Origin: Candidatus Saccharimonadia bacterium
GTDB lineage: Bacteria > Patescibacteriota > Saccharimonadia > UBA4664
DNA length: 64,000 nucleotides
Direction: 5' to 3'
Assembly (NCBI GenBank): GCA_036488585.1
Contig: DASXHH010000014.1
Coordinates: forward strand, 2,410-66,409
The position numbers were made by a program, and so were the translations under genes. This document shows positions 1-64,000 of this stretch, one piece after another. The notes beneath the pieces are model-generated. The model was not told the DNA's origin and searched no databases. It worked only from the letters and a program-made list of their open reading frames with translations. The stretch's first letter is position 1. The number at the start of each line of letters is the position of its first letter.

Positions 1-231
1 GAGCTGGCCTTCGAGGGTACGGTCGCCCTTGGCCTGCTCCTTGATTTTCTTTAGTTCGGGCTGCAAGTCCTGAAGCGCGCGCTGTGAATGCAGCTGGCGA
101 GAGACGAGCGGCCATAGGATGAGCCGAACTAGAACCGTGAGTAAGACGATAGCCAGCCCGAAATCGTGCACGTAGGCATAGATGAGGGCCAGCAGGTTAA
201 AGATCGGTTGGACCAGGATGGTGTTGAACAT
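1..231 (-). CDS. yidC: membrane protein insertase YidC, N-terminal part (gene runs off the window start)
   Basis: Minus-strand translation from ATG (complement of 229-231) reads MFNTILVQPIFNLLALIYAYVHDFGLAIVLLTVLVRLILWPLVSRQ..., a typical YidC N-terminus. The start overlaps the rnpA stop (TAATG). Conserved rpmH-rnpA-yidC order. Confidence 0.8.
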   Translation of the reverse strand, partial: MFNTILVQPIFNLLALIYAYVHDFGLAIVLLTVLVRLILWPLVSRQLHSQRALQDLQPELKKIKEQAKGDRTLEGQL

Positions 232-572
232 TATTTAACTCCGGCCCGAGTAAGGGCACGTGATAGGTGGTCTGATAGCTCCCCTGCGGGCATTTCGCTC
301 ACGTCACGATGGACACTTATCACTATATCGTAACCAGTCTTCAGTGTCGCCCATGAGCGCTCCAGATCGCCAATAAAACGGCGACGGAGGCGGTTGCGTA
401 CGACCGCGCGCTTCGAGACCTTCTTGCCGACTACCACGACTGCGCGGCTACGAGAGCGGCCGGAGTGGGCTGCCTTCACAGATAAGACTCCGCCTGAGGC
501 ACCGTAGCTACCCAGCTTGTACACATGGGTAATATCGGCGGCTTTGCGGAGTCTATTCTCGCGGGCGAGCAT
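231..572 (-). CDS. rnpA: ribonuclease P protein component
   Basis: 113-aa basic protein with an Arg/Lys-rich core (VVVVGKKVSKRAVVRNRLRRR) typical of RnpA. Directly downstream of rpmH. Confidence 0.85.
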   Translation of the reverse strand: MLARENRLRKAADITHVYKLGSYGASGGVLSVKAAHSGRSRSRAVVVVGKKVSKRAVVRNRLRRRFIGDLERSWATLKTGYDIVISVHRDVSEMPAGELSDHLSRALTRAGVK

Positions 573-590
573 GTTGCCCCTTAAGGTTAA

Positions 591-728
591 CTAAATCGCG
601 ACGCGCTGGCGGCCTTTGACGCGGCGGCGCTTGAGGACGAGCCTTCCGGCCCGAGTGGCCATGCGCGAGATGAAGCCATGAACGCGCTGCCGGCGGCGCT
701 TCTTCGGTTGGTACGTTCGCTTTGACAT
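591..728 (-). CDS. rpmH: 50S ribosomal protein L34
   Basis: Hand translation of the minus strand gives [45 protein letters not shown] (45 aa), the canonical L34 sequence. It is not in the ORF track because it is under 60 aa. A TTGACG-17-TAAAGT promoter sits immediately upstream (near-leaderless). Confidence 0.9.
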
Positions 729-867
729 AACGTATGACACTTTACGCTATCTGGTGGAATTCGTCAACAAGAGGCGGGTATTAATAACTTGAAGTATTTG
801 CATAAATATGCCACAATAGTCCGCGTCCTTGAAACCTAGTCAGCTGCAAGCTGAGTAAGGGGTGGGT

Positions 868-1014
868 GTGTTTAACACGGAGTCGAGCGCCAGCTTCATC
901 CTCGGAATCGTGATCATCGCGCTCGTCGCGATTGTCATGTTGTGTATCCTCATAGGGACCCGGCGCCGCAACCGCGGTGGCCGCAACCGTCCGCGCCCGA
1001 GCCGGCGCCCTTAG
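868..1014 (+). CDS. possible small membrane peptide (48 aa: hydrophobic helix plus Arg-rich tail)
   Basis: GTG start 7 nt after AAGGGGTGG. Reads VFNTESSASFILGIVIIALVAIVMLCILIGTRRRNRGGRNRPRPSRRP. Lies in the rpmH-dnaA intergenic region. No homology recognised. Confidence 0.25.
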   Translation: MFNTESSASFILGIVIIALVAIVMLCILIGTRRRNRGGRNRPRPSRRP

Positions 1015-1184
1015 GTGCCGATCGGCGGCGGACAGACCCGTAGCCAACTAGACCCGGCTCCCGTTAACCGCGGGGGCTACTAGCTCCGTCCTTGTCCGTC
1101 CCAGATTGGGGTGGGCGAGGCGGGGCCTTTTAATTTGGCTTTTCCCAATTTTTCCCCCAGCCTTTTCCCCATACACACCGGGGG

Positions 1185-1272
1185 TTATCCACCAACATGC
1201 TATCTGTTGGTGTTCGGTTTCTGTGTATAAGTCAGGCAATGAGAACTGGCTGAATGTCAGCATTGTGGAAAA
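1185..1272. promoter_or_regulatory. DnaA-box-like 9-mers upstream of dnaA (TTATCCACC at 1185-1193; TGTGGAAAA, i.e. TTTTCCACA, at 1264-1272)
   Basis: Each 9-mer is one mismatch from TTATCCACA. The position immediately 5' of dnaA fits dnaA autoregulation or the left part of oriC. Confidence 0.5.
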
Positions 1273-1316
1273 GGCTAATGCTCGTTTATGATAGAACCCT
1301 GTTAGGAGTGGTGCGG

Positions 1317-2708
1317 ATGCAAGATGTGAAGGGGTTGTGGCAGAGTGTCCTCGGCGAGCTGGAAGTCAGCGTTACCCGGGCGCATTTTTCCACTTGGCTG
1401 AAGCCTACCTACGTAATTTCCAACGAGGAAGGCCACGTGGTGGTAGGGGTGCCCAACATCTTTAACAAGCAGTGGCTCGAGAATAAGTACCACAACGAAA
1501 TTAAGGCGGCGCTAGCCAAGCTGGACAGCCGCATCCAAACGGTGGAGTACAAGGTAGTAGCGAAGGCGCCGGTGGGTAGTGGACCGGCTACCACGATTCA
1601 TCGCGCTGCCAAGACCAGTCCGGAGACGACCGTAAAGCGGGCCGAGCAAACTGCCCTGCCCACAGCACCAGTGTCACATGCCAATCTGAACCCTCGCTAT
1701 ACGTTTGAGAGTTTCGTAGTGGGATCGAGCAACGATTTTGCACACGCGGCCTGCCAGGCAGTAGCTAAGCACCCGGGCACTAAATACAATCCGTTGTTCA
1801 TTTATGGCGGCGTGGGACTGGGCAAGACGCACCTTATGCAGGCGGTCGGTAACGAGATTTTGAGACGAGACCCCTCGAAGCGCATTGAGTATGTGACGAG
1901 CGAGAGTTTCACGAACGAGTTTATTAACTCGATTTCAAAGAAGAGGAGCGAGAGTTTCGTGGAGAAGTTCCGCGGAGTGGACGTGCTGATAATTGACGAC
2001 ATGCAATTTTTGGCGGGTAAAGAGAAGACTCAAGACGAGTTCTTCCATACGTTTAACGCCCTGCACCAGGCCAACAAGCAGATTATTATCTCGAGCGATA
2101 AACCGCCGAAACTACTGACGATGCTGGAAGACAGGCTTATCTCACGGTTTGAGATGGGCATTACGGTAGACATCCAGCCGCCGGATTTGGAGACAAGATC
2201 GGCCATTATTCAGGCCAAGGCGGCGGCGCAAGGCATGATGCTGCCGCTGGAGGTGGTGGATTTTATTGCCCGGCACGCCCAGAGCAACATCCGGGAGCTC
2301 GAGGGCACGCTCACCAAGGTGATGGCCGATCAGGAGCATCGGGGCGGCGAACTGGATCTGGTGCGCGTGCAGCAACTGCTGGCGACGGACGCGGCGGCGC
2401 GGCCAAAGCTGAAGCCGATGACAACCAAGATGATTATTGAACGGGTGGCGGCCTACTTTGATCTGCAGCCGAACGACGTGACGGGCGCCAAGCGCGACAA
2501 AGAGATTGTGGTACCACGGCAAATTTGCATGTACCTCATGCGCCATGAGCTGGGGCTGAGCTTTCCGAAAATCGCCTCTGCTGTGGGCGGTCGTGACCAC
2601 ACCACGGCTATGCATTCGGTGACAAAGATCGAGAAGCAGATTGAGGGCGACGAAGGCCTGCGGGGTGACGTGCAGGCGCTGCGTGAGCGGCTGAACTCGG
2701 TGACCTGA
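1317..2708 (+). CDS. dnaA: chromosomal replication initiator DnaA
   Basis: Shows the AAA+ Walker A GVGLGKTHL, Walker B LIIDDMQFL, sensor and box VII regions, and a C-terminal DNA-binding domain (VPRQICMYLMRHELGLSFPKIASAVGGRDHTTAMHSV). Chosen start is ATG 1317, which follows AGGAG (1304-1308). The ORF track begins earlier at 1254. Confidence 0.95.
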   Translation: MQDVKGLWQSVLGELEVSVTRAHFSTWLKPTYVISNEEGHVVVGVPNIFNKQWLENKYHNEIKAALAKLDSRIQTVEYKVVAKAPVGSGPATTIHRAAKTSPETTVKRAEQTALPTAPVSHANLNPRYTFESFVVGSSNDFAHAACQAVAKHPGTKYNPLFIYGGVGLGKTHLMQAVGNEILRRDPSKRIEYVTSESFTNEFINSISKKRSESFVEKFRGVDVLIIDDMQFLAGKEKTQDEFFHTFNALHQANKQIIISSDKPPKLLTMLEDRLISRFEMGITVDIQPPDLETRSAIIQAKAAAQGMMLPLEVVDFIARHAQSNIRELEGTLTKVMADQEHRGGELDLVRVQQLLATDAAARPKLKPMTTKMIIERVAAYFDLQPNDVTGAKRDKEIVVPRQICMYLMRHELGLSFPKIASAVGGRDHTTAMHSVTKIEKQIEGDEGLRGDVQALRERLNSVT

Positions 2709-2796
2709 TAATTTACTGATAAAAACGTTAAAGGCGGTGATGCTCGGGCGCTCAGAGTGAGCGCAGTGAACATCACCGCCTGAGTTGGTGAGGCTG

Positions 2797-3399
2797 TCAG
2801 CCGGCGAAGGCTTTGATGGCAGCCGCTATGAGCCGGGCTTGGTCCTCGGACAATTCCCCGATCTTCAGTAGGCGACCGGTCATAAGCATTTCGCCGAAGT
2901 CTCGCAGGATTCCCCTCTTGCTTAGCCTGACTCCGATGGGCAGGCCGGAGGCGCCGTCGTGAATGAGCTCGGTAACGCGCGCCTTGACTTGCCCCGGGGT
3001 AAGGCCAAGCTTGTCCAGGACGGTTATCAACATAGAGTTCTGTGCCAGTACGGCGAGAAGCAGGTGCTCGCTTCCCACAATGCTGGCGCCAGCTATGCGC
3101 GCTTCATTAACTGCACCCTCGATGGCTATCCTGGCCGGCGGTGTATATGGAAACACCCCCGACGGAGAACCCGCGCTGTTTGACCATAGGAGTAGTCTGT
3201 CCTTGGTGTACTCCCTAGCCACCTCTAGGGTGACGCCGAGGGACTGCAGAGCCTGACTGGCCAGGCTGTCTTCAACCGCCAGGCATCCGAGAAACAGGGA
3301 CTCACATCCCAAATAGGACGCGCCGAGTATCCTGGCTTCTCGGTCGGCGGCGACGATCACTGCACGGGCAGTTTGATCGTAGAACTCGAACCCGGTCAT
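2797..3399 (-). CDS. Clp N-terminal-domain-only protein (two Clp_N repeats, no ATPase module)
   Basis: Two about 70-aa repeats carry the Clp_N signature (ARAVIVAADREARILGASYLGCESLFLGCLA... and ARIAIEGAVNEARIAGASIVGSEHLLLAVLA...). No Walker motifs. Confidence 0.7.
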   Translation of the reverse strand: MTGFEFYDQTARAVIVAADREARILGASYLGCESLFLGCLAVEDSLASQALQSLGVTLEVAREYTKDRLLLWSNSAGSPSGVFPYTPPARIAIEGAVNEARIAGASIVGSEHLLLAVLAQNSMLITVLDKLGLTPGQVKARVTELIHDGASGLPIGVRLSKRGILRDFGEMLMTGRLLKIGELSEDQARLIAAAIKAFAG

Positions 3400-3403
3400 G
3401 TGC

Positions 3404-3844
3404 TCACACTTCCGAGAGCATGTGCTCGAATATGGCTATCCTGACATCGGTGGCGTCGACAGCGAGCCGGTCGATCGGGTGGAGGACCGGATCCCGAAAC
3501 AGTGCCAGAAGCAGGTGCTCCGGCGTGACTTTCGAATGGCCGAGTTCGTCGGCTTCCTGCCGAGCCAACTTGATGACGCGTCTGAGATTCTCAGCGAGCG
3601 GGACGCACCCGGATGGGGCTAGGTATCCCTCACCTGCGATTCTCAGCACTATCTGCTCGGTCACGCCCAGCGCGTCCAAGATCTGACTGGCCGCGGTGCT
3701 GCCATCACGCCAGATAGCCAGGAGCAGGTGGCCGGAGTCGATCCGACCATAGTGAAGTTCGTCCCGGGCGATGTTCTGCGCTGCCACCACGGCTCGATGA
3801 CTGGCGGTGGCAAAATGGTCGAACATGGGCTTGTGATGGGCCAT
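3404..3844 (-). CDS. Clp N-terminal-domain-only protein, paralog 2
   Basis: HRAVVAAQNIARDELHYGRIDSGHLLLAIW... and ...RRVIKLARQEADELGHSKVTPEHLLLALF are two Clp_N repeats. The start is placed at the internal ATG 3844 behind a purine-rich RBS. The ORF track extends to 3931. Confidence 0.6.
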   Translation of the reverse strand: MAHHKPMFDHFATASHRAVVAAQNIARDELHYGRIDSGHLLLAIWRDGSTAASQILDALGVTEQIVLRIAGEGYLAPSGCVPLAENLRRVIKLARQEADELGHSKVTPEHLLLALFRDPVLHPIDRLAVDATDVRIAIFEHMLSEV

Positions 3845-3923
3845 GTACTTTCTCTTTCCACGACGAGAATGGGTTTCCACTAAGCGGAGATTGAACTTCG
3901 ATAGTTTAACCATAAATCGACGT

Positions 3924-4210
3924 TTATCCAAGCTTGAGTGTTTTGTTCACAGGATGGGGACAAAGGTTGGGGAAACGATGTTGGAATGGTGTGGGCGAAG
4001 GCTATTGGCTTGAGCACTTTCCCCCACCCGGCTCAGGGCATCCACAGTAGCGTCCCCGGGCTGGCCACAAGCGCGTTCACAAGTTATCCCGAATTAGCGT
4101 AAGTACTTTTATGCAGGCGCCAAGCCATAATCAGACTTTTACCCAGAATCCACATGGCTTATGATGATTACGATTATTTTTATTTATTATCTGTATAATG
4201 AGAAAAAGCA
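3924..4210. promoter_or_regulatory. candidate oriC core: cluster of DnaA-box-like 9-mers plus an AT-rich unwinding element, directly upstream of dnaN
   Basis: The 9-mers are TTATCCAAG (3924-3932), TTGTTCACA (3943-3951), GCATCCACA (4038-4046), GTTATCCCG (4083-4091) and GAATCCACA (4146-4154). The AT-rich run ttacgattatttttatttattatctgtataat (4168-4199) ends in an extended -10 (TGTATAAT) for dnaN. Confidence 0.5.
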
Positions 4211-4226
4211 GGTAAGGGGAGGAAAA

Positions 4227-5336
4227 GTGAGGCTCAGTCTAACGCAAGAGAATCTGTCGCGAGCCCTTGCTAGTGTTGGACGAGTGGTATCGACACGCAC
4301 CAGCCTTCCCGTGCTGTCGAACGTGCTACTGGCAACCGATGGAAATCGGCTGCGGTTGTCGGCGACCAACCTAGAAGTTGGAATTAACTATTGGATTGGA
4401 TCGAAGGTTGAGGAGCAGGGATCGCTAACAGTCCCCGCTCGTCTCTTCGCTGAATTTGTATCGAGCCTGCCACACGGCAACATCGAGCTGTCGGCGGCTG
4501 ATAGTGTACTGGCGGTGAAGAGTCCTAATTACGAGTCGAAGATTAACGGCATTTCGGCTGAAGAGTTTCCACTTATCCCCACGATAAACACAGACCCCGT
4601 GCTCAAACTGGAGGCTGGGGTGCTGAGGGATGCGTTGCAGCAGGTAATCGTGGCCGCAAGCGCGGATGAGGCGCGGCCGGTGCTGGCGGGCATTTATATA
4701 TACACCGAGGAGAAGAGCCTGTTTTTGGTGGCGACCGATTCGTATCGGTTGGCTGAAAAACGGTTGGAGTTGCCAGATGCGCCGGCCAAGCCGCTGTCGG
4801 TAATTATTCCGGCCCGAACGATGCAGGAGTTGGTCCGATTGCTAGGTGAGGGTGGGAGCGACGTAGAGCTATATCTGGACGAGAATCAGGTAATGTTTAG
4901 AATTGACGACATCGAACTGGTGAGCCGTCTAATTGAGGGGCAATTCCCGAATTATCGGCAGATTATGCCGGATCATGCGGAGACGTCGTTTGATATTGAG
5001 ACCGGTGAATTTACTCGAATTACGAAAGTGGCCAGCTTGTTTGCGCGCGAGAGTGCGGGGAGTATTCGGATTGAGATTAAGGCCGAGGGCGAAGTAAGCA
5101 TTTTTTCGAGCGACTCAGAGGTGGGCGGCAACAAGAGCACGGCCGAGTGTGAGGTGGCCGGTGAGGATGGTGAGATTTCACTGAACGCACGGTATTTGGT
5201 GGATGCGCTGAGCGTGATGCGTACGCCAATGGTAACGTTTGCGATGAGTGGCAAACTGAGTGCGTGCGTGTTGTCGCCGGCTGGCGAGGACGCCTCCGAC
5301 GATTACACGCATATCATCATGCCGCTACGAACGTAG
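4227..5336 (+). CDS. dnaN: DNA polymerase III beta sliding clamp
   Basis: Three-domain beta-clamp pattern (LSLTQENLSRALASVGRVVSTRTSLPVLSNVLL..., GINYWIG, C-terminal MPLR). GTG start 4227 lies behind AGGGGAGG. Confidence 0.9.
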   Translation: MRLSLTQENLSRALASVGRVVSTRTSLPVLSNVLLATDGNRLRLSATNLEVGINYWIGSKVEEQGSLTVPARLFAEFVSSLPHGNIELSAADSVLAVKSPNYESKINGISAEEFPLIPTINTDPVLKLEAGVLRDALQQVIVAASADEARPVLAGIYIYTEEKSLFLVATDSYRLAEKRLELPDAPAKPLSVIIPARTMQELVRLLGEGGSDVELYLDENQVMFRIDDIELVSRLIEGQFPNYRQIMPDHAETSFDIETGEFTRITKVASLFARESAGSIRIEIKAEGEVSIFSSDSEVGGNKSTAECEVAGEDGEISLNARYLVDALSVMRTPMVTFAMSGKLSACVLSPAGEDASDDYTHIIMPLRT

Positions 5337-5469
5337 ATAAGAGCGCATCACTGCGCTAGTGTTACTCGGTCGACGTGCCTCTAGGCGCGTCTTTTTTGGG
5401 ACTCGGTTATTCGACGGAACAAGTGTCAATTTTGTCCGAAAAAGTTGTCAATCGTTATAAACTAGTGTA

Positions 5470-5498
5470 TTGACATACCGCTTATGTAATGGTAAAAT
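5470..5498 (+). promoter_or_regulatory. consensus sigma-70-type promoter (TTGACA-17 nt-TAAAAT) for the lipoprotein gene
   Basis: TTGACA at 5470-5475, a 17-nt spacer, TAAAAT at 5493-5498. Repeated TGTCAAT motifs lie just upstream (5424-5450). Confidence 0.5.
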
Positions 5499-5582
5499 TT
5501 GTGCAATTGGGGCGGTGTTCCTCAGCCGCTCTTGCTCCTAATTTACGCGTGTCCCCTAGCCCACCCCGAGGAGGTAGACATC

Positions 5583-6566
5583 ATGACACGCAATTCTACC
5601 AACGCTCGCCTTTTTGGGGCGGGCATTTTGCTGGCGTTTGCTAGCATGATCGCTGCGGGTTGTGGCTCGGCGAGCACCAACGTGGCGTCGGTCGACTCTC
5701 AGAGCTCGGCTAGCGCGTCCGCTGCAGTCGCTGCCACGCCGGCCAAGCCGGCTGCCAGCTCCAGGCCGGCCGTTGCTCAGCCCGAGACATCGCCGTACGG
5801 CCTTGGACCTAGTCCGAGTCTGCCGAAGAGCTGCCTAATATCGGTGGCCGAGGCCGAGATGCTCGTAAGCGCCACCGGGCTAACCGCTGGTCCCAATAGC
5901 ACGCATAACGCGTGCGTGATCACGGGGTCCGGGTCGAACAGTCCCACGGTGACTACATCCGTGATAACTGCTTTCGGGGCCGCAGGTTACCCGATCGTTC
6001 AGATCCCACAAGGTTCACCATTCAAGGTGGCATACGCATGGAAGAGCAATGGTTTCTTCCAGGCGGTCGCCGAGTTGCAGGACCAGAGCCGGTGGGTCGA
6101 CATCTCGCTGGGTAACCCGGTGATGAGCGACCAGCAACAGCTGGCGGCGGTGCGGGCTGGCCTTCAGAACATCATGTACTGGTGGTCGCGGTCGGCTACT
6201 CACTCCCCTGCCCCGGGCGGCGCGCAGGTGCCGGATCTGGCGGCTTGCAAAGTCCTCCCTTCTAGCATTTTCTCCGTTCTGCTCGGCGGGGCTGCCGTCA
6301 CTAGCTTCGATGGTTCCATCGACACCCTGTGCACGCTCAACTCGGCGAACCCCGGAGTGAAGGCGGAGATCGCCTACAGGCCGGTTTCTGATCAAGTCGA
6401 GCAGAACGTGAAGAGCCAGGAAGCTCAGGTGGCGGTCAACGTCTGGGAGCTCTCGGCCTCCACCTACATCACGTTCGTGCACGGGAAGGAAGTCGGGGTC
6501 GACTCCCCCGGCATCGACTTCGACACCCACACCGTGATCGCGGCTCTCGAGGCACTCAGCCAGTAA
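5583..6566 (+). CDS. secreted lipoprotein, function unknown
   Basis: ATG 5583 follows GAGGAGG. Signal peptide plus lipobox (ILLAFASMIAAGCGS), then a Ser/Ala/Pro-rich linker and a Cys-containing domain. It sits between dnaN and recF. Confidence 0.65.
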   Translation: MTRNSTNARLFGAGILLAFASMIAAGCGSASTNVASVDSQSSASASAAVAATPAKPAASSRPAVAQPETSPYGLGPSPSLPKSCLISVAEAEMLVSATGLTAGPNSTHNACVITGSGSNSPTVTTSVITAFGAAGYPIVQIPQGSPFKVAYAWKSNGFFQAVAELQDQSRWVDISLGNPVMSDQQQLAAVRAGLQNIMYWWSRSATHSPAPGGAQVPDLAACKVLPSSIFSVLLGGAAVTSFDGSIDTLCTLNSANPGVKAEIAYRPVSDQVEQNVKSQEAQVAVNVWELSASTYITFVHGKEVGVDSPGIDFDTHTVIAALEALSQ

Positions 6567-6689
6567 GCCGCTCTCATCTGTCCCCTGCCATCCCCAGGGG
6601 GCAACGCCCGCTTCGGCGGGCAGCCGTTCCGGCGTCGCGTCTAGCCTTCGGGTTAGCCGGCGCCGGGGCGGTGCAATCGAAAGTTTGTT

Positions 6690-6720
6690 TTAAACCAACC
6701 CTAAGCGGTTGGATTTTTTG
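6690..6720 (+). terminator. intrinsic terminator (CCAACC-loop-GGTTGG then TTTTTT)
   Basis: Perfect 6-bp GC-containing stem followed by a T6 run. Lies downstream of the lipoprotein gene. Confidence 0.6.
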
Positions 6721-6747
6721 TGACGGCGTTTCAGATACAATAGTGAC

Positions 6748-7818
6748 ATGAAGGTTGAGGGGATAACATTGGCGAATTTCCGCTCGTATGAACGGGCGGA
6801 GTTTGAGTTGCACCCGGATGTGACACTGGTGGTAGGCCCGAATGCGAGCGGCAAGACCAATTTGCTCGAGAGTTTGTACGTACTAGCCTCCACTAAAAGT
6901 TTTCGAGCGAAGGACCGAGACCTAGTGCGGCATGGGCAGGACCATTTTCGGGTAGTGGCGCGGGCCGATGAGGTGGAGTACGCGCTGGGTTTGAGCACAG
7001 CTAGCGGCGGGGTGGAGAAGAAGGTGACGCATGATGGCGTGAAGCAGACTTTGAGCGGGCATGTGGGATTAATCCAGGTGACGTTGTTTGAGCCGACAGA
7101 CTTGGAGCTGGTAAGCGGGCCTCCGGAGGGCCGGCGCAAATACCTGGATTTTATTTTGTGCCAGACCGACCGGGCGTATCTGAAAATATTGCAGCAATAT
7201 AAGCGAGTGCTGCGGCAGCGTAATGCTCTATTGGATGGGTTTGCGATGGAGCAGATTAAGGCCCAGATTTTTGCCTGGGACGTGAAACTGGCGGAGCTGG
7301 CGGTGGAGATTTATGAGCGGCGGATGCGGCTGCTGGCCGAATTGAACCTGGCGGTGCCTAGAGCGTACGGCGAGATTGCCGGGCACGAGGTGGAGGTAGA
7401 GCTTAAGTACGAGCCGAGTGTGAATGGGAATTATGAAGAGGAGTTTTTGGACGAGCTGACCAGGAATTTTACGCGGGATCTGGCGGCTGGGTTTACCACC
7501 ATTGGGCCGCATAGGGAGGATTTTAAGATGCGGTTTAAGAATAGCGATATCATGGCGGTGGCTTCGCGTGGGGAGGTGCGGACGCTGGTGTTGGCGATGA
7601 AGCTGGCGGAGCTGAATTATGCTGAGCGGGTAAGCGGGGTGCGGCCGGTGTTATTGCTTGATGATGTGTTTAGTGAACTGGATCGGGACCGCCGGAGTTT
7701 CTTGCTGGGACGGTTGAGGGATCATCAGACGATAATTACAACTACGGATGCCGATGCGATTGCGCGTGAGTTTCAGACGCCGCACGCGATAATCTCGACG
7801 GAAGGGGCGCTGACGTGA
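6748..7818 (+). CDS. recF: DNA replication and repair protein RecF
   Basis: N-terminal Walker A (VGPNASGKTNLLESL), SMC-like signature and a C-terminal Walker B (LLLDDVFSELD). TACAAT (6736-6741) lies 6 nt before the ATG, so the transcript is probably leaderless. Confidence 0.9.
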   Translation: MKVEGITLANFRSYERAEFELHPDVTLVVGPNASGKTNLLESLYVLASTKSFRAKDRDLVRHGQDHFRVVARADEVEYALGLSTASGGVEKKVTHDGVKQTLSGHVGLIQVTLFEPTDLELVSGPPEGRRKYLDFILCQTDRAYLKILQQYKRVLRQRNALLDGFAMEQIKAQIFAWDVKLAELAVEIYERRMRLLAELNLAVPRAYGEIAGHEVEVELKYEPSVNGNYEEEFLDELTRNFTRDLAAGFTTIGPHREDFKMRFKNSDIMAVASRGEVRTLVLAMKLAELNYAERVSGVRPVLLLDDVFSELDRDRRSFLLGRLRDHQTIITTTDADAIAREFQTPHAIISTEGALT

Positions 7819-8075
7819 TTGAGAGCGATTATTTTGCGCGCAAACGGGCTGAGCTGGGTTTGGACCGGGTTGACGACCTGGCACGCGTCCAGGCGGCTCT
7901 GGACGCGTGGTACCCGGGTCTGGCGCGGGCCAGACAGCTGCACCGCGGCACTTTACGGGTGGTGACGCCAAGTTCTAGTGTGGCGTCGGAGCTGCGGATG
8001 CGGCAGCTGGAGTTGGCTCAAATAGTGGGTTTGGAGGATGTGCGGATTGCTGTTTCGATTGGAAGTATCAGCTAG
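7815..8075 (+). CDS. DUF721-family protein (DciA-like), the conserved partner following recF
   Basis: 86-aa protein that overlaps the recF stop. Its position and size match the DUF721 gene of dnaA-dnaN-recF operons. Confidence 0.6.
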   Translation: MIESDYFARKRAELGLDRVDDLARVQAALDAWYPGLARARQLHRGTLRVVTPSSSVASELRMRQLELAQIVGLEDVRIAVSIGSIS

Positions 8076-8824
8076 ATACTGCCCGGAGTGCCAGCGGTAA
8101 ACAGCTGCTGACCCGATGGACTCGAAATTTTAATCTGAATATGCTCGGTGTCGTAATAGTTACCGACCACCGTATAGTTGGTGCCGTCGATATCGGCCGT
8201 GAAACTAACTGCCCACGGACTCCAGGCATCACTCGGGTTTAACCTGAAATGCCTGAGGCTACCGTCGTTGATGTCCACCGCTTTGGCCCAGGGGTCGAAC
8301 TGCGAGATGTAGGTCATGACGTTAATGACCTGGTCGTTTGATAGTCCGACATTGGTGAGGGCATCTTGGCCGGTGGTAGTAGGCGGAGCAAAGCTGGGTG
8401 TGAAGCTTATTTGCTGGTTTGTGAGTTGGTCTCCAGTGGTGGAGCTAATGCTTTTTACGGAAATGACATAGGCTTTCAGGCTGATAAGAGTGCGGGGCTT
8501 GAGCGTGAGCGTGAGAGTGTCGCCGCTAATACTGGTGGCGGATACAACCTCGGGGTTGGAAGCCACTGAGGCGCTGCCGGTGGCGAGGGAGCGGTTGAAT
8601 TTAATGGCGATGGCCGTCGTTTGAGTGGTGACGCTGGTTTGGCTCGGGGTGATGGTGGAGACGCTAAATTTGGCAGTAGCCGGAGTGGGTTGGGGCGGTT
8701 TTAGAAAGAACACCACGGCAAGGATGACAATGATAATTACGGCGAGGCCGGCCAGTAAACCAAGCCTACTGGGTTGGTTACTGTTTTGCGGGACGGGCGG
8801 GTAGCCGGGGTTTTGAGGGTCCAT
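8072..8824 (-). CDS. single-pass membrane protein with a Pro-rich N-terminus and an extracellular Ig-like/beta-rich domain (last gene of the T4SS-like operon)
   Basis: One TM helix (LLAGLAVIIIVILAVVFFL), then a Ser/Thr-rich beta region. No homology recognised. Confidence 0.5.
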   Translation of the reverse strand: MDPQNPGYPPVPQNSNQPSRLGLLAGLAVIIIVILAVVFFLKPPQPTPATAKFSVSTITPSQTSVTTQTTAIAIKFNRSLATGSASVASNPEVVSATSISGDTLTLTLKPRTLISLKAYVISVKSISSTTGDQLTNQQISFTPSFAPPTTTGQDALTNVGLSNDQVINVMTYISQFDPWAKAVDINDGSLRHFRLNPSDAWSPWAVSFTADIDGTNYTVVGNYYDTEHIQIKISSPSGQQLFTAGTPGSI

Positions 8825-8828
8825 GATG

Positions 8829-10253
8829 CTAATCTCCTGCTTCTATATCGAAGTTCACGTTGCTGGTGTCAATGATACCTTGCAGAGTGTCTTTGGCTGA
8901 TTGCTCGACTTCGCCTGGGTCGACGCCGGGATAGGCGACGACATCGATGGTAAGCGGGGCGGTGAAGTTGCGTAGACCAATCTGGTAGTTGGGGGTGCCG
9001 ATGGGCAGGACGTCTTGGAGGGCGCTAAGGGTGCTAGAGACGGGTTGACCGTGTAGGCTCACTCGGAAGACGGCCTGGGGACGGCCGTTGTTGCTATTCA
9101 TGACATCGGAGGCGGTGAGGTACACGTACGCCCGGTCGGCGCTGACCGAGACTTCCTGGATGGAACGTTGGCCGGGGAGGGTGGCAATGAGACTTGAGGT
9201 ACCCGAGGACAGATTGTGGGACCAGAGTTTGCCAGCAGTTGAGTAGTACAAGGTGTTGTCGTTTTGCCAATCGCCAACGCTAACGGGATAAGGTTGGGGG
9301 AGGACGGCAACCTGCTTGAGCGAGGAGTCGAATAGTTCGGGGTATGAGCCGACTGAGAGGCTGATGTAACTGCCACTGGGTGACCACGAGGTGACACCGG
9401 TGAGTTTGTAGCCAAACTTCTTGGTGGTGGTTTTGCCGTCGGTAGTGATGACGGTGGCGGTACCGGGTTGCTGGTCGGAGCCGGGATTAATTACGAGTAC
9501 CTTTCCAGTGGCGGCTACCAACAGGCCGTGAGGTGAAAAATCACTCGAGATTTGCGAGAACCCGCCTGATTCGGTGCCGCGATAAACGTTGGCGCCGAGG
9601 CCGAGGTAAATGGTTTTGTCGGGTGCGATGGCGTAGGCCAGTTCGGGTCCGGTAACCGGAGTGCGCAGGGTATGGAAACTATTGCCGTTAATTACGTATA
9701 GTTGGCCAGATTTGTCTTGCGCTAGGCCGTACGTGGTAGTGGCCCAGGCCGCGGAAGTGAAGTACTGGTTCCCAGGGACGGGCGCATCGTGGTTGTCGGT
9801 GCCGATGAACTCGACAGTGTTGGTGTCGCCTGCGATGTAAATCAGACGCGAGCTGTCGGCGGCGAGATTATGGACGCTCTTGTAGAGTACTGGCTCGGTG
9901 GTGGCGACGCTAGACGGTGCGAGATTGAGATCATGGCTGGAGAGCCAGCCCACATTGACTAGCTGGTTGGTGGTGGCGCTTCCCTGCTCTACCGACACGA
10001 TGTAACTTCCGGTTTTAAGCCTGACTGTGGTCTGGCCGGTGGCTTTTTGGGCGATGGTAGGGTTGCCGGTGCTTGCACCCTGCTGAGGCAGCGACGAGAT
10101 GGTAATGTTGGCGACGCTACTGCCGGTGGTAACGGTGACCGTGCCGGTGGTAACGAAGCTCATGATGAGGCTGCCGGCGATGAGAATTGCGGCCAGCGCG
10201 CCGATCCAGCGGACCAGTTTTGGTAGGATGGTTCGAAGTGTATCGGGTGACAT
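8829..10253 (-). CDS. membrane-anchored beta-propeller-like protein (TolB/WD40-like repeats)
   Basis: N-terminal TM anchor (IGALAAILIAGSLIMSFV). Repeated about 40-aa units carry G-x-Y/V-x-hydrophobic patterns (LIYIAGDTNTV..., LYVINGNSF..., IYLGLGANVY...). Confidence 0.5.
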   Translation of the reverse strand: MSPDTLRTILPKLVRWIGALAAILIAGSLIMSFVTTGTVTVTTGSSVANITISSLPQQGASTGNPTIAQKATGQTTVRLKTGSYIVSVEQGSATTNQLVNVGWLSSHDLNLAPSSVATTEPVLYKSVHNLAADSSRLIYIAGDTNTVEFIGTDNHDAPVPGNQYFTSAAWATTTYGLAQDKSGQLYVINGNSFHTLRTPVTGPELAYAIAPDKTIYLGLGANVYRGTESGGFSQISSDFSPHGLLVAATGKVLVINPGSDQQPGTATVITTDGKTTTKKFGYKLTGVTSWSPSGSYISLSVGSYPELFDSSLKQVAVLPQPYPVSVGDWQNDNTLYYSTAGKLWSHNLSSGTSSLIATLPGQRSIQEVSVSADRAYVYLTASDVMNSNNGRPQAVFRVSLHGQPVSSTLSALQDVLPIGTPNYQIGLRNFTAPLTIDVVAYPGVDPGEVEQSAKDTLQGIIDTSNVNFDIEAGD

Positions 10254-10256
10254 GAT

Positions 10257-12593
10257 TTACGGTGCTCCTGCGCAAGTGGCGTCGGTGGTTTTACCTTTAG
10301 TGATTTTTTGGGCCCAGGCGTAGAAGGCTAGCATCATGTTTTTGGCCGCGGCGGATGGCGCGCAGTTGCCATTGATGCCCAGAATAAGGGCTTCAGTGTT
10401 GGGCTGCACACCTTGCTTGGCACTGCCGTCGGCGACGCCCCATTCGATGTTGCCGACGATGTTGTTATAGGGATTGGAAACAGCGGTGGCGATGGTGTCA
10501 CCGGCTTTAACGGCTTGGCCGGTTTTAACGGTGGGTTTGACGCCCTCGGTGAAGTACAAGCTTTGGGAATTGGGCAAGCCGACGTTACAGGGAGCTTTTA
10601 TGACAACCATGAGGCTTCCTTGCCAGCCGGTGGTAGGGCCAGCGAACTGGACGGTACCGTTCATGGGAGAGACGATCTTGTTGGTAAAGGTGCCGTCGTA
10701 ACCCATGTCGAGCCGGTTGGGAGCCCAACCGTCGGGGAACGGATTGACCAGGGTACCCGAGCAGGTGGCGATGCCGGGGGCGGTGGCGCAGGTTTCGGTA
10801 CCGGTTTTGCTGGGGCTGGGCACGAAGGCGTCGAGGAGGGAGAGGGCGTTTTGAGTGTTAACCTTGAGAGCTTTGGCTTTAGCGATGGCCGAGTCGAGGG
10901 TGCCATCACTGGTGTACTTCTCGAGCGGGGCGTCGACGCCGGCGGCAAGCGCTTGGGCCAAGGCTTGGTCTGGTGGCAGGCCAACGCCGGTAGCGATGAG
11001 GTCGTCGGTCATGACAAGACCGCTAAAACCGTATTTGTTGCGGAGTAGGCTGACGGCGGCGGGGCTGGTGCTGGCGACGGTGCCAGGGGCGGTGAGGCCG
11101 GGGACGTGGGCGTTGTCTAGCATGACGCCACTACCGGTACCGGTTTGGGTCTGCTGCAGAAGCTGTGGGTATGGCAGTAGATCAGTGGCTTCTAACTGGC
11201 TGAGGGGGGGCGACGTAACGGATCCAGAGTCGGTATTACCCGTGGAACTACCGAGACCGGGGAAGTGCTTGAATACCGGATTGATACCGCCGGCGGTGAG
11301 GCCGTTGGCGAAGTCCTGGGCTTTAGTTGTAACGGTGACATAGTTGGTGCCGAAGGTACGGCCGGGCTGCTGATGGAAGTCGGAGTTGTTACCGGTGCCG
11401 ATGTCGACCACGGGAGCCAGGTCGGTGTTGATGCCCCAGCCGACCAGTTGCTTAGCGACATTTTGGGCAATGTTTGTCACCTGGGTATCGTTCATTGTGC
11501 TCATGACTCCGGCGTTGGGGAAGTCGGGGAACTGTGAAGAGTAGTTGTATTTATACCGCTTAAAGAGGCCCTCCTCGTCGCTGGCGGTAATGATGGGGTG
11601 ACCAGCGTCTACGGCGAGCGCGTCGAAGAACGGTTTGGTAAACCCGGCGGCGGCGGCGTCGGTGGTATTTAAGACGTATATACCGGCGGGCTTGTACTTT
11701 TTGAAGACGGCTTCGATGGCGGACTTGTTGGTGTTGGCGTCGAAGCCGAGGACGAAGGTGCCCGAGATGGCCTGGTCACCCGAGAGAGAGGTGAAGGTGC
11801 CGTTGGTGGCTGCCGCGGCATTGGGGCAGCAGGCATCGTTACCGCTACTCCCATTCGAACCACTCGAGCCAGTTGAGCCGCTAGAACCGCCTGAGCTGCC
11901 ACTGGAATTGGTGTCGCCGGCGTTCGGCCAGTTGTGGGCTTTGGCGTAGGCTAGGATTTGGTCGGCGTATGCGCCGCGGGGGCCAACGGTTGGTCCAGCC
12001 TTGGCATGTTCAAAATCATTTAGCCAGATGTTGGCAACCGTTTCGGCGGCATTGTTGTCGTTACCGGAGACGGCTTTAATCTTGGCAATGGTGTTGCCCC
12101 CCCCTGCCCACTGGCCGTTACCCTGGGCCTCCCAGTAGGCAATTTGAAGCTCTGATGCAATATCGTAGACGGGACCAGTAACGCCGGCGCCTTTGACGTC
12201 GAGCAACACTTTAGCACCCGGGGTCCACTGCACTAACCCCCAACCGCCGCCACCGGCATCGCTGGGGTTATTTGAGTTTCCACCGCCCTGGATGATGGTG
12301 GGGTCGAAGCCAGATTCCTGCTGGATGTTACCCATGATGCCTGCGGCTTCCGCACCGGTGAAGCCTTTGCCAACGAGCCAGTTCCAGATCTTCATTTCGT
12401 TGTCGCTGCCCTGGGCGGAGCTGGAGCTGGTATCTGGAGTGCTATTGCTGGCACAGCCATCATTCGGGTCGTAGAACATAGTGTCGCTGTGGACGGCGTA
12501 ATGATCGTGGGCGGCGGCGCCCAGGGTGGCTTCGGGCATAAGGACGCAAGCCAACATGGCGGTAATGCTGATTAGGCGGCGAAGCGTGTTCAC
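10257..12593 (-). CDS. secreted three-domain cell-wall hydrolase: lysozyme-like N-domain, GH3 (NagZ-like) domain, degenerate M23/LytM-like C-domain
   Basis: Signal peptide present. The N-domain motif AAGIMGNIQQESGF is muramidase-like. The middle domain has FKHFPGLG ... GFSGLVMTDDL, matching the GH3/NagZ KHFPGHG and FxGxVxSD signatures. The C-terminal beta domain has LytM-like topology but no His motif. Gly/Ser-rich linkers separate the domains. Confidence 0.6.
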   Translation of the reverse strand: MNTLRRLISITAMLACVLMPEATLGAAAHDHYAVHSDTMFYDPNDGCASNSTPDTSSSSAQGSDNEMKIWNWLVGKGFTGAEAAGIMGNIQQESGFDPTIIQGGGNSNNPSDAGGGGWGLVQWTPGAKVLLDVKGAGVTGPVYDIASELQIAYWEAQGNGQWAGGGNTIAKIKAVSGNDNNAAETVANIWLNDFEHAKAGPTVGPRGAYADQILAYAKAHNWPNAGDTNSSGSSGGSSGSTGSSGSNGSSGNDACCPNAAAATNGTFTSLSGDQAISGTFVLGFDANTNKSAIEAVFKKYKPAGIYVLNTTDAAAAGFTKPFFDALAVDAGHPIITASDEEGLFKRYKYNYSSQFPDFPNAGVMSTMNDTQVTNIAQNVAKQLVGWGINTDLAPVVDIGTGNNSDFHQQPGRTFGTNYVTVTTKAQDFANGLTAGGINPVFKHFPGLGSSTGNTDSGSVTSPPLSQLEATDLLPYPQLLQQTQTGTGSGVMLDNAHVPGLTAPGTVASTSPAAVSLLRNKYGFSGLVMTDDLIATGVGLPPDQALAQALAAGVDAPLEKYTSDGTLDSAIAKAKALKVNTQNALSLLDAFVPSPSKTGTETCATAPGIATCSGTLVNPFPDGWAPNRLDMGYDGTFTNKIVSPMNGTVQFAGPTTGWQGSLMVVIKAPCNVGLPNSQSLYFTEGVKPTVKTGQAVKAGDTIATAVSNPYNNIVGNIEWGVADGSAKQGVQPNTEALILGINGNCAPSAAAKNMMLAFYAWAQKITKGKTTDATCAGAP

Positions 12594-15160
12594 GGTGAGT
12601 TCAGTCCCCCATCATCGGCGTTGGTGAAATCTGAATTCATGGACTGGAGGTTGGCGAGGTCGAGGCGGCAAAGGTTGGCGTGGACTTGGTCGGGAGGTGT
12701 GTGGGGCGGATCGACAGCTGGGCAGTCGTCGAGGCTCATTTCGCCGAGCTTAACATCGAGCTTGCCGAGGCGCTGCTGGGCGCTTTGGTAAGCTTTAGCA
12801 AGGGCGGCGCCATTGTCGTTTTGACTGAGGTCTTGGTCGGTGTAGCCCCACTCGTTGAGGCCGTAATCGCGGCTGGGATCGTCGTAAGTGGCCTGGGCGC
12901 TGCCAACGCCGAGCAGCTGGAAGAGTGGCGCGAGCATTTGGTAAGGGCGAGCGCCAATGGCTGCCATGTAGTCGGCGCCGTCACTGAGTGCGCCGGCGGG
13001 CGTTACTGGGGCCTGCAGGGCCAGGACGTTTACGAGTGAGCGAGGGTTGTCGGCGGAGAAGAGGCGGTCACTGAGACTAAGCTTGCGGTTGGTAATGCCT
13101 TGTTCTGTGGCCACTTCTTGGTCGATCTGGACGGCTTGCGGGGCGCTAAGCATATGGCCGCCCATCCAGCGGGCGAAGTCCATACCAGCAACGGTGCCGC
13201 CAGCGTCGATTTGGTTAAACAGGTCGGCGCCGGTTTCGGTGCCATCCACGGCTGGTCCAACCAGTTTGATCAAGAGTTCAGCCAGGACTTGGCCAATGTG
13301 AGCCATTAGCCAGTCAATGGCGCTACCAAGAGGCGGGATGGCAATCTTAATGGCATCAACGATAAGGTTGAAGATGGCGCCGATGACACTATTGATGGCG
13401 CCCCAAATAATTCCTAGCGAGTGGTACCAGAGTTCCATAGCGTAATGGAAACCGATAGATCCAATGAGCGGATCGTAGGTTATAAATGACCGGTACCAGT
13501 CTTGGATGGGATGTTGGGTTTCATTGATGGAGCGGGAGTTGACCTCCTCGGTTACGCCGCCGTTGCCGTCGCTGACGCAGGTGAGTGACTGGTTGGAGGG
13601 GTCGCACTTGTCGGTGTTAGCGCCGATCTGGGCAGTGCCGTAGATATACTTGGAGGCTTCGGACTTTTCGGTGCCGTCGAGCATGCCCATGGTGGCATTG
13701 AATTCGTCGCCGGAGACGGTGTTACCGTCGTTGTGGTTGTCGTTGATGGTGCCCCAGAGGAAGAATTCGCCGGCGTATTGGACTTTGTGAATGTTTACGA
13801 GCACTTTATCTGCGGTGCCATACCAGAAGAAGTGATCGATACGGGAGGCGATGTCGATGGCGGAGACTAAGATAAGCGGACCCTTGGCGGCGGCGAAAGC
13901 GGTGGTGATACTCTGCGTGATTTCCGGAGCCAGGAACTTGGACAAAAGCCGGCTAAAAACGCGGCCGGGAAGGACGTGATCTGCTACTTTATTGTAGATG
14001 TCCTTGGCTTTTTGAGTCGCAGTGGTGTTGCTGTCGCTGGCGGCACTGGTGACATCGCCGTCGTGAGTGGTGCCGTTGGGGTCGGCGGTTACATCGCTGA
14101 CACCGGTGCGGTCTTGGGCATTGGGGTTGCCTTCGTCGGTGGGGCAGTCCGCGCCCCCACCAGTGACGGCACCGAGGGCACATTTAACGGCCGAGACAAG
14201 ACCGCTGGCAAAGCGGGCACCGGCTTTATCTATTCGTTCACTAGTAACTTCCTTCTCGGCGTCGGGGCCGGTCTTTTTACTAAAAAATTTCCAGTCCTTG
14301 ACGCTATAAAGAACCGTAGCCATTTTGCGTAGCGGATTTCGTTCGAGATACTGGAGGTTGTGAACCTGGGTGGTAAACTTGTCGCCTAGCGCGCCTACTA
14401 CTTTGGGATCGTCAATGGAGCCGATGTGAACATTGTCTTGGTAGAGGTGGATGGTGCCACCTTCTTTTTTGGCGACCAGGCGCTGCTGATTGGCCAGTTG
14501 TTTTTCGAGACTGTCCCCGCCGTCCGGGGGTTTGCGCCAATTGCGCATGAGTTGCTTTTCAGGCTCGCTGAAGTTGGAGATTTCTTTTTCGAAGGCGGCG
14601 TCGTCGTTGCCGACACTGGCTTTCAAATACGACTTGAGGAGCTGGCGAGGGCCAAATATGCGCTTCACCACATAGTGCTTAATACGGGCTTCAATCCGGT
14701 GCTTGAGAATGTTCTTCATCATGGACTCGAGTTTGAACGGCACCAGCGACATGAAGCCGCCGGCCATAATGCCGGAGACGATGACGGCGATGATTACATA
14801 GGTGAGGGGCTTCTTGCGCCGGCCAACGCCGGCGCTGAACTGGGACAAGCGGCTGGATGAGCTGGTGGTACCGCCGGACTTGGACGATCCCGGACCCGAG
14901 CCAGCGGTAGCGGTGGGGGCAGCGGTCTTGGTGCCACCAGATGCGTCCGCCGAGCTGCTATTCTGGTTGTTGTCGTCCTTGGGGCGGCTCTTGATTTTGC
15001 CTTCGGAGGCGTTTTCTACGGTGTTGCCGGCTTGGGCTGAAGAGGCGTTGGTAGGATCGTTGGCGTAGGCTTCAATTTGATCAAATTCAGCATCAGAAAC
15101 TTGCCCGTCCGAAACGCGCTCGTCACCCTGAAGGTCGCCGGGATTAGTCAGCGTTGCCAT
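12590..15160 (-). CDS. 856-aa single-pass membrane protein of the T4SS-like operon, function unknown
   Basis: Acidic, low-complexity N-terminus, one TM helix (LTYVIIAVIVSGIMAGGF) and a large extracytoplasmic region with a second hydrophobic stretch. No recognisable domain. Confidence 0.5.
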   Translation of the reverse strand: MATLTNPGDLQGDERVSDGQVSDAEFDQIEAYANDPTNASSAQAGNTVENASEGKIKSRPKDDNNQNSSSADASGGTKTAAPTATAGSGPGSSKSGGTTSSSSRLSQFSAGVGRRKKPLTYVIIAVIVSGIMAGGFMSLVPFKLESMMKNILKHRIEARIKHYVVKRIFGPRQLLKSYLKASVGNDDAAFEKEISNFSEPEKQLMRNWRKPPDGGDSLEKQLANQQRLVAKKEGGTIHLYQDNVHIGSIDDPKVVGALGDKFTTQVHNLQYLERNPLRKMATVLYSVKDWKFFSKKTGPDAEKEVTSERIDKAGARFASGLVSAVKCALGAVTGGGADCPTDEGNPNAQDRTGVSDVTADPNGTTHDGDVTSAASDSNTTATQKAKDIYNKVADHVLPGRVFSRLLSKFLAPEITQSITTAFAAAKGPLILVSAIDIASRIDHFFWYGTADKVLVNIHKVQYAGEFFLWGTINDNHNDGNTVSGDEFNATMGMLDGTEKSEASKYIYGTAQIGANTDKCDPSNQSLTCVSDGNGGVTEEVNSRSINETQHPIQDWYRSFITYDPLIGSIGFHYAMELWYHSLGIIWGAINSVIGAIFNLIVDAIKIAIPPLGSAIDWLMAHIGQVLAELLIKLVGPAVDGTETGADLFNQIDAGGTVAGMDFARWMGGHMLSAPQAVQIDQEVATEQGITNRKLSLSDRLFSADNPRSLVNVLALQAPVTPAGALSDGADYMAAIGARPYQMLAPLFQLLGVGSAQATYDDPSRDYGLNEWGYTDQDLSQNDNGAALAKAYQSAQQRLGKLDVKLGEMSLDDCPAVDPPHTPPDQVHANLCRLDLANLQSMNSDFTNADDGGLNSP

Positions 15161-15232
15161 GTCACCTCATAACGCTCATGGTTATTGTAAGTTTACATGG
15201 CTCTAAGTGGCCAGTAAAGCGCGTTGGGCGGA

Positions 15233-17113
15233 TTAGGCGCTGGTGGCTTGGCGCTCTTTTTCCTCGGCGGCGGCTTGCTCGGCACGAGCGGCGGCGAGGG
15301 CTTCGGGGTTGGTGGAGATGAGTCCGGCTTCGGTCTCAGAGGCCAGGATGCGAATGATGACGTGGTTGAGTCCGGCGAAGAAGAGTCCCTCGCCCACTGG
15401 GAATTGGCTTAAGCGGTTTCGTTCCTCGGAGGTAAGTTTGAAAGTTTCGGCCACGATGTCGACGGCGGATGGCGCCTGTTTGAGTAGGAGTTGCAGTGAG
15501 GAGTTGGCTACAACGGCTCGGCCCATTTTGCTGGACAGGAAGTCTTCCACGTCCTGGGAGATGGTGGTGACGCCGAGGTAGTACTTACGGGCGCGCTTGG
15601 CCAGCGAGAACATAAAAGCGGCGGAATCCTCGTATTTCATGAGCTGCCAGGCCTCGTCCACGATGAGCATGCGCTTGCGGCGGTCGGATTTAACCTTGTT
15701 CCAGATGTAATTGAGCACAATGTACATGCCGACCGGGCGGAGCTGGTCTTCGAGGTCGCGGATGTTGAAGACCAGGAACGGGTTGTCGAGTTTGACATTG
15801 GATTGCTCGGAGAAGATGCCGGAAAACGTACCGGTGGTGTACTGACGTAGGCGTTGAGCCAAGCCGGGGCCGTTGCCGGTCATGGAGGCCAGGGTGTTGT
15901 AGAGATCGTTCATGGTGGGTGGAGTGGCGTTGTGCGTGAGTGGGTCCTTGGTGATGCCGGCACGCGCGTAGGTATTGATGATGGCGACGTCGAGGTCGGC
16001 GTCTTCGGCTGGGGTGAGCGGCTGGAAGACCATTTGGCCGCTGGTGGAGGCACCACCCATCATGAGGCGCAGGAGACCGTGGAGCGAGATGATATTGGCC
16101 TGGAGGGCGTTGTCGGCCTCGTCCTGGTCGTAAACCTGTGGTAGGTCAAATGGGTTGATGCGCGTCTGGGACGCTAGAGACAGGCGCAAATAGCTGCCGC
16201 CAACGGCTTCGCAGAGGGTGCGGTACTCGTCTTCGGGGTCGATAACGATGATTTCGGAGCCCATCATAAGGCTACGGAGGGCTTCGAGCTTGATGGCGAA
16301 CGATTTACCGGCACCGGACTTGGCGAACACGACCATGTTGGCGTTTTCGAGCGTGAATCGGTCGAAGAGAACGAGGCCGTTGTTGTGGCGGTTGAGACCG
16401 TAGAGGATGCCCTCGTTGCGCGAGAGCTCGGCGGAGGTGAACGGGAAGGTGGTGGAGAGCGCGCCGGTGTTCATGTTGCGCGAGATCTGGAGCTGGTCGG
16501 TCATGACAGGTGTGGTGGAGTTGAAGCCCTGCTCCATCTGCATGGTGGAAGGCTTGGTGTAAACCAGCGATTGGCCGAAGATACCCTCGATTTTGCGCGT
16601 CACCTGGGTGAGCTGATCGAGAGTTTCGGCGTACATGGTGAGATACATACCAAAGCGGAAGAAGCGCTCCTCCCCTACCTGCAGTTTGTCGCGCAATTCC
16701 TCGGCGTCCTGGATGGCGGCTTCGAGTCCGGGGTCGCGGACCTTGCCCTTCTCTTGGTTGATGGTGTACGAGGCTTCGAGCTGGCCCATTTTGCGGCGGA
16801 GATTGTTAAGTACCACCTGGGATTCCACTGGATAAATAAACAGAGAGATATCGATGATTTCATCAAGGTTGATGATGGGACTGAGCCAGCCCGTGAAGAC
16901 TTGTCGCGGGTAGCCGTAAACGTAGATGGTTTTGCAGAAACGCTTGCCGAGGCGGAGGTGACCGGATTCGATTTCGAGGCTGGGCGGCGCGATGAGGTCG
17001 CGCATAGTGACAATGCCTTGGCGGTAGATGAGCTCGGCTTCGCGCTGCTCGTTGGTACGCTGCATTTGCGCGATTTGCTCAGGCGTTAAGGCTGCTTGCT
17101 TCTTTTTAGCCAT
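15233..17113 (-). CDS. VirB4/TrbE-family T4SS ATPase (ATPase-bearing ORF of a split VirB4)
   Basis: Walker A (VVFAKSGAGKSF), the VirB4 motif IVIDPEDEY and Walker B (MLIVDEAWQLM). The N-terminal part matches the VirB4 mid-region (YVYGYPRQVFTGWLSPI). Confidence 0.8.
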   Translation of the reverse strand: MAKKKQAALTPEQIAQMQRTNEQREAELIYRQGIVTMRDLIAPPSLEIESGHLRLGKRFCKTIYVYGYPRQVFTGWLSPIINLDEIIDISLFIYPVESQVVLNNLRRKMGQLEASYTINQEKGKVRDPGLEAAIQDAEELRDKLQVGEERFFRFGMYLTMYAETLDQLTQVTRKIEGIFGQSLVYTKPSTMQMEQGFNSTTPVMTDQLQISRNMNTGALSTTFPFTSAELSRNEGILYGLNRHNNGLVLFDRFTLENANMVVFAKSGAGKSFAIKLEALRSLMMGSEIIVIDPEDEYRTLCEAVGGSYLRLSLASQTRINPFDLPQVYDQDEADNALQANIISLHGLLRLMMGGASTSGQMVFQPLTPAEDADLDVAIINTYARAGITKDPLTHNATPPTMNDLYNTLASMTGNGPGLAQRLRQYTTGTFSGIFSEQSNVKLDNPFLVFNIRDLEDQLRPVGMYIVLNYIWNKVKSDRRKRMLIVDEAWQLMKYEDSAAFMFSLAKRARKYYLGVTTISQDVEDFLSSKMGRAVVANSSLQLLLKQAPSAVDIVAETFKLTSEERNRLSQFPVGEGLFFAGLNHVIIRILASETEAGLISTNPEALAAARAEQAAAEEKERQATSA

Positions 17114-17128
17114 TGATTACTCCCATAG

Positions 17129-17863
17129 CTAGACTGGCGCTCCCGGTAGTGGCCCGCGAGGTGCATTCCCCTCCCCTTTTTGGACCACGGGGGTGACGAG
17201 CTGGGAGGCATCGATGAGTTTCTGGTTGGCGGCAACGTCGGGGTTGTACCACATGTAGTAAAGGTCGACGAGCTCTTGGGAGCCGAGAGAAATGGCCCGG
17301 ATGCCCATTTGACTCATGCCGTTGGCGACGAGGGCCATGCGCTGTGACAGTTCCTGCTTATACTTACGGAAATCTTCCTCGGCTACGGTGATGACTGGGG
17401 TGGGCTCAAAAGCGGCCTTGAGACCCTCGAGGAGGCCGATTTTTTTCTGTTCCATAAGGGGCGGGAAGTACGGCACCACAACGTAGAATTGCTTGTCCAT
17501 AATGTTGACCTCTTGGAGGAGGGATTGGATGTTTTGGATGTAGTCGTCCATAAGGGCGCCGAGGAGCTCGTTGGGTTGCTCACCGCGCAGGGCTTGGAGC
17601 TTCGCCATATAACTGGAGAGGTCGATGTGTTGGCTCTTAATGACTATTTGGACGGGGAAGTGAAGCGAGTTGAGGAAGCCCTGGTAGGCGTACTCGACAG
17701 CCTCTTGCTCGGATTGGTTCATGAGGTCGAAATTGATGGCACTGCCGAGGATGACGCCGCGCAGAGAGCCGTCGTGCATCACTACAACGCCATCCTTGAT
17801 CTCGGAGATCAGGAGGGAATTTTGGGTACTTTTGCCTGATTGGGCGCTGGTATCAGCTGGCAT
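17129..17863 (-). CDS. stand-alone VirB4 N-terminal (CagE/TrbE/VirB-type) domain protein
   Basis: LISEIKDGVVVMHDGSLRGVILGSAINFDLMNQSEQEAVEYAYQGFLNSLHFPVQIVIKS mirrors the first about 200 aa of VirB4 proteins. It ends 16 nt before the ATPase ORF, which has its own RBS (GGGAG) and is in a different frame. The start is placed at ATG 17863; the ORF track extends to 17935. Confidence 0.55.
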   Translation of the reverse strand: MPADTSAQSGKSTQNSLLISEIKDGVVVMHDGSLRGVILGSAINFDLMNQSEQEAVEYAYQGFLNSLHFPVQIVIKSQHIDLSSYMAKLQALRGEQPNELLGALMDDYIQNIQSLLQEVNIMDKQFYVVVPYFPPLMEQKKIGLLEGLKAAFEPTPVITVAEEDFRKYKQELSQRMALVANGMSQMGIRAISLGSQELVDLYYMWYNPDVAANQKLIDASQLVTPVVQKGEGNAPRGPLPGAPV

Positions 17864-18668
17864 TGGTTGGCTCCACCGTTTGAGGGTTTGCGGATGGCAC
17901 CAGGCGGGTGGCCTGGGCCGCAATCTGCGACACACTCAAGTCGTCGTTTTGAGTCGCTAGCTTAAGTATATCGTTGGGCTGGGATGGTGTCACGCCGGTT
18001 ATGCTTGCTTGGGCGGTGGCGAGTGCAGCTGGGGCTTTGGCGCGCGGATCGGTCATTTGCTGCACAGCCTCTTCGCGGACGTCTTCGGCCGCTTCACGCA
18101 GTAGCTCGGCTAGGTTTTGGGCCGATGGGCTATTCTTCATGTCGAGCATGTCGGTCTTGGGCATGTCGGGGGCAAGTGGCGCCGGCGGCGGGGCAACCAT
18201 GCGGTCTTCGTGGGCGGTGGTGGGCATGATGGCTTGGTTTTCGGGCTGGGGCGGTTCGTTCCAACCGCGGGAGTCGATGAGGGTGGAGAGCTTCTCGAGC
18301 TCGCTAATGACCTCGGCGGGGTTGCGCTGGGTAATTTCGGCCGCGTGCTTGGTGGGCTCGATGTGGAAGACTTCTGCGACAGGATCTTTTACCCAGACTC
18401 GGCGACGAGCAGCAGCAAAGAAGCCGACCATGGCGATTAGGAGCTGCTCGAAGTTTTGGCCGTCGCGGGTGTAGAAGGCTAGGAGCAGAAAGAGCATGGT
18501 GGGCGGGAATCCAACCACGGCCAGCAGGGCCGGCACGGCGCGTAAGATGGCAAAGCACAAAATACCCCAGCCGACGCCAATAAGCGCATAGATGAACTGG
18601 CGGAATGTGAGGGGGCCGAGAATTTTATCTTCGGCCTCAACGTTTTGCGGGACTTTATATTGGCCCAC
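17853..18668 (-). CDS. VirB3/PrgI-like small T4SS membrane protein with a C-terminal extension
   Basis: The N-terminal motif ILGPLTFRQFIYALIGVGWGIL plus two TM helices is typical of VirB3-like proteins that precede VirB4. The Ala/Pro-rich C-terminal tail is unusual. Confidence 0.45.
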   Translation of the reverse strand: MGQYKVPQNVEAEDKILGPLTFRQFIYALIGVGWGILCFAILRAVPALLAVVGFPPTMLFLLLAFYTRDGQNFEQLLIAMVGFFAAARRRVWVKDPVAEVFHIEPTKHAAEITQRNPAEVISELEKLSTLIDSRGWNEPPQPENQAIMPTTAHEDRMVAPPPAPLAPDMPKTDMLDMKNSPSAQNLAELLREAAEDVREEAVQQMTDPRAKAPAALATAQASITGVTPSQPNDILKLATQNDDLSVSQIAAQATRLVPSANPQTVEPTNAS

Positions 18669-18774
18669 TGGGATCGCTTCTCCTAAGTAGTCCTCAATCG
18701 CACACAGAGTGGTGCTATATAAAGCTTACGCTAAACTGAGACGCGCTCCAAGAGGGGGAGCGCCTTGTAGCGGA

Positions 18775-21207
18775 CTAGAAGGCTTTGCCGTTGATATCGA
18801 TATGTTTTTTGAGCTCGGTTATCTGGACCGGGGTAAAACCGATATCAGTGGCCGAGCCCCACACGTTATTGGCTATGCGCTTGGTGGTCTTGGGGTCAAG
18901 CTTTGCCCAATCTTGAGCTGACTGCGAGATTTTCCCGTAAGAGTCGGCTAACTCTGCACGGTGCGTGTCGAGCACTGGCTGTATGCTTACTGTTTTGCCG
19001 TCTTTGTTAACATAGGTGGTTTGGCCCGCAGTCAGCTTTGCCTGCAGCATTTGGGCACGATCCAGGTCCTTCGCGCGAGTTTCCTTGTCGAATCCCAACC
19101 TGTGAGAAGGACCACGACCACTGAAGAAGTCCATCTGCTTGTCCGCTTGCCAGTCGGCTTGCGTGAAACCTGCGTCGGCACCGAGCGCTACGTCTCGGGC
19201 TTTTGAAGCGGCACCAGGAACACTCTGGATAGCGTTCCGGACTTCCTTGCTTGAGATTGTACCCGCCTTAAGTGCCGCTCGGGTACGATCCCAAGAGTAG
19301 TCTTGGGCGGAGGTGTATTGGATGGCGGCTTCCCGGGCGATTTGGCCACTATAATGGCCTTTGGGGCCAAAATCCGTTTGACCCTCAACGACTCTTTGCC
19401 AATCTTCAGAGCCCATACCTTTGCGTTGGCCTTCGGCAAGAACTGCATCGCGGGCTTTTTTCTGCTCGGCGTGGATGGTAGACTGCACGCCCTCTTGTAC
19501 TCGCTCGTCGTAGGGTCTGTAGGAGCCATTTGCTAGTGATTCAGTGAGACTTGCTTGGGCGGCCTTGGCGACCTCTTCATCATGAAGGGCTTTAGCAGCT
19601 GTACCAGCCATGGCTCGCTGCTGAACGATACTTGGTCCACGGCCGGGGAAGGCGCCGCTGAAGCCGCCGCGAGTGGCGGCTACACCTCTGAAAAACCCGG
19701 CGGTTTTTCGCTCTACGATGTCGCCATTCTTGTCCTTTTTAAATTGGAGTGCTCTGCCAAGCCGGGTGGTAGGTGCGCCCATGTAGCTGGCTGCGGCCTT
19801 TTCTTGGCGGCGCTGGCTACGATTTTTATCGGATTGGCTGCCTTTGCCAAAGCGCTTGTTCATGGAGCCGCCGAAGCCGCCGATACCCTTGGCGCCGGCC
19901 TTCATAGCGCCGCCAGCCCAGGAGAAGGTCCACGGGACGGCGCCGAGTGGCAAGTATAGGCCGACTAGGGCGATGATAGGGACGGCGGCCTTCTGGAAGT
20001 CGTTGGCGGCGCCACCACCGTTGAAACCGGCGCCGGCGGTGAGCGCAAAGATGCGACCGGCTTCGAACAGTAGCATGATGAGCGGATACATCAGGATTAG
20101 CTTAAAGAGGTTTTGCCACCACTGGGTGAACCATTTTTCAGTGTTGGGCAGAATCCAGGCCATGATGGCAAACGGGCTGAGTACAACCAGAGTAATGATG
20201 AGGATTTGTCGCAGCACCAGGGTAAAGAAGGTGGCTAGAACGGCGATGAGGATGGTGATGAGGATAGCTAGACCAATCTCAGAGACGGCGCCTTTGAGGG
20301 CGATGGCGAAGACGGCGCCGGCTGCAGCGTAGAAGATCGAGCTAAGCGGGAAGGTGAAATCGATGTAGGGTGTGGGGATGATTTTATCCATTAAAGTAAT
20401 GAGGCCTTGGCCGAGAATGTTGCCGATGTCGATCATGGCGGCGCAGATATACCATGACAGGGGCATGAGGATGGCGCCGGCTACTAAGTGAGGCAGCGTC
20501 TTTTTAATGGTGTAGTTGTCGAAGCCGAGAGCGGTGCCAAAGATAATGGCGAAGAAGATGAGGATGAGGAAGACGGCTGCGACGTTGCGGAAATTTTGCC
20601 AGATGGTGTAGGCGGGGTTGTCAATGCTTTTGCCCTGGTTATCTATGACTTTAGTGGTGAGGGGTTGGACATGGAGGAAGGGCGCGATGATGTAATCGCG
20701 AATGCCATCGATAACACTGATGGCGGCGCTCATAATGGCGCAGTTTAGCCAGGTGAGGGTGCCGGAGTCGCAAAGATTGGTGGGATCCGTGTTGTTGTTG
20801 GCGGGTGGTGTTGTGGGTTGGGGGCCGCTGCCGCCTCCCCCGCTGCCGGGGGCGACGTTTTTGGGGTTGGCGACAGTGACGGTGCCACCCCCACCGCAGG
20901 TGGTATTAATAGTGGCGCCGTAGCTACCGTTGGCGTTCTTGGCACCCAGGGTTAGGGTGAGGGTGTTGGCCTGGGTTTGTTTAATATCGCAAAAACCACC
21001 AGAGGCTTGGTAGGTTGAACCGGTGGTGTGACCGAAAGAGCGGGAAACACCGGCTGAACCCGTGTCGGTGCAGGTGATGGTGTTGGCGTCGGCGAATTGG
21101 CAGTTGGTGTAGGCGGCTTCGGCTATACTGGGTGCGAGTAGATAAGACAAAAGGGCGATCGCGTTCGCAAACGCCACTAAAGCAATCGCAAGCCACCTAC
21201 GCTTCAT
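18775..21207 (-). CDS. VirB6/TrbL-like polytopic T4SS membrane protein with a long cytoplasmic C-terminal domain
   Basis: Signal peptide, a Cys-containing extracellular segment, at least 6 TM helices with Trp-rich loops (NLFKLILMYPLIMLLFEAGRIF...), then about 400 aa that look soluble. It is the first gene of the operon and is transcribed from a leaderless TATACT promoter. Confidence 0.5.
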   Translation of the reverse strand: MKRRWLAIALVAFANAIALLSYLLAPSIAEAAYTNCQFADANTITCTDTGSAGVSRSFGHTTGSTYQASGGFCDIKQTQANTLTLTLGAKNANGSYGATINTTCGGGGTVTVANPKNVAPGSGGGGSGPQPTTPPANNNTDPTNLCDSGTLTWLNCAIMSAAISVIDGIRDYIIAPFLHVQPLTTKVIDNQGKSIDNPAYTIWQNFRNVAAVFLILIFFAIIFGTALGFDNYTIKKTLPHLVAGAILMPLSWYICAAMIDIGNILGQGLITLMDKIIPTPYIDFTFPLSSIFYAAAGAVFAIALKGAVSEIGLAILITILIAVLATFFTLVLRQILIITLVVLSPFAIMAWILPNTEKWFTQWWQNLFKLILMYPLIMLLFEAGRIFALTAGAGFNGGGAANDFQKAAVPIIALVGLYLPLGAVPWTFSWAGGAMKAGAKGIGGFGGSMNKRFGKGSQSDKNRSQRRQEKAAASYMGAPTTRLGRALQFKKDKNGDIVERKTAGFFRGVAATRGGFSGAFPGRGPSIVQQRAMAGTAAKALHDEEVAKAAQASLTESLANGSYRPYDERVQEGVQSTIHAEQKKARDAVLAEGQRKGMGSEDWQRVVEGQTDFGPKGHYSGQIAREAAIQYTSAQDYSWDRTRAALKAGTISSKEVRNAIQSVPGAASKARDVALGADAGFTQADWQADKQMDFFSGRGPSHRLGFDKETRAKDLDRAQMLQAKLTAGQTTYVNKDGKTVSIQPVLDTHRAELADSYGKISQSAQDWAKLDPKTTKRIANNVWGSATDIGFTPVQITELKKHIDINGKAF

Positions 21208-21247
21208 GCCTGAAGTATAGCATTAGCATTTTAATAACGTAAGCACT

Positions 21248-21277
21248 TTGACTTGGTCGGGCGCTCACCTGTACAAT
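21248..21277 (+). promoter_or_regulatory. promoter for the pilin array (TTGACT-18 nt-TACAAT), probably leaderless
   Basis: TTGACT at 21248-21253 and TACAAT at 21272-21277. The ATG at 21285 lies about 7 nt downstream of the -10. The revcomp of the same 68-nt region carries TATACT 6 nt before the VirB6-like ATG. Confidence 0.45.
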
Positions 21278-21284
21278 GCGGCCA

Positions 21285-21746
21285 ATGAAACGTCTGTTGG
21301 TCAGCTTGGGGGTAGCAGTGGCGGTGGCGACTTGTACGCTACCAGTGGTCGTGAGCGCGTCGAACACGTTGCCTGGAAGTGGTGGCGGTACTAGTACTAG
21401 TGGAGGCGGTAGTTCGCTGACCGATCCGAACTCAGGTGGATGTGCGGGTGGTGTACAGATAGCACTACCGATTTTTTCCAACAACACCTGTGTGCAGAAC
21501 AGTCAGGGTAACGGAAGCGCCATTGTCGTGTATTTGAAGGAAGTGCTGCAGCTGCTTTCCGGGATCGTGGGCATTACTATCATTACTTTGATAATTTGGG
21601 CTGGGATTCGGTATATAACCTCGTTGGGTGACCCGAGCATAGTGAAGGACGCCAAATCGAGGTTAACGAATGCCATAACGGCCCTGGTTTTATTCCTGAT
21701 GATGTTTGCGATTTTGCAATTCTTGGTACCGGGAGGGCTGTTGTAG
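21285..21746 (+). CDS. VirB2/TrbC-like T4SS pilin paralog 1
   Basis: Signal peptide (MKRLLVSLGVAVAVATC), a Gly/Ser-rich region, then two hydrophobic helices separated by a short charged loop (GIRYITSLGDPSIVKDAKSRLTNAI). Confidence 0.55.
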   Translation: MKRLLVSLGVAVAVATCTLPVVVSASNTLPGSGGGTSTSGGGSSLTDPNSGGCAGGVQIALPIFSNNTCVQNSQGNGSAIVVYLKEVLQLLSGIVGITIITLIIWAGIRYITSLGDPSIVKDAKSRLTNAITALVLFLMMFAILQFLVPGGLL

Positions 21747-22094
21747 ATGTCTTTGTTGCCACATTTGTACCTGGCATCGAGCGCGTGTGGAACTCACACC
21801 GGCGTGGCTCCGAGCCTGTACGACGGGTTGAAATGCGATGCGAACGGCAACATCACGCTAACGCGGGTGGTGGACGCGGTGGTGATAATTGCGAACATCG
21901 CGCGAATTTTGATTTGGCTGGCGGGAGCGCTGGCCGTGATCTTTGTGATCATCGGCGGCGTTTACTACATAGTGTCGGCGGGTGATCCGGGTCGGGTCAA
22001 GAAGGCCAAGGACATCCTGACCAATGCGATTATTGGTATCGTGCTTACGGTTAGCGCTTATGCTGTGGTAACGTTTATTGCAAAGGGATTTTAG
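21747..22094 (+). CDS. VirB2/TrbC-like pilin paralog 2
   Basis: Same two-helix core with a GDP loop (GGVYYIVSAGDPGRVKKAKDILTNAIIGIV). Confidence 0.5.
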   Translation: MSLLPHLYLASSACGTHTGVAPSLYDGLKCDANGNITLTRVVDAVVIIANIARILIWLAGALAVIFVIIGGVYYIVSAGDPGRVKKAKDILTNAIIGIVLTVSAYAVVTFIAKGF

Positions 22095-22099
22095 AGAGA

Positions 22100-22408
22100 A
22101 TGCTTGAACATATGTTGAAGCTAGCAGCCAACCCGTACAACATTCCGGCTAATTCCATTGGTGTACCGACTTCGACGGCGACGGTGGGTCAAGGGCTGAC
22201 AAATGCAGTACAGATCATTATGACGGTGGTCGGCATGCTGGCAGTTGTGTTTATTCTGGTGAGTGGAGTGCAGATGGTGTCGTCGAATGGTGATCCCAAG
22301 CGGTTTGCCCAGGGTCGGCAAACGCTGCTGTATGCGGTTGTGGGGCTGGCGGTGGCCATTGGCGCCTACGCGATTGTGACGTTTGTTTCGGGTGTTCCCC
22401 ATCGTTAA
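22100..22408 (+). CDS. VirB2/TrbC-like pilin paralog 3
   Basis: Core reads LVSGVQMVSSNGDPKRFAQGRQTLLYAVVGLAVAI. Confidence 0.5.
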   Translation: MLEHMLKLAANPYNIPANSIGVPTSTATVGQGLTNAVQIIMTVVGMLAVVFILVSGVQMVSSNGDPKRFAQGRQTLLYAVVGLAVAIGAYAIVTFVSGVPHR

Positions 22409-22423
22409 TTAAGGAGTGGTGTA

Positions 22424-22735
22424 ATGTTCGGTAAATTCTTGGCTGACGCGACAAGTGCGATTAACACTGGAGCCACACAGGCTTGCGGTACTTCGTGTAA
22501 CACGGGCACGACCGTGGGCGGCTTGTTTGCAGGCGTAGCCAACGCATTAATATTCTTGGTGGGCGCCGTTTCGGTGATCATGATCATTATTGGTGGTCTG
22601 CGGTATGTGATGTCCAACGGCGACCCAAAGCAAACTGAGTCGGCTAAAAACACCATCTTGTACTCGGTAATTGGTATTGTGGTGGCGATTGCATCGTTTG
22701 CGATCGTGAGTTTTGTGACCACTCACATCAAGTAG
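22424..22735 (+). CDS. VirB2/TrbC-like pilin paralog 4
   Basis: Core reads NALIFLVGAVSVIMIIIGGLRYVMSNGDPKQTESAKNTILYSVIGIVVAIASFAIVSFV. Confidence 0.55.
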   Translation: MFGKFLADATSAINTGATQACGTSCNTGTTVGGLFAGVANALIFLVGAVSVIMIIIGGLRYVMSNGDPKQTESAKNTILYSVIGIVVAIASFAIVSFVTTHIK

Positions 22736-22814
22736 TTTGCCAAGCCAATACGCTTATGGTAATGTTCGGGTAAAGCTGCACTATAATAAAAGTATTAAGG
22801 AGTAATAACTTCCA

Positions 22815-23240
22815 ATGCGCACAGCAAACCTAGGCAAAAAAGTTGCCGCCGTCGCTCAGGCACTGGTGCTCGCCCTTGGATTTGGGGTCGCGAGCTTTGC
22901 CATGGCTGGTCCGGCGCTAGCGGCCAACAACTGTGATCCGAACACGTTAACGATCGATAACGGCGCGCAGTGTGCCAAGGCTGATAGCGCAAAGGACAAC
23001 CTGTTTGCTCCGAATGGTGTGTTCTCGGTGGTGGCCAATACCCTGATCTTCCTGGTCGGCGCCGTAGCGGTGATTTTCCTGATCGTCGGTGGTTTGCGCT
23101 ACGTGGTCTCGAACGGTGACCCGAAGAACGTTGAGGCGGCCAAGAACACCATCCTCTACGCTATCGTCGGTATCGTGGTAGCGGTGATCTCGTTCGCCCT
23201 GGTCCAATTCGTGATCAATGCCTTGAATAAAGCGTCGTAA
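22815..23240 (+). CDS. VirB2/TrbC-like pilin paralog 5 (nearly identical core to paralog 4)
   Basis: Core reads NTLIFLVGAVAVIFLIVGGLRYVVSNGDPKNVEAAKNTILYAIVGIVVAVISFALVQFV. A classic signal peptide with A-x-A precedes it. Confidence 0.55.
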   Translation: MRTANLGKKVAAVAQALVLALGFGVASFAMAGPALAANNCDPNTLTIDNGAQCAKADSAKDNLFAPNGVFSVVANTLIFLVGAVAVIFLIVGGLRYVVSNGDPKNVEAAKNTILYAIVGIVVAVISFALVQFVINALNKAS

Positions 23241-23254
23241 TAACGCTACTAGGA

Positions 23255-23281
23255 AAAAGGCCCCACCCGGGGCCTTTTTTA
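23255..23281 (+). terminator. intrinsic terminator (GGCCCC-ACCC-GGGGCC then T6)
   Basis: aaaaaGGCCCCacccGGGGCCtttttt lies immediately after the last pilin gene. Confidence 0.8.
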
Positions 23282-23304
23282 GTTGCTAATGCTAGATTAG
23301 AGAT

Positions 23305-24606
23305 ATGAGACGTAAGTTAGACAGGCGTGAGGTGGCGGCGCTGGCGGTTGGATCGTTGTACTTGGTCGCGATGGGGCTAGCGGCGGCGAGGTCGTGGCGG
23401 GCGCCGGTGCTGTTTAGCTTTCATGGTTCGCTCGAGGTGTTGGCAGCGAGTTTGGGTGGGGTTGCGGCCACATTGGTGTGGCGGCGACGGGTGGTACGGC
23501 GGCGAGATCTATGGCTGCCAGTGGGACTGATAGTGCTGGCGCTAGCGAGCTTCCCAGATTCATCGCGGGATTGGCTGCGGTATTTATTTGATGGTGAGAT
23601 GATCCGGATTTATCACGCCTCGCCATATGCGCACTTGCCGACTGAGTTTTCGCACGACTGGCTGTACGGCGCGGTTAGACAGGCGTTTTGGGTGACGATC
23701 CCAAGCCCGTATGGGCCGTTGTGGCAGGCGTGGATGACGGCGGTGGATATGGTGGCGCATAACCGGCTGATGTTAGGGATAGTGGCACTTAAGCTGACTG
23801 ATCTAGCTGGGCTGTTAGCGTGCGCGTGGTATTTGGGGAGACTGGCGGGAGCGCGAGCGGCGTATCTGTTCCTGATTAATCCGGTGGTGTTACTAAACAC
23901 GGTGGCAACACCGCATCTCGATGTGCTGATCGCAGCGGCGGTGTTGGCGGCATATCACTACCGCAATGCGGTAGGCCGAGGGGCGGTGTTGGGGGCGGCG
24001 GCAATGCTCAAGGTGCACGCGCTGATTTTCGCGCCGTTCATGTCTCGTCGGCCGGTGCGATCGCTCGTCACGGTGGCGACGGCTACGGTGGTGGCCGGCG
24101 GGCTGGCGCTGGCACTGAAGCCGGTGGTGGGGTTTGAGTGGTGGCAGATGTGGTCGGCCAACCAGGCGGGTGGCGTAAATGCGCTGGATTCACTACTGGT
24201 GCATAGCCTGTTTCATGGGATGGCGAGCGGAGGGGTGTTTAAGGTGTCGTACGGGTTGTTTGGGGCGTTGTACGCAAGTATTGGAGTGGCGTTCCTGCGG
24301 CGGCTGATTTCACGGGAAGTGGCGCTGACGCTCGTGAGCCTGCTGGTGCCGCTGTGCTTAACGGGTTTGCTTGAACCGTGGCACTTTATTATTCCCCTCG
24401 CTTGGCTGCTGGTGTTGGGCCGGCCGGCGGCGGACATGGTGGTGCTGTTTTTGTCGCTACTAGTGCTAAGGTCGGCTGTGACCGTGCTGCAGCTACTGGA
24501 GGTGGCGGGAGCGTTTGGGGCTGGTGGCTGGGCGCTATATGAGGTGCAGCGACATATGAGTAGGCCGCCGCGAGTGTTAACGCAGTTGATTTCAGCGTTC
24601 AGGTAA
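23305..24606 (+). CDS. polytopic integral membrane protein (at least 10 TM), possibly a GT-C/DUF2029-like glycosyltransferase
   Basis: Many TM helices with Trp/Tyr-rich loops. No soluble domain. Assignment by topology only. Confidence 0.4.
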   Translation: MRRKLDRREVAALAVGSLYLVAMGLAAARSWRAPVLFSFHGSLEVLAASLGGVAATLVWRRRVVRRRDLWLPVGLIVLALASFPDSSRDWLRYLFDGEMIRIYHASPYAHLPTEFSHDWLYGAVRQAFWVTIPSPYGPLWQAWMTAVDMVAHNRLMLGIVALKLTDLAGLLACAWYLGRLAGARAAYLFLINPVVLLNTVATPHLDVLIAAAVLAAYHYRNAVGRGAVLGAAAMLKVHALIFAPFMSRRPVRSLVTVATATVVAGGLALALKPVVGFEWWQMWSANQAGGVNALDSLLVHSLFHGMASGGVFKVSYGLFGALYASIGVAFLRRLISREVALTLVSLLVPLCLTGLLEPWHFIIPLAWLLVLGRPAADMVVLFLSLLVLRSAVTVLQLLEVAGAFGAGGWALYEVQRHMSRPPRVLTQLISAFR

Positions 24607-24635
24607 CAAAAAAGGCCCGGAGTCGGGCCTTTTTA
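24607..24635. terminator. bidirectional intrinsic terminator (A-run, GGCCCG-GAGT-CGGGCC, T-run)
   Basis: aaaaaaGGCCCGgagtCGGGCCttttt sits between the convergent 433-aa gene and hsp20. Confidence 0.8.
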
Positions 24636-24649
24636 AAGTGCTTAAGGTA

Positions 24650-25087
24650 TTAGACTGGCTTAACTTTGATCTTCTTAACCTTGTCTTGAGCGACCTTGGG
24701 GATGGTAACGGTAAGGACACCGTCTTTGAGGCTAGCGGCGGCTTTTTCCGCGATGGTTGAGGTGGGCAAGATGACTGAGCGGGAGAAGGAACCCCAGTAG
24801 CATTCCTGTACGTAGTAGTGCTCGCGGTCGACCTCTTTCTCCTCGACGCGCTCGCCGCGGATAGTGACTACATCTTCGGCGACCTCGATGTCGATCTTGT
24901 CGGGGGTGACGCCAGCGATGGGGGCCTTAATTACGACGTTTTCTTTGGTTTGGTAGACGTCGACGGCTAGCTGGCCCTCGGCTTCCGCCATCCAGTCTTC
25001 TTCGCCACCCTCACCCATGGGGGTGTCTAAAAAGTCATCTTGCAGTACGTTGTCTTGGTCGTTAGCGGCGGATTTCTTGCCCGGCAT
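24650..25087 (-). CDS. Hsp20/alpha-crystallin family small heat-shock protein
   Basis: Alpha-crystallin domain pattern (VDVYQTKENVVIKAPIAGV ... GVLTVTIPK) with an acidic N-terminus. Confidence 0.85.
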   Translation of the reverse strand: MPGKKSAANDQDNVLQDDFLDTPMGEGGEEDWMAEAEGQLAVDVYQTKENVVIKAPIAGVTPDKIDIEVAEDVVTIRGERVEEKEVDREHYYVQECYWGSFSRSVILPTSTIAEKAAASLKDGVLTVTIPKVAQDKVKKIKVKPV

Positions 25088-25599
25088 TGGAATTAACTCT
25101 CCACGTTAATCGGCGGTATGGGTTGCGGTGCAACCTTTGGCCTATTATAGTCAGACGTTCAGATGAAAGGCAAGCTACGCCCATGCTTATCCGTCGCTTG
25201 GTAGAGCTCTTAACTCCCGAAGAATGCCTAGGATGAGGCCAGGATGGCGTTGTATTGTGCGCAACATGTGTTAATGATAATGGCTTAACTAAGGCGGTTA
25301 TGGTGTGGCGAGAGGAATGCCGGAGCTAGCGGGTTTAGCAGCGGGAGCGTATTATGACGCGCCAGTGAAAGAGCTGATTTTAAGCTAAAGTTTTTATCGG
25401 CGGGTGGCCGCCCGGCTGCGACTCCCCTACTCTGCGGCGTTGCGTGCCAGACCTCCACGCACCAGCTAGGGGGGACAGGTGCACACGGTTCGGTGCAAGG
25501 GGCAGCGGGTTTGGTGGCGGACGATGTAGTGAGCGGTGGCGCGGCACTAAGCCTTGAGCGAAACGAGTTTGCGCGGTATTATAGGCGAGTTCAGCTTAT

Positions 25600-25692
25600 G
25601 GAGAGGTACCCAAGTGGCTGAAGGGGCGGGTTTGCTAAACCTGTAGGGGGGAGTAATCCCCCGCGAGAGTTCGAATCTCTCCCTCTCCGCCA
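25600..25692 (+). tRNA. tRNA-Ser (anticodon GCT), class II with long variable arm, CCA encoded
   Basis: Hand-folded: acceptor GGAGAGG/CCTCTCC, anticodon stem CGGGT/ACCTG, loop TTGCTAA, a 22-nt variable arm and a T-arm GAGTTCGAATCTC. Confidence 0.85.
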
Positions 25693-25804
25693 GGAATTAT
25701 TGAAGCCGCCGATGAGGCGGTTTTCATTTTGAAGCAAAAAGCGCCCTGCTAGCAGCGGGCGGGTCACCTAGTGGTGGGGCGCTTCTTGCTGCCGGCGGGG
25801 CGTG

Positions 25805-26359
25805 TTAGTTCGGAGACTCGCGTTTGAATGCCCGGGCGGCTTCGCTTCGGGCGTTGGCTCGCCAGGCCTCCAGCTGGCCGAGATGACCGGGTTGCGCAGG
25901 CCGAACTTGGCACTGCCAAACCTCGGCATGATCATGGTAACTTTTGTCAGTGGATGTCTGCACGAAGATGACCCACCCGATAGGCTCGAGGTTAATTTCG
26001 TTTGTCCGTCTGGCAATAAGTTCCTCGAGAGATTGGTGCGACTCAACTTCGTTGATTGGGCCAGATTTTTCGACATTTGGCACCAGGTAAATGTGCATGG
26101 GTTTGCCAGTTTGACTGCCGGGTACCCATTGGGCGCGTTCTTGGTCGGTGAGCGGCTCCGGGGGGTGGATGGTCCAGGTGATTCTTTGCTGAGAGAATGG
26201 GGTCGCCGAGTCCCTCATGGGGTGATCACGCAGTATTCGCAGCTGGGGATGGGCGCCCAGCATTTCGTACCAGACATGATCCGGAATGCCAGCGTAGCCG
26301 GTGGGGAATGTGACTGTTCCGTCGTTGCGGACCTCGAAGTCGCTCATGAGTGTCTCCAC
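25805..26359 (-). CDS. hypothetical protein (184 aa)
   Basis: Long ORF with coding-like composition. No motif recognised. Confidence 0.4.
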   Translation of the reverse strand: METLMSDFEVRNDGTVTFPTGYAGIPDHVWYEMLGAHPQLRILRDHPMRDSATPFSQQRITWTIHPPEPLTDQERAQWVPGSQTGKPMHIYLVPNVEKSGPINEVESHQSLEELIARRTNEINLEPIGWVIFVQTSTDKSYHDHAEVWQCQVRPAQPGHLGQLEAWRANARSEAARAFKRESPN

Positions 26360-26424
26360 GGAATTGGAAAGTAGCTAGCGGTTAAGCTCGAATTGATGAA
26401 GTATTGCGATAAATGAAAGGAATG

Positions 26425-27390
26425 TCAAGCCTGAGCAGGATGAGATTTGAGCTCGGCAATTAGATCGGTGAGCTTGCAGGTGGCAAGGCAGATGCCCTGG
26501 TCGCCGGAGCCATAGTACACGTAGAGGTTGTTGCCGATGATGAGAGCGCCTTCGGGGAAGCAAACGTTGTTAACCACGCCGGTCTTTTCGGCCTCGGTTT
26601 CGGGGAGGAGAAGCGGACCTGGGGTGGTGGCAAGGACGTGGCTGGGGTCGGCTAGGTCTAGCAGAGCGGCACAGATGGTCCAACGAGGCTCCTTGGAGAA
26701 GCCGGAGAAAATGAAAAGCCAGCCGTCGGGGGTCTTGATGGGACGGGCGCCAACTTCTTGGTCGGTGAAGATGCCGGCGGCAGGGATTTTAAGCCAGCCA
26801 GCAGCGATTTTTTCAGGTGTCCAATCGTCGGGCTTGGTGTGGGTGAGTTGTTCGAGACTATCGAAATGGCTGAGGATTATGCGAGAGTCTGGGCCAGCTT
26901 GGTCGGCCCAGAGCAGGTTGTATTTGCCGTTGATGGGTTCAGGGAAGAGCGTGGCGGCTTTGGAGGACTGGTCGGGGCCGATAACGCCGTATTTTTGGAC
27001 AGTTTTAAAATCGGTGGTGGTGGCTAGGGCGATGCGGACCTGGAGGGGATCGTGCTGGCTAACGGCCGTGTAAAAGATGTAGTAGGTGTCGCCGAGCTTG
27101 GTGATACGTGGATCCTCGCAGCCGAGTGAATTTTCGTAAGGTTGGTCGGGTTTGATGAGAGGCTCGGGTTGGCGCTCCCAGTTAATGCCGTCCTGGCTCC
27201 AGGCTAGGCCAATCGAGGAGACGTAACGACCGGACTGGCTAGTGTTAACGTCGTTGGTGGCGCGGTAGAGCATACCGTATTGGCCTGGCTCGTGCTCCCA
27301 GACGGTGGGATTGAAGACGGAGCCGGCTTCCCACGAATGATCCGGGTTTTTCTCGAGGATCGGGTTGTGCTGATGGCGAACGAGGTTCAT
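26425..27390 (-). CDS. GH130/DUF377-like beta-propeller glycosidase or glycoside phosphorylase
   Basis: N-terminal HNPIL...W...VFNP, the GCEDPRI motif and YYIFYTA resemble GH130 mannoside phosphorylases and DUF377 glycosidases. Confidence 0.5.
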   Translation of the reverse strand: MNLVRHQHNPILEKNPDHSWEAGSVFNPTVWEHEPGQYGMLYRATNDVNTSQSGRYVSSIGLAWSQDGINWERQPEPLIKPDQPYENSLGCEDPRITKLGDTYYIFYTAVSQHDPLQVRIALATTTDFKTVQKYGVIGPDQSSKAATLFPEPINGKYNLLWADQAGPDSRIILSHFDSLEQLTHTKPDDWTPEKIAAGWLKIPAAGIFTDQEVGARPIKTPDGWLFIFSGFSKEPRWTICAALLDLADPSHVLATTPGPLLLPETEAEKTGVVNNVCFPEGALIIGNNLYVYYGSGDQGICLATCKLTDLIAELKSHPAQA

Positions 27391-27415
27391 GCCTGACTGG
27401 TTCCTGAATAATTAC

Positions 27416-27503
27416 TGGCGGAGGGGGTGGGATTCGAACCCACGGACCCTTGCGGGTCTCCGGTTTTCAAGACCGGTGCACTCGGCCGCTATGCGACCCC
27501 TCC
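27416..27503 (-). tRNA. tRNA-Ser (anticodon TGA), CCA encoded
   Basis: The revcomp folds as acceptor GGAGGGG/CCCCTCC, anticodon stem CCGGT/ACCGG, loop CTTGAAA, a long variable arm and a T-loop GGTTCGAATCC. Confidence 0.85.
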
Positions 27504-27584
27504 ATAATGCTAGTGTATCCTAAGCGTAAGGATTATATACTTTCGCCTCGAGTTGGGCCATAATATAGCACAGAGGGAGCCATT

Positions 27585-28232
27585 ATGGCAGACGAAACGC
27601 CAACACAAGTCGAGTCGCAAGCAGCGGAGCCAGCTTTGGCGCCAGAGTCGCAGCCGGCAGAACAAGAGACAGCGGCGCAAGATGTGACGGCTGAACCCAC
27701 CGGGCCAACGGAGGCGGCGCCCACAGCAACCGAGTCTGCGGCGGCTCCGGATGAGCTGGAAGAGGCACGGGCCAACGAGGTGGCGTTTAGTTGGCAGGCT
27801 TCGGAGTACGTGCATCACCACAAGGGCCCGGAATGGTATGCGGCCCTGGCGGGTGCGCTAGCGATTTTGATTTTAGCGGCGGTGTTGTTGCATTTGTGGG
27901 TGGAGATCGCGTTGTTTACAGCCATGGGTGCGGCGGTGGCGGTGTACGCGCACAAGCCGCCGCGCACGCTCACGTATGAGCTGACGCCGCAGGGTGTTAC
28001 CATTGAGGGTAAGCAATATCCATTTGACGACTTTCGGTCGTTTGGGGTGGTGAAGGATGAAGAGTGGCACACGATTGACCTCGAGCCGATGAAACGACTG
28101 GCGCCGAGGCTGTCGGTGCTTTTTGACCCTGAGGATTTTGACAGTGTCGTGGGACATTTGGAGCTGCACTTGCCCCGAGCTGATCGCGACCCAGACCCGA
28201 TCGAGAAGCTGAGCCGCTACCTGCGGTTTTAA
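27585..28232 (+). CDS. hypothetical membrane protein (acidic Ala/Pro/Glu-rich N-terminus, two TM helices, about 90-aa C-terminal domain)
   Basis: The ORF has the RBS AGGGAG. TM helices are ALAGALAILILAAVLLHLWV and IALFTAMGAAVAVYA. Confidence 0.5.
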   Translation: MADETPTQVESQAAEPALAPESQPAEQETAAQDVTAEPTGPTEAAPTATESAAAPDELEEARANEVAFSWQASEYVHHHKGPEWYAALAGALAILILAAVLLHLWVEIALFTAMGAAVAVYAHKPPRTLTYELTPQGVTIEGKQYPFDDFRSFGVVKDEEWHTIDLEPMKRLAPRLSVLFDPEDFDSVVGHLELHLPRADRDPDPIEKLSRYLRF

Positions 28233-28285
28233 GGCTTTATTTTTGGCGGTAATTATGCTAAAGTCTGGTGGTGTTCGCGTAATTT

Positions 28286-28362
28286 GCGCTTGTAGCTCAG
28301 TGGATTAGAGCATCAGCTTGCGGTGCTGGGGGTCGCAGGTTCGAATCCTGCCAAGCGCACCA
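28286..28362 (+). tRNA. tRNA-Arg (anticodon read as GCG; A20 in D-loop), CCA encoded
   Basis: Acceptor GCGCTTG/CAAGCGC, D-arm GCTC-AGTGGATTA-GAGC, anticodon stem TCAGC/GCTGG (one G-U pair), loop TTGCGGT and T-loop TTCGAAT. The GCG anticodon is unusual, so the isotype call is tentative. Confidence 0.7.
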
Positions 28363-28370
28363 GTAATTAT

Positions 28371-28398
28371 TTAAAAGAGGCCCTAAGGGGTCTTTTTG
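28371..28398 (+). terminator. probable intrinsic terminator after tRNA-Arg (imperfect GC hairpin then T5)
   Basis: aaaaGAGGCCCtaaGGGGTCttttt. The stem has one bulge. Confidence 0.4.
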
Positions 28399-28648
28399 TT
28401 TGGCGAGGGCGGTGTTCGGTGACCGGAAAAACGGTGAGATAGTGCGCCTAGATGGCAGAATCGATTTTGCAAAAACTGTCCAAAGCGCAAGGAGCATCGT
28501 GAAAATAAGCGTAAGTTGTTTGCACCCTTATAAGGGTATGGGCATTGAGGGAAGATATGCTGGGGCGTTTGAGCTGTAGCGATTTTTTTGGAGTTTAGGG
28601 TTGGCGCTTGAGCTGAAGCGAATTTGTTGGTAATTTAAGTTGGTTTAT

Positions 28649-28738
28649 GGAGAGGTCGCATAGTGGACTAGTGCGGCGCACTCGAAATGCGCTGAGGTCG
28701 CAAGGCCTCCGTGGGTTCGAATCCCACCCTCTCCGCCA
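28649..28738 (+). tRNA. tRNA-Ser (anticodon CGA), CCA encoded
   Basis: Acceptor GGAGAGG/CCTCTCC, anticodon stem GCGCA/TGCGC, loop CTCGAAA and a long variable arm. Confidence 0.85.
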
Positions 28739-28740
28739 TG

Positions 28741-28771
28741 AGAAACCCCGGGTCAGTGCCCGGGGTTTTTG
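28741..28771 (+). terminator. intrinsic terminator (CCCCGGG-TCAGTG-CCCGGGG then T5)
   Basis: Perfect 7-bp GC stem followed by TTTTT. Lies directly after tRNA-Ser(CGA). Confidence 0.8.
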
Positions 28772-28909
28772 CGTTATTTCGATTTTGATAATTTTAAGCA
28801 AAAGCGTTTTTTCATGGCGGGGATTCGGTAAGCGTAAGAATTTTACGGTCTGGTCGCAGTCTTTGGCCCGAACGTGTTTTTGAAAATTCCACCCAAAGAC
28901 GATTTGGCT

Positions 28910-29734
28910 CTAGGGCCGGTTGGACTGGAGCTTAATGATGAGCGCGGTTTGTGCTTGGGAAGCGGCGAGGTTACCGAGTTCGCTATAGATCTTAGCTAGT
29001 AAGGTACGAGCTTCGAGGTTCGTGGGGTTGAGTGCATTGGCGGTGGCCAGATAATCGACGGCCTCGGTGAGGGCGGCGCGAGTGTGCTGGGAGTAACGGA
29101 TGTGGCCCAGGAGGAGGTCGCGCTCGTATGAGGTAGGGGATTTTACCAGAATGGCGCTTGAGCTGCGTAGAAGCCCTGTGGCGTACAGCTCGGCAGCGAG
29201 TGCAAGGTTGGCCGATTGAGCGCGGGTAGCGGCTTGGGCGACCTCTGGTGAGGTTAGGCGGGGCATGAGAGCGGTGGCGTCGGCAGTGCGACCGGCGACG
29301 TCGTAGGCCAAGCTGGCCAGCAGTAGGTCGTCTTGGGAGCAGCCGGGAGTTGTGAGTGGGATGGCAGCGGCAGCGGCGTCGGAAGTGCGGCCGAGTTCAA
29401 GCAGAGTGCGCACACGTAGCTCGTCTACCTCACTCCCCCGCCCTGCGTGCTGGAGGCTGGCCAGGGCGGCCTCGGGTTGGCCGGCGGTGATTTGGGTGCG
29501 GGCCAGGTTTGTGTAGGCGGCGGTGTTGTGGCGGTCGAGCCAGGTGGCGAGCAGGTAATCGGTAGCGGCTTCGCCGGCGGGCGCGCTACTCGCCTCCCCT
29601 ACTAGCGCGGCTGATTCATGGTGAGCAGCGGCTAGCGTGAGCGGCCAAAGCGTAGCCAGTCCGGCGCTAGAAGCCAGAATGGCGACGACGGCAAAGACGC
29701 TAAACTTAGTGCTCGAGGGCTGCGAGTTGCTCAT
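28910..29734 (-). CDS. secreted tetratricopeptide-repeat (TPR) protein
   Basis: Signal peptide plus several 34-aa Ala/Leu-rich repeats (AYTNLARTQITAGQPEAALASLQHA...). It overlaps the valS 3' end by 29 nt. Confidence 0.6.
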   Translation of the reverse strand: MSNSQPSSTKFSVFAVVAILASSAGLATLWPLTLAAAHHESAALVGEASSAPAGEAATDYLLATWLDRHNTAAYTNLARTQITAGQPEAALASLQHAGRGSEVDELRVRTLLELGRTSDAAAAAIPLTTPGCSQDDLLLASLAYDVAGRTADATALMPRLTSPEVAQAATRAQSANLALAAELYATGLLRSSSAILVKSPTSYERDLLLGHIRYSQHTRAALTEAVDYLATANALNPTNLEARTLLAKIYSELGNLAASQAQTALIIKLQSNRP

Positions 29735-32270
29735 TTAGTTTCGATAGTAGCATGAGCGTTTCCTCACGACGATCGCGGGTGTCTTGGACAACTTGGGCGG
29801 GTGCGGACTTCACGTAAGCTTCGTTGGCCAGGCGGGCGGCGAGGGATTCCAGGTAGGCCTGTTTTTCGGCGCGCTGCTGCTCTAGTCGGTGCTTGCGGGC
29901 GCCTACCTGTTCGGGCGTGGCCGCGATCCAGGCCGGGGTGGTCGTGCTGAGGTACAGTCCACTCCCCTGCTCTGCATGTTTCAACTCAGCTGCCCTGGCG
30001 AGGCGGGTGATTAGTTCGGAGGATTTGGCGAGTGTGGTGTCGGTGGTGAGAATGGTGGGCTTAGCGAGTTGCTCTTCGGCGGTGATGGTGCGAACAGCTT
30101 GGACGACAGCCTTTAACGCATCAAATTCGGCGGCGTGTCTTAGTAATTCGGAGGATGGTTTGACTGCCTGGGGCCAGGGTGCGGCAATGAGTTGGCCGTC
30201 TTTGGCGGGCATGGCCTCCCAGATGGCTTCAGTAACGAATGGTGCCATCGGGTGGAGAATGGTGAGGATAGTACTGAGGGTATGGTAGAGTATGTTCGGA
30301 TTTTGTTCAACTTTGGAGGCTTCGATGTACCAGTCGGCGAAGTCGTCCCAAAGTAGTGAATAGATAAGCTGGCCGGCCTCGGAGAAGCGGTAGTCATCAA
30401 TGGCCTTGGTGACCTCGCGGACGGTGTCGTTGACGCGGGCGAGCATCCAGGCGTCGGCTGGGGTTTTGGGCTCAGGACGGGTAGGGGAGTAGTCGTCGGG
30501 GAGTTGGGCGAGGGTGAAGCGAGCCACATTCCAGAGTTTGTTGCAGAAATTGCGGTAACCCTCTACGCGCTTTTCTTCGAAGCCCTGGTTCATGCCGGCG
30601 GTGCGATTGGCGATGAGGCCGAGGCGCATGGCGTCGGCGCCGTATTTTTCAATGAGGGGTTGGGGGGCGATGACGTTACCCTTGGATTTGGACATTTTTT
30701 TGCCGTGGGGGTCGAGGACTAGACCGTGCAAGTAGACGGTGCGGAAAGGGACTTCGCCGGTGACGTAGAGGCCGAGCATAATCATACGGGCGACCCAGAA
30801 GAATATGATGTCGGCACCGGTCTCCATAACCGAGGTAGGGTAGAACCGCTGGGAATCTGGACTGGGGAATTTGAGCGTGGCGAGCGGCCACTGTCCGGAG
30901 CTAAACCAGGTGTCGAAGGTGTCGGAGTCGCGGCGGTAGGTTTTGCCGTGGCGGATGAGGGTATCGGATTGCTCGTGGATGTCGATCACGATGTCGCCAT
31001 CCTCCGAGAAGAAGGCGGGAATCCGGATGCCCCAGACGATCTGGCGCGAGATGTTCCAGTCGCGAATATTCTCGAGCCAAGTCGCGAGCACGCGGGTCTT
31101 GGACTCGGGGACGATGCGAACCTGACCGTCTTCGATGGCGCGCATGGCATCGGCAGCGAGGGGCTTCATGCGGACGAGCCATTGATCGATCACGAGTGGC
31201 TCGATAACGGTGCCACACTTGTAGCAGTGGCCGACGGAGTGGGTGTAGTCTTCGGTTTTGATGAGGGCATCGGCAGTTTCGAGGGCTTTCACGACTGCGG
31301 CGCGGGCTGCGGCGACGGTTTGGCCGCGGAACTCGGCTGGGGCCTCGACGGTAATCTTGCCGTCGGTGCCAATGATCTGGATGTGCGGTAGATTGTGGCG
31401 CTCACCGATTTCGAAGTCGGTGGGGTCGTGGGCGGGCGTGACCTTGACGGCGCCGGTGCCGAAGGCCGGATCGACGGCAGTGTCGGCAACCACCGGAATG
31501 AGGCGGTTGGTGATCGGCAGGCGTACCATGCGGCCAACCAGGTGCTGGTAGTGGTCGTCGTCTGGGTGGACGGCCACAGCGGTGTCGCCGAGCATGGTTT
31601 CGGGACGAGTGGTGGCGACCTCAATAGCCTCTTCGGATCCCTCTACCGGGTAGCGCAGGTGCCAGAGGTGGCCGGCGTCTTCCTGGTAGGTCACCTCGAG
31701 ATCGGAGAACGAGGTGCCGTGGAAGGTACAGTAGTTGACGATGCGCTGGCCGCGGTAGAGTAGGCCGTCGTCGTAGAGTTTCTGGAAGGTTTCGTAGGCG
31801 CGACGGATAACGTGTGGGTCGAGGGTGAACGTTTCGCGCGTCCAGTCGGCGGAGGCGCCGATGTGGCGCTGCTGGTCCTCCATGCTGGACTTGTTGGCTT
31901 GTACGTAGTCCCAGATTTGCCGGTATAGCTCTTCGCGTGAGAAGTCGAAGCGGGATTTACCCTTGGCGTTAAGTTTGCGCTCGAACACCACTTGAGTCTC
32001 GAAACCGGCGTGATCGGAGCCGGGTAGGAACAGGGCGGCCTTGCCGTTCATGCGGGCGTAACGGATGAGAATATCCTCGATGGTGGTGGAGAGGGTGTGG
32101 CCGAGGTGCAGGTCATCGTTGGCGTTGGGCGGCGGCATGAGGATGGTGTAGGCTGGCGCTTTGGGGTTTGAACTGGGCTGAAAGGCACCGGACTGCTCCC
32201 ATTGCTTATAAATACGGCCCTCGTATTTAGCAGGGTCGTAGGCTTTATCGAGCTCAAATTGTTTCTTCAA
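29706..32270 (-). CDS. valS: valine--tRNA ligase
   Basis: HIGH motif (PPPNANDDLHLGHTL), KMSKS (KMSKSKGN), the CP1 editing region and a C-terminal coiled coil. 854 aa. Confidence 0.95.
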   Translation of the reverse strand: MKKQFELDKAYDPAKYEGRIYKQWEQSGAFQPSSNPKAPAYTILMPPPNANDDLHLGHTLSTTIEDILIRYARMNGKAALFLPGSDHAGFETQVVFERKLNAKGKSRFDFSREELYRQIWDYVQANKSSMEDQQRHIGASADWTRETFTLDPHVIRRAYETFQKLYDDGLLYRGQRIVNYCTFHGTSFSDLEVTYQEDAGHLWHLRYPVEGSEEAIEVATTRPETMLGDTAVAVHPDDDHYQHLVGRMVRLPITNRLIPVVADTAVDPAFGTGAVKVTPAHDPTDFEIGERHNLPHIQIIGTDGKITVEAPAEFRGQTVAAARAAVVKALETADALIKTEDYTHSVGHCYKCGTVIEPLVIDQWLVRMKPLAADAMRAIEDGQVRIVPESKTRVLATWLENIRDWNISRQIVWGIRIPAFFSEDGDIVIDIHEQSDTLIRHGKTYRRDSDTFDTWFSSGQWPLATLKFPSPDSQRFYPTSVMETGADIIFFWVARMIMLGLYVTGEVPFRTVYLHGLVLDPHGKKMSKSKGNVIAPQPLIEKYGADAMRLGLIANRTAGMNQGFEEKRVEGYRNFCNKLWNVARFTLAQLPDDYSPTRPEPKTPADAWMLARVNDTVREVTKAIDDYRFSEAGQLIYSLLWDDFADWYIEASKVEQNPNILYHTLSTILTILHPMAPFVTEAIWEAMPAKDGQLIAAPWPQAVKPSSELLRHAAEFDALKAVVQAVRTITAEEQLAKPTILTTDTTLAKSSELITRLARAAELKHAEQGSGLYLSTTTPAWIAATPEQVGARKHRLEQQRAEKQAYLESLAARLANEAYVKSAPAQVVQDTRDRREETLMLLSKLNEQLAALEH

Positions 32271-32442
32271 TGTGACTCCTCTGAACGTTGTCGTTATGTG
32301 GCGAGGGTCGGGTCGCCGGGTTGTTTGTTGGTATAAGTGTAGTGGTTTGAGGGGGAAAAGGACAGGTTAAGCGGAATGATGGCGTATACTTTTTTGGCGA
32401 GGCAATGCTGTTAAATGGCCGACCGAGGAGAAGGAGGTGGCT

Positions 32443-32805
32443 ATGGACAGCGAGGAAAGGCAGCTCATCAGACAATGGCTTCAAGGCCGGCGGGTACAGG
32501 ACTGCCAGGGGTGTCCCAGAAAGGACATTCTGGCGCTAGACCGCGAAGACCAGGAAGTACTGGTGTATAAATATGGCCTGGTACAGATGGGGCGGGCCAT
32601 CGGCTATCCAGTCGAGGACATCGTTCGAACCAACGATTCGGTGGGTAGGCGCTTCGGTATAAATAGCCGGCAAGGGTCACATAGGCGTGTAGCGGTGGCC
32701 ATGCGGCGCCTGATGTGGCGCCGCAACGGCACCAGATTGCCCGAGGTGCTGGCAAGTTTTATGCACTCGGCCCCGGAGGGCGCCGATGAGGAGCCGAGCG
32801 GTTAA
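32443..32805 (+). CDS. hypothetical protein (120 aa), possibly HTH-containing
   Basis: Strong RBS GGAGG 5 nt before ATG 32443. There is weak resemblance to an HTH segment. Not recognised further. Confidence 0.35.
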   Translation: MDSEERQLIRQWLQGRRVQDCQGCPRKDILALDREDQEVLVYKYGLVQMGRAIGYPVEDIVRTNDSVGRRFGINSRQGSHRRVAVAMRRLMWRRNGTRLPEVLASFMHSAPEGADEEPSG

Positions 32806-33168
32806 ACATGAGGCCGGGATTGCGTGATAAGCGTAATCCCGGCCATAGTTTTGACAGGATGGCAAATTAGTGTTATCGTTTAACATCTATGAAACCCACG
32901 GGACTGGCAATGATCTCAACCGCTGTAAAGCGTAACCTCCGGTACAAGCCGGCGTTGAGCGTGCGCCCTCGGTATTACGACCTGTCGATCGAAGAACCGT
33001 CTCAGCCGACGGCAGGGGATACGATGGCCAACGCGCTGCGGCTGTACGTGGTATTGCGCAAGCTGTGGCGCAAGGGTTTGCCGCAGGAAAACGGGGTGCT
33101 GTACGCGAAGGTGAAGGGTGAGTTTGTAGAAGTAAAGCTGACGCGTTCCAAGTTTTAGCTACTCGCGT

Positions 33169-33197
33169 CTTGACATAGGCATGGGTTGAGTGTACAA
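33169..33197 (+). promoter_or_regulatory. consensus promoter (TTGACA-17 nt-TACAAT) for the LPXTG protein gene
   Basis: TTGACA at 33169-33174 and TACAAT at 33192-33197. Confidence 0.5.
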
Positions 33198-33235
33198 TCA
33201 CAAATTCTTTTGTTAACCGCGCGGGAATTAATGCC

Positions 33236-33718
33236 ATGACAAAGGCAAACGCACATAAATTGGGATTAATGACGGTGGTGGCAGGCTTGCTGCTGGTGGC
33301 CGATGCTCAGGCGGATGGTACGCAGGCGGTGGCTCAGCCAACGCCTTGCATCACGCCTCCGGGCGCGATCTATTCAGTGAACTGCGCCGGCGTGAATGCT
33401 CAAGGCGGTGTGTTGGGCGACAACACCTCGGAGCCAGCTGCGTCTGGTACGCCGAGCGCTACACCCAGCCCGTCCCTGACGCCGGGTACGATGCCCTCGC
33501 CGGAGGCTAGCGCCACGCCGGTATCTGGTAGTGGTAGCGGATCGAATTTGCCGGATACCGGCGCCATGACTGCCATTAGTGGCGCGATTGGCCTGGGCGC
33601 GATTGGTTATGCTGGGCGCATGTATTGGAAGCGCCGTCAGTTAGCCAATCAGCCGGTGCGACCGCAACGAATGCAATCCGACCCTGAAGTGCTCGAAATT
33701 GCTAAAATAAGCGTATGA
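33236..33718 (+). CDS. LPXTG-motif cell-wall-anchored surface protein (sortase substrate)
   Basis: Signal peptide, a Ser/Thr/Pro-rich region, then LPDTG followed by a hydrophobic segment and a KRRQ tail. This is the canonical sortase sorting signal. Confidence 0.7.
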   Translation: MTKANAHKLGLMTVVAGLLLVADAQADGTQAVAQPTPCITPPGAIYSVNCAGVNAQGGVLGDNTSEPAASGTPSATPSPSLTPGTMPSPEASATPVSGSGSGSNLPDTGAMTAISGAIGLGAIGYAGRMYWKRRQLANQPVRPQRMQSDPEVLEIAKISV

Positions 33719-34659
33719 CAAAAACTGCCCAGGAAGCGATTGAGATTTTGCGCCGTGGTGGGGTGGGCGTAATCCCGACTGACACCGTTTATGGACTGGT
33801 GGCGCGAGCGGCCGACCGAGAGGCGGTGAAGCGGCTGTACGAACTGAAGAACCGCGAGCACAAGCCGGGCACGGTGGTAGCGGCCAGTGCGAAGCAGCTG
33901 GTGGAGCTGGGTGTGCCGGTAAAATTGGTGCAGCGGGTGGAACACCTATGGCCGAATCCGCTGTCGGTGGAGATGCCATTGGGCGATGAGTTGGACTATT
34001 TGCATCAGGAGACCGGCCGACAGGCCTTCCGGGTAGTGGCCGATGAGCGGTTGCGGACAATATTGGAGCAGACCGGGCCGCTGGTGACCTCGAGTGCCAA
34101 CAAGCCGGGTGAGCCGGGCGCGGCCAATCTGCAGGAAGCGGTCGATTATTTTGAGAATCGGGTGGATTTTTACGTTGATGGGGGCGATTTGTCGGGAAGG
34201 GCGCCGTCGACGATTATTCGCGTGGTGGCCGACCAAATTGAGGTGATTCGCCAGGGCGCGGTGGAAGTGAGTGCGCGTGGGGGAATGCATTACATTGCGC
34301 CGAGCCGGCGTGATTGCGTATTTTGCCGCAGCAACGGGCGCTTGAAGGGCGAGGTGATTGTGGCTTCAGACGGGGCTTATGTGATTGAGGCGGCGACGGT
34401 GCCGGGCCACTATTTGATTATTCCGGAGACACACGTGGAGACGCTGATGGAGCTACCGGATTCGTGGTGGGCGGAGGTGAAAGAGCTGCTACCGCAAGTG
34501 CCAGGGTTGCCGGATAACTATAATTTGTCGATTAATATTGGGCGCGAGGCTGGCCAGACATTGGGTCATCTGCACTTTTGGGTGATCCCGCGAGCGGCTG
34601 GACAACCTTCGAGCGGCAAGGGTTTTGCAAAGCTAATTTACGAGGCTGACCAGGCCTAG
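33715..34659 (+). CDS. tsaC: L-threonylcarbamoyladenylate synthase (TsaC/YrdC domain) fused to a C-terminal HIT (histidine-triad) domain
   Basis: The YrdC motifs are IPTDTVYGLVARA, KNREHKPGTV, SSANKPGEPG and RAPSTIIRV. The HIT motifs are CVFCR and LGHLHFWVIPR (H-x-H-x-H-x-x). Confidence 0.75.
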   Translation: MTKTAQEAIEILRRGGVGVIPTDTVYGLVARAADREAVKRLYELKNREHKPGTVVAASAKQLVELGVPVKLVQRVEHLWPNPLSVEMPLGDELDYLHQETGRQAFRVVADERLRTILEQTGPLVTSSANKPGEPGAANLQEAVDYFENRVDFYVDGGDLSGRAPSTIIRVVADQIEVIRQGAVEVSARGGMHYIAPSRRDCVFCRSNGRLKGEVIVASDGAYVIEAATVPGHYLIIPETHVETLMELPDSWWAEVKELLPQVPGLPDNYNLSINIGREAGQTLGHLHFWVIPRAAGQPSSGKGFAKLIYEADQA

Positions 34660-34742
34660 TTCAGCCTATTTACTAAAGTGTAGTAATATGGTATGGTTGC
34701 ACGGCCTGTTGCGAGGTACGCAACACGAGCCATGGAGTCTTC

Positions 34743-35156
34743 ATGTCGAACCCAAGCGGCACGGCATGCCGGTTTGATCCGCTGTCCGATGGGACGGTTC
34801 CGGCTGGCGAGGTGCTAGCAACGGTGACCGGGAGTGACGGCGGATATCTCATCCAGGCTGGTCGCTTCGTGGACGGCGAGCTGGTGCTCGAGGCCGGCCA
34901 CTACCTGGCATTCCCGAATCGTCACGTACCCCGGACAGGGGACGTGCCTGGATGGAGCGACGTGATGGAGACGTTGCTTGATTACATTCCTGAATTTCAC
35001 GGCCTCAAGTCTGGCAACCGACCGGATCACTCGACGTATGAACTGCATGGTGCGGCCATGGGCCGCACGGTGCCCGGACACGGGCACACGCACATCTTGA
35101 TCGGCACGGCCGCGGACATGGCGACGAAGTTCGCCGCGGTGCAGATCAAGGCGTAG
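34743..35156 (+). CDS. stand-alone HIT-family protein
   Basis: Histidine-triad motif HGHTHILIG near the C-terminus. 137 aa. Confidence 0.5.
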   Translation: MSNPSGTACRFDPLSDGTVPAGEVLATVTGSDGGYLIQAGRFVDGELVLEAGHYLAFPNRHVPRTGDVPGWSDVMETLLDYIPEFHGLKSGNRPDHSTYELHGAAMGRTVPGHGHTHILIGTAADMATKFAAVQIKA

Positions 35157-35227
35157 CCCCGATACCTCAAAAAAATAACAGGCGGTCCCCATTCGCATGT
35201 GCGGATGGGGACTTTGCTGTTTAGCGA

Positions 35228-36256
35228 TTAGATTGCGAGCGACGGGTCGGCTTGGAGGGTGAGGGGATCGGTGGTACGGCCGGCTTGGGCCAGATAGTAA
35301 CCCATCGAGGCGATCATGGCAGCGTTGTCGGTGCAGTACTGCATGGGGGCGTAGTTCATTTCGACCGGCAATCGTTCGGTGACAACCTTGCGTAAAGGAC
35401 GGCTGGCCGCGACGCCGCCGGCGATGACGACTGTCTGGGGTTTGAACTCGTGGTAGGCCTGCAGTAGCTTGTCGACCATGGTGTTGTAGAGCGTGAACGA
35501 AAAGCTGGCAGCCATGTCATGCTTCTGGATGTCTGTAAGCTTGTCCGGAATGTCGGTGGAGGGGGTGCGGAAATCTCCGCCAATCTCTTTTTGGAGGGTG
35601 CGAAGGACGGCGGTTTTGAGCCCGGAGAAGGAAAAGTCGTAGGAGTCGCCCAGATTGGCCATGGGAAGTTTACAGGCACGGGGATTGCCGAGGGGTCCGA
35701 GCTGGTCGATTTTGGGGCCGCCGGGGTATTCGAATCCAAGCATGCGGGCGACCTTGTCGCAGGCTTCGCCGGCAGCGTCGTCGCGGGTTTTGCCCAGAAC
35801 GCGGTATTCGAGAGGGGATTGGAATAATAGTAGGTCGGAATGTTTGCCCGAGGCACTCAAGGACAACAGTGGGAACTGCGGCTCGGGGTCGATGAGGAAG
35901 TTGGCGAAGGTATGGGCGACCACATGGTTGACCGCGTAGAGCGGCTTGTGGTGGGTGAGCGCGAGGGTGCGGGCGGTGAGGGTGCCGATGAGTAGGCTAC
36001 CGAGCAGACCGGGGCCAGCGGTAACGGCGATGCCGTCGATGTCGTCCCAAGTGGTGGCGGCCTTCTCGAGGGCTTCGTGGACAACCGGTAGAATAACCTC
36101 GATGTGACTACGGGCGGCCACCTCTGGCACCACGCCGCCGTAGGCTTTATGGATATCGATCTGGGAGGCGACGACGTTACTGAGCGCGTGGTGGCCGTCT
36201 TCGACGACAGCGGCGGCGGTTTCGTCGCAGGATGTTTCGATGCCGAGCAGTTTCAT
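35228..36256 (-). CDS. tsaD: tRNA N6-adenosine threonylcarbamoyltransferase TsaD (Kae1/Gcp)
   Basis: MKLLGIETSCDETAAAVV..., the His-His metal site (HVVAHTFA) and the ASKH fold. The start is placed at the internal ATG 36256. Confidence 0.9.
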   Translation of the reverse strand: MKLLGIETSCDETAAAVVEDGHHALSNVVASQIDIHKAYGGVVPEVAARSHIEVILPVVHEALEKAATTWDDIDGIAVTAGPGLLGSLLIGTLTARTLALTHHKPLYAVNHVVAHTFANFLIDPEPQFPLLSLSASGKHSDLLLFQSPLEYRVLGKTRDDAAGEACDKVARMLGFEYPGGPKIDQLGPLGNPRACKLPMANLGDSYDFSFSGLKTAVLRTLQKEIGGDFRTPSTDIPDKLTDIQKHDMAASFSFTLYNTMVDKLLQAYHEFKPQTVVIAGGVAASRPLRKVVTERLPVEMNYAPMQYCTDNAAMIASMGYYLAQAGRTTDPLTLQADPSLAI

Positions 36257-36349
36257 AACGGGAGTGATTGTAGCGCAAAAGGGCACAAAAGGCGAAGACC
36301 GCTCCCACGACGATGCGGGAGCGGTCTGGTTGCGGCAGGGAGCGGCATC

Positions 36350-36802
36350 TTAGCCTTCCCTACCTGGCTTAGGGTACTGTTCGGGAAATTCTCGCGCGAG
36401 CTCGCCCTCGATGTCGACGTGGTCGCTCTCCTGACCGACCGCCACTACCTGGTACGTCTTTTTGAGGAAGGCGGCGATCTCCTTGATCGGGGTCTCGAAG
36501 TGCGCCTGGCCGAATGGCGAGGATAGTTCGATGTTCAGCACGCTGCTCGGCTTACCGCCCTCGGTGCCGGCCGAAGGCCAGACCTGGACGTCACCGAGGC
36601 CCTCACGGGCTTCGATGCCGTTGGATAGCAAGTCGCGGGCGAAGATCCACTCGACGGGCTTGTCGAGCCCGAGGTAGAAGGCGATGTGGATGGCGTACGG
36701 GTCGTACCTGGTGTAGTACAAGTCGGCCATCAGTGGCGTGATCGTCTGCTGAGGCACCACGAGGAGTAGTCTTAGTTTGGCTGATACTGTGTTACTGTCC
36801 AT
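36350..36802 (-). CDS. ssgB: SsgA/SsgB-like protein (SALP family cell-division/sporulation factor)
   Basis: From ATG 36802: LRLLLVVPQQ...YTRYDPYAIHIAFYLGLDKPVEWIFARDLLSNG...GDVQVWPS...IELSSPFGQAHFETPIKEIAAFLKKT. This aligns motif by motif with actinomycete SsgB (DPYAVHATFH...VEWVFARDLLAEG...GDVRVWPS...LSSPEG). Confidence 0.7.
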   Translation of the reverse strand: MDSNTVSAKLRLLLVVPQQTITPLMADLYYTRYDPYAIHIAFYLGLDKPVEWIFARDLLSNGIEAREGLGDVQVWPSAGTEGGKPSSVLNIELSSPFGQAHFETPIKEIAAFLKKTYQVVAVGQESDHVDIEGELAREFPEQYPKPGREG

Positions 36803-36947
36803 GTTCCCCCCTGAGGTACGGGACGGTGCGGGCTGTGCCGGAAAGCACAGGCATGATGATTGTATAGCACTTATGTATGGCCTTGTCAATATGAGCGCAG
36901 GTTTAACATAACACTAGCGGCAAATGATTGCGGTAGAATAGTGAGCA

Positions 36948-37994
36948 ATGAGACTCGCAAACGAAGACGAACTGGCACGCTGGGACGAGCTGATCGCGGC
37001 TAACCCCGATGGCGGTAATGCTCTACAGACGCTGGCGTGGGGCGATTTTAAGGCACGCTGGGGCTGGGAGCCACGGCGGTACCTGTACGAGACCACGAGC
37101 GGTTTGGTGGCTGCTCAGTGGCTAGTACGCAATGTACGGGGTCAAGGAGAGCTATGGTATTGCCCGAAGGGTCCGGGCGTGACAACTCCGGCTGATTTTG
37201 CGGAGGTGGTGAAGCAGACGCGGTCGGCGGGTTGGGCTGGCGTGTTCGCGCGGTTTGAGAGTGAGGTGTTGGACGATGATGTACCAAGCAAGGCGGTTCT
37301 GACTAAGTTGGGGCTGGTGCGGTCGAATCGAGATCCGGGTATGAAATCGACGATTTTTGTGGACCTGAGGGGTGGCGAGGAGGCGGTGCTGGCGAGTTTT
37401 GGCCAGACGGCGCGGCGCAATATTCGCAAAGCGGTGGCTGCCGGCGTGACGGTAGAGGCGGTGGAGCCGAGCGACCACAACCTGCACATCATGTTCGAGC
37501 TAATGAAGGAGACTGAGGCACGAGCCCATTATGGATTGCGGCCAGAGGGATATTTTTGGGATTACTGGTCGGCCCAGTCTAGGGCCGGGCAGGCGCAACT
37601 GTTTTTTGCCAAGCATGACGGCCAGGTGCTGGCGGGTTTGTTCGCGACATTTGTGGGCAAGCGGGCGTGGTACAAGGACGGCGGTTCGTTTGCGTACCGG
37701 CGCGAGCTATTGGCGCCGTACCTGCTGCAATGGGAGGTGATGCGATGGTTGATGGCGCATGGGGCTGAGAGTTACGACATGATTGGCGTGCCGAACCGCG
37801 ACGAGGTCGGCACCGGTCACTCGAAGGACGGGTTGTATGAGTTTAAGTCGAAGTTTAATACCGAGATCACGGAGTTTATCGGGTGCTGGGATTTGCCGCT
37901 TGGTAATGGGGCGCGGTACAAGTTGTGGCGCAAAGTGGGCGAACGGGTGGCAGCCAGACTAGCCAACCGGCGTCCCGAAAAGTTTCTGTACTAA
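36948..37994 (+). CDS. FemAB-family peptidoglycan interpeptide-bridge aminoacyltransferase
   Basis: N-terminal LQTLAWGDFKARWGWEPRRYL...WYCPKGPGV, and the size and composition of FemX/FemAB (tRNA-dependent lipid II aminoacyl transferases). Confidence 0.6.
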   Translation: MRLANEDELARWDELIAANPDGGNALQTLAWGDFKARWGWEPRRYLYETTSGLVAAQWLVRNVRGQGELWYCPKGPGVTTPADFAEVVKQTRSAGWAGVFARFESEVLDDDVPSKAVLTKLGLVRSNRDPGMKSTIFVDLRGGEEAVLASFGQTARRNIRKAVAAGVTVEAVEPSDHNLHIMFELMKETEARAHYGLRPEGYFWDYWSAQSRAGQAQLFFAKHDGQVLAGLFATFVGKRAWYKDGGSFAYRRELLAPYLLQWEVMRWLMAHGAESYDMIGVPNRDEVGTGHSKDGLYEFKSKFNTEITEFIGCWDLPLGNGARYKLWRKVGERVAARLANRRPEKFLY

Positions 37995-38087
37995 ATTGAC
38001 CTAAAAATGACTAGCCGCTCCTGCGGGCCTCCGGGTTGGAGGTGCAGGAGCGGCGGCTTGATGCCTGGCGGATGTGTGGCGACGCGT

Positions 38088-38405
38088 TCACGTCGGTGGG
38101 GCGTCGGGAGACCGGTGCCATTGGTTATCGTCGCGCACCGACATGGCGTAGATTATCCTACGACGTCTCATGAGTTGGAGCGCCGTGTTGAGATCTGGGT
38201 CATCGGGCGAGAGGCCGAGGTATTCGGCGATGGCCCGAGTATTGCCATGGTGAATGCGGTCTAGGCAGTCGAGAACATTCTCGGCCATTTGATTGAGGCG
38301 CTGCTTGGTCTCGGTGCTGAGAGGCCGTTTTATGAGCCGCTGAAGATAAGCGGCGATCACCGAGAGTGGGATCAGCAGCAAGAGTATCCAGGTTGGGTGG
38401 TGCAT
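38088..38405 (-). CDS. small membrane protein, hypothetical
   Basis: One N-terminal TM helix (WILLLLIPLSVIAAYL). 105 aa. Confidence 0.35.
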   Translation of the reverse strand: MHHPTWILLLLIPLSVIAAYLQRLIKRPLSTETKQRLNQMAENVLDCLDRIHHGNTRAIAEYLGLSPDDPDLNTALQLMRRRRIIYAMSVRDDNQWHRSPDAPPT

Positions 38406-38515
38406 TCCTCATAACCCCCTAGGTGAGGAAGGATAAGTATTATAGTACTACAAACAATTTAAATTGTCAATGGTTTTAGGCTGGTATACTCAGGAAGTAA
38501 TTTGGACCTGAGAAT

Positions 38516-39835
38516 ATGTTTCGCAAGCTGGTGAAAGCGGTTTTGCCGCAGGAGTTTTTTAAAGCCGTTGAACCGACTGGGCACTTGCTGGAAGCGGTAT
38601 TGTGGCAGGTAGTAGAGGGATTTCCGGCTCGGGGACTGAATGTGATTGGTGTAACCGGAACGGACGGTAAGACCACCACATGCGCAATGATTTACGAGAT
38701 GTTAAACGACGCTGGAATTAAGACTGGCTTGATGAGCACGGTGGGCTGGGGTACTCCCGAGAATTGGCGGGAGCAGCAGGTGCATATGACGACTATGCCG
38801 ACGCGGGCGATGCTGCGGCGGATTAAGCAATTGCGGGCGGAGGGGATTAAATGGCTGGTGCTGGAGACAACGAGCCATGCACTGGCGCAAGGACGAGTGT
38901 GGGGCATGCCGTACAGCGTGGTAGCGATGACCAATGTGACGCACGAGCATTTGGATTATCACGGGACTTTTGAGCGCTACCGGGAGGCGAAGGTGAAGCT
39001 GTTTCGAATGGCGGGTGCAAATGAGCGCGGTCTGCGCTTGGGCGTAGTGAACGCGGACGACCCGAGTGCACCGTATTTCGCGGCGGCGATTCCGCGGGTG
39101 CTACGGTATGCGGTGAAGCAGGCGCAGGCGGATTTGAAGGCGAGTGATGTGAAGAGCAGCCCGGACGGCAACGAGTATGAACTGCGCTATGAGGGCGAGA
39201 CAGTGCACGTGCGGGTAGCATTGCCAGGTAGCTTTAACGTGTATAACTCGATGGCGGCGGCTGGCGTGGGGCTGGCCGTGGGGCTGTCGCCATCGCGGGT
39301 GGTGAAGGGGCTAGAGGCTTTGAAGACAGTGGAAGGCCGGATGAACAAGATCGAGGAGGGGCAGGATTTCTCGGTGATCGTGGACTTCGCGCACACGCCG
39401 GAGAGCTTCGAGAAAATTTTGAGTAGCTTTCGGAAATTGACAAAGGGGCGGCTGATCGTGATGTTTGGTTCGGCTGGCCGGCGGGATGAGAGCAAGCGCG
39501 GTAAGCAGGGGGCGAGTGCCGGCAAGTATGCCGATTTGGTGGTAGTAACCGAAGAGGACGACCGCGATGTGGACGGTATTCAGATTATGAACCAGATTGC
39601 TGCGGGGGCGGAAACAGAGGGAAAGGTGCGGGAGCGTGACCTGTTTTTGGTGCACGACCGGACGAAAGCGATAAAGTTTGCGGTGAATCGGGCCAAGCCG
39701 GGAGACACGGTACTGCTGCTGGGCAAGGGCCATGAGAAGACGATTGAGCGGGCGGATGGTGAACACCCATGGGACGAAGCCGGCACTGTTCGGGCGGCAC
39801 TGCGGGAGCTAAAAGTAGGTAAGAAGCGCGCCTAG
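38516..39835 (+). CDS. Mur ligase family protein, MurE-like but lacking the N-terminal domain
   Basis: P-loop GVTGTDGKTTT, ETTSHAL, NVTHEHLDYHG, GRMNKIE, VDFAHTPESFE and a C-terminal GKGHEKT, all MurE-like. It lies outside any dcw cluster. Confidence 0.7.
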   Translation: MFRKLVKAVLPQEFFKAVEPTGHLLEAVLWQVVEGFPARGLNVIGVTGTDGKTTTCAMIYEMLNDAGIKTGLMSTVGWGTPENWREQQVHMTTMPTRAMLRRIKQLRAEGIKWLVLETTSHALAQGRVWGMPYSVVAMTNVTHEHLDYHGTFERYREAKVKLFRMAGANERGLRLGVVNADDPSAPYFAAAIPRVLRYAVKQAQADLKASDVKSSPDGNEYELRYEGETVHVRVALPGSFNVYNSMAAAGVGLAVGLSPSRVVKGLEALKTVEGRMNKIEEGQDFSVIVDFAHTPESFEKILSSFRKLTKGRLIVMFGSAGRRDESKRGKQGASAGKYADLVVVTEEDDRDVDGIQIMNQIAAGAETEGKVRERDLFLVHDRTKAIKFAVNRAKPGDTVLLLGKGHEKTIERADGEHPWDEAGTVRAALRELKVGKKRA

Positions 39836-40710
39836 GCGTTATCGAGGGTGAGGGTGGTGCAACGGATGTAGCCGCCGCCCTTGATGAGTTCGCGAATGGC
39901 GGGGGTGAGGGTGGCGAGGCCGCGGGCTTCGATGGCGGCTTTGAGCTTGGGTCCGTGGGCGCTCATTACTACGGTGTGGCCGGTGGACACCAGATTGCAG
40001 GCGAAGCCTTTAACGGCTTCTTCGTAGCTGACCTCGATTTTGTCGAGACCGCTGAGGGCGCGAATTTTGGCTTGAGACTCGGGCTCGAAGGCATCGGGGC
40101 ACCAGGCGATGAGATCGGAGCGCAAAATGGAGATGGCGAGGTCGATGTCGTAGAAGAAGCTGTCGGGCCAGCCGGTGAGCTGATTGGTGACGGGAACGCC
40201 TGCGGGGTTGCGGGCCGGAATAGTGCGGAGGCTGATGACCTCGTAGCCGAGTTCGTCGGCCAGGAACGGATGTACACGGGGGTCGGTGCGGTAACCCGAG
40301 CCGGCGAGCAGGTAATTGCCGACCGGTAGTGCGTCGCCCTGGCCGGAGAAGCGGTAGGGGGGCTTGATAATGCGCTTGCCGAGGTTACGCAGAGCGGCTT
40401 CGGCATGCGGCTCCTCGCCTTGGCGCGGGGCGGGTAGCGAGGACATGACGGCGGTGTCGCCACGTATCAGCGCCCAGTTGGCGGTGTAGACGCCGTCCTG
40501 GCAGTCGGCGGGGGAGCCCACCTTCGTGACGGTAACACCGGCTGATTCCAGGGCCGCCTGGATGGCCTGGTGCTCGGCGATGGTACGGGCGACTTCGGGC
40601 TGATCGGCGCTGTTTGAGTAAGGGTTGAGCTCCTTAACGCTAAAGTGCTCGGCACCAGACATGAGCACGGTACGGTTGATAGTGGGGGCAGCGATCGATG
40701 TTTTGGACAT
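39832..40710 (-). CDS. guanidino-group-modifying-enzyme superfamily hydrolase (arginine deiminase/DDAH/amidinotransferase-like)
   Basis: C-terminal catalytic-Cys motif GGGYIRCTTLTL, typical of the superfamily. 292 aa. Confidence 0.5.
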   Translation of the reverse strand: MSKTSIAAPTINRTVLMSGAEHFSVKELNPYSNSADQPEVARTIAEHQAIQAALESAGVTVTKVGSPADCQDGVYTANWALIRGDTAVMSSLPAPRQGEEPHAEAALRNLGKRIIKPPYRFSGQGDALPVGNYLLAGSGYRTDPRVHPFLADELGYEVISLRTIPARNPAGVPVTNQLTGWPDSFFYDIDLAISILRSDLIAWCPDAFEPESQAKIRALSGLDKIEVSYEEAVKGFACNLVSTGHTVVMSAHGPKLKAAIEARGLATLTPAIRELIKGGGYIRCTTLTLDNA

Positions 40711-40739
40711 GATGGAATTATACCCGGTATGATAGGCGC

Positions 40740-42083
40740 ATGAAATTTACAGAATCTATCTTCAAGGCATATGACGTTCGCGGACTAGTAGGTGAGGAAT
40801 TAACGCCAGAGGTGGCGGAGGCGGTGGGGCGGGCATTTGCCGACTTTTTACCGGGTGATGGCCCAGTTTGCGTGGGTTACGATATGCGGCCGGATTCGCA
40901 GGAACTGGCGCGGGCGCTCAAGTCCGGCATTATGCGGCAGGGGCGTAAGGTGATTGATATTGGCCAGGTGGCGACCGATATGATTTATTACGCGACCGGA
41001 AGTTTGAAAGCGGCGGGTGGAGCGCAGGTGACGGCCAGTCACAACCCGGGTAAGTACAACGGAATTAAATTCTGTGGCGAGAACGCGAAGGCGATTAGTA
41101 TTACGTCGGGACTGGCGGAAATTCGTGATGCAGTGGCCACTGACCGGTACAAGCCGGAAGGCGAGGGCAGTCTGGAAGAGCGCGATGTAATGGAGGGCTG
41201 GGTGGATCACGCGCTCAGTTTCGTGGACGTGAAGAATTGGAAGCCGTGGCACATTGCGGTGGATGCGGGCAACGGTATGGCTGGTGCGGTGATGCCGCAC
41301 CTGGAAGGCAAGACGCCGCTCGTGGTGGAGCCGCTGTACTGGGAGCTCGACGGCACGTTCCCGAACCATGTGGCCAACCCGTTGATCGACGAGAACAACC
41401 GGGATCTGATTGCCAAAATTAAATCTGAGAAGCTGGATTTTGGCATTGCTTTTGATGGCGACGGCGACCGAGCGTTCTTGATCGACGAGCGCGGCCGGAC
41501 GGTGGCCGGGCACATTATGTCGGCCATGCTGGCTAAGCATTTTCTGAAACTGTATCCGGGGTCGAACATTGTATACGACGCTCGTAACTCACGGTTGGTG
41601 GAGGACACTATCGACGAGAATGGCGGCAAAAAGGTGCGTAGTCGGGTGGGACACAGCTTTATCAAAGAGGCAATGCGTGATAAGGACGCGCCGTTTGGCG
41701 GGGAATTTTCCGGTCACTACTACTTCCGTGACAACTGGTATGCCGACTCGGGGCTGATTGGGGCGCTGGTGGCGATCCAGGTACTGAACGACTCGGGCAA
41801 GAAGTTGAGTGAGTTGGTGGACGAGTTCGACGCCAAGTACGCGCGCTCACCCGAGGTCAATTTTGAGGTCCAGGATAAGGACGGCAAGATTGCCGAGATC
41901 AAGAAAGCTTACGCCGATGCTGAGCTCGATACGCTGGATGGTATCACCGTGAATTATCCGGACTGGTGGTTTAACGTGAGGGCTTCGAACACCGAGCCAC
42001 TGCTCAGGTTGAACATGGAGGCAAAGACTCGCGAGCAGCTGGACCGGGAGCTGGCGAAGATCGAGAAATTGCTGAAAGGCTAG
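40740..42083 (+). CDS. phosphomannomutase/phosphoglucomutase (alpha-D-phosphohexomutase)
   Basis: Active-site TASHNPGKYNGIK, metal-binding FDGDGDR and sugar-binding GEFSGHYYF. Confidence 0.9.
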   Translation: MKFTESIFKAYDVRGLVGEELTPEVAEAVGRAFADFLPGDGPVCVGYDMRPDSQELARALKSGIMRQGRKVIDIGQVATDMIYYATGSLKAAGGAQVTASHNPGKYNGIKFCGENAKAISITSGLAEIRDAVATDRYKPEGEGSLEERDVMEGWVDHALSFVDVKNWKPWHIAVDAGNGMAGAVMPHLEGKTPLVVEPLYWELDGTFPNHVANPLIDENNRDLIAKIKSEKLDFGIAFDGDGDRAFLIDERGRTVAGHIMSAMLAKHFLKLYPGSNIVYDARNSRLVEDTIDENGGKKVRSRVGHSFIKEAMRDKDAPFGGEFSGHYYFRDNWYADSGLIGALVAIQVLNDSGKKLSELVDEFDAKYARSPEVNFEVQDKDGKIAEIKKAYADAELDTLDGITVNYPDWWFNVRASNTEPLLRLNMEAKTREQLDRELAKIEKLLKG

Positions 42084-42204
42084 CTCTTGACGCTCTAAAT
42101 TCATAACGCTACGCTTGGGCGGTAAAGGTACTTGGCACTCCTCTGGCAGGAGTGCTAAAGTAATAACGCAATTGTGTTGGAACAACTTAAGTAAGGAGCA
42201 AAAG

Positions 42205-42468
42205 ATGGCGCTACAACCGTTAGCTGACCGCATCGTAGCCAAGCCGGTAGAGCCGGAATCAACCAGTCCGGCAGGAATTTTGTTGCCTGAGCAGGCGAAA
42301 GAGAAAACCACTGTAGCTAAGGTATTGGCTGTGGGTAAGGACGTGAAGGAAGTGAAGGTGGGCGACCGGATCGTCCACAGTGAGTACGGTCCGAACCGGT
42401 TCAAAGACGGTAATGAAGAGTTGTTGATTGTTAAAGAGGAAGACGTCCTCGCGGTGGTGAAGGGGTAA
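42205..42468 (+). CDS. groES: co-chaperonin GroES
   Basis: ATG 42205 follows AAGGAG. Reads MALQPLADRIVAKPVEPESTSPAGILLP... Confidence 0.9.
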   Translation: MALQPLADRIVAKPVEPESTSPAGILLPEQAKEKTTVAKVLAVGKDVKEVKVGDRIVHSEYGPNRFKDGNEELLIVKEEDVLAVVKG

Positions 42469-42474
42469 AGGATT

Positions 42475-44136
42475 ATGGCAAAGAAGATTTTTTACGATGA
42501 TGATGCTCGTGGCCGTGTGTTGGCTGGCGCCAAGGAATTGTATGAAGCTGTGCGCGTAACCATGGGGCCGAAAGGTCGCAACGTGGTGGTGCAGAAGAGC
42601 TACGGAGGCCCGACCGTGACGCACGATGGCGTGACCGTGGCGAAGGCGGTGGAAATCGAGAACCGGAATGACGAGACGTTGGGTCGCAGTGTGGGCGCCG
42701 AGCTAGTGAAGCAGGCGGCTTCCAAGACTAACGACACGGTGGGCGACGGTACGACGACCGCGACCGTGCTGACCTACCACATTTTAAGCGAGGCCAACAA
42801 GCTGATCGCGGCCGGTCACAACCCGATGGACTTGCGGGTGGGCTTGGACCAGGCGGCTGGGGTAGTGCTCGGCGCCGTGGAAGGTGTGACCGAGAAGATC
42901 GCCGGCAATAAGACCAAGGTGGCCCAGGTGGCGACGGTTTCGGCCGGCGACGCTGAGATTGGCGGTCTGATCGCTGACGTGATCGAGGCGGTGGGCGAGG
43001 ATGGCACTGTGACCGTAGAGAAGAGCGAGGCGCTTGGTATTACCAAGGAGATCGTGGAAGGCTTCAAGATTGATCGTGGTTACGTGAGCCAGTACATGGT
43101 GACCGATGGCGCTCGTATGGAGGCCAGTTACGAGAAGCCGTTGATTTTGGTGACTGATAAGAAGATTTCTAGCATTCAGGAGATTCTGCCTCTGCTGGAG
43201 AAGATGGCTCAGGGCGGCAAGAAAGAACTCGTGATTGTGGCCGAGGACGTGGAGGGCGAGGCTCTCGCGACTCTGGTGCTCAACCGGCTGAAGGGCGTGT
43301 TCAATACCCTGGCGATCAAGGCACCGGCGTTTGGTGACCGTCGTAAAGCCATCTTGCAGGACATAGCGGTGCTGACTGGTGCTACGGTGATCACCGACGA
43401 GCAAGGCATTACATTTGAGAACGCGACTGTTGATATGCTGGGTTCGGCCCGCAAGGTGATTGCTACCAAGGACGACACCACGATCATCGAAGGCGTGGGG
43501 GACCCGCGTGAGGTGCAGAAGCGCATCGCGGAGATTAAGGCTCAGATCGAGCACGCCTCGAGCGAGTACGACAAGGAGAACTTGGAGAAGCGGTTGGCGG
43601 CTCTGGCCGGCAAAGTGGCCGTGATTAAGGTCGGTGGCGCGACCGAGACCGAAATTGAGGAGAAGAAATTCCGGGTGGATGATGCGGTGGCTGCGACCAA
43701 GGCGGCTGTGGCCGAAGGCATCGTGCCTGGCGGTGGCGTCACACTGGTGGACCTGTCCAAGAAGCTGACCGTGGAGCCGACCAAGATTGGTTCCAGCCAG
43801 GAGGCTGGCCACTTGGTGCTGAAGCGGGCGTTGGTGCAGCCGTTTCGCGAACTAATGCGCAATGCGGGCCTTAACCCGGACGAGAAGTTACCGCAAGTGA
43901 TCGCGGGTAAGGGTGGCCAGGGCTTCGATGTGAACGACCCGGCCCAGCTCGTGGACCTGAAGGCTAAGGGGGTGGTTGATCCAGCCAAGGTGACGCGTGA
44001 GGCGGTGCAGAACGCCGTTTCGATTGCTGGCACAGCCATGACCATGGGTTCGCTGATCGTGGACATTCCGGAGGAGAAGCCGGCCGCGGGCGGCGGCATG
44101 CCCGGTGGCATGGGCATGGGCGGTATGGACTACTAA
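42475..44136 (+). CDS. groEL: chaperonin GroEL
   Basis: 553 aa with a C-terminal GGM repeat and the classic GroEL sequence throughout (AVKAPGFGDRRKA...). Confidence 0.97.
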
Positions 44137-44170
44137 TCTCCGCTCGTATCTGAGAAAATTGTGCAGGTAC

Positions 44171-44199
44171 AAAAAGAGGCCACAGCCGGCCTCTTTTTT
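44171..44199 (+). terminator. intrinsic terminator after groEL (GAGGCC-ACAGCC-GGCCTC then T6)
   Basis: aaaaaGAGGCCacagccGGCCTCtttttt. Confidence 0.8.
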
Positions 44200-44278
44200 A
44201 TGTGCAGTCGTAGGGTTGCAATTTTTATATTTCATGGTATTGTGTGGGTGATCCGTAGATCCTCGGCAAGGAGGAAAT

Positions 44279-44701
44279 GTGTTTCAGCAAGCAAGCTGTC
44301 AGCTGACTCCGTGCCTGAGGTTGGTGCGGGTTGCTAGGACATTTACATCGACGACTCTGGAGGCACTTGGTTGTCCGCCAGATACAGTCGCCGATTGCGT
44401 CACGGTGGTATCCGAGCTCGTAGCTAACGCTATTGAGGCGGAGACCAAGGATGCGCCCGGCATGTCACCCGATGAGCTGCCACTGATTGGTGTTCGACTC
44501 GAGGTGACTGATGAATCGGTCATGATGGTCGTCTCAGACTCTTCACCTGGTGATCTGGTTGAATATCAGCCTTCACTGGATGACGAGCGGCATCGAGGAG
44601 AGAAAGTTGTGGCGGTCTTGTGCGGTCAGGCCGCTACCGTACGGTACTTGCCGGACCGCACCAAGGAGGTGCGAGCCTCGATGCGAAGGCACGCCGCCTA
44701 G
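44279..44701 (+). CDS. GHKL/HATPase_c-like small protein (anti-sigma-factor RsbW-like N-box)
   Basis: VVSELVANAIEA resembles the N-box of RsbW/SpoIIAB-type kinases. 140 aa. Confidence 0.4.
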   Translation: MFQQASCQLTPCLRLVRVARTFTSTTLEALGCPPDTVADCVTVVSELVANAIEAETKDAPGMSPDELPLIGVRLEVTDESVMMVVSDSSPGDLVEYQPSLDDERHRGEKVVAVLCGQAATVRYLPDRTKEVRASMRRHAA

Positions 44702-44794
44702 ATGGGACCGTAAGGTCCGATCAAATACCCCGGGAACGAGTTGTGTTCCCGGGGTTGATTGTGATTGGGCACCTGAAAGTGCTAGGCTTAATAT

Positions 44795-45616
44795 ATGAAG
44801 ATTGATGACGGATTCGTGGCAGTGCGGACCAGCGAATATGCGAGAACACCGGTGAGCAGCAGTATGTTTGCGCACAGAGCCGATGAGATTTTGAATCTGG
44901 TAACGCATTTGCGGGCAGAATTGGGACTGCATGAAGCCCTGAACGTGGCGATCGAGCGGTTTGTGGATGACGAGCCGCATCCGGAGATGAAGCGCTTTGG
45001 TGAAGTGGTGGTGCTGGCCCGGCGGCAAGCGTTGTTGCAGGAACGGTTAGATGACGACCGTGAGCAGCTGCACAGCGGTGTACTTAACCACGAGGAGCGG
45101 GAGATTACCGGTCATCATTACGAGATGCTCAGACACGAGGCCTGCCGTTATAACCACTTGATGCGGGGTTTGATCGAAAACTGCGGCCATTATTTCTCGC
45201 GGGAGCAGCTGATGCGGTGGCTGACGGCGATGAGTCAGGGCCGGTCGCAGTGGGCGCGCGGGGAGGTGACCGGCGCGGTGAGCGAGCTGGCGTTGCATGC
45301 GGCATTGCAAGGGCTGCCGGAGCTGCGGGACTTGCGGTATGCGACGATCGAGGAGGATTTGGCGGGGTACGACTTCGTAGCCAGCTGGCAAGGGCGGTTG
45401 TTAACGGTGGATGCCAAAACCGGCTTTTACCGGCCGCTTACCGAGCGCAAGCACGGGCACAAGCATCTGGAAATCTCCGTTCCGCGGGAAGCGGTGAAGG
45501 AGTTTTGGGTAACGCGCCGAGGTTTGGACGTGCTCAGGCATGAAGTTCGGCAAGCTCTGCAAAGTAGTGAATCGGTGGAGCATCACGCGCCACATCATTA
45601 CTACAAATATGCATAA
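44795..45616 (+). CDS. hypothetical protein with a putative PD-(D/E)xK nuclease-like motif set
   Basis: AVSELALHAAL ... GYDFVASWQGRLLTVDAKTG gives E, then D, then 12 residues, then D-A-K in alternating helix/strand context. Confidence 0.4.
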   Translation: MKIDDGFVAVRTSEYARTPVSSSMFAHRADEILNLVTHLRAELGLHEALNVAIERFVDDEPHPEMKRFGEVVVLARRQALLQERLDDDREQLHSGVLNHEEREITGHHYEMLRHEACRYNHLMRGLIENCGHYFSREQLMRWLTAMSQGRSQWARGEVTGAVSELALHAALQGLPELRDLRYATIEEDLAGYDFVASWQGRLLTVDAKTGFYRPLTERKHGHKHLEISVPREAVKEFWVTRRGLDVLRHEVRQALQSSESVEHHAPHHYYKYA

Positions 45617-45702
45617 CTAACGTTTGCGCGGCGAAATTTTTGTGGTAAATTTGGGCCGCGTTTTAACGCGCAGATTCCAAGGACAGTGAAAGGGGCCGAA
45701 GA

Positions 45703-46362
45703 GTGGATTCGGTTTTCATTGCTAGGCCGAACGATAAGCGTGCCATAAGGCACGTGCAGCGAGGCCTGCCGGAGCGAGTCACGACGAAGGCCGTGCTAGA
45801 GAGGCTGGGGCTGGTGACACTTCTGGTGGTAGTTAGCTGCTGGTTCCCGGCGATGTTCAGCATGGACGGTGAAGGGCCGATGGACAGCTATGTGGCTGTG
45901 CGTCTGTCCCTGCTGGTCGCGGCGTTTGAGGTACTGGCCGTGGCCGGTACACTGGTCTGGGTCGGGCGGCAGCGGCAGCTGCGGCGACAGTTTCTGCGGC
46001 TGATGGACGACGGTCGGATCGTCGAGGTCCCCGACCCGCTAGTACCGATGGTCTTGTGGGAGGCGCAGCGGGCAGGCATAAGTATGGTCGAGGCGGCATC
46101 TGGTGAGTCGGTGCCTGGTGGGGGCATATCGGTGCAGCAGGTGCTGATGCGCCACTTTGCCGGTGTCGACATGCTCGTGCAGGCACTTCGCCGCAACGAG
46201 CTAATCGGTGACTCGTTGCGGCGAAGTGCAAGCGAGGTGATAGAACTGTACGCGTGCTTGATCATGCAGACGGAGAAGGCGCTGCGGGACGGGCTAGAGA
46301 TACGCAGGCAGCTCGCCGGGCTGTGCCTGGAGCTGAACCTCCGTTCGATGCCGCAACTGTAG
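45703..46362 (+). CDS. hypothetical membrane protein (2 TM)
   Basis: TM helices LVTLLVVVSCWFPAMF and LLVAAFEVLAVAGTLVWV. The rest looks soluble. Confidence 0.4.
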   Translation: MDSVFIARPNDKRAIRHVQRGLPERVTTKAVLERLGLVTLLVVVSCWFPAMFSMDGEGPMDSYVAVRLSLLVAAFEVLAVAGTLVWVGRQRQLRRQFLRLMDDGRIVEVPDPLVPMVLWEAQRAGISMVEAASGESVPGGGISVQQVLMRHFAGVDMLVQALRRNELIGDSLRRSASEVIELYACLIMQTEKALRDGLEIRRQLAGLCLELNLRSMPQL

Positions 46363-46381
46363 AGACAAGAGGGTCTGTGAT

Positions 46382-46437
46382 GGGCGCCCGAGGGACTAGG
46401 CTGAATGGCTGATCCCTCGGGCGCCGAGATGTTTTTG
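46382..46437 (+). terminator. strong intrinsic terminator (13-bp GC stem GGGCGCCCGAGGGA/TCCCTCGGGCGCC then T5)
   Basis: The inverted repeat is visible directly and is followed by gagatgTTTTT. Confidence 0.7.
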
Positions 46438-46457
46438 CTGAAAATTATTAATAAGGT

Positions 46458-46486
46458 TTGACAGGTGGTAACGTAACTGTTATACT
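46458..46486 (+). promoter_or_regulatory. perfect consensus sigma-70 promoter (TTGACA-17 nt-TATACT) in an AT-rich island; a second TTGACA follows at 46489
   Basis: TTGACA at 46458-46463 and TATACT at 46481-46486. Confidence 0.55.
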
Positions 46487-46698
46487 TCTTGACAATATCG
46501 TACGTTGATGTGATATTTATAACCCATCGTGGAAAGAAAAGGGCAAGCCCTGCAGGCGGCGACTCTATTCCTAGCGTAATGCTAAGGATGAGTGCGCCGA
46601 TTTTTCGTATCTGGCTTCTTTAAATGATCGTTGCGGGTAGTCTGGTCTTGAGGTGGTTCAAGGCCGGATTTTCCGCAACGAAATTCGAGAGGAAATAT

Positions 46699-47049
46699 AT
46701 GAAAAGGCAGGGAAAGCTGCAGAAGACGGGTGGTCCTGGAAGTTTGTACCGGCACTTGCCGGGCGGAATTCCAAAGGACAACCCTGACCCTCCGACTGTC
46801 GACTCCATCTCGAAGTTGCTCAATTACCTCGAGTTGATCCGGACCTACCCCGGCATGAACTACGTGGAGTTGAGAAGCTTCGTTCCGCTGATGCGGAAGG
46901 TAGAAAACCCGTTGGAGGAGTTCACTCTGCTCCTTAAGGGTTTCGAGCTCGAGCTCGAGAACGACAGAGGTGCAGTGATGCGCCGTGACGATCTCGTGTC
47001 CGAACGGCCCGAGTCGCTGATGCAGGTTCTCCTGCGGATGCGGAGCTAG
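46699..47049 (+). CDS. hypothetical small protein (116 aa)
   Basis: ATG 46699 follows GAGAGGAAA. It lies downstream of the consensus promoter and an attenuator-like leader. Its codon usage differs from its neighbours (lower GC3). Confidence 0.45.
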   Translation: MKRQGKLQKTGGPGSLYRHLPGGIPKDNPDPPTVDSISKLLNYLELIRTYPGMNYVELRSFVPLMRKVENPLEEFTLLLKGFELELENDRGAVMRRDDLVSERPESLMQVLLRMRS

Positions 47050-47132
47050 CAAGCCCAAGATCGCGCCCGCAATGTGTAAGGGTATGATCCGAACGAGTAA
47101 GGTAAGTTCCGAACACGCAAGGAGAGAGTCAC

Positions 47133-47534
47133 ATGACCGCAGCAATGGACACCAACATTCGTCAGGAGCGCCGTGAGCGTATCGAGGCTCTGAGAAGGGG
47201 GTTGGATGCCAAGACTGGTCGCAAGTCGCTGGGCGAGCGCGTTGCCCTGATGCAAGAGTTCCTGACGGCGCTCAGCATGATGCCGTACGACTCGATCAGT
47301 GACGAGTTCGACATCGACATCCTGCGCGAGTGGATATGGGCCATGGCCGCAACCGGCGGGTTCTTTACCCGCTCGGGTGTCGCCGAGCTGGCTCGCTACC
47401 TGAAGGTCCTGGAGCCGCACTTCGTTGGGGCCCCGACCTCCTACTTCCGTCCGGGCTTCGTACGGCTGGTCATGGAGGAGCTTGGTGCCGCGGAGGCGCT
47501 GCTCGCAGAGACGCGCCAGCCCATGCCGGCTTGA
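47133..47534 (+). CDS. hypothetical small protein (133 aa)
   Basis: ATG follows AAGGAGAG. No homology recognised. Confidence 0.45.
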   Translation: MTAAMDTNIRQERRERIEALRRGLDAKTGRKSLGERVALMQEFLTALSMMPYDSISDEFDIDILREWIWAMAATGGFFTRSGVAELARYLKVLEPHFVGAPTSYFRPGFVRLVMEELGAAEALLAETRQPMPA

Positions 47535-47684
47535 TCGCCGACAACACGATGGGGCCTAGGGTCCGGCGGAACTGTCTGCTCAGTAGAGTGGACACCCGCC
47601 GGGCCCAGCCCGAACCCCGCAAAGACGGGGTGTTTTTGTGTTTAGACAGATTGGGGCATAATGGATGGCGAAGGAGACTCTAGA

Positions 47685-48719
47685 ATGCTGGATAAGGCTG
47701 ATTTTATTGCGCGTTATGACAAGGAAGATGTGCTGGGAGTGATGGTGCGGCTGCCGGAGCAGTTGCAGTACGAGTTCTCGGAGGTTGAAGGACTGACGGA
47801 GCTAGGAAAGCCGGCCAACATTGTGCTCGCGGGAATGGGCGGCTCAGCGCAGCCGGGTGAGTTTATTAAGACCTGGCTGGGCGGGCAATTGCCTGTACCG
47901 TTTGTGATTGTGCGTGATTATGCCTTGCCGGCGTTTGTGGGGTCGGACACGCTGGTGATTGCTTCGAGTTACTCTGGTAACACCGAGGAGACGCTGGCGG
48001 CGCTCAAGGAGGCCGAGAGCCGGGGGGCCAAGGTGGTGGTGATGACTTCGGGCGGCAAGCTGCTCGAGGCAGCAAAGGAAGGTGGCCACCCGGCGTTTGT
48101 GCTGCCGGCCGACTTCCAGCCACGGATGGCGGTGCTGTACGCAGTGCGGGCGCTGACGACGATGCTCGAGCGGCTGGGTCTGGTGACCGGAGCGCTGCAG
48201 GAGCTGGCTATGTCGGGCAAATGGTTGGGAGAGCAGAACCTGGCGCAATGGGGGGTCGAGAGCCCGCAGGCCGATAACGCGGCTAAGCAGATCGCGAGCG
48301 AGTTGGTGGGGCATCCGGTGGTGGTATACGCGGGCCCGGCGCTGGCATTCGCGGCAATGAAATGGAAGATCGCGTTTAACGAGAACGCCAAGAACATTGC
48401 GTTTTACAATTATTTTCCGGAGTTAAATCACAACGAGTTTATTGGCTGGACGCATCCGGAGCAGAGCGGGTTAAAGGTGGTGGAGCTGCAATCGAGCTTA
48501 GACCACCCGCGGGTGCAGAAGCGCTTTGAGGTGAGTAACCGATTGTGGTCGAACGTGTTTGCGCCAGTGGAGGTGAAGGCGGTAGGCGAGACCAAGCTCG
48601 AACAATTGGTGTGGGTGATTGCGCTGGGTGAGTTTGTGGCCACGTATTTGGCCATACTTAACCAGGTGGACCCGATGCCAGTAGCTCTAGTGGAGCAGCT
48701 CAAGAAAGACCTAGGCTAG
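47685..48719 (+). CDS. bifunctional phosphoglucose/phosphomannose isomerase (SIS domain)
   Basis: The SIS motif NIVLAGMGGSAQPGEF and the overall pattern of the PGI/PMI family. Confidence 0.7.
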   Translation: MLDKADFIARYDKEDVLGVMVRLPEQLQYEFSEVEGLTELGKPANIVLAGMGGSAQPGEFIKTWLGGQLPVPFVIVRDYALPAFVGSDTLVIASSYSGNTEETLAALKEAESRGAKVVVMTSGGKLLEAAKEGGHPAFVLPADFQPRMAVLYAVRALTTMLERLGLVTGALQELAMSGKWLGEQNLAQWGVESPQADNAAKQIASELVGHPVVVYAGPALAFAAMKWKIAFNENAKNIAFYNYFPELNHNEFIGWTHPEQSGLKVVELQSSLDHPRVQKRFEVSNRLWSNVFAPVEVKAVGETKLEQLVWVIALGEFVATYLAILNQVDPMPVALVEQLKKDLG

Positions 48720-48809
48720 CGCTCTAGAAAAATTAAGCCTAAATATAGCAAGGGCCCCGCTGCGCAGTGTGCGCGGCAGGGCCCGAGCCGTAGAAGGGTG
48801 TGGTGGTGG

Positions 48810-49847
48810 CTAGAGGTAATCCCGGAGCAGCTCGGTCCGCTGGGGGTGTCTGAGCTTGAGCATGGTCTTGCCTTCGATCTGGCGGATTCGTTCCCGGGTG
48901 ACACCGTAGACCTTGCCGACCTCGTCAAGAGTCTTCGGCTGACCGTCGTCCAAGCCGAACCGCATGGATATGACTCCGGCTTCACGGTCCGACAGGCCGT
49001 CGAGGATTTGGCGAAGCTTGTCCTGGAGGTCGCGAAACCCTGCGCATTCGGCAGCATTGACCGCGTCGGCGTCCTCGATGAGGTCGCCGAGCTCCTGGGC
49101 TCCGTCCTCGCCAATAGGCGTGTGCAGGGATATTGGTTCGCGAGCGCATTCCAGAAGTTCATCGACCCGCTCGGGGCTCATGTCAAGCTCGGCGGCTAGC
49201 TCTTCGGCGGTTGGCTCGTGGCCAAGCTCCTGGAACATCTGGCGTTGGACGCGCTGGAGTTTGTTAATGATCTCCAGCATGTGCACTGGGATGCGAATGG
49301 TGCGAGCGTAGCTGGCGATTCCGCGGGTGATGGCCTGTCGGATCCACCAAGTGGCGTAGGTAGAGAACTTGTAGCCCTTGGTGTAATCGAACTTTTCGAC
49401 GGCGCGGATGAGGCCGAGGTTGCCCTCCTGGATGACGTCTAGGAAGAGCAGTCCTCTGTCGGTATAGCGCTTGGCGATGGATACCACGAGTCGAAGGTTG
49501 GCTTCGAGCATGTGGTTCTTGGCACGCCGGCCGTCTTCGGCGATCCACTCCAAGTCGACCCGGAGGCTTGCGGAGACACCGCCGAAATCGCCGTTGAGCT
49601 TCATTTCGGCGAGTAGTCCCGCTTCGATGCGCTTGGCCAGCTCGACCTCCTGCTCGGCGTTGAGCAGGCTTACTGTACCGATGGATTTCAGGTAAAGCCG
49701 AACCAGATCGTCGAACTGAGAGCCTTGACCATTAGCGCGGGCTTCCGAGGCGGATTCTTCTAGGAGCGCTTCGAAATCTTCATCGCTGAGCGCATCGTCG
49801 TCGGGGATATTATCCTCGACTATGGCCGTTGGGGCCATGTTGGCCAC
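48810..49847 (-). CDS. RNA polymerase sigma-70 family factor (group 1/2-like paralog, 345 aa)
   Basis: Region 1.2 ([27 protein letters not shown]), region 2 ([39 protein letters not shown]), region 3 and region 4 ([15 protein letters not shown]...[20 protein letters not shown]). Confidence 0.9.
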
Positions 49848-49960
49848 CTCCTGGGTGTCTCCTAGTTGGGTAGGTTTTCAAACAGGCTTGAATTCTTCTT
49901 ACGGCTTTTCAGCTGATCTAAACGATACAATAAATTATTGAGTTTAGCAATGAGTTGTAT

Positions 49961-51223
49961 CTATTCGGCTTTGAGAGCCTGAATGGGGTGTTTGCGAGCT
50001 GCCTTGATGGCTGGCGCCAGGCCGAAGATGATGCCGACAGCGGCGGACACGCCGACGGCTAGTACGATGGCGGTGGGGGTGAATACGGGGGTGATCTTGG
50101 CTAGCTTGCCGGCGATGGTGGCCAGGCCCATGGCGGCCAAAATGCCGAGAGCGCCGCCAATAACGCTTAGAACCACCGCTTCGATGAGGAACTGGACGAG
50201 TACGATAGAGCTGGAGGCGCCGATGGCCTTGCGTAGGCCGATTTCGCGAGTGCGCTCGGTAACGGATACCAGCATTATGTTCATGATGCCGATGCCACCT
50301 ACGAGCAGGCTGATGCTGGCTATGGCCACGATAAAGGTGGTGAGCAGGCTGAGTACACTGTCGACGGTAGAGAGGATATCTTTTTGGGTAAGGACGGTGA
50401 AGTCGTCTTGCTTACCGTCGGTGGGATCGCCGTGGTTGTGGCGCATGGCGGTGCGAACCGCGTCGGCGGCGGTGTTAACGTTGTTGGCGTTGTCGACTTG
50501 AACAAGGATGCGCAGAATTTGAGGATTGCTGCCGGTGAAGGCCTTGGCGGTGTCGAGCGGAATGTAGGCGGCATTGTCGAGGTTAGGGCCGGCAAAGGCC
50601 TGGGCACTGGCGTCTGAGAGCTGGAGGGCACCGACGACTGTGAACTTGGTGCCGCGGATGGTGACGGTTTGGCCGACGGCGGAGGCGCTGCCAAAGAGGT
50701 CCTGCTTGGTTTGACCGCCCAACACGATCACCTTTTGGCCGTTATCTGAAGCGGATAAGAAACGATTGTTTGACTCGTTGTCGAACTTGAGGGTTTGGGT
50801 CTTGGAGAAATCAGGGGTGGTGGCGAAGAGCAGGGCGCCGTTGGAGGTGGCAGTGCCGTTGGCCAGCACGCCGGAGACGAGGCTCATAGGGGCGACGGCG
50901 GTAACGTGGCTGATTTTGGTGAGAGAATTTACATCAGTCTCGGTGAGGGTGGAGGCGCCAAGCGATGAGGCTGCGCCGCCAGCCGCGCCACCCTTCTGGC
51001 CGCTGCCGCCGAGGTTAACTTTGCCAGAGGTAACGGCGATAGCATTGGCGTTGACTACGCCGGTGATCTGGTCTTGGACGGCTTGTTTAACACCGTCGCC
51101 GATGGCCAAGATCGAAACAACGGCGGCCACGCCGATGATTATGCCGAGCATGGTGAGGAAGCTGCGAAGTTTGGCGTTGGCCAGGCTGACGAGAGCCATC
51201 TTGAGGTTTTCGTAGAACATCAT
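49961..51223 (-). CDS. ABC transporter permease, FtsX/MacB-like with a large extracytoplasmic domain
   Basis: N-terminal TM helix, a periplasmic core domain of about 220 aa and three C-terminal TM helices. This is the MacB topology. Confidence 0.8.
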   Translation of the reverse strand: MMFYENLKMALVSLANAKLRSFLTMLGIIIGVAAVVSILAIGDGVKQAVQDQITGVVNANAIAVTSGKVNLGGSGQKGGAAGGAASSLGASTLTETDVNSLTKISHVTAVAPMSLVSGVLANGTATSNGALLFATTPDFSKTQTLKFDNESNNRFLSASDNGQKVIVLGGQTKQDLFGSASAVGQTVTIRGTKFTVVGALQLSDASAQAFAGPNLDNAAYIPLDTAKAFTGSNPQILRILVQVDNANNVNTAADAVRTAMRHNHGDPTDGKQDDFTVLTQKDILSTVDSVLSLLTTFIVAIASISLLVGGIGIMNIMLVSVTERTREIGLRKAIGASSSIVLVQFLIEAVVLSVIGGALGILAAMGLATIAGKLAKITPVFTPTAIVLAVGVSAAVGIIFGLAPAIKAARKHPIQALKAE

Positions 51224-51954
51224 AGCTGGACCCTCCGGTGAGTGTGGCTGGCCGATACGCCGTTAACGTGTGGGAGGCCGGTGTCTGAAACGACGGAACC
51301 GTCACGAACGGTGACTATGCGGTCGGTCTGATCGGCGATTTCGGGGTTGTGCGTGACGATAACAATGGTGGCGTGGGTCTCGCGGTTGAGGCGGCGAAGC
51401 TCGTCGATGATGGCTTTGGAGGACTTGGTATCGAGATTGCCGGTGGGCTCGTCGGCCAGGATGAGGCTGGGGTGATTGACGAGCGCGCGGGCGATGGCGA
51501 CACGCTGGGTTTGGCCGCCCGAGATCTGGTTGGGGCGGTAGTGGGCCCGGTCTTTGAGGCCAACCAGATCAAGCAGCTTGAGGGCGCGAGTCCGGCGCTG
51601 CTTGGGCGAGACACCGGTGTAGACCAGTGGCAACTCAACGTTTTGGACCACGCTAAGGCGAGGTAGGAGATTGAAGCTTTGGAAGACAAAGCCGATCTTG
51701 TCGCGACGGAGGTGGGACAACTTGCGGTCGTTTAGTCCGGCAACCTCGGTGCCATCGATCAGGTACTGGCCTTCGGAGGGGCTGTCGAGGAGGCCGATCA
51801 GGTTCATGAGGGTGCTCTTGCCGGAGCCGGATGGGCCGATAATTGACACAAATTCACCTGGTTTGATAACCAGGTTAACGTCTTTGAGGGCGACAGTGGG
51901 GTCAGCGCGGTCGGTGAAGGTCTTGCCGACACCGCGCAGCTCGATGACATTCAT
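51220..51954 (-). CDS. ABC transporter ATP-binding protein (MacB/LolD-like)
   Basis: Walker A GPSGSGKST, Q-loop, signature ISGGQTQR and Walker B ILADEPTGNLD. Confidence 0.9.
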   Translation of the reverse strand: MNVIELRGVGKTFTDRADPTVALKDVNLVIKPGEFVSIIGPSGSGKSTLMNLIGLLDSPSEGQYLIDGTEVAGLNDRKLSHLRRDKIGFVFQSFNLLPRLSVVQNVELPLVYTGVSPKQRRTRALKLLDLVGLKDRAHYRPNQISGGQTQRVAIARALVNHPSLILADEPTGNLDTKSSKAIIDELRRLNRETHATIVIVTHNPEIADQTDRIVTVRDGSVVSDTGLPHVNGVSASHTHRRVQL

Positions 51955-52148
51955 GGCCTAAGCTTAGCATTCCTAAAGTGGTTGTGCTACCTGGTTGTTC
52001 GGGCAGTTTCGTCCTGTGGGACTCGTCAGCATAAGCAACACTTATGGACTGCCCGGGCAGGGAGGATGAACCTCCCCACCCGTAGGAGTTTATGTGGCTT
52101 TACTCCTGTGCCTTATTGTCCGGCCGGTGAGGGCCGTTCCCATCTGCG

Positions 52149-53198
52149 TTACGGCTTGACCTGGACCGTGCCGTCGGTGCCGACCAGGACGGTGCACTGG
52201 TTGTGCGCCGCTTGGCAGATTGCCTGGTCGGCGGCCACCTGGCGCGCCGCCGGGCCGTATTTGCCGAAGTCGATCTCCGCCCCCGGGATCACGTGGGTGA
52301 CGGTGATCCGGACTGGACTGCAGAGATACTGGTCCTTGCTGATGTCGGTCCATCGGCTACTCCCGGGCCCGCAGAGCAGTGAATCTGGCTGGCCTGTGAC
52401 GTTCACGAACTGGTCCGCGAAGGCGTTCGACATGGCGTCTCCCAGGTCTTGCTGCATCTTGGGGTTCTTGATTAGGTCCGAGGAGTAGTTCGCCACGAAC
52501 CGGGTCACGAGCTGGTCGAGCGTCGGTCCGATGTCCTCACCTTGCCAACGGAGCCATCCGGGGGTAGAGCTGGTGGCGCCGAGATCGGGGAGGTGGTTGG
52601 GATCGGAGACTTCGGTGGCACACTTGTACTTTGCGCAGACGCCGACCCAGAATTCCCGCATGGCGGTCTCGGATGGGTTGAGGTTCCATTGCATCCAGAG
52701 CGTGACGTACACGGGCGTCCCGTCGCTGGTGTAGGCGGGCCCATCGAGCGGGGCCGGCATTTGCCGGTCGCCGACCGTCTCTCCGATGGCGTTCTTGTCG
52801 AGGCCGGTGCCGATTCCGTAGTTGCGCGTCATGTTGCCACAACCTGGAACGAAGCGCAGGTCGAACCCGCTGGCATAGCCGAAGTCCGTTGCGGGCATGA
52901 TCGCGTAGACGAACCCGCGGCCGTTCTTGTTATTCCCGTTGTTTACGAGAATGCCACACATCCCGTCCGGGACGCTGATGTCGGCCGTGTCGTTTGATGC
53001 GACTCCGGGCGGAGCTGGCGGGTTGCCGGGGCTGGGCGGGGCGGCGACAGCATTGTTGCTACCGCCACTCGAGCTGCCATTGTCGCTGCTCGAGCTGTTG
53101 CCGCCAATACCGCTGCAGGCGGCGACAGAGACGGCGAGGGCGGCGGCGGCGACAGAGACGGCAAGGCGCCGACTTCTTTTGAGCCGTGGTCCGATCAT
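52149..53198 (-). CDS. secreted Cys-rich lipoprotein, function unknown
   Basis: Signal peptide plus lipobox (LAVSVAACSG), a Ser/Gly/Pro-rich linker and a globular domain with many Cys. The start is placed at the internal ATG 53198. Confidence 0.5.
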   Translation of the reverse strand: MIGPRLKRSRRLAVSVAAAALAVSVAACSGIGGNSSSSDNGSSSGGSNNAVAAPPSPGNPPAPPGVASNDTADISVPDGMCGILVNNGNNKNGRGFVYAIMPATDFGYASGFDLRFVPGCGNMTRNYGIGTGLDKNAIGETVGDRQMPAPLDGPAYTSDGTPVYVTLWMQWNLNPSETAMREFWVGVCAKYKCATEVSDPNHLPDLGATSSTPGWLRWQGEDIGPTLDQLVTRFVANYSSDLIKNPKMQQDLGDAMSNAFADQFVNVTGQPDSLLCGPGSSRWTDISKDQYLCSPVRITVTHVIPGAEIDFGKYGPAARQVAADQAICQAAHNQCTVLVGTDGTVQVKP

Positions 53199-53389
53199 GT
53201 GCACTCCTTCGGGGTGCGATGAGGGTTGGGAAATTGCTCGGCGTAACGTGCCGATGACGGGGTGGTGCGAGGATTCGCACCCCATAGATTGGTCGGATGT
53301 GGATCGGGCCAATTTATGAGGGGCGAATGGTGGTCGGAGGCCGGATGGGGCCTGAGTGGCGCCCGCCCGGCCTCCAGAGAGTGCCAGAG

Positions 53390-53890
53390 TTAGCAGCTGC
53401 TATTGTCCCCGGGGAGTCGGGGGCGCAGGAGTAGCCGCAGTTCAATGAAGACCTTGCTCAGCACGGTTCGTGCGACGATCGGTAGCGCTGGTAGCGCTGT
53501 CGCCCAGGTTGTCCGGGGTTCGTCTGGCGAGTAGAGCACGGGCTGTTCGAACATTGCGGGGTCGAACTGCTTCCAGATCACGCGGTAGGGCGTGTTCTGG
53601 ACGAGCTGCTGCATGAGCGGCCGGGCGGCTGTCTCGGTCTCGCCGATTACGGCAATGGCCTCGATCTGGGCTCGGGATCCCCACGGCGCTTCCTCGATGA
53701 GGTAGTTGACTAGGCTCAGGATGTGGGCTTCGTCCTCCATGTCTCCGCGGAGCAGGAGCATCGTGATGGCGTTGTCCTCGAGGAACGTCTCGGCTGCTTC
53801 GGCGGTGCGCCAGACAAGTACCTGGGCGCCGTCCCAGCCGGGATGACTGAGGTTGGGGGTGAGTGTGGGGTCGGCCAGTGCGTAAAGCAC
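53390..53890 (-). CDS. hypothetical cytoplasmic protein (166 aa)
   Basis: ORF only. Confidence 0.35.
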   Translation of the reverse strand: MLYALADPTLTPNLSHPGWDGAQVLVWRTAEAAETFLEDNAITMLLLRGDMEDEAHILSLVNYLIEEAPWGSRAQIEAIAVIGETETAARPLMQQLVQNTPYRVIWKQFDPAMFEQPVLYSPDEPRTTWATALPALPIVARTVLSKVFIELRLLLRPRLPGDNSSC

Positions 53891-54075
53891 AGGGATTCAC
53901 TCCTTTGATTGTCCGGACTAATTTTGGTTGTAAAGCGTTGCCCGTTGGGGTGGGCGGCCCTGTGTTCGAGCTTTCAAGCGGTCTGGGCTTGAGAGCTCAA
54001 GTCAGGGGGCGTAGGTCGGGCGATTGCCCGACCTACGCTGGCGCACAGGCTGAAGGTTCGCTCCCTTGGTTAGTT

Positions 54076-55116
54076 CTAGAAGGCGGCGTTTTCGAGGACG
54101 CTGGTGTCGACCTCCAGCTCGGCGCGGTTGCCCTCATTGGCCTGCTGGATGGCAGCCAGGAGGTCCCGGTCGAATTTGGAAAGTGAACCGGCGGTCGCTC
54201 GGCGGCGGGCTCGGGTATCGCCGGGCCACTCTTCGGGGTGCCGTTCCATGTCGGCATAGCCCTTCGCGACCTTCAGCGTGTGCTCGAGGTTGAATCTGGT
54301 CGAGCGGCGGGCGTCGTTCTCCTGGCTGGGAATGTTTTCGTGGACTCGGAGCAGGTAGCGCTCGGTGTGAGAGCAGATCCGCTCGATGGTCAGCTGGACA
54401 TCCTGGTCTCGGATTTGCTCGCGAACTTTGCGCAGCTGGCGGAGCAAACCCGGGATGGTGCCGGCGATCAGGCGAGGCCGGATCAGCAGGAGGTATGTGC
54501 CCGCTACCGCGAGCACTCCTACGCCAAGGAGGACCCCCAGGAAGTACGAGCCGCCGGATTGGTGGCTCGTCCCAGAACTGGTGGAACTGGCGTGGCTTGT
54601 GGTCGATGGCGTGGGAGCCGCCGGTAGGGAGCCGACACTCACGGTTTCGCTCATGAACTGGTCGAAGGTGCTGAGTATGCTCCCAGGGTCGCGGCCTGCG
54701 GTCTTGGCTTGATCCATGACGTGGTCGCTGGTGCCTTGCGGAACACCACGGCTGGCGCTGGTGACGTAGGTGGTGCCGTTGGCATCGTCCACGAACGCCA
54801 TTGCAATGATGTCACGGTGTCCGGTGAGCTGGTTGAGCTCATTCGCGAACCGCTGTCCCTGGCCGCCAGTTTCCTGAAGCGCGGTGGCGGGCAGTTCGAT
54901 CAGTGCGACCGGGTAGCCCGGCATGGTGACAACACCGGACACGGTCTGGCTGTTGTAGCCGGGCGTGTCGGGTGACACGAAGACTATCTGGCCGTGCGAT
55001 AGTGCCGCCGCTGCCTGCTCGAGGTAGCTGGTGGAGGCAGCGGCGGGCAGGCTCGCGGACGCGGCCAGAAGGCCCGCCGAGATAGCTATCGAAGAGGTCG
55101 CCAATACTCGTCTCAT
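54076..55116 (-). CDS. bitopic membrane protein: signal peptide, extracellular domain, Ser/Thr-rich linker, TM, cytoplasmic coiled-coil domain
   Basis: Starts MRRVLATSSIAISAGLLAASASLPAAA, with the TM helix YFLGVLLGVGVLAVAGTYLLLI. ATG 55116 follows GGAAGGAGAG. Confidence 0.5.
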   Translation of the reverse strand: MRRVLATSSIAISAGLLAASASLPAAASTSYLEQAAAALSHGQIVFVSPDTPGYNSQTVSGVVTMPGYPVALIELPATALQETGGQGQRFANELNQLTGHRDIIAMAFVDDANGTTYVTSASRGVPQGTSDHVMDQAKTAGRDPGSILSTFDQFMSETVSVGSLPAAPTPSTTSHASSTSSGTSHQSGGSYFLGVLLGVGVLAVAGTYLLLIRPRLIAGTIPGLLRQLRKVREQIRDQDVQLTIERICSHTERYLLRVHENIPSQENDARRSTRFNLEHTLKVAKGYADMERHPEEWPGDTRARRRATAGSLSKFDRDLLAAIQQANEGNRAELEVDTSVLENAAF

Positions 55117-55357
55117 CGAGCTCTCCTTCCAGGAGGTTGACGTGAGTAAGAACTGACTAGGGTAACTCAAAGAACTGTGAGCCGAGAAAACTTTTCGAGT
55201 CTCCTCGTATGAGACGGCTGCCATGAGTCGCCTCGTACGAGTAGGCTAAGCAAGTGATGATTATGTTATGTTATTGACGCTTTGTCAATAATTGTTTGAA
55301 GGGTTGAGTGAATGCTGCCCGGTGGCCTTGGGCTAATCCGAGGCCACCGGGAAGAGG

Positions 55358-55846
55358 TTACGAACTCGTGAAGATGATGATCTTCAGGAAACGGGCTTCG
55401 GTGCGGGAATACTTTCCGACCTTGGAGTCGCCGATGACCCCCTCCGCCTGAATGCGGGTGCCTGGCGTCAGGGTCCAGATGTCAGCACCGATGTCAGCGT
55501 CGCTTTGGTATCCGATCTGGCCCACGATGTGTTCGTGGCCACCGTCGTCAGTGAAGCGGTCTTGGAGCTCGGAGTGGTTCGCGCTCCAGATGTTGCCGGC
55601 GCTCTTGAACCAACTGCGCGCAGCACCACTGGCGCCGACAACGTGGATGTTGCTCACGAACACCGAGTGGTCGGTGACCTCAGTAACAGTGGCGTCTATG
55701 ACGTAGCGGTTGCCGGTTCCGGCATAGTTGCCGCCGCCGTTATTGGCGACTGCGCCAATTGCGAAAACGATGAATCCGCATATCGTCAGCATAGCGAGCA
55801 CTGCCCCGAGCGCTATGAGCGCAGAGGTAAAGCTCGAGCGGTACAC
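55358..55846 (-). CDS. membrane-anchored hypothetical protein (162 aa)
   Basis: N-terminal TM helix, then a beta-rich domain. Confidence 0.4.
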   Translation of the reverse strand: MYRSSFTSALIALGAVLAMLTICGFIVFAIGAVANNGGGNYAGTGNRYVIDATVTEVTDHSVFVSNIHVVGASGAARSWFKSAGNIWSANHSELQDRFTDDGGHEHIVGQIGYQSDADIGADIWTLTPGTRIQAEGVIGDSKVGKYSRTEARFLKIIIFTSS

Positions 55847-56181
55847 TATTGTCCTTTCGGGGTGCGTGCGATGACGGATCGCAAACCGTGAGGGCCGTGG
55901 CCCTCATTACCGGGCGCGATTTGGAGAATCCAGCCTGGTAATGAGGGGCTATGGGCAAAAAATAAAAACTCCCCCGTATGGGCCCTAAGGCTTGCCCATA
56001 ATAGAGAATTTTCGATACCTATAGCTGATTAAATTGTGACATCACTATAGGACATTTGATGGGGATGTCAAGGAAGTTTGCAGCATATATTTATGTGTGA
56101 TTTACAGTACAGTCTAGTGGAAAACGCCTTCGCCGGGTATAATATGCCGGTTCGAGGGCGCTGTGAGGCGCCTGTGTACCG

Positions 56182-56271
56182 GGAGAGGTCGCATAGTGGC
56201 CTAGTGCGCTCGCTTGGAAAGCGAGTATGGGGGCAACTCCATCGAGGGTTCGAATCCCTCCCTCTCCGCCA
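56182..56271 (+). tRNA. tRNA-Ser (anticodon GGA), CCA encoded
   Basis: Acceptor GGAGAGG/CCTCTCC, anticodon stem CTCGC/GCGAG, loop TTGGAAA and a long variable arm. Its 5' half is near-identical to tRNA-Ser(CGA). Confidence 0.85.
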
Positions 56272-56292
56272 GCAATTATTTTGGGGGTAATT

Positions 56293-56709
56293 ATGGACAA
56301 CATGAAGGACAAGCCGGACTCATACTGGCGCGAGAGACTGACGCCGGAGCAATACCGGGTATTGCGTGCGCGCGGGACGGAGGCGCCGGGAACGGGCGAA
56401 TACGCCGATAAGTACGATGACGGCATGTACCGGTGCGCGGCATGCGGGCAGGAGCTGTTCGCGAGCGACACCAAGTTTGAGAGCACGCAGCCGGGGCTTA
56501 CGGGCTGGCCGGCGTTTTGGGCTGAGGCGGCTAAAGGCAGAGTGGAGCTGCGGCCGGACGATGCGCTTGGTATGCACCGGACCGAGGTGGTTTGCGCACG
56601 GTGCGGGTCACATTTGGGACACCTGTTTGAGGACGACCCAGCGGTGTCTGATAAGGGCGGTAAGCATTATTGCGTTAACTCGTGCGCGCTTAAATTTGAG
56701 CCTAAATAG
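56293..56709 (+). CDS. msrB: peptide-methionine (R)-S-oxide reductase MsrB
   Basis: Zn CxxC pairs (CAACGQ, CARCGSHLGH) and the catalytic region RCGSHLGHLFEDDP. Confidence 0.85.
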   Translation: MDNMKDKPDSYWRERLTPEQYRVLRARGTEAPGTGEYADKYDDGMYRCAACGQELFASDTKFESTQPGLTGWPAFWAEAAKGRVELRPDDALGMHRTEVVCARCGSHLGHLFEDDPAVSDKGGKHYCVNSCALKFEPK

Positions 56710-56755
56710 TAAAATGCCCAGGCCATCGATGTGACGGCCCGGGCGACGCCCTGAA

Positions 56756-57217
56756 CTACAGGGAGGGACGAGTGTGCATGGTATCGCGTGGGAAACGCAC
56801 CTTAGCGGTGTTGAGCTCGATTACGACGCAGTAAACCCCGTCCAGGCCGTGTATTTTAACAAGACGTTCCGTGACGATGTTAAGCCGGGTTTGCATGGTG
56901 CTGGCGATGCCGGACAGGCCGCTGGTCTCGATGCGGATGTAAATGTCGGCTCGATCGGGCGTTCGGCGGCTGATATCGAGTGAGAAAGAGCCGGGCGGCG
57001 GCCGGAAGACGTGGATGTCCGGTATGACGATTCTGGGGTCGTATAGCTCCGCGATGAGGCCGACGAGGGTCGACTCTGAGGTGAACTCAGTATGCTCCGG
57101 ACCGTCCGGACCGACACAAATGGTGACGCCGACGGAAGCGCCGCCGGTGAGAACTTGGCCGATCTCAGCATTGTCGCGGGCGATTTGCATGATAGCCTCC
57201 TGCTTGTCTAGGGGCAA
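56756..57217 (-). CDS. hypothetical cytoplasmic protein (153 aa)
   Basis: ORF with reasonable composition. Not recognised. Confidence 0.35.
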   Translation of the reverse strand: MPLDKQEAIMQIARDNAEIGQVLTGGASVGVTICVGPDGPEHTEFTSESTLVGLIAELYDPRIVIPDIHVFRPPPGSFSLDISRRTPDRADIYIRIETSGLSGIASTMQTRLNIVTERLVKIHGLDGVYCVVIELNTAKVRFPRDTMHTRPSL

Positions 57218-57320
57218 AAGTAGTGCGCGCTACGGAACGCAGTCACTTAATCATGTAGGGGCTGTAAAGTCAAAACATGCGACCTGGTTTGAACTAGGGG
57301 AATGGCGTAGGATACTCGTT

Positions 57321-57725
57321 GTGGCAGGATATTCAAGTAAGAATTTGATCGATAAATTGGGTGTGAAGCCGGGGATGCGGGCGATTGTGATGCGCGCGCC
57401 CAGGGGATACGTGGAGCTGCTGCCGGAGCTCGAGGAGCGAGCGAAGGTGGCGGTACGTCTGAGCGGGCGCTTTGATTTAGTGCAATATTTCGCGACTAGC
57501 GAAGAGCAACTGGGGGCGGTAATGCCGAACCTGGCGGCACATCTTGAGCCGGGTGGAATGCTGTGGGTGAGTTGGGCTAAGCGCACGTCGCCGCTGAACT
57601 CGGGCTTGGATGAGAGTATTGTGCGGCGGTTGGGGCTTAAGGCGGGCCTGGTGGATGTGAAGGTGGCGGCCCTGACAGAGGATTGGTCGGGGTTGAAATT
57701 TGTATACCGGCTGGCCGACCGCTAA
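57321..57725 (+). CDS. DUF3052-like hypothetical protein
   Basis: GTG 57321 start. The N-terminal AGYSSKNLIDKLGVKPGMRAIV resembles the DUF3052 N-terminus. The ORF track extends it upstream to 56943 across the opposite-strand gene, which is unlikely. Confidence 0.4.
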   Translation: MAGYSSKNLIDKLGVKPGMRAIVMRAPRGYVELLPELEERAKVAVRLSGRFDLVQYFATSEEQLGAVMPNLAAHLEPGGMLWVSWAKRTSPLNSGLDESIVRRLGLKAGLVDVKVAALTEDWSGLKFVYRLADR

Positions 57726-57735
57726 AATTGGCGCA

Positions 57736-58743
57736 ATGTTAAATTACGAATCGCTTCACAATCACACGACGGCGTCGGATGGCACGCAGGATTATCTGGA
57801 GGTGCTAAAGACGGCTGAGCAGCACGGTTTGGGCGTGATGGCGCTGACTGATCACGATGCGTTGCCGGGTGAGCAGGACCTGGTGCGGTTGCGGGCCTAC
57901 GATGGCCCGATTAAGTGGTTGGTGGGGATTGAGCTCACTAGTTACGTACCGCGTGAGGTTGGTGGGCCGGAAAAGGGTGCGTTGCATGTGCTGGGGCTGT
58001 TCGTGGATCCGACCAACCGGCCGCTTAAAGAGTTTTGCGCGCAGGCCGAGGAAGGCCGACGGGTGCGGATGCGGGCGATCATTAAGCACCTGCAAGGGAT
58101 CGGTTTCCAGGTAACCGAAGACGACGTGCTGCGCCATGCACCCTCGAAGAACATCGTGTTACCGCATATGGTGGCGGCGGTGATGGAGAAGCCCGAGAAC
58201 CGGAAGTTGGCTGATGAGATTCGGGGGCGGATGCGGCAGGAGGCTGAGCATAACGCCGAGGTGAAGCAGGCGTACGATAGCATGTTGGAGTTTGGGCCCA
58301 AGCAGTATCCATACGCGTTGTTTATGACGAAACATGCTTATCTGCCGATGGTGCAAGACGAGGTGGTGAATCTGCTCGACCTGGACGGAACGGTGAAGCT
58401 GATTCGGGAAGCGGGTGGCGTGGCGGTGATGGGCCACTGGTTTTTTAACGAGAACAAGCTGAACGAGGCGGGGCTAGCGGCAGTCCTGGAACGCGGAGGG
58501 CTGGACGGGCTCGAGAGCGTAATCGTGAACACAATGGGCGACAAGGCGCCGGATGAGGACGTGCGGCGGACGCGCGAGTTGATCCGGCGGTATGGCGTGG
58601 CCGAAACAATGGGCTCGGATAGCCACTCGGCGGCAGATGTGGCAGCATTTGCGGGGAGCAAATTCGCGGCGGAATCGGCGGGACAAACAACGCGGCTGAT
58701 CGAGCGGTTTAAGCCGGATCTGCGCTGGAGCAACTGGGCCTAG
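57736..58743 (+). CDS. PHP-domain metal-dependent phosphoesterase
   Basis: LHNHTTASDGT ... ALTDHD ... histidine clusters typical of PHP/histidinol-phosphatase-like enzymes. Confidence 0.75.
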   Translation: MLNYESLHNHTTASDGTQDYLEVLKTAEQHGLGVMALTDHDALPGEQDLVRLRAYDGPIKWLVGIELTSYVPREVGGPEKGALHVLGLFVDPTNRPLKEFCAQAEEGRRVRMRAIIKHLQGIGFQVTEDDVLRHAPSKNIVLPHMVAAVMEKPENRKLADEIRGRMRQEAEHNAEVKQAYDSMLEFGPKQYPYALFMTKHAYLPMVQDEVVNLLDLDGTVKLIREAGGVAVMGHWFFNENKLNEAGLAAVLERGGLDGLESVIVNTMGDKAPDEDVRRTRELIRRYGVAETMGSDSHSAADVAAFAGSKFAAESAGQTTRLIERFKPDLRWSNWA

Positions 58744-59228
58744 AGCAGCAGTTGCCCCGCCTTCAAGACGAAGTGCGGGGCTAACTGAAAGAGTGGAGGA
58801 TAAGCGAGCGGGAGCGTAACGGCCTCGATCGAGATGGCGCTCGATATGCGCCCCTCCGACCGCGAGCTCGTCGGGCCAGGTGATCGGGCCCGCTTGGATG
58901 TCGCGGGCGACCAGCCGCCGGTGCAGGTCCTCGGTGATGTTGGTGCGCGAGCGTTGTCTGGTACTCGGTGCGCCGGTATTGGCGGCTTCCCAGACGGCGG
59001 TTTCGATGGCGGCCTCGATCGTTACCAGGCGGCCATCGATACGGAGGTAAAACAGGATTTTCCTGCGTGGCGGCCTATGCTGAGGCAACTTCGAGGACTC
59101 CTCTCGATGTGGGGGTGCTCTTTCAGAATGCCATGATTCTAACACGTTTATGCTTTTACGTCAATGTATGGCGCAAGGCGTTTTCGCGTTTTGTTCGCAT
59201 GGCGCCAGATGGGGCGTATAATCAGATT

Positions 59229-61082
59229 ATGGACGAGGTGGCGGAGGTAAAATCGCGGCTTGAGATCACAGAGGTGGTCGGGGCGTATGTGCCATTGAAG
59301 CAGGCTGGGCGTAACTTGAAGGCGCCGTGTCCGTTTCATCAAGAGAAGACGGCGAGCTTTATGGTGAGCCCCGATAAAGGCATCTACCATTGCTTTGGCT
59401 GTGGCGAGGGCGGCGACATTTTTAACTTCGTGATGAAGATGGAGGGCGTGGACTTTAAGCAGGCGCTCGAAATGCTGGCACGAAAAGCCGGCGTGGAGCT
59501 GAAGGCGCGCAGCGGTGAGAGCAAGGAGGCGGGACGGCTGCGGGCGCGATTGCTGGAAGCACATGAGCTCGCAGTGAGGTATTTTCAGGCCAACCTGGTG
59601 GGGAACCGTAAGGCGCTCGAGTACGTGATTAAAAAGCGTGGCTTGAATAACCAGACGATTAGAGATTTTTTGATTGGCTATGCGCCGGATACCTGGGAAG
59701 GACTGACGGCGGCGCTTACGAAAAAAGGGTTCAACGCCAAGGAGATGCTTCAGGGTGGACTGGCTGGGCAGAAGGAAGGTCGATCGACGGTATACGACCT
59801 GTTTCGGGGGCGGGTGATGTTTACGATTTGCGACCGGGAGGGCCGGCCGGTTGGATTTACGGGACGGGTGCTGGACGATTCGGTGCCGAAGTACCTTAAC
59901 ACGCCGCAGACGCCGCTGTACGACAAATCGTCGGTGATTTTTGCACTGCATTTGGCTAAGGAGGCGATTCGGCAGGCCGACGAGGTGGTGCTAGTGGAGG
60001 GGCAGATGGATGTGGTGGCGAGCCATCAGGCAGGCGTGCGACAGGTGGTGGCTACGAGTGGTACGGCTATGACGATGGAGCATTTGCGGACTTTAAGTAA
60101 GCTGACGAAGAACATTAAGCTGGCATTTGATGCTGATCGGGCGGGCTTGGCGGCGACCGAGCGGGCAATTGAGATGGGTCAGAAATTGGGGTTAACCTTG
60201 CGGATGGTCGAGCTGCCAGAGGGCATAAAAGACGCCGATGAGTTGATTCAGAAGGATGTGGAGGCTTGGCGACAGGCGATAGCTGGGGCCAAATACATTG
60301 TGGATTATTTGTTTGACCGGTTTGAAGCTGATTTTGACTTGGAAAGCGCGGTGGGCAAGCGCGGGTATGCGGACCGGTTGGCGGCGAACTTGCGGCGGCT
60401 GGGTGATCCGGTGGAACAGGATCATTATGTGAAGTTGTTGGCCGGCAAGACTGGGACGAGCGAGGAAGCGGTGCGGGCTAAGATCGCGCAGACTAGTGAT
60501 GGGGGTACCGGTCCTGCCACCACCGGTACCCCGCTGTCATCGCCAAGCTCCCCTGGCCACCGGGCAGCGGGGTCCCCGCCTGTGGTGTCACCTGTAGCTT
60601 CTGCCGTCACCCGAGACCAACAGCCCATTCGCCGGGCGGTGGTGCAGACGCAGGGTAAGCCGACTGCTCGGCAGAAGATGGAGGAGTCGTTGTTGGGGCT
60701 GACGTTGAACAACATGACAGCGCGGGCGAGCCTGGATGATCTAACGGCGGTGCATTTTTCGTCGCCGGAGCGGGTCTTGATTTTCGAACAGCTGAAGTCC
60801 AAGGTCGGTGAGCCCGGGGAGGTGGTGGCGGCCGGATTGGGCGAACTTGGGACGTATGCCAAACAGTTGATGCTAATCGGTGAGAATGAGTTTGGTGACG
60901 TGGATGAGTCGGCGCTGGCCTTCGAAGCGTTTTCGTTGGCCCACAACGTGATGCTGAGGGGTAATGGCGATCGCAAGCGGCAGTTGGGGGCGCAAATCCA
61001 AGAGGCCGAGGGGCGGGGTGATCAGGCGGAAGTGGGTAGGTTGATGCAGGAGTTCCAGGATATTATACGCACTGAAGTGTGA
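59229..61082 (+). CDS. dnaG: DNA primase
   Basis: CHC2 zinc finger (CPFHQEKTASFMVSPDKGIYHCFGCGEGGD), TOPRIM (VLVEGQMDVVA ... LAFDADRAG). TATAAT lies 7 nt before the ATG (leaderless). Confidence 0.9.
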   Translation: MDEVAEVKSRLEITEVVGAYVPLKQAGRNLKAPCPFHQEKTASFMVSPDKGIYHCFGCGEGGDIFNFVMKMEGVDFKQALEMLARKAGVELKARSGESKEAGRLRARLLEAHELAVRYFQANLVGNRKALEYVIKKRGLNNQTIRDFLIGYAPDTWEGLTAALTKKGFNAKEMLQGGLAGQKEGRSTVYDLFRGRVMFTICDREGRPVGFTGRVLDDSVPKYLNTPQTPLYDKSSVIFALHLAKEAIRQADEVVLVEGQMDVVASHQAGVRQVVATSGTAMTMEHLRTLSKLTKNIKLAFDADRAGLAATERAIEMGQKLGLTLRMVELPEGIKDADELIQKDVEAWRQAIAGAKYIVDYLFDRFEADFDLESAVGKRGYADRLAANLRRLGDPVEQDHYVKLLAGKTGTSEEAVRAKIAQTSDGGTGPATTGTPLSSPSSPGHRAAGSPPVVSPVASAVTRDQQPIRRAVVQTQGKPTARQKMEESLLGLTLNNMTARASLDDLTAVHFSSPERVLIFEQLKSKVGEPGEVVAAGLGELGTYAKQLMLIGENEFGDVDESALAFEAFSLAHNVMLRGNGDRKRQLGAQIQEAEGRGDQAEVGRLMQEFQDIIRTEV

Positions 61083-61277
61083 TATAATTATGTTGTACTG
61101 ATTTTGGGAGTGTGAGTGAGGTGCGCTCGCTCCGGCAGACCACAGTTTCCTGAGAGGACTGATAGAAGGCTGCATGAGGCATCACATAACAAGGATTGAA
61201 AGTTGCACAACGCCAAGGGAAAGGGCGGAGTGTGACTTATTGTCGTAGTAACGACTAGTAGTGAAAGGGAGGCAAAT

Positions 61278-62384
61278 TTGGCCAAAAAAGTAGTTGAAGA
61301 ACAGGAGCTCGAGCGGACCTCTGGCTACTCGCCAGAGGTGGAGCGGCTGATTACCAAGGGCAAGGAGCAGGGTTATGTGACTCAGCAGGAGATTGCCGGT
61401 GTGCTGCCCGAGGCGGAGGAGAACCTGGAGGAGCTCGATGAGCTGTACGCAGCGCTGCTGGAGCAGGGTATCGAGATTACCGACCAGAAGGATGCTCTGA
61501 TCTGGGACAAGGACGAGGAAGATGCGACCGAATCCAACGACGATTACATCAAGGACATCGCCGATGACTCGGTGCGGCTGTACCTGCGCGAGATTGGCAA
61601 GATCCCGCTTTTGACCGGTGAGCAAGAGGTGACGTTGGCCAAGCGCATTGAAGCTGGCGATAAGGCCGCTAAGGACGCGATGGCCGAGGCCAACATGCGG
61701 TTGGTGGTGAGTATCGCGAAGAAGTACATTGGCCGTGGTTTGGACCTATTGGATCTGATCCAAGAGGGTAACACTGGTCTGCTGCGCGCGGTCGAGAAAT
61801 TTGATTACACCAAGGGGTACAAGTTTTCGACGTATGCGACGTGGTGGATTCGCCAGGCGATTACGCGGGCGATCGCAGACCAGGCGCGCACTATTCGCAT
61901 TCCGGTACACATGGTGGAGACGATCAATAAGCTGATCCGCACCCAGCGCCGGTTGGTGCAGGAGCTCGGACGTGAGCCGCTGCCCGAGGAGATTGCCGCC
62001 GAGATGGAGATGGATGTGGAGAAGGTGAACCACATCCTGAAGATCAAGCAGGACATCGTAAGCCTTGAGGCGCCGGTGGGTGAGGAAGAGGATTCACAGC
62101 TGGGCGACTTTATCGCCGACGAAGACTCGCTGACGCCGGAAGAGGCGGCTACACACCAGCTGCTCAAAGAGCACGTGAACGCCGTGTTGCAGCTGCTGAC
62201 GCCGCGCGAGCAGAAAATTTTGCGCATGCGGTTTGGATTGGAAGACGGCCGGTCGCACACCTTGGAAGAGGTGGGGCAAGAATTTGGCGTGACGCGTGAG
62301 CGCATTCGCCAGATTGAGGCCAAGGCGCTGGCTAAGCTGCGCAAACACCGTGAGAGTAAAAAGCTGCGGGATTATTTGCGGTAA
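61278..62384 (+). CDS. sigA: RNA polymerase primary-like sigma factor (RpoD/SigA family)
   Basis: TTG start follows AAGGGAGG. Region 1.1-like acidic N-terminus, then regions 2, 3 and 4 ([36 protein letters not shown]...). It follows dnaG, as in the macromolecular-synthesis operon. Confidence 0.9.
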
Positions 62385-62404
62385 GTTCGGTGCTAATGCG
62401 CGAA

Positions 62405-62433
62405 CCAAAAAGGAGCCTACGGGCTCCTTTTTG
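62405..62433. terminator. bidirectional intrinsic terminator (A-run, GGAGCC-TACG-GGCTCC, T5)
   Basis: aaaaaGGAGCCtacGGGCTCCttttt sits between convergent sigA and marR. Confidence 0.8.
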
Positions 62434-62441
62434 GTCGGATG

Positions 62442-62867
62442 CTATTTGCTGATAGGTTGTTCGGCAGTGATGAGTTTGGTGACGAGGCCGTGGAGCATAT
62501 CGCGCTCGGCTTCGCTGAGGCGAGGGCAGCCGAGCAGATCCGGCAGCGCGGCGTAGATCTCGTCGACGGCGGTGCGGCCTTGGGCGGTGAGCTGCAGGGT
62601 TTTGGTGCGGCGGTCGAGGGCGCCTTCCTGGCGCGTGATGAGGCCGGTGGCGACTAGCCGGTCGACGATGCCGGTGACATTGGACGCGTCAGTATGCAGG
62701 GTATCGGCGACGCGACCCATAGTGGAAGCGCCCTGCGAGATGGCATAGAGCGTATGGACCTGCATGATCGTGAGATCGTAGCGCTCAGCGGCCTGGGCCA
62801 TGCTGGTCTTCATGCGACCTATAAGAGCGAGCAAATCTTGGCAAACTTGTTGCGACGTGACTTTCAT
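62442..62867 (-). CDS. MarR-family transcriptional regulator
   Basis: Winged-helix region TIMQVHTLYAISQGASTMGRVADTLHTDASNVTGIVDRLVATGLITR. Confidence 0.85.
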   Translation of the reverse strand: MKVTSQQVCQDLLALIGRMKTSMAQAAERYDLTIMQVHTLYAISQGASTMGRVADTLHTDASNVTGIVDRLVATGLITRQEGALDRRTKTLQLTAQGRTAVDEIYAALPDLLGCPRLSEAERDMLHGLVTKLITAEQPISK

Positions 62868-62889
62868 GTCTTCATTATAGTACTAATTT

Positions 62890-62912
62890 AATATTTGACA
62901 ACTTCAAATATT
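62890..62912. promoter_or_regulatory. candidate MarR operator: perfect 9-bp inverted repeat AATATTTGA-caact-TCAAATATT overlapping a TTGACA hexamer
   Basis: The palindrome is directly visible in the AT-rich divergent marR/MFS intergenic region. Confidence 0.5.
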
Positions 62913-62991
62913 AATATAAACTACAATTTATAATCATAAAGTTCGAATCTAGCAAAGATTGGCAAAATAAAGTATAAGCACGGGAGGTGCG

Positions 62992-64000
62992 ATGATTGAA
63001 GAGGTGAAACACAAGGGAATGGCGCTGGCAGTATTGGCTGCGGCTCAGTTCATGGTGATCTTGGACGCCACCATCGTGAACGTGGCGCTGCCGGCGATTC
63101 AGAAGGCGCTGGGTTTTAATACAGCCTCGGATTTGCAGTGGGTGGTGACCGCTTACGCCTTGGCGTTTGGCGGTTTTTTGCTGCTCGGCGGGCGGCTGGC
63201 TGATTTGTTTGGCCGGCGGCGGATGTTTATGGCCGGCGTAAGTTTGTTCGCGCTGGCGTCATTGGCGGGAGGGTTCGCACAGAACCCGGCGATGCTGGTG
63301 ACGTTCCGGGCGATTCAGGGACTGGGAGGCGCGCTACTGGCACCCGCAGCTTTGTCGCTCGTGTTAACCATCTTTAAGGAGGGTCCGGAGCGTAACCGGG
63401 CGCTGGGTTTGTGGAGCATGGTGGCCGGCGGCGGTGGTGCGGTGGGACTGCTACTGGGCGGCGTGCTGACGCAATACGTGGACTGGCGCTGGATCTTCTT
63501 CATTAACGTGCCGATCGCTGCCTTAGTGCTGGCGATGGCGATGCGGTTCGTGCCCAAGAGCTTGCCGGCTAAGCGGCAAAGTATGGACCTGCTGGGTGCA
63601 GTGACTGTAACCGGCAGTTTGATGAGCTTGGTGTATGCATTGGCCCAGGTGCCGACCAGGGGCTGGGGGAGCGGTCTGACATTGGGGGCGTTTGGAGTAT
63701 CGGTTGGATTGATGGTGGCGTTCGTGGTGAACGAGCTGGTGCGCAAACAGCCGCTGATAAAGCTGGGTATCTTTAGGCGCCGGAACGTGAGCGGCGGGAC
63801 GATTATTCAGGTGCTGATGCCGGCGGCACTGTTTGGGATGTTTTTCTACCTATCGATCTATTTGCAACAGGTCCTGCACTACTCGCCGACTAAGACCGGG
63901 CTCGCGAACGTACCGTTTACGCTAGTGCTGATCGTGGTGGCAGGGACTTTATCACGGTTTATCGCCAAGCTTAATCCCAAGCCAATCCTGGTAGTGGCGC
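62992..64000 (+). CDS. MFS transporter, DHA2/EmrB-like drug:H+ antiporter (runs off window end)
   Basis: Hand translation gives MIEEVKHKGMALAVLAAAQFMVILDATIVNVALPAIQKALGF...LAFGGFLLLGGRLADLFGRRRMF..., the MFS motif A G-x-L-a-D-r-x-G-r-k-x-x-l. It lies divergent from marR. Confidence 0.8.
   Translation, partial: MIEEVKHKGMALAVLAAAQFMVILDATIVNVALPAIQKALGFNTASDLQWVVTAYALAFGGFLLLGGRLADLFGRRRMFMAGVSLFALASLAGGFAQNPAMLVTFRAIQGLGGALLAPAALSLVLTIFKEGPERNRALGLWSMVAGGGGAVGLLLGGVLTQYVDWRWIFFINVPIAALVLAMAMRFVPKSLPAKRQSMDLLGAVTVTGSLMSLVYALAQVPTRGWGSGLTLGAFGVSVGLMVAFVVNELVRKQPLIKLGIFRRRNVSGGTIIQVLMPAALFGMFFYLSIYLQQVLHYSPTKTGLANVPFTLVLIVVAGTLSRFIAKLNPKPILVVA

What the first reader, a model, noticed from the sequence alone, without database searches (positions are those of the whole stretch)
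8072..23240. Chromosomally embedded T4SS-like locus without coupling protein or relaxase, sitting directly beside the replication origin
Eight co-directional minus-strand genes run from 21207 down to 8072. They are a VirB6-like polytopic protein, a VirB3-like protein, a split VirB4 ATPase, an 856-aa single-pass giant, a three-domain cell-wall hydrolase, a membrane-anchored beta-propeller and an Ig-like membrane protein. A divergent array of five VirB2/TrbC-like pilins completes the locus. No VirD4-type coupling ATPase, relaxase, VirB11, integrase or transposase is visible anywhere in the 64 kb. The locus starts about 100 nt after the dnaA-dnaN-recF-DUF721 block and has the same GC and codon style as housekeeping genes. 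That pattern argues for a fixed, non-conjugative secretion or DNA-uptake/cell-contact apparatus rather than a recently acquired ICE. The gene order and the accessory proteins (giant, propeller, Ig protein) do not match any canonical Gram-negative or Gram-positive T4SS layout I know.
Basis: partly seen in the sequence, partly recalled or inferred. Interest (0 to 1): 0.7.

Follow-up and report, generated by a model that had tools for sequence, protein, structure and literature searches.

The report
Known Saccharibacteria type IV secretion locus

Summary
Window 8072-23240 carries eight co-directional minus-strand genes and five divergent VirB2-like pilin genes, right beside rnpA-dnaA-dnaN-recF.

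HMM support:
- VirB4 passes the NCBIfam CD1110-family cutoff (366.7 bits against 325).
- A separate TrsD-like protein matches the VirB4 N-terminal domain.
- PrgI/VirB3 scores 55 bits.
- All five pilins exceed the PF18895 cutoff.
- VirB6 support is weak but consistent.

No second secretion ATPase, relaxase, integrase or att-like repeat lies in the 64 kb.

It is not new. The organism is a Saccharimonadia (Patescibacteria) MAG. The locus matches, almost gene for gene, the T4SS cluster of Southlakia epibionticum (published as SEML1_0006-0019, plus two flanking genes), most of whose genes were called essential by Tn-seq (Wang 2023). Quinonero-Coronel 2025 already reported the missing relaxase, the pilin arrays, TrsD and the proximity to dnaA.

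My additions:
- 51 of 56 related species keep the origin adjacency.
- VirB4 is more conserved than DnaA in 29 of 29 species.
- Codon usage matches same-strand housekeeping genes (r = 0.98).
- The 856-aa protein belongs to a large family found after virB4 in 52 of 54 loci. Its confident model has no fold relative, and most relatives carry swappable C-terminal lytic modules.

Most likely function: a host-piercing pilus conduit. The cargo and its direction are unknown.

The parts
18775..21207 (-). Extended VirB6-like polytopic membrane protein, 810 aa. It has an N-terminal signal or anchor and an exposed Cys/Gly-rich domain, about 5-6 TM helices (residues 204-429), and a C-terminal hydrophilic domain of about 380 aa.
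   Evidence: TrbL 1.8e-3, below cutoff. CD3337/EF1877 1.9e-5. Precomputed PF19590 TrbL_3. Best PDB hit is TrwI at E = 0.1. TM scan. Same position as SEML1_0011.
17853..18668 (-). PrgI/VirB3-like protein, 271 aa, with an N-terminal hydrophobic stretch (residues ~24-67, probably two TM helices) and a long C-terminal extension.
   Evidence: PF12666 PrgI at 9.3e-15, 55.4 bits against a cutoff of 27. TM scan. Found in 70 of 81 related loci.
17129..17863 (-). TrsD-like protein, 244 aa. It is the VirB4 N-terminal domain encoded as a separate gene. Its start overlaps the end of the PrgI gene by 11 nt.
   Evidence: NCBIfam TrsD 6.7e-10. It also aligns to VirB4_plasma positions 102-233 and CD1110 positions 11-118. 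Precomputed PF26593 TraC-like. Found in 80 of 81 related loci.
15233..17113 (-). VirB4 ATPase, 626 aa, with Walker A AKSGAGKS at residue 265 and Walker B MLIVDE at residue 482. It lacks the N-terminal domain.
   Evidence: 366.7 bits against a cutoff of 325, profile positions 181-730 of 752; 4AG5 at 1.2e-49. It is 65-88% identical to the VirB4 of most of the 80 related genomes returned, nearly all labelled Saccharibacteria/Saccharimonadia.
12590..15160 (-). Conserved 'giant' scaffold protein, 856 aa. Residues 1-115 are disordered, a TM helix lies at about 117-143, and a large all-alpha body follows. It has four family-invariant cysteines and a conserved hydrophobic hairpin at about 570-633. This copy lacks the C-terminal enzymatic tail that most relatives carry.
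   Evidence: No Pfam or NCBIfam hit. The family has 1036 representatives. It follows virB4 in 52 of 54 loci. AF2 model pLDDT 77, pTM 0.79. No fold relative was found. Tails analysed.
10257..12593 (-). Secreted three-module cell-wall hydrolase, 778 aa (760 aa if it starts at 12539). Modules: a phage-tail-type lysozyme, a GH3 NagZ/LpqI-like N-acetylglucosaminidase domain, and a probably degenerate M23/LytM-like domain.
   Evidence: One search matches LpqI 6gfv at 3.2e-28 and phi29 gp13 at 3.7e-9. One search covers the M23-like part. An N-terminal hydrophobic segment was found.
8829..10253 (-). N-terminally membrane-anchored 474-aa protein, possibly a beta-propeller. It belongs to a narrow, fast-evolving family.
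   Evidence: SBBP 21.6 bits against a cutoff of 20.5. Only 14 homologues, 44-100% identical. Relatives at the same position give sub-threshold propeller hits. No solved relative.
8072..8824 (-). N-terminally membrane-anchored 250-aa protein of unknown fold, the last gene of the operon. It has the same length and position as SEML1_0004, which was annotated as prealbumin-like plus BT0923-like.
   Evidence: No family or PDB hit. TM at residues 16-48. Positional correspondence. Only 4 relatives among the loci.
21208..21284 (.). Divergent intergenic region of 77 nt between the VirB6-like gene and the pilin array. A sigma-70-like site (TTGACT, 18 nt spacer, TACAAT) ends 7 nt before the likely pilin-1 ATG.
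   Evidence: This is a consensus match only.
21285..21746 (+). VirB2-like pilin 1, 153 aa, with a signal peptide, a long variable exposed segment and two TM helices.
   Evidence: PF18895 7.6e-9. Gene start. TM scan and alignment.
21747..22094 (+). VirB2-like pilin 2, 115 aa.
   Evidence: PF18895 1.9e-11..
22100..22408 (+). VirB2-like pilin 3, 102 aa.
   Evidence: PF18895 4.1e-10 and TrbC 3.6e-4..
22424..22735 (+). VirB2-like pilin 4, 103 aa.
   Evidence: PF18895 2.6e-10. 53% identical to pilin 5.
22815..23240 (+). VirB2-like pilin 5, 141 aa, with a signal peptide.
   Evidence: PF18895 7.2e-10..

Best explanation
The locus is the vertically inherited chromosomal type IV secretion system of class Saccharimonadia (Patescibacteria/CPR). 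It derives from the Gram-positive MPF_FATA conjugation machinery and corresponds to the T4SS cluster of Southlakia epibionticum, published as SEML1_0006-0019; SEML1_0004 and 0005 match by position.

Shown here:
- The core consists of VirB4, a separately encoded VirB4 N-terminal domain (TrsD-like), PrgI/VirB3 and VirB6.
- Five divergent VirB2-like pilins are encoded alongside.
- A distal block encodes envelope-exposed proteins: the conserved giant scaffold, a multi-module wall hydrolase, and two small anchored proteins.
- The 64-kb window holds no coupling ATPase, VirB11, relaxase or integrase.
- The locus is fixed next to dnaA-dnaN-recF across the class.

Inferred mechanism:
- VirB4, held at the membrane by TrsD, VirB3 and VirB6, extracts pilins from the membrane and polymerises them. 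The result is a tube of about 9 nm that leaves the epibiont and reaches or pierces the host cell.
- The Sec-exported hydrolase and the giant (whose relatives carry peptidase, lipase or EEP tails) open the epibiont's own wall, the host envelope, or both, at that site.
- The tube then serves host exploitation. Because no cytoplasmic substrate receptor (T4CP) is encoded with it, I favour a conduit or anchor for acquiring host material, or for delivering Sec-exported enzymes, over conjugation-like export of cytoplasmic substrates.

The confidence given is for the identity. The pilus-conduit mechanism I put at about 0.5. The direction of transport is open.
For: Identity:
- Family hits.
- The nearest VirB4 relatives carry Saccharimonadia or other Patescibacteria names wherever a source names them, or are unnamed.
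- The gene order matches SEML1_0004-0020 position by position, including Hsp20 and tRNA-Ser after the pilins. Two Se genes have no counterpart here.

Fixed and vertically inherited:
- 51 of 56 species keep the origin genes 4.8-8.7 kb from virB4.
- Median identity is 67% for VirB4, against 50% for DnaA and 47% for DnaN.
- RSCU correlation is 0.98 with same-strand housekeeping genes, against 0.09 between strands.
- No att-like repeats and no second T4SS ATPase.

Published evidence:
- Most of the matching Se genes were called essential by Tn-seq (SEML1_0012 was not), and no coupling protein or relaxase was recognised in the cluster (PMC10633639).
- The Patescibacteria VirB4 clade nests within MPF_FATA. 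TrsD, pilin arrays of 2-11 genes and proximity to dnaA are described there (PMC12102498).
- Cryo-ET of the Saccharibacterium Mycosynbacter amalyticus shows a tube or 'lance' 8.6-9 nm wide and 60-70 nm long, running from the parasite's membrane into the host (PMC11880426).

Envelope breaching:
- The genes after the giant in 53 species carry a shuffled set of lytic modules: Phage_lysozyme2 in 38 of 81 proteins, M23 in 14, GDSL lipase in 9, plus amidases, NlpC/P60, CHAP and SLT.
- Relatives of the giant carry DD-peptidase-like, M23, EEP or GDSL tails.
Against: - No experiment here or in the literature shows a pilus made of these pilins, its cargo or its direction. A 2024 perspective calls the role 'completely unknown' (PMC11665869).
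- The link between the cryo-ET tube and this T4SS is not established.
- VirB6 support is below the curated cutoffs.
- I could not search the rest of the genome. VirD4-like genes are reported in most Patescibacteria genomes far from virB4 (PMC12102498), so a coupling protein acting in trans is not excluded. The one in S. epibionticum was, however, non-essential.
- I built no VirB4 tree.
Confidence: 0.9

Rival explanations
1. It is an effector-export machine. The T4SS translocates cytoplasmic protein effectors into the host bacterium, as pathogen VirB/D4 or Dot/Icm systems do, possibly using a VirD4-like ATPase encoded elsewhere in the genome.
For: This has been the prevailing speculation in the literature (PMC10633639, PMC11665869). 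VirD4-like genes exist in most Patescibacteria genomes (PMC12102498). The VirB4 Walker motifs are intact.
Against: No T4CP lies in the 64 kb. The distal T4CP homologue of S. epibionticum is non-essential, while most of the T4SS genes are essential (PMC12102498). No candidate effector genes with known T4SS signals were identified.
Confidence: 0.25
2. It is an adhesion or contact organelle only. The VirB2-type pilus and the variable surface proteins mediate host recognition, and nothing passes through.
For: The five pilins are divergent (19-53% identity). The accessory surface proteins evolve fast. Both fit adaptation to host surfaces.
Against: Type IV pili already provide adhesion and motility in Saccharibacteria (PMC12206443, PMC10633639). 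The dense set of lytic enzymes in the locus suggests penetration rather than mere binding.
Confidence: 0.1
3. It is a DNA-uptake (competence) T4SS, like Helicobacter ComB.
For: A weak CedB/CedD similarity comes from the shared VirB4 P-loop domain. The organism class cannot make nucleotides (PMC10633639).
Against: In S. epibionticum, transformation requires ComEC, and a comEC mutant is viable although the T4SS is essential (as summarised in PMC12857230). ComB systems carry VirB7-10 homologues, and none were found here.
Confidence: 0.05
4. It is an integrated conjugative element, or a decaying remnant of one, whose mobility genes lie just outside the window.
For: The core genes derive from conjugation machinery. 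A tRNA-Ser gene lies 2.4 kb beyond the pilins.
Against: The same arrangement, including Hsp20 and tRNA-Ser, recurs in distant species. Codon usage has fully adapted to the strand. VirB4 is more conserved than DnaA. There are no flanking repeats. The left flank is the replication-origin gene block itself.
Confidence: 0.02

Closest known systems
T4SS cluster of Candidatus Southlakia epibionticum ML1, published as SEML1_0006-0019, plus the two flanking genes SEML1_0004 and 0005 (Wang et al. 2023, Cell; PMC10633639)
   Same: Both start directly after dnaA-dnaN-recF. The minus-strand order is the same: a 250-aa anchored protein, a small exported protein, a multi-domain lysozyme/peptidase, a giant protein, VirB4, a TrsD-like protein, PrgI and VirB6. 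Divergent VirB2-like pilins follow, then Hsp20 and tRNA-Ser.
   Different: - The window has one VirB6 paralogue, not two. It lacks the non-essential NTF2-like SEML1_0012.
- It has five pilins, not six.
- Its giant (856 aa against 1113 aa) lacks the C-terminal DD-peptidase domain.
- Its hydrolase has GH3 and an M23-like domain, in place of a second lysozyme and a cysteine peptidase.
- The second-last gene encodes a 474-aa putative propeller, not a 211-aa PEGA protein.
- A DciA-like gene and an MptA/B-like glycosyltransferase gene are additional.

The accessory proteins were compared by position and length only, because I did not hold the Se sequences.
Patescibacteria-clade T4SS as catalogued by Quinonero-Coronel et al. 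2025 (Microb Genom; PMC12102498)
   Same: An MPF_FATA-type VirB4 sits with adjacent TrsD, VirB3/PrgI, VirB6 and a tandem VirB2 pilin array. No relaxase or T4CP lies near virB4. The locus is chromosomal and near dnaA/dnaN/rnpA. Pilin identities of 19-53% match their reported mean of 25% and maximum of 54%.
   Different: Nothing essential differs. That paper does not describe the giant family or its modular tails: the words GDSL, lipase and polymorphic are absent from its text.
Gram-positive conjugative T4SSs (MPF_FATA): pCF10 PrgH-PrgI-PrgJ-PcfC-PrgK, pGO1/pIP501 TrsC-TrsD-TrsE, CTn2 CD1110 family (the gene orders are from my own knowledge)
   Same: The order VirB6-VirB3-VirB4-hydrolase is as in pCF10. 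A separate TrsD precedes VirB4 as in pGO1. VirB4 passes the CD1110-family cutoff. The wall hydrolase is large and multi-domain, like PrgK, TraG or CwlT.
   Different: The locus has no coupling protein, relaxase, oriT region or recognisable VirB8-like protein. It does have VirB2-like pilins, which Gram-positive systems otherwise lack (PMC12857230). It also has the giant scaffold, and it is chromosomal and fixed.
T4CP-less effector T4SSs: Bordetella Ptl and Brucella VirB
   Same: They work without a dedicated coupling protein (PMC12857230). Substrates cross the cytoplasmic membrane by Sec in the Ptl case (my own knowledge). That is a possible analogy for the Sec-exported enzymes here.
   Different: Those are diderm MPF_T systems with a VirB7-VirB9-VirB10 core complex and VirB11. 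None of these is present here.

Membership tests
Patescibacteria-clade T4SS (MPF_FATA-derived) | VirB4 ATPase of Gram-positive (MPF_FATA) type | tested here: met
   NCBIfam conju_CD1110 at 366.7 bits against a cutoff of 325. Best PDB relative is Thermoanaerobacter VirB4 4AG5 at 1.2e-49.
Patescibacteria-clade T4SS (MPF_FATA-derived) | VirB4 belongs to the monophyletic Patescibacteria clade | tested here: inconclusive
   I built no tree. Nearest-neighbour evidence only: the top 120 of more than 8000 homologues are 80-98% identical, and every name a source gives is Saccharimonadia, Saccharibacteria or another Patescibacteria label. The best 80 genome hits carry Saccharimonadia or other Patescibacteria titles, or are unnamed.
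Patescibacteria-clade T4SS (MPF_FATA-derived) | TrsD-like protein (VirB4 N-terminal domain homologue) next to virB4 | tested here: met
   TrsD at 6.7e-10, aligned to the N-terminal parts of VirB4 profiles. Found adjacent in 80 of 81 loci.
Patescibacteria-clade T4SS (MPF_FATA-derived) | VirB3/PrgI and VirB6 membrane components near virB4 | tested here: met
   PrgI is above its cutoff. VirB6 rests on several weak, concordant lines only.
Patescibacteria-clade T4SS (MPF_FATA-derived) | Tandem array of divergent VirB2-like pilins in the cluster | tested here: met
   Five genes, all above the PF18895 cutoff, with 19-53% pairwise identity.
Patescibacteria-clade T4SS (MPF_FATA-derived) | No relaxase and no T4CP near virB4; chromosomal, near dnaA/dnaN | tested here: met
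   for the 64 kb. dnaA lies at 1254-2708 and recF at 6748-7818. The rest of the genome could not be searched.
Patescibacteria-clade T4SS (MPF_FATA-derived) | Required for epibiotic growth | not testable with these tools
   Known only from Tn-seq in S. epibionticum (PMC10633639).
Conjugative element (ICE or plasmid MPF_FATA T4SS) | Relaxase (MOB) and coupling protein (VirD4/TcpA) associated with the T4SS | tested here: not met
   No such family was hit in any ORF of 100 aa or more that I scanned. The only P-loop ORFs are DnaA, RecF, VirB4, an ABC ATPase and a chance match in DnaG. The test is limited to 64 kb.
Conjugative element (ICE or plasmid MPF_FATA T4SS) | Integrase with attL/attR, or signs of recent acquisition | tested here: not met
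   No integrase. No flanking direct repeats. Codon usage is identical to same-strand housekeeping genes. Synteny is conserved.
Gram-negative VirB/D4 (MPF_T) T4SS | Outer-membrane core complex VirB7/VirB9/VirB10 and VirB11 ATPase | tested here: not met
   No Pfam or NCBIfam hit to these families in any locus protein. No further ATPase.

The most novel reading that the evidence does not exclude
The 856-aa protein is a Saccharimonadia-wide T4SS component that the T4SS papers I read do not describe. It is a membrane-anchored all-alpha scaffold with no detectable fold relative, and its C-terminus carries interchangeable envelope-attacking modules: DD-peptidase-like, M23, EEP with M23, or GDSL lipase. 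In this genome the tail is absent, and the lytic modules sit in the next gene instead. Together with the shuffled lytic genes that follow it, the scaffold would be the host-envelope 'drill' or tip of the pilus apparatus. One candidate is the barbed tip of the lance seen by cryo-ET. Its payload would be tuned to the host's wall chemistry and would help set host range.
Probability: 0.3. Interest if true: 0.6.

Novelty: already known. Interest (0 to 1): 0.3.

Why it matters
The system matters in itself. It is described as the first T4SS shown to be essential for the survival of the bacterium that carries it (PMC12857230). It is also the only known Gram-positive-type T4SS with VirB2-like pilins, and it is probably central to how ultrasmall Patescibacteria exploit their hosts. 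Its cargo is still unknown.

This window adds no new kind of system. It is one more syntenic copy from an environmental, high-GC Saccharimonadia MAG. What the re-analysis adds:
- Quantitative evidence for strict vertical inheritance at the origin.
- The observation that the distal half of the locus is a hypervariable set of wall- and lipid-degrading modules, built around a conserved scaffold of unknown fold. This gives concrete targets for experiments on host penetration and host range.

Tried and rejected
- AF2 on the giant with only 8 homologues failed (pLDDT 37). A 77-sequence alignment gave a usable model.
- The afdb50 library was unavailable.
- PDB sequence searches for the 474-aa and 250-aa proteins found nothing.
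- The local Pfam scan did not reproduce the precomputed TrbL_3, TraC-like and MptA_B hits listed for the same proteins on the source contig. I take this to be a difference in library version.
- DnaA boxes are not enriched in the window: 9 found against 8.65 expected. Three do cluster at 1185-1272, just upstream of and into the start of dnaA. The origin position is therefore inferred from gene order and GC skew.
- A pairwise BLAST of the M23-like segment was uninformative. A profile built from the M23 tails was needed.
- The ICE reading was rejected, as set out under rival explanations.
- A pooled RSCU comparison of T4SS and housekeeping genes gave r = 0.64. That figure was misleading until the genes were split by strand.

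Full report
**What is in the sequence**

The window is a chromosomal segment with about 57% GC and uniformly positive GC skew. It begins with rnpA (231-572, minus strand) and continues with dnaA (1254-2708), dnaN (4161-5336), recF (6748-7818) and a DciA/DUF721-like gene (7815-8075). The rest of the 64 kb is housekeeping: valS, tsaD, a Sua5 homologue, a Mur ligase, a FemAB-family gene, groEL, two sigma-70 genes, dnaG, a MacB-type ABC pair and five tRNA genes.

They form a tight operon. Gaps are 3-4 nt or the genes overlap. The TrsD-like gene overlaps the PrgI gene by 11 nt, and the giant overlaps the hydrolase gene by 4 nt. The last gene overlaps the convergent DciA-like gene by 4 nt, so there is no 100-nt spacer.

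**Assignments**

- The 626-aa protein is a VirB4. It matches P-loop_TraG at 8.6e-27, and AAA_10 and DUF87 above their cutoffs. It scores 366.7 bits against NCBIfam conju_CD1110, whose cutoff is 325. It matches Thermoanaerobacter VirB4 (4AG5) at 1.2e-49. Walker A (AKSGAGKS) and Walker B (MLIVDE) are present.
- This VirB4 aligns only to positions 181-730 of the 752-position CD1110 profile. The missing N-terminal part is supplied by the upstream 244-aa protein. That protein matches TrsD (6.7e-10) and the N-terminal regions of two VirB4 profiles. The 'split VirB4' is therefore real. It is the TrsD plus VirB4 arrangement known from pGO1-type Gram-positive systems.
- The 271-aa protein is a PrgI/VirB3 family member, at 55.4 bits against a cutoff of 27.
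- The 810-aa polytopic protein is VirB6-like on weak but concordant evidence. TrbL scores 18.5 bits, below its cutoff. CD3337/EF1877 gives 1.9e-5. The source contig carries a precomputed TrbL_3 hit. TrwI is the top PDB hit at E = 0.1.
- The 778-aa protein combines three modules. The first is a phage-tail lysozyme, matched to phi29 gp13. The second is a GH3 NagZ/LpqI-like domain. The third is an M23-like domain that appears to have lost at least some of its zinc-binding histidines (and reading of the sequence).
- All five plus-strand genes exceed the PF18895 T4SS_pilin cutoff. Each ends in two TM helices (the two longer ones also have a signal peptide), four share an SxGDP loop (SLGDP in pilin 1), and they are 19-53% identical to one another.
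- The 856-aa, 474-aa and 250-aa proteins match no curated family. The exception is a marginal SBBP propeller-repeat hit for the 474-aa protein.

**Absences**

Among stop-to-stop ORFs of 150 aa or more, only DnaA, RecF, VirB4, one ABC ATPase and a chance site in DnaG contain a Walker A motif. The 64 kb therefore holds no VirD4-type or VirB11-type ATPase. No relaxase, integrase or transposase family was hit. No att-like direct repeats flank the locus.

**Whose genome, and is the locus fixed?**

VirB4 has more than 8000 homologues. The top 120 are 80-98% identical, and every name a source gives them is Candidatus Saccharimonadia, Saccharibacteria or another Patescibacteria label. The giant and the 474-aa protein are found exactly in an NCBI TPA Saccharimonadia MAG, and VirB4 on a JGI metagenome contig.

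A scan of one genome per species returned 80 loci, nearly all labelled Saccharibacteria or Saccharimonadia. With the source contig added, 81 loci were compared:

- The TrsD-like gene was detected in 80 of the 81, PrgI in 70, and VirB6 in 57. Where the flank allowed, pilins and Hsp20 appeared on the far side.
- Of 56 species with at least 9.5 kb downstream of virB4, 51 have recF, dnaN or dnaA at 4.8-8.7 kb.
- In 29 species where all the genes could be compared, VirB4 is 67% identical at the median. DnaA is 50%, DnaN 47% and RecF 40%. VirB4 beats DnaA and DnaN in all 29.

Codon usage in this genome is dominated by strand. The RSCU correlation between plus-strand and minus-strand housekeeping genes is only 0.09. 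The minus-strand T4SS genes correlate at 0.98 with minus-strand housekeeping genes, and the plus-strand pilins at 0.86 with plus-strand housekeeping genes.

The locus has therefore sat in this orientation for a very long time. It is not a recent ICE. The eight-gene operon lies on the lagging strand and so runs head-on to replication.

**It is already known**

McLean et al. 2020 reported T4SS genes in Saccharibacteria (PMC7427843, listed).

Wang et al. 2023 (PMC10633639) described an 'apparent T4SS (SEML1_0006-0019)' in Southlakia epibionticum. They called it essential by Tn-seq and noted that it most closely resembles Gram-positive conjugative systems. They also noted essential pilins and no recognisable coupling protein or relaxase.

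Their supplementary tables show dnaA, dnaN and recF as genes 1-3. Then follow a 250-aa protein, a small exported protein, a lysozyme/peptidase, a 1113-aa protein, VirB4, an 882-bp gene, PrgI, VirB6, an NTF2-like gene, a second VirB6, six pilins, Hsp20 and tRNA-Ser. Most of these genes were called essential; SEML1_0012 was not.

Quinonero-Coronel et al. 2025 (PMC12102498) surveyed 3,035 genomes. They found:

- A monophyletic Patescibacteria VirB4 clade nested within MPF_FATA.
- TrsD as the most abundant associated component.
- VirB3 and VirB6 homologues, and tandem VirB2 arrays of 2-11 genes, with mean identity 25% and maximum 54%.
- Almost no relaxases.
- VirD4-like genes in most genomes, but rarely near virB4.
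- Enrichment of dnaA, dnaN, rnpA and rpmH near virB4, which they interpreted as a gene-dosage effect.

[quoted passage not shown] A 2024 perspective calls their role 'completely unknown' (PMC11665869).

**What I can add: the distal half of the locus**

The 856-aa protein evolves fast. A word-indexed search found only 8 homologues. A full profile search found 1036 representative clusters, 625 of them at E of 1e-10 or better, with lengths of about 800-1600 aa.

In the related loci, the ORF directly after virB4 is 789-1504 aa long in all but two. An iterated profile recognises the family in 52 of 54 loci, almost always in that ORF.

With a 77-sequence alignment, AF2 gives a confident model (pLDDT 77, pTM 0.79). 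The model shows:

- A disordered N-terminus and one TM helix at about residues 117-143.
- A large all-alpha body with four family-invariant cysteines. I read these as an argument for an extracytoplasmic location.
- A hydrophobic helical hairpin at about residues 570-633, which lies within the best-conserved part of the family.

The model has no significant fold relative in PDB or BFVD.

Of 153 representatives, 110 extend at least 120 aa beyond the shared scaffold. The tails are modular:

- 41 have a domain with an HxxGxAxD...HxH motif in the tails inspected, like the Hedgehog/DD-peptidase domain annotated in SEML1_0007.
- 29 have an M23 domain, and 14 of those also carry one or two EEP domains.
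- 11 have a GDSL lipase domain.
- One has a beta-lactamase-like domain.
- 32 are unassigned.

The window's copy ends exactly where the scaffold ends.

The remaining downstream proteins in 53 species carry a shuffled repertoire of modules. Phage_lysozyme2 occurs in 38 of 81 proteins, M23 in 14, GDSL in 9, C39-like in 8, Amidase_3 in 7 and NlpC/P60 in 7. SLT, CHAP, Amidase_2 and glucosaminidase also occur. GH3 occurs in only 3.

Relatives of the 474-aa protein at the same position give only sub-threshold beta-propeller hits. The words GDSL, lipase and polymorphic do not occur in PMC12102498. I therefore did not find this modularity described in the T4SS papers I read, but I cannot exclude that it is published elsewhere.

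**How it most likely works**

Shown:
- The parts list.
- Its fixation at the origin.
- The absence of mobility and coupling genes nearby.
- Essentiality in a relative (from the literature).

Inferred, from established T4SS biology and my own knowledge:
- VirB4, docked through TrsD, VirB3 and VirB6, extracts VirB2-like pilins from the membrane. It polymerises them into a tube.
- The Sec-exported hydrolase and the giant locally open the wall.
- Cryo-ET of the Saccharibacterium Mycosynbacter amalyticus shows a tube or lance 8.6-9 nm wide and 60-70 nm long. It runs from the parasite's membrane into the host (PMC11880426). By my own knowledge, that diameter fits a VirB2-type pilus.
- A 2026 preprint on another Patescibacterium proposes similar tubes as T4SS pili in the context of feeding on host RNA.

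No coupling protein is encoded with the machine, and the distal one in S. epibionticum is dispensable. I therefore favour a host-piercing conduit or anchor. It would serve to acquire host material or to deliver Sec-exported enzymes (about 0.5). Classical export of cytoplasmic effectors comes second (about 0.25). An adhesion-only role (0.1), competence (0.05) and an ICE (0.02) follow.

**Verdict**

'Fixed, not an ICE' is right. 'Matches no known layout' is wrong, and 'without coupling protein' holds only locally. The system is already known. The interest of this instance is low to moderate, with a modest possibly new angle in the giant scaffold family and its swappable lytic modules.

Noticed in passing
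window 1-64000: Codon usage is almost entirely set by the strand. Plus-strand genes have G at 47% and C at 22% of third positions. Minus-strand genes have C at 52-56% and G at 18%. The RSCU correlation between housekeeping genes on the two strands is only 0.09. GC skew is about +0.2 throughout. This is an unusually strong replication-strand mutational bias.
   Followed up: partly
window 8072-21207: The eight-gene, 13-kb T4SS operon lies on the lagging strand right next to the origin, so it is transcribed head-on to replication. S. epibionticum has the same orientation. The published gene-dosage explanation does not address this.
   Followed up: no
window 12590-15160 and proteins P0121-P0275: The giant family has a conserved scaffold of about 800 aa with no fold relative. 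Its C-terminal tails are interchangeable: DD-peptidase-like, M23, EEP with M23, GDSL lipase, or beta-lactamase-like. The window's copy has no tail.
   Followed up: yes
window 23305-24606: A polytopic MptA/MptB-like GT-C mannosyltransferase gene sits between the pilin array and Hsp20 (TIGR03459 at 2.6e-10; precomputed PF26314). It was found at this position only in the source contig and in none of the 80 other loci. It looks like a lineage-specific insertion, probably for an envelope glycan and not part of the T4SS.
   Followed up: partly
window 2797-3931: Two adjacent minus-strand ORFs (200 aa and 175 aa) lie between dnaA and dnaN. Each consists of Clp_N repeat domains without an ATPase. This is an unusual interruption of the dnaA-dnaN pair.
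   Followed up: no
window 21248-21285: A sigma-70-like promoter (TTGACT, 18 nt spacer, TACAAT) ends 7 nt before the likely pilin-1 start codon at 21285. This suggests a leaderless or nearly leaderless pilin transcript. It is a consensus match only.
   Followed up: no
window 10404-10736: The M23-like module of the hydrolase aligns to the M23 tails of giant-family proteins (30.4 bits). It has Thr where the conserved His of the YxH motif lies, and the alignment stops before the HxH motif. It may be a degenerate, non-catalytic LytM-type domain. By eye, the GH3 domain reads DSG where NagZ enzymes have the DSH dyad.
   Followed up: partly
window 5499-6566: An ORF of up to 355 aa (called as 179 aa on the source contig) lies between dnaN and recF. 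It has no family hit and was seen in no other related locus.
   Followed up: no
window 48810-49847 and 61278-62384: Two full-length primary-type sigma-70 genes (regions 1.2, 2, 3 and 4) lie within 13 kb. One of them is next to dnaG.
   Followed up: no
window 25600-28738: Four tRNA genes cluster within 3.2 kb: Ser-GCT, Ser-TGA, Arg-GCG and Ser-CGA. They are interspersed with a GH130 gene. The first tRNA-Ser keeps its position after Hsp20 as in S. epibionticum, so it is not an integration scar.
   Followed up: partly
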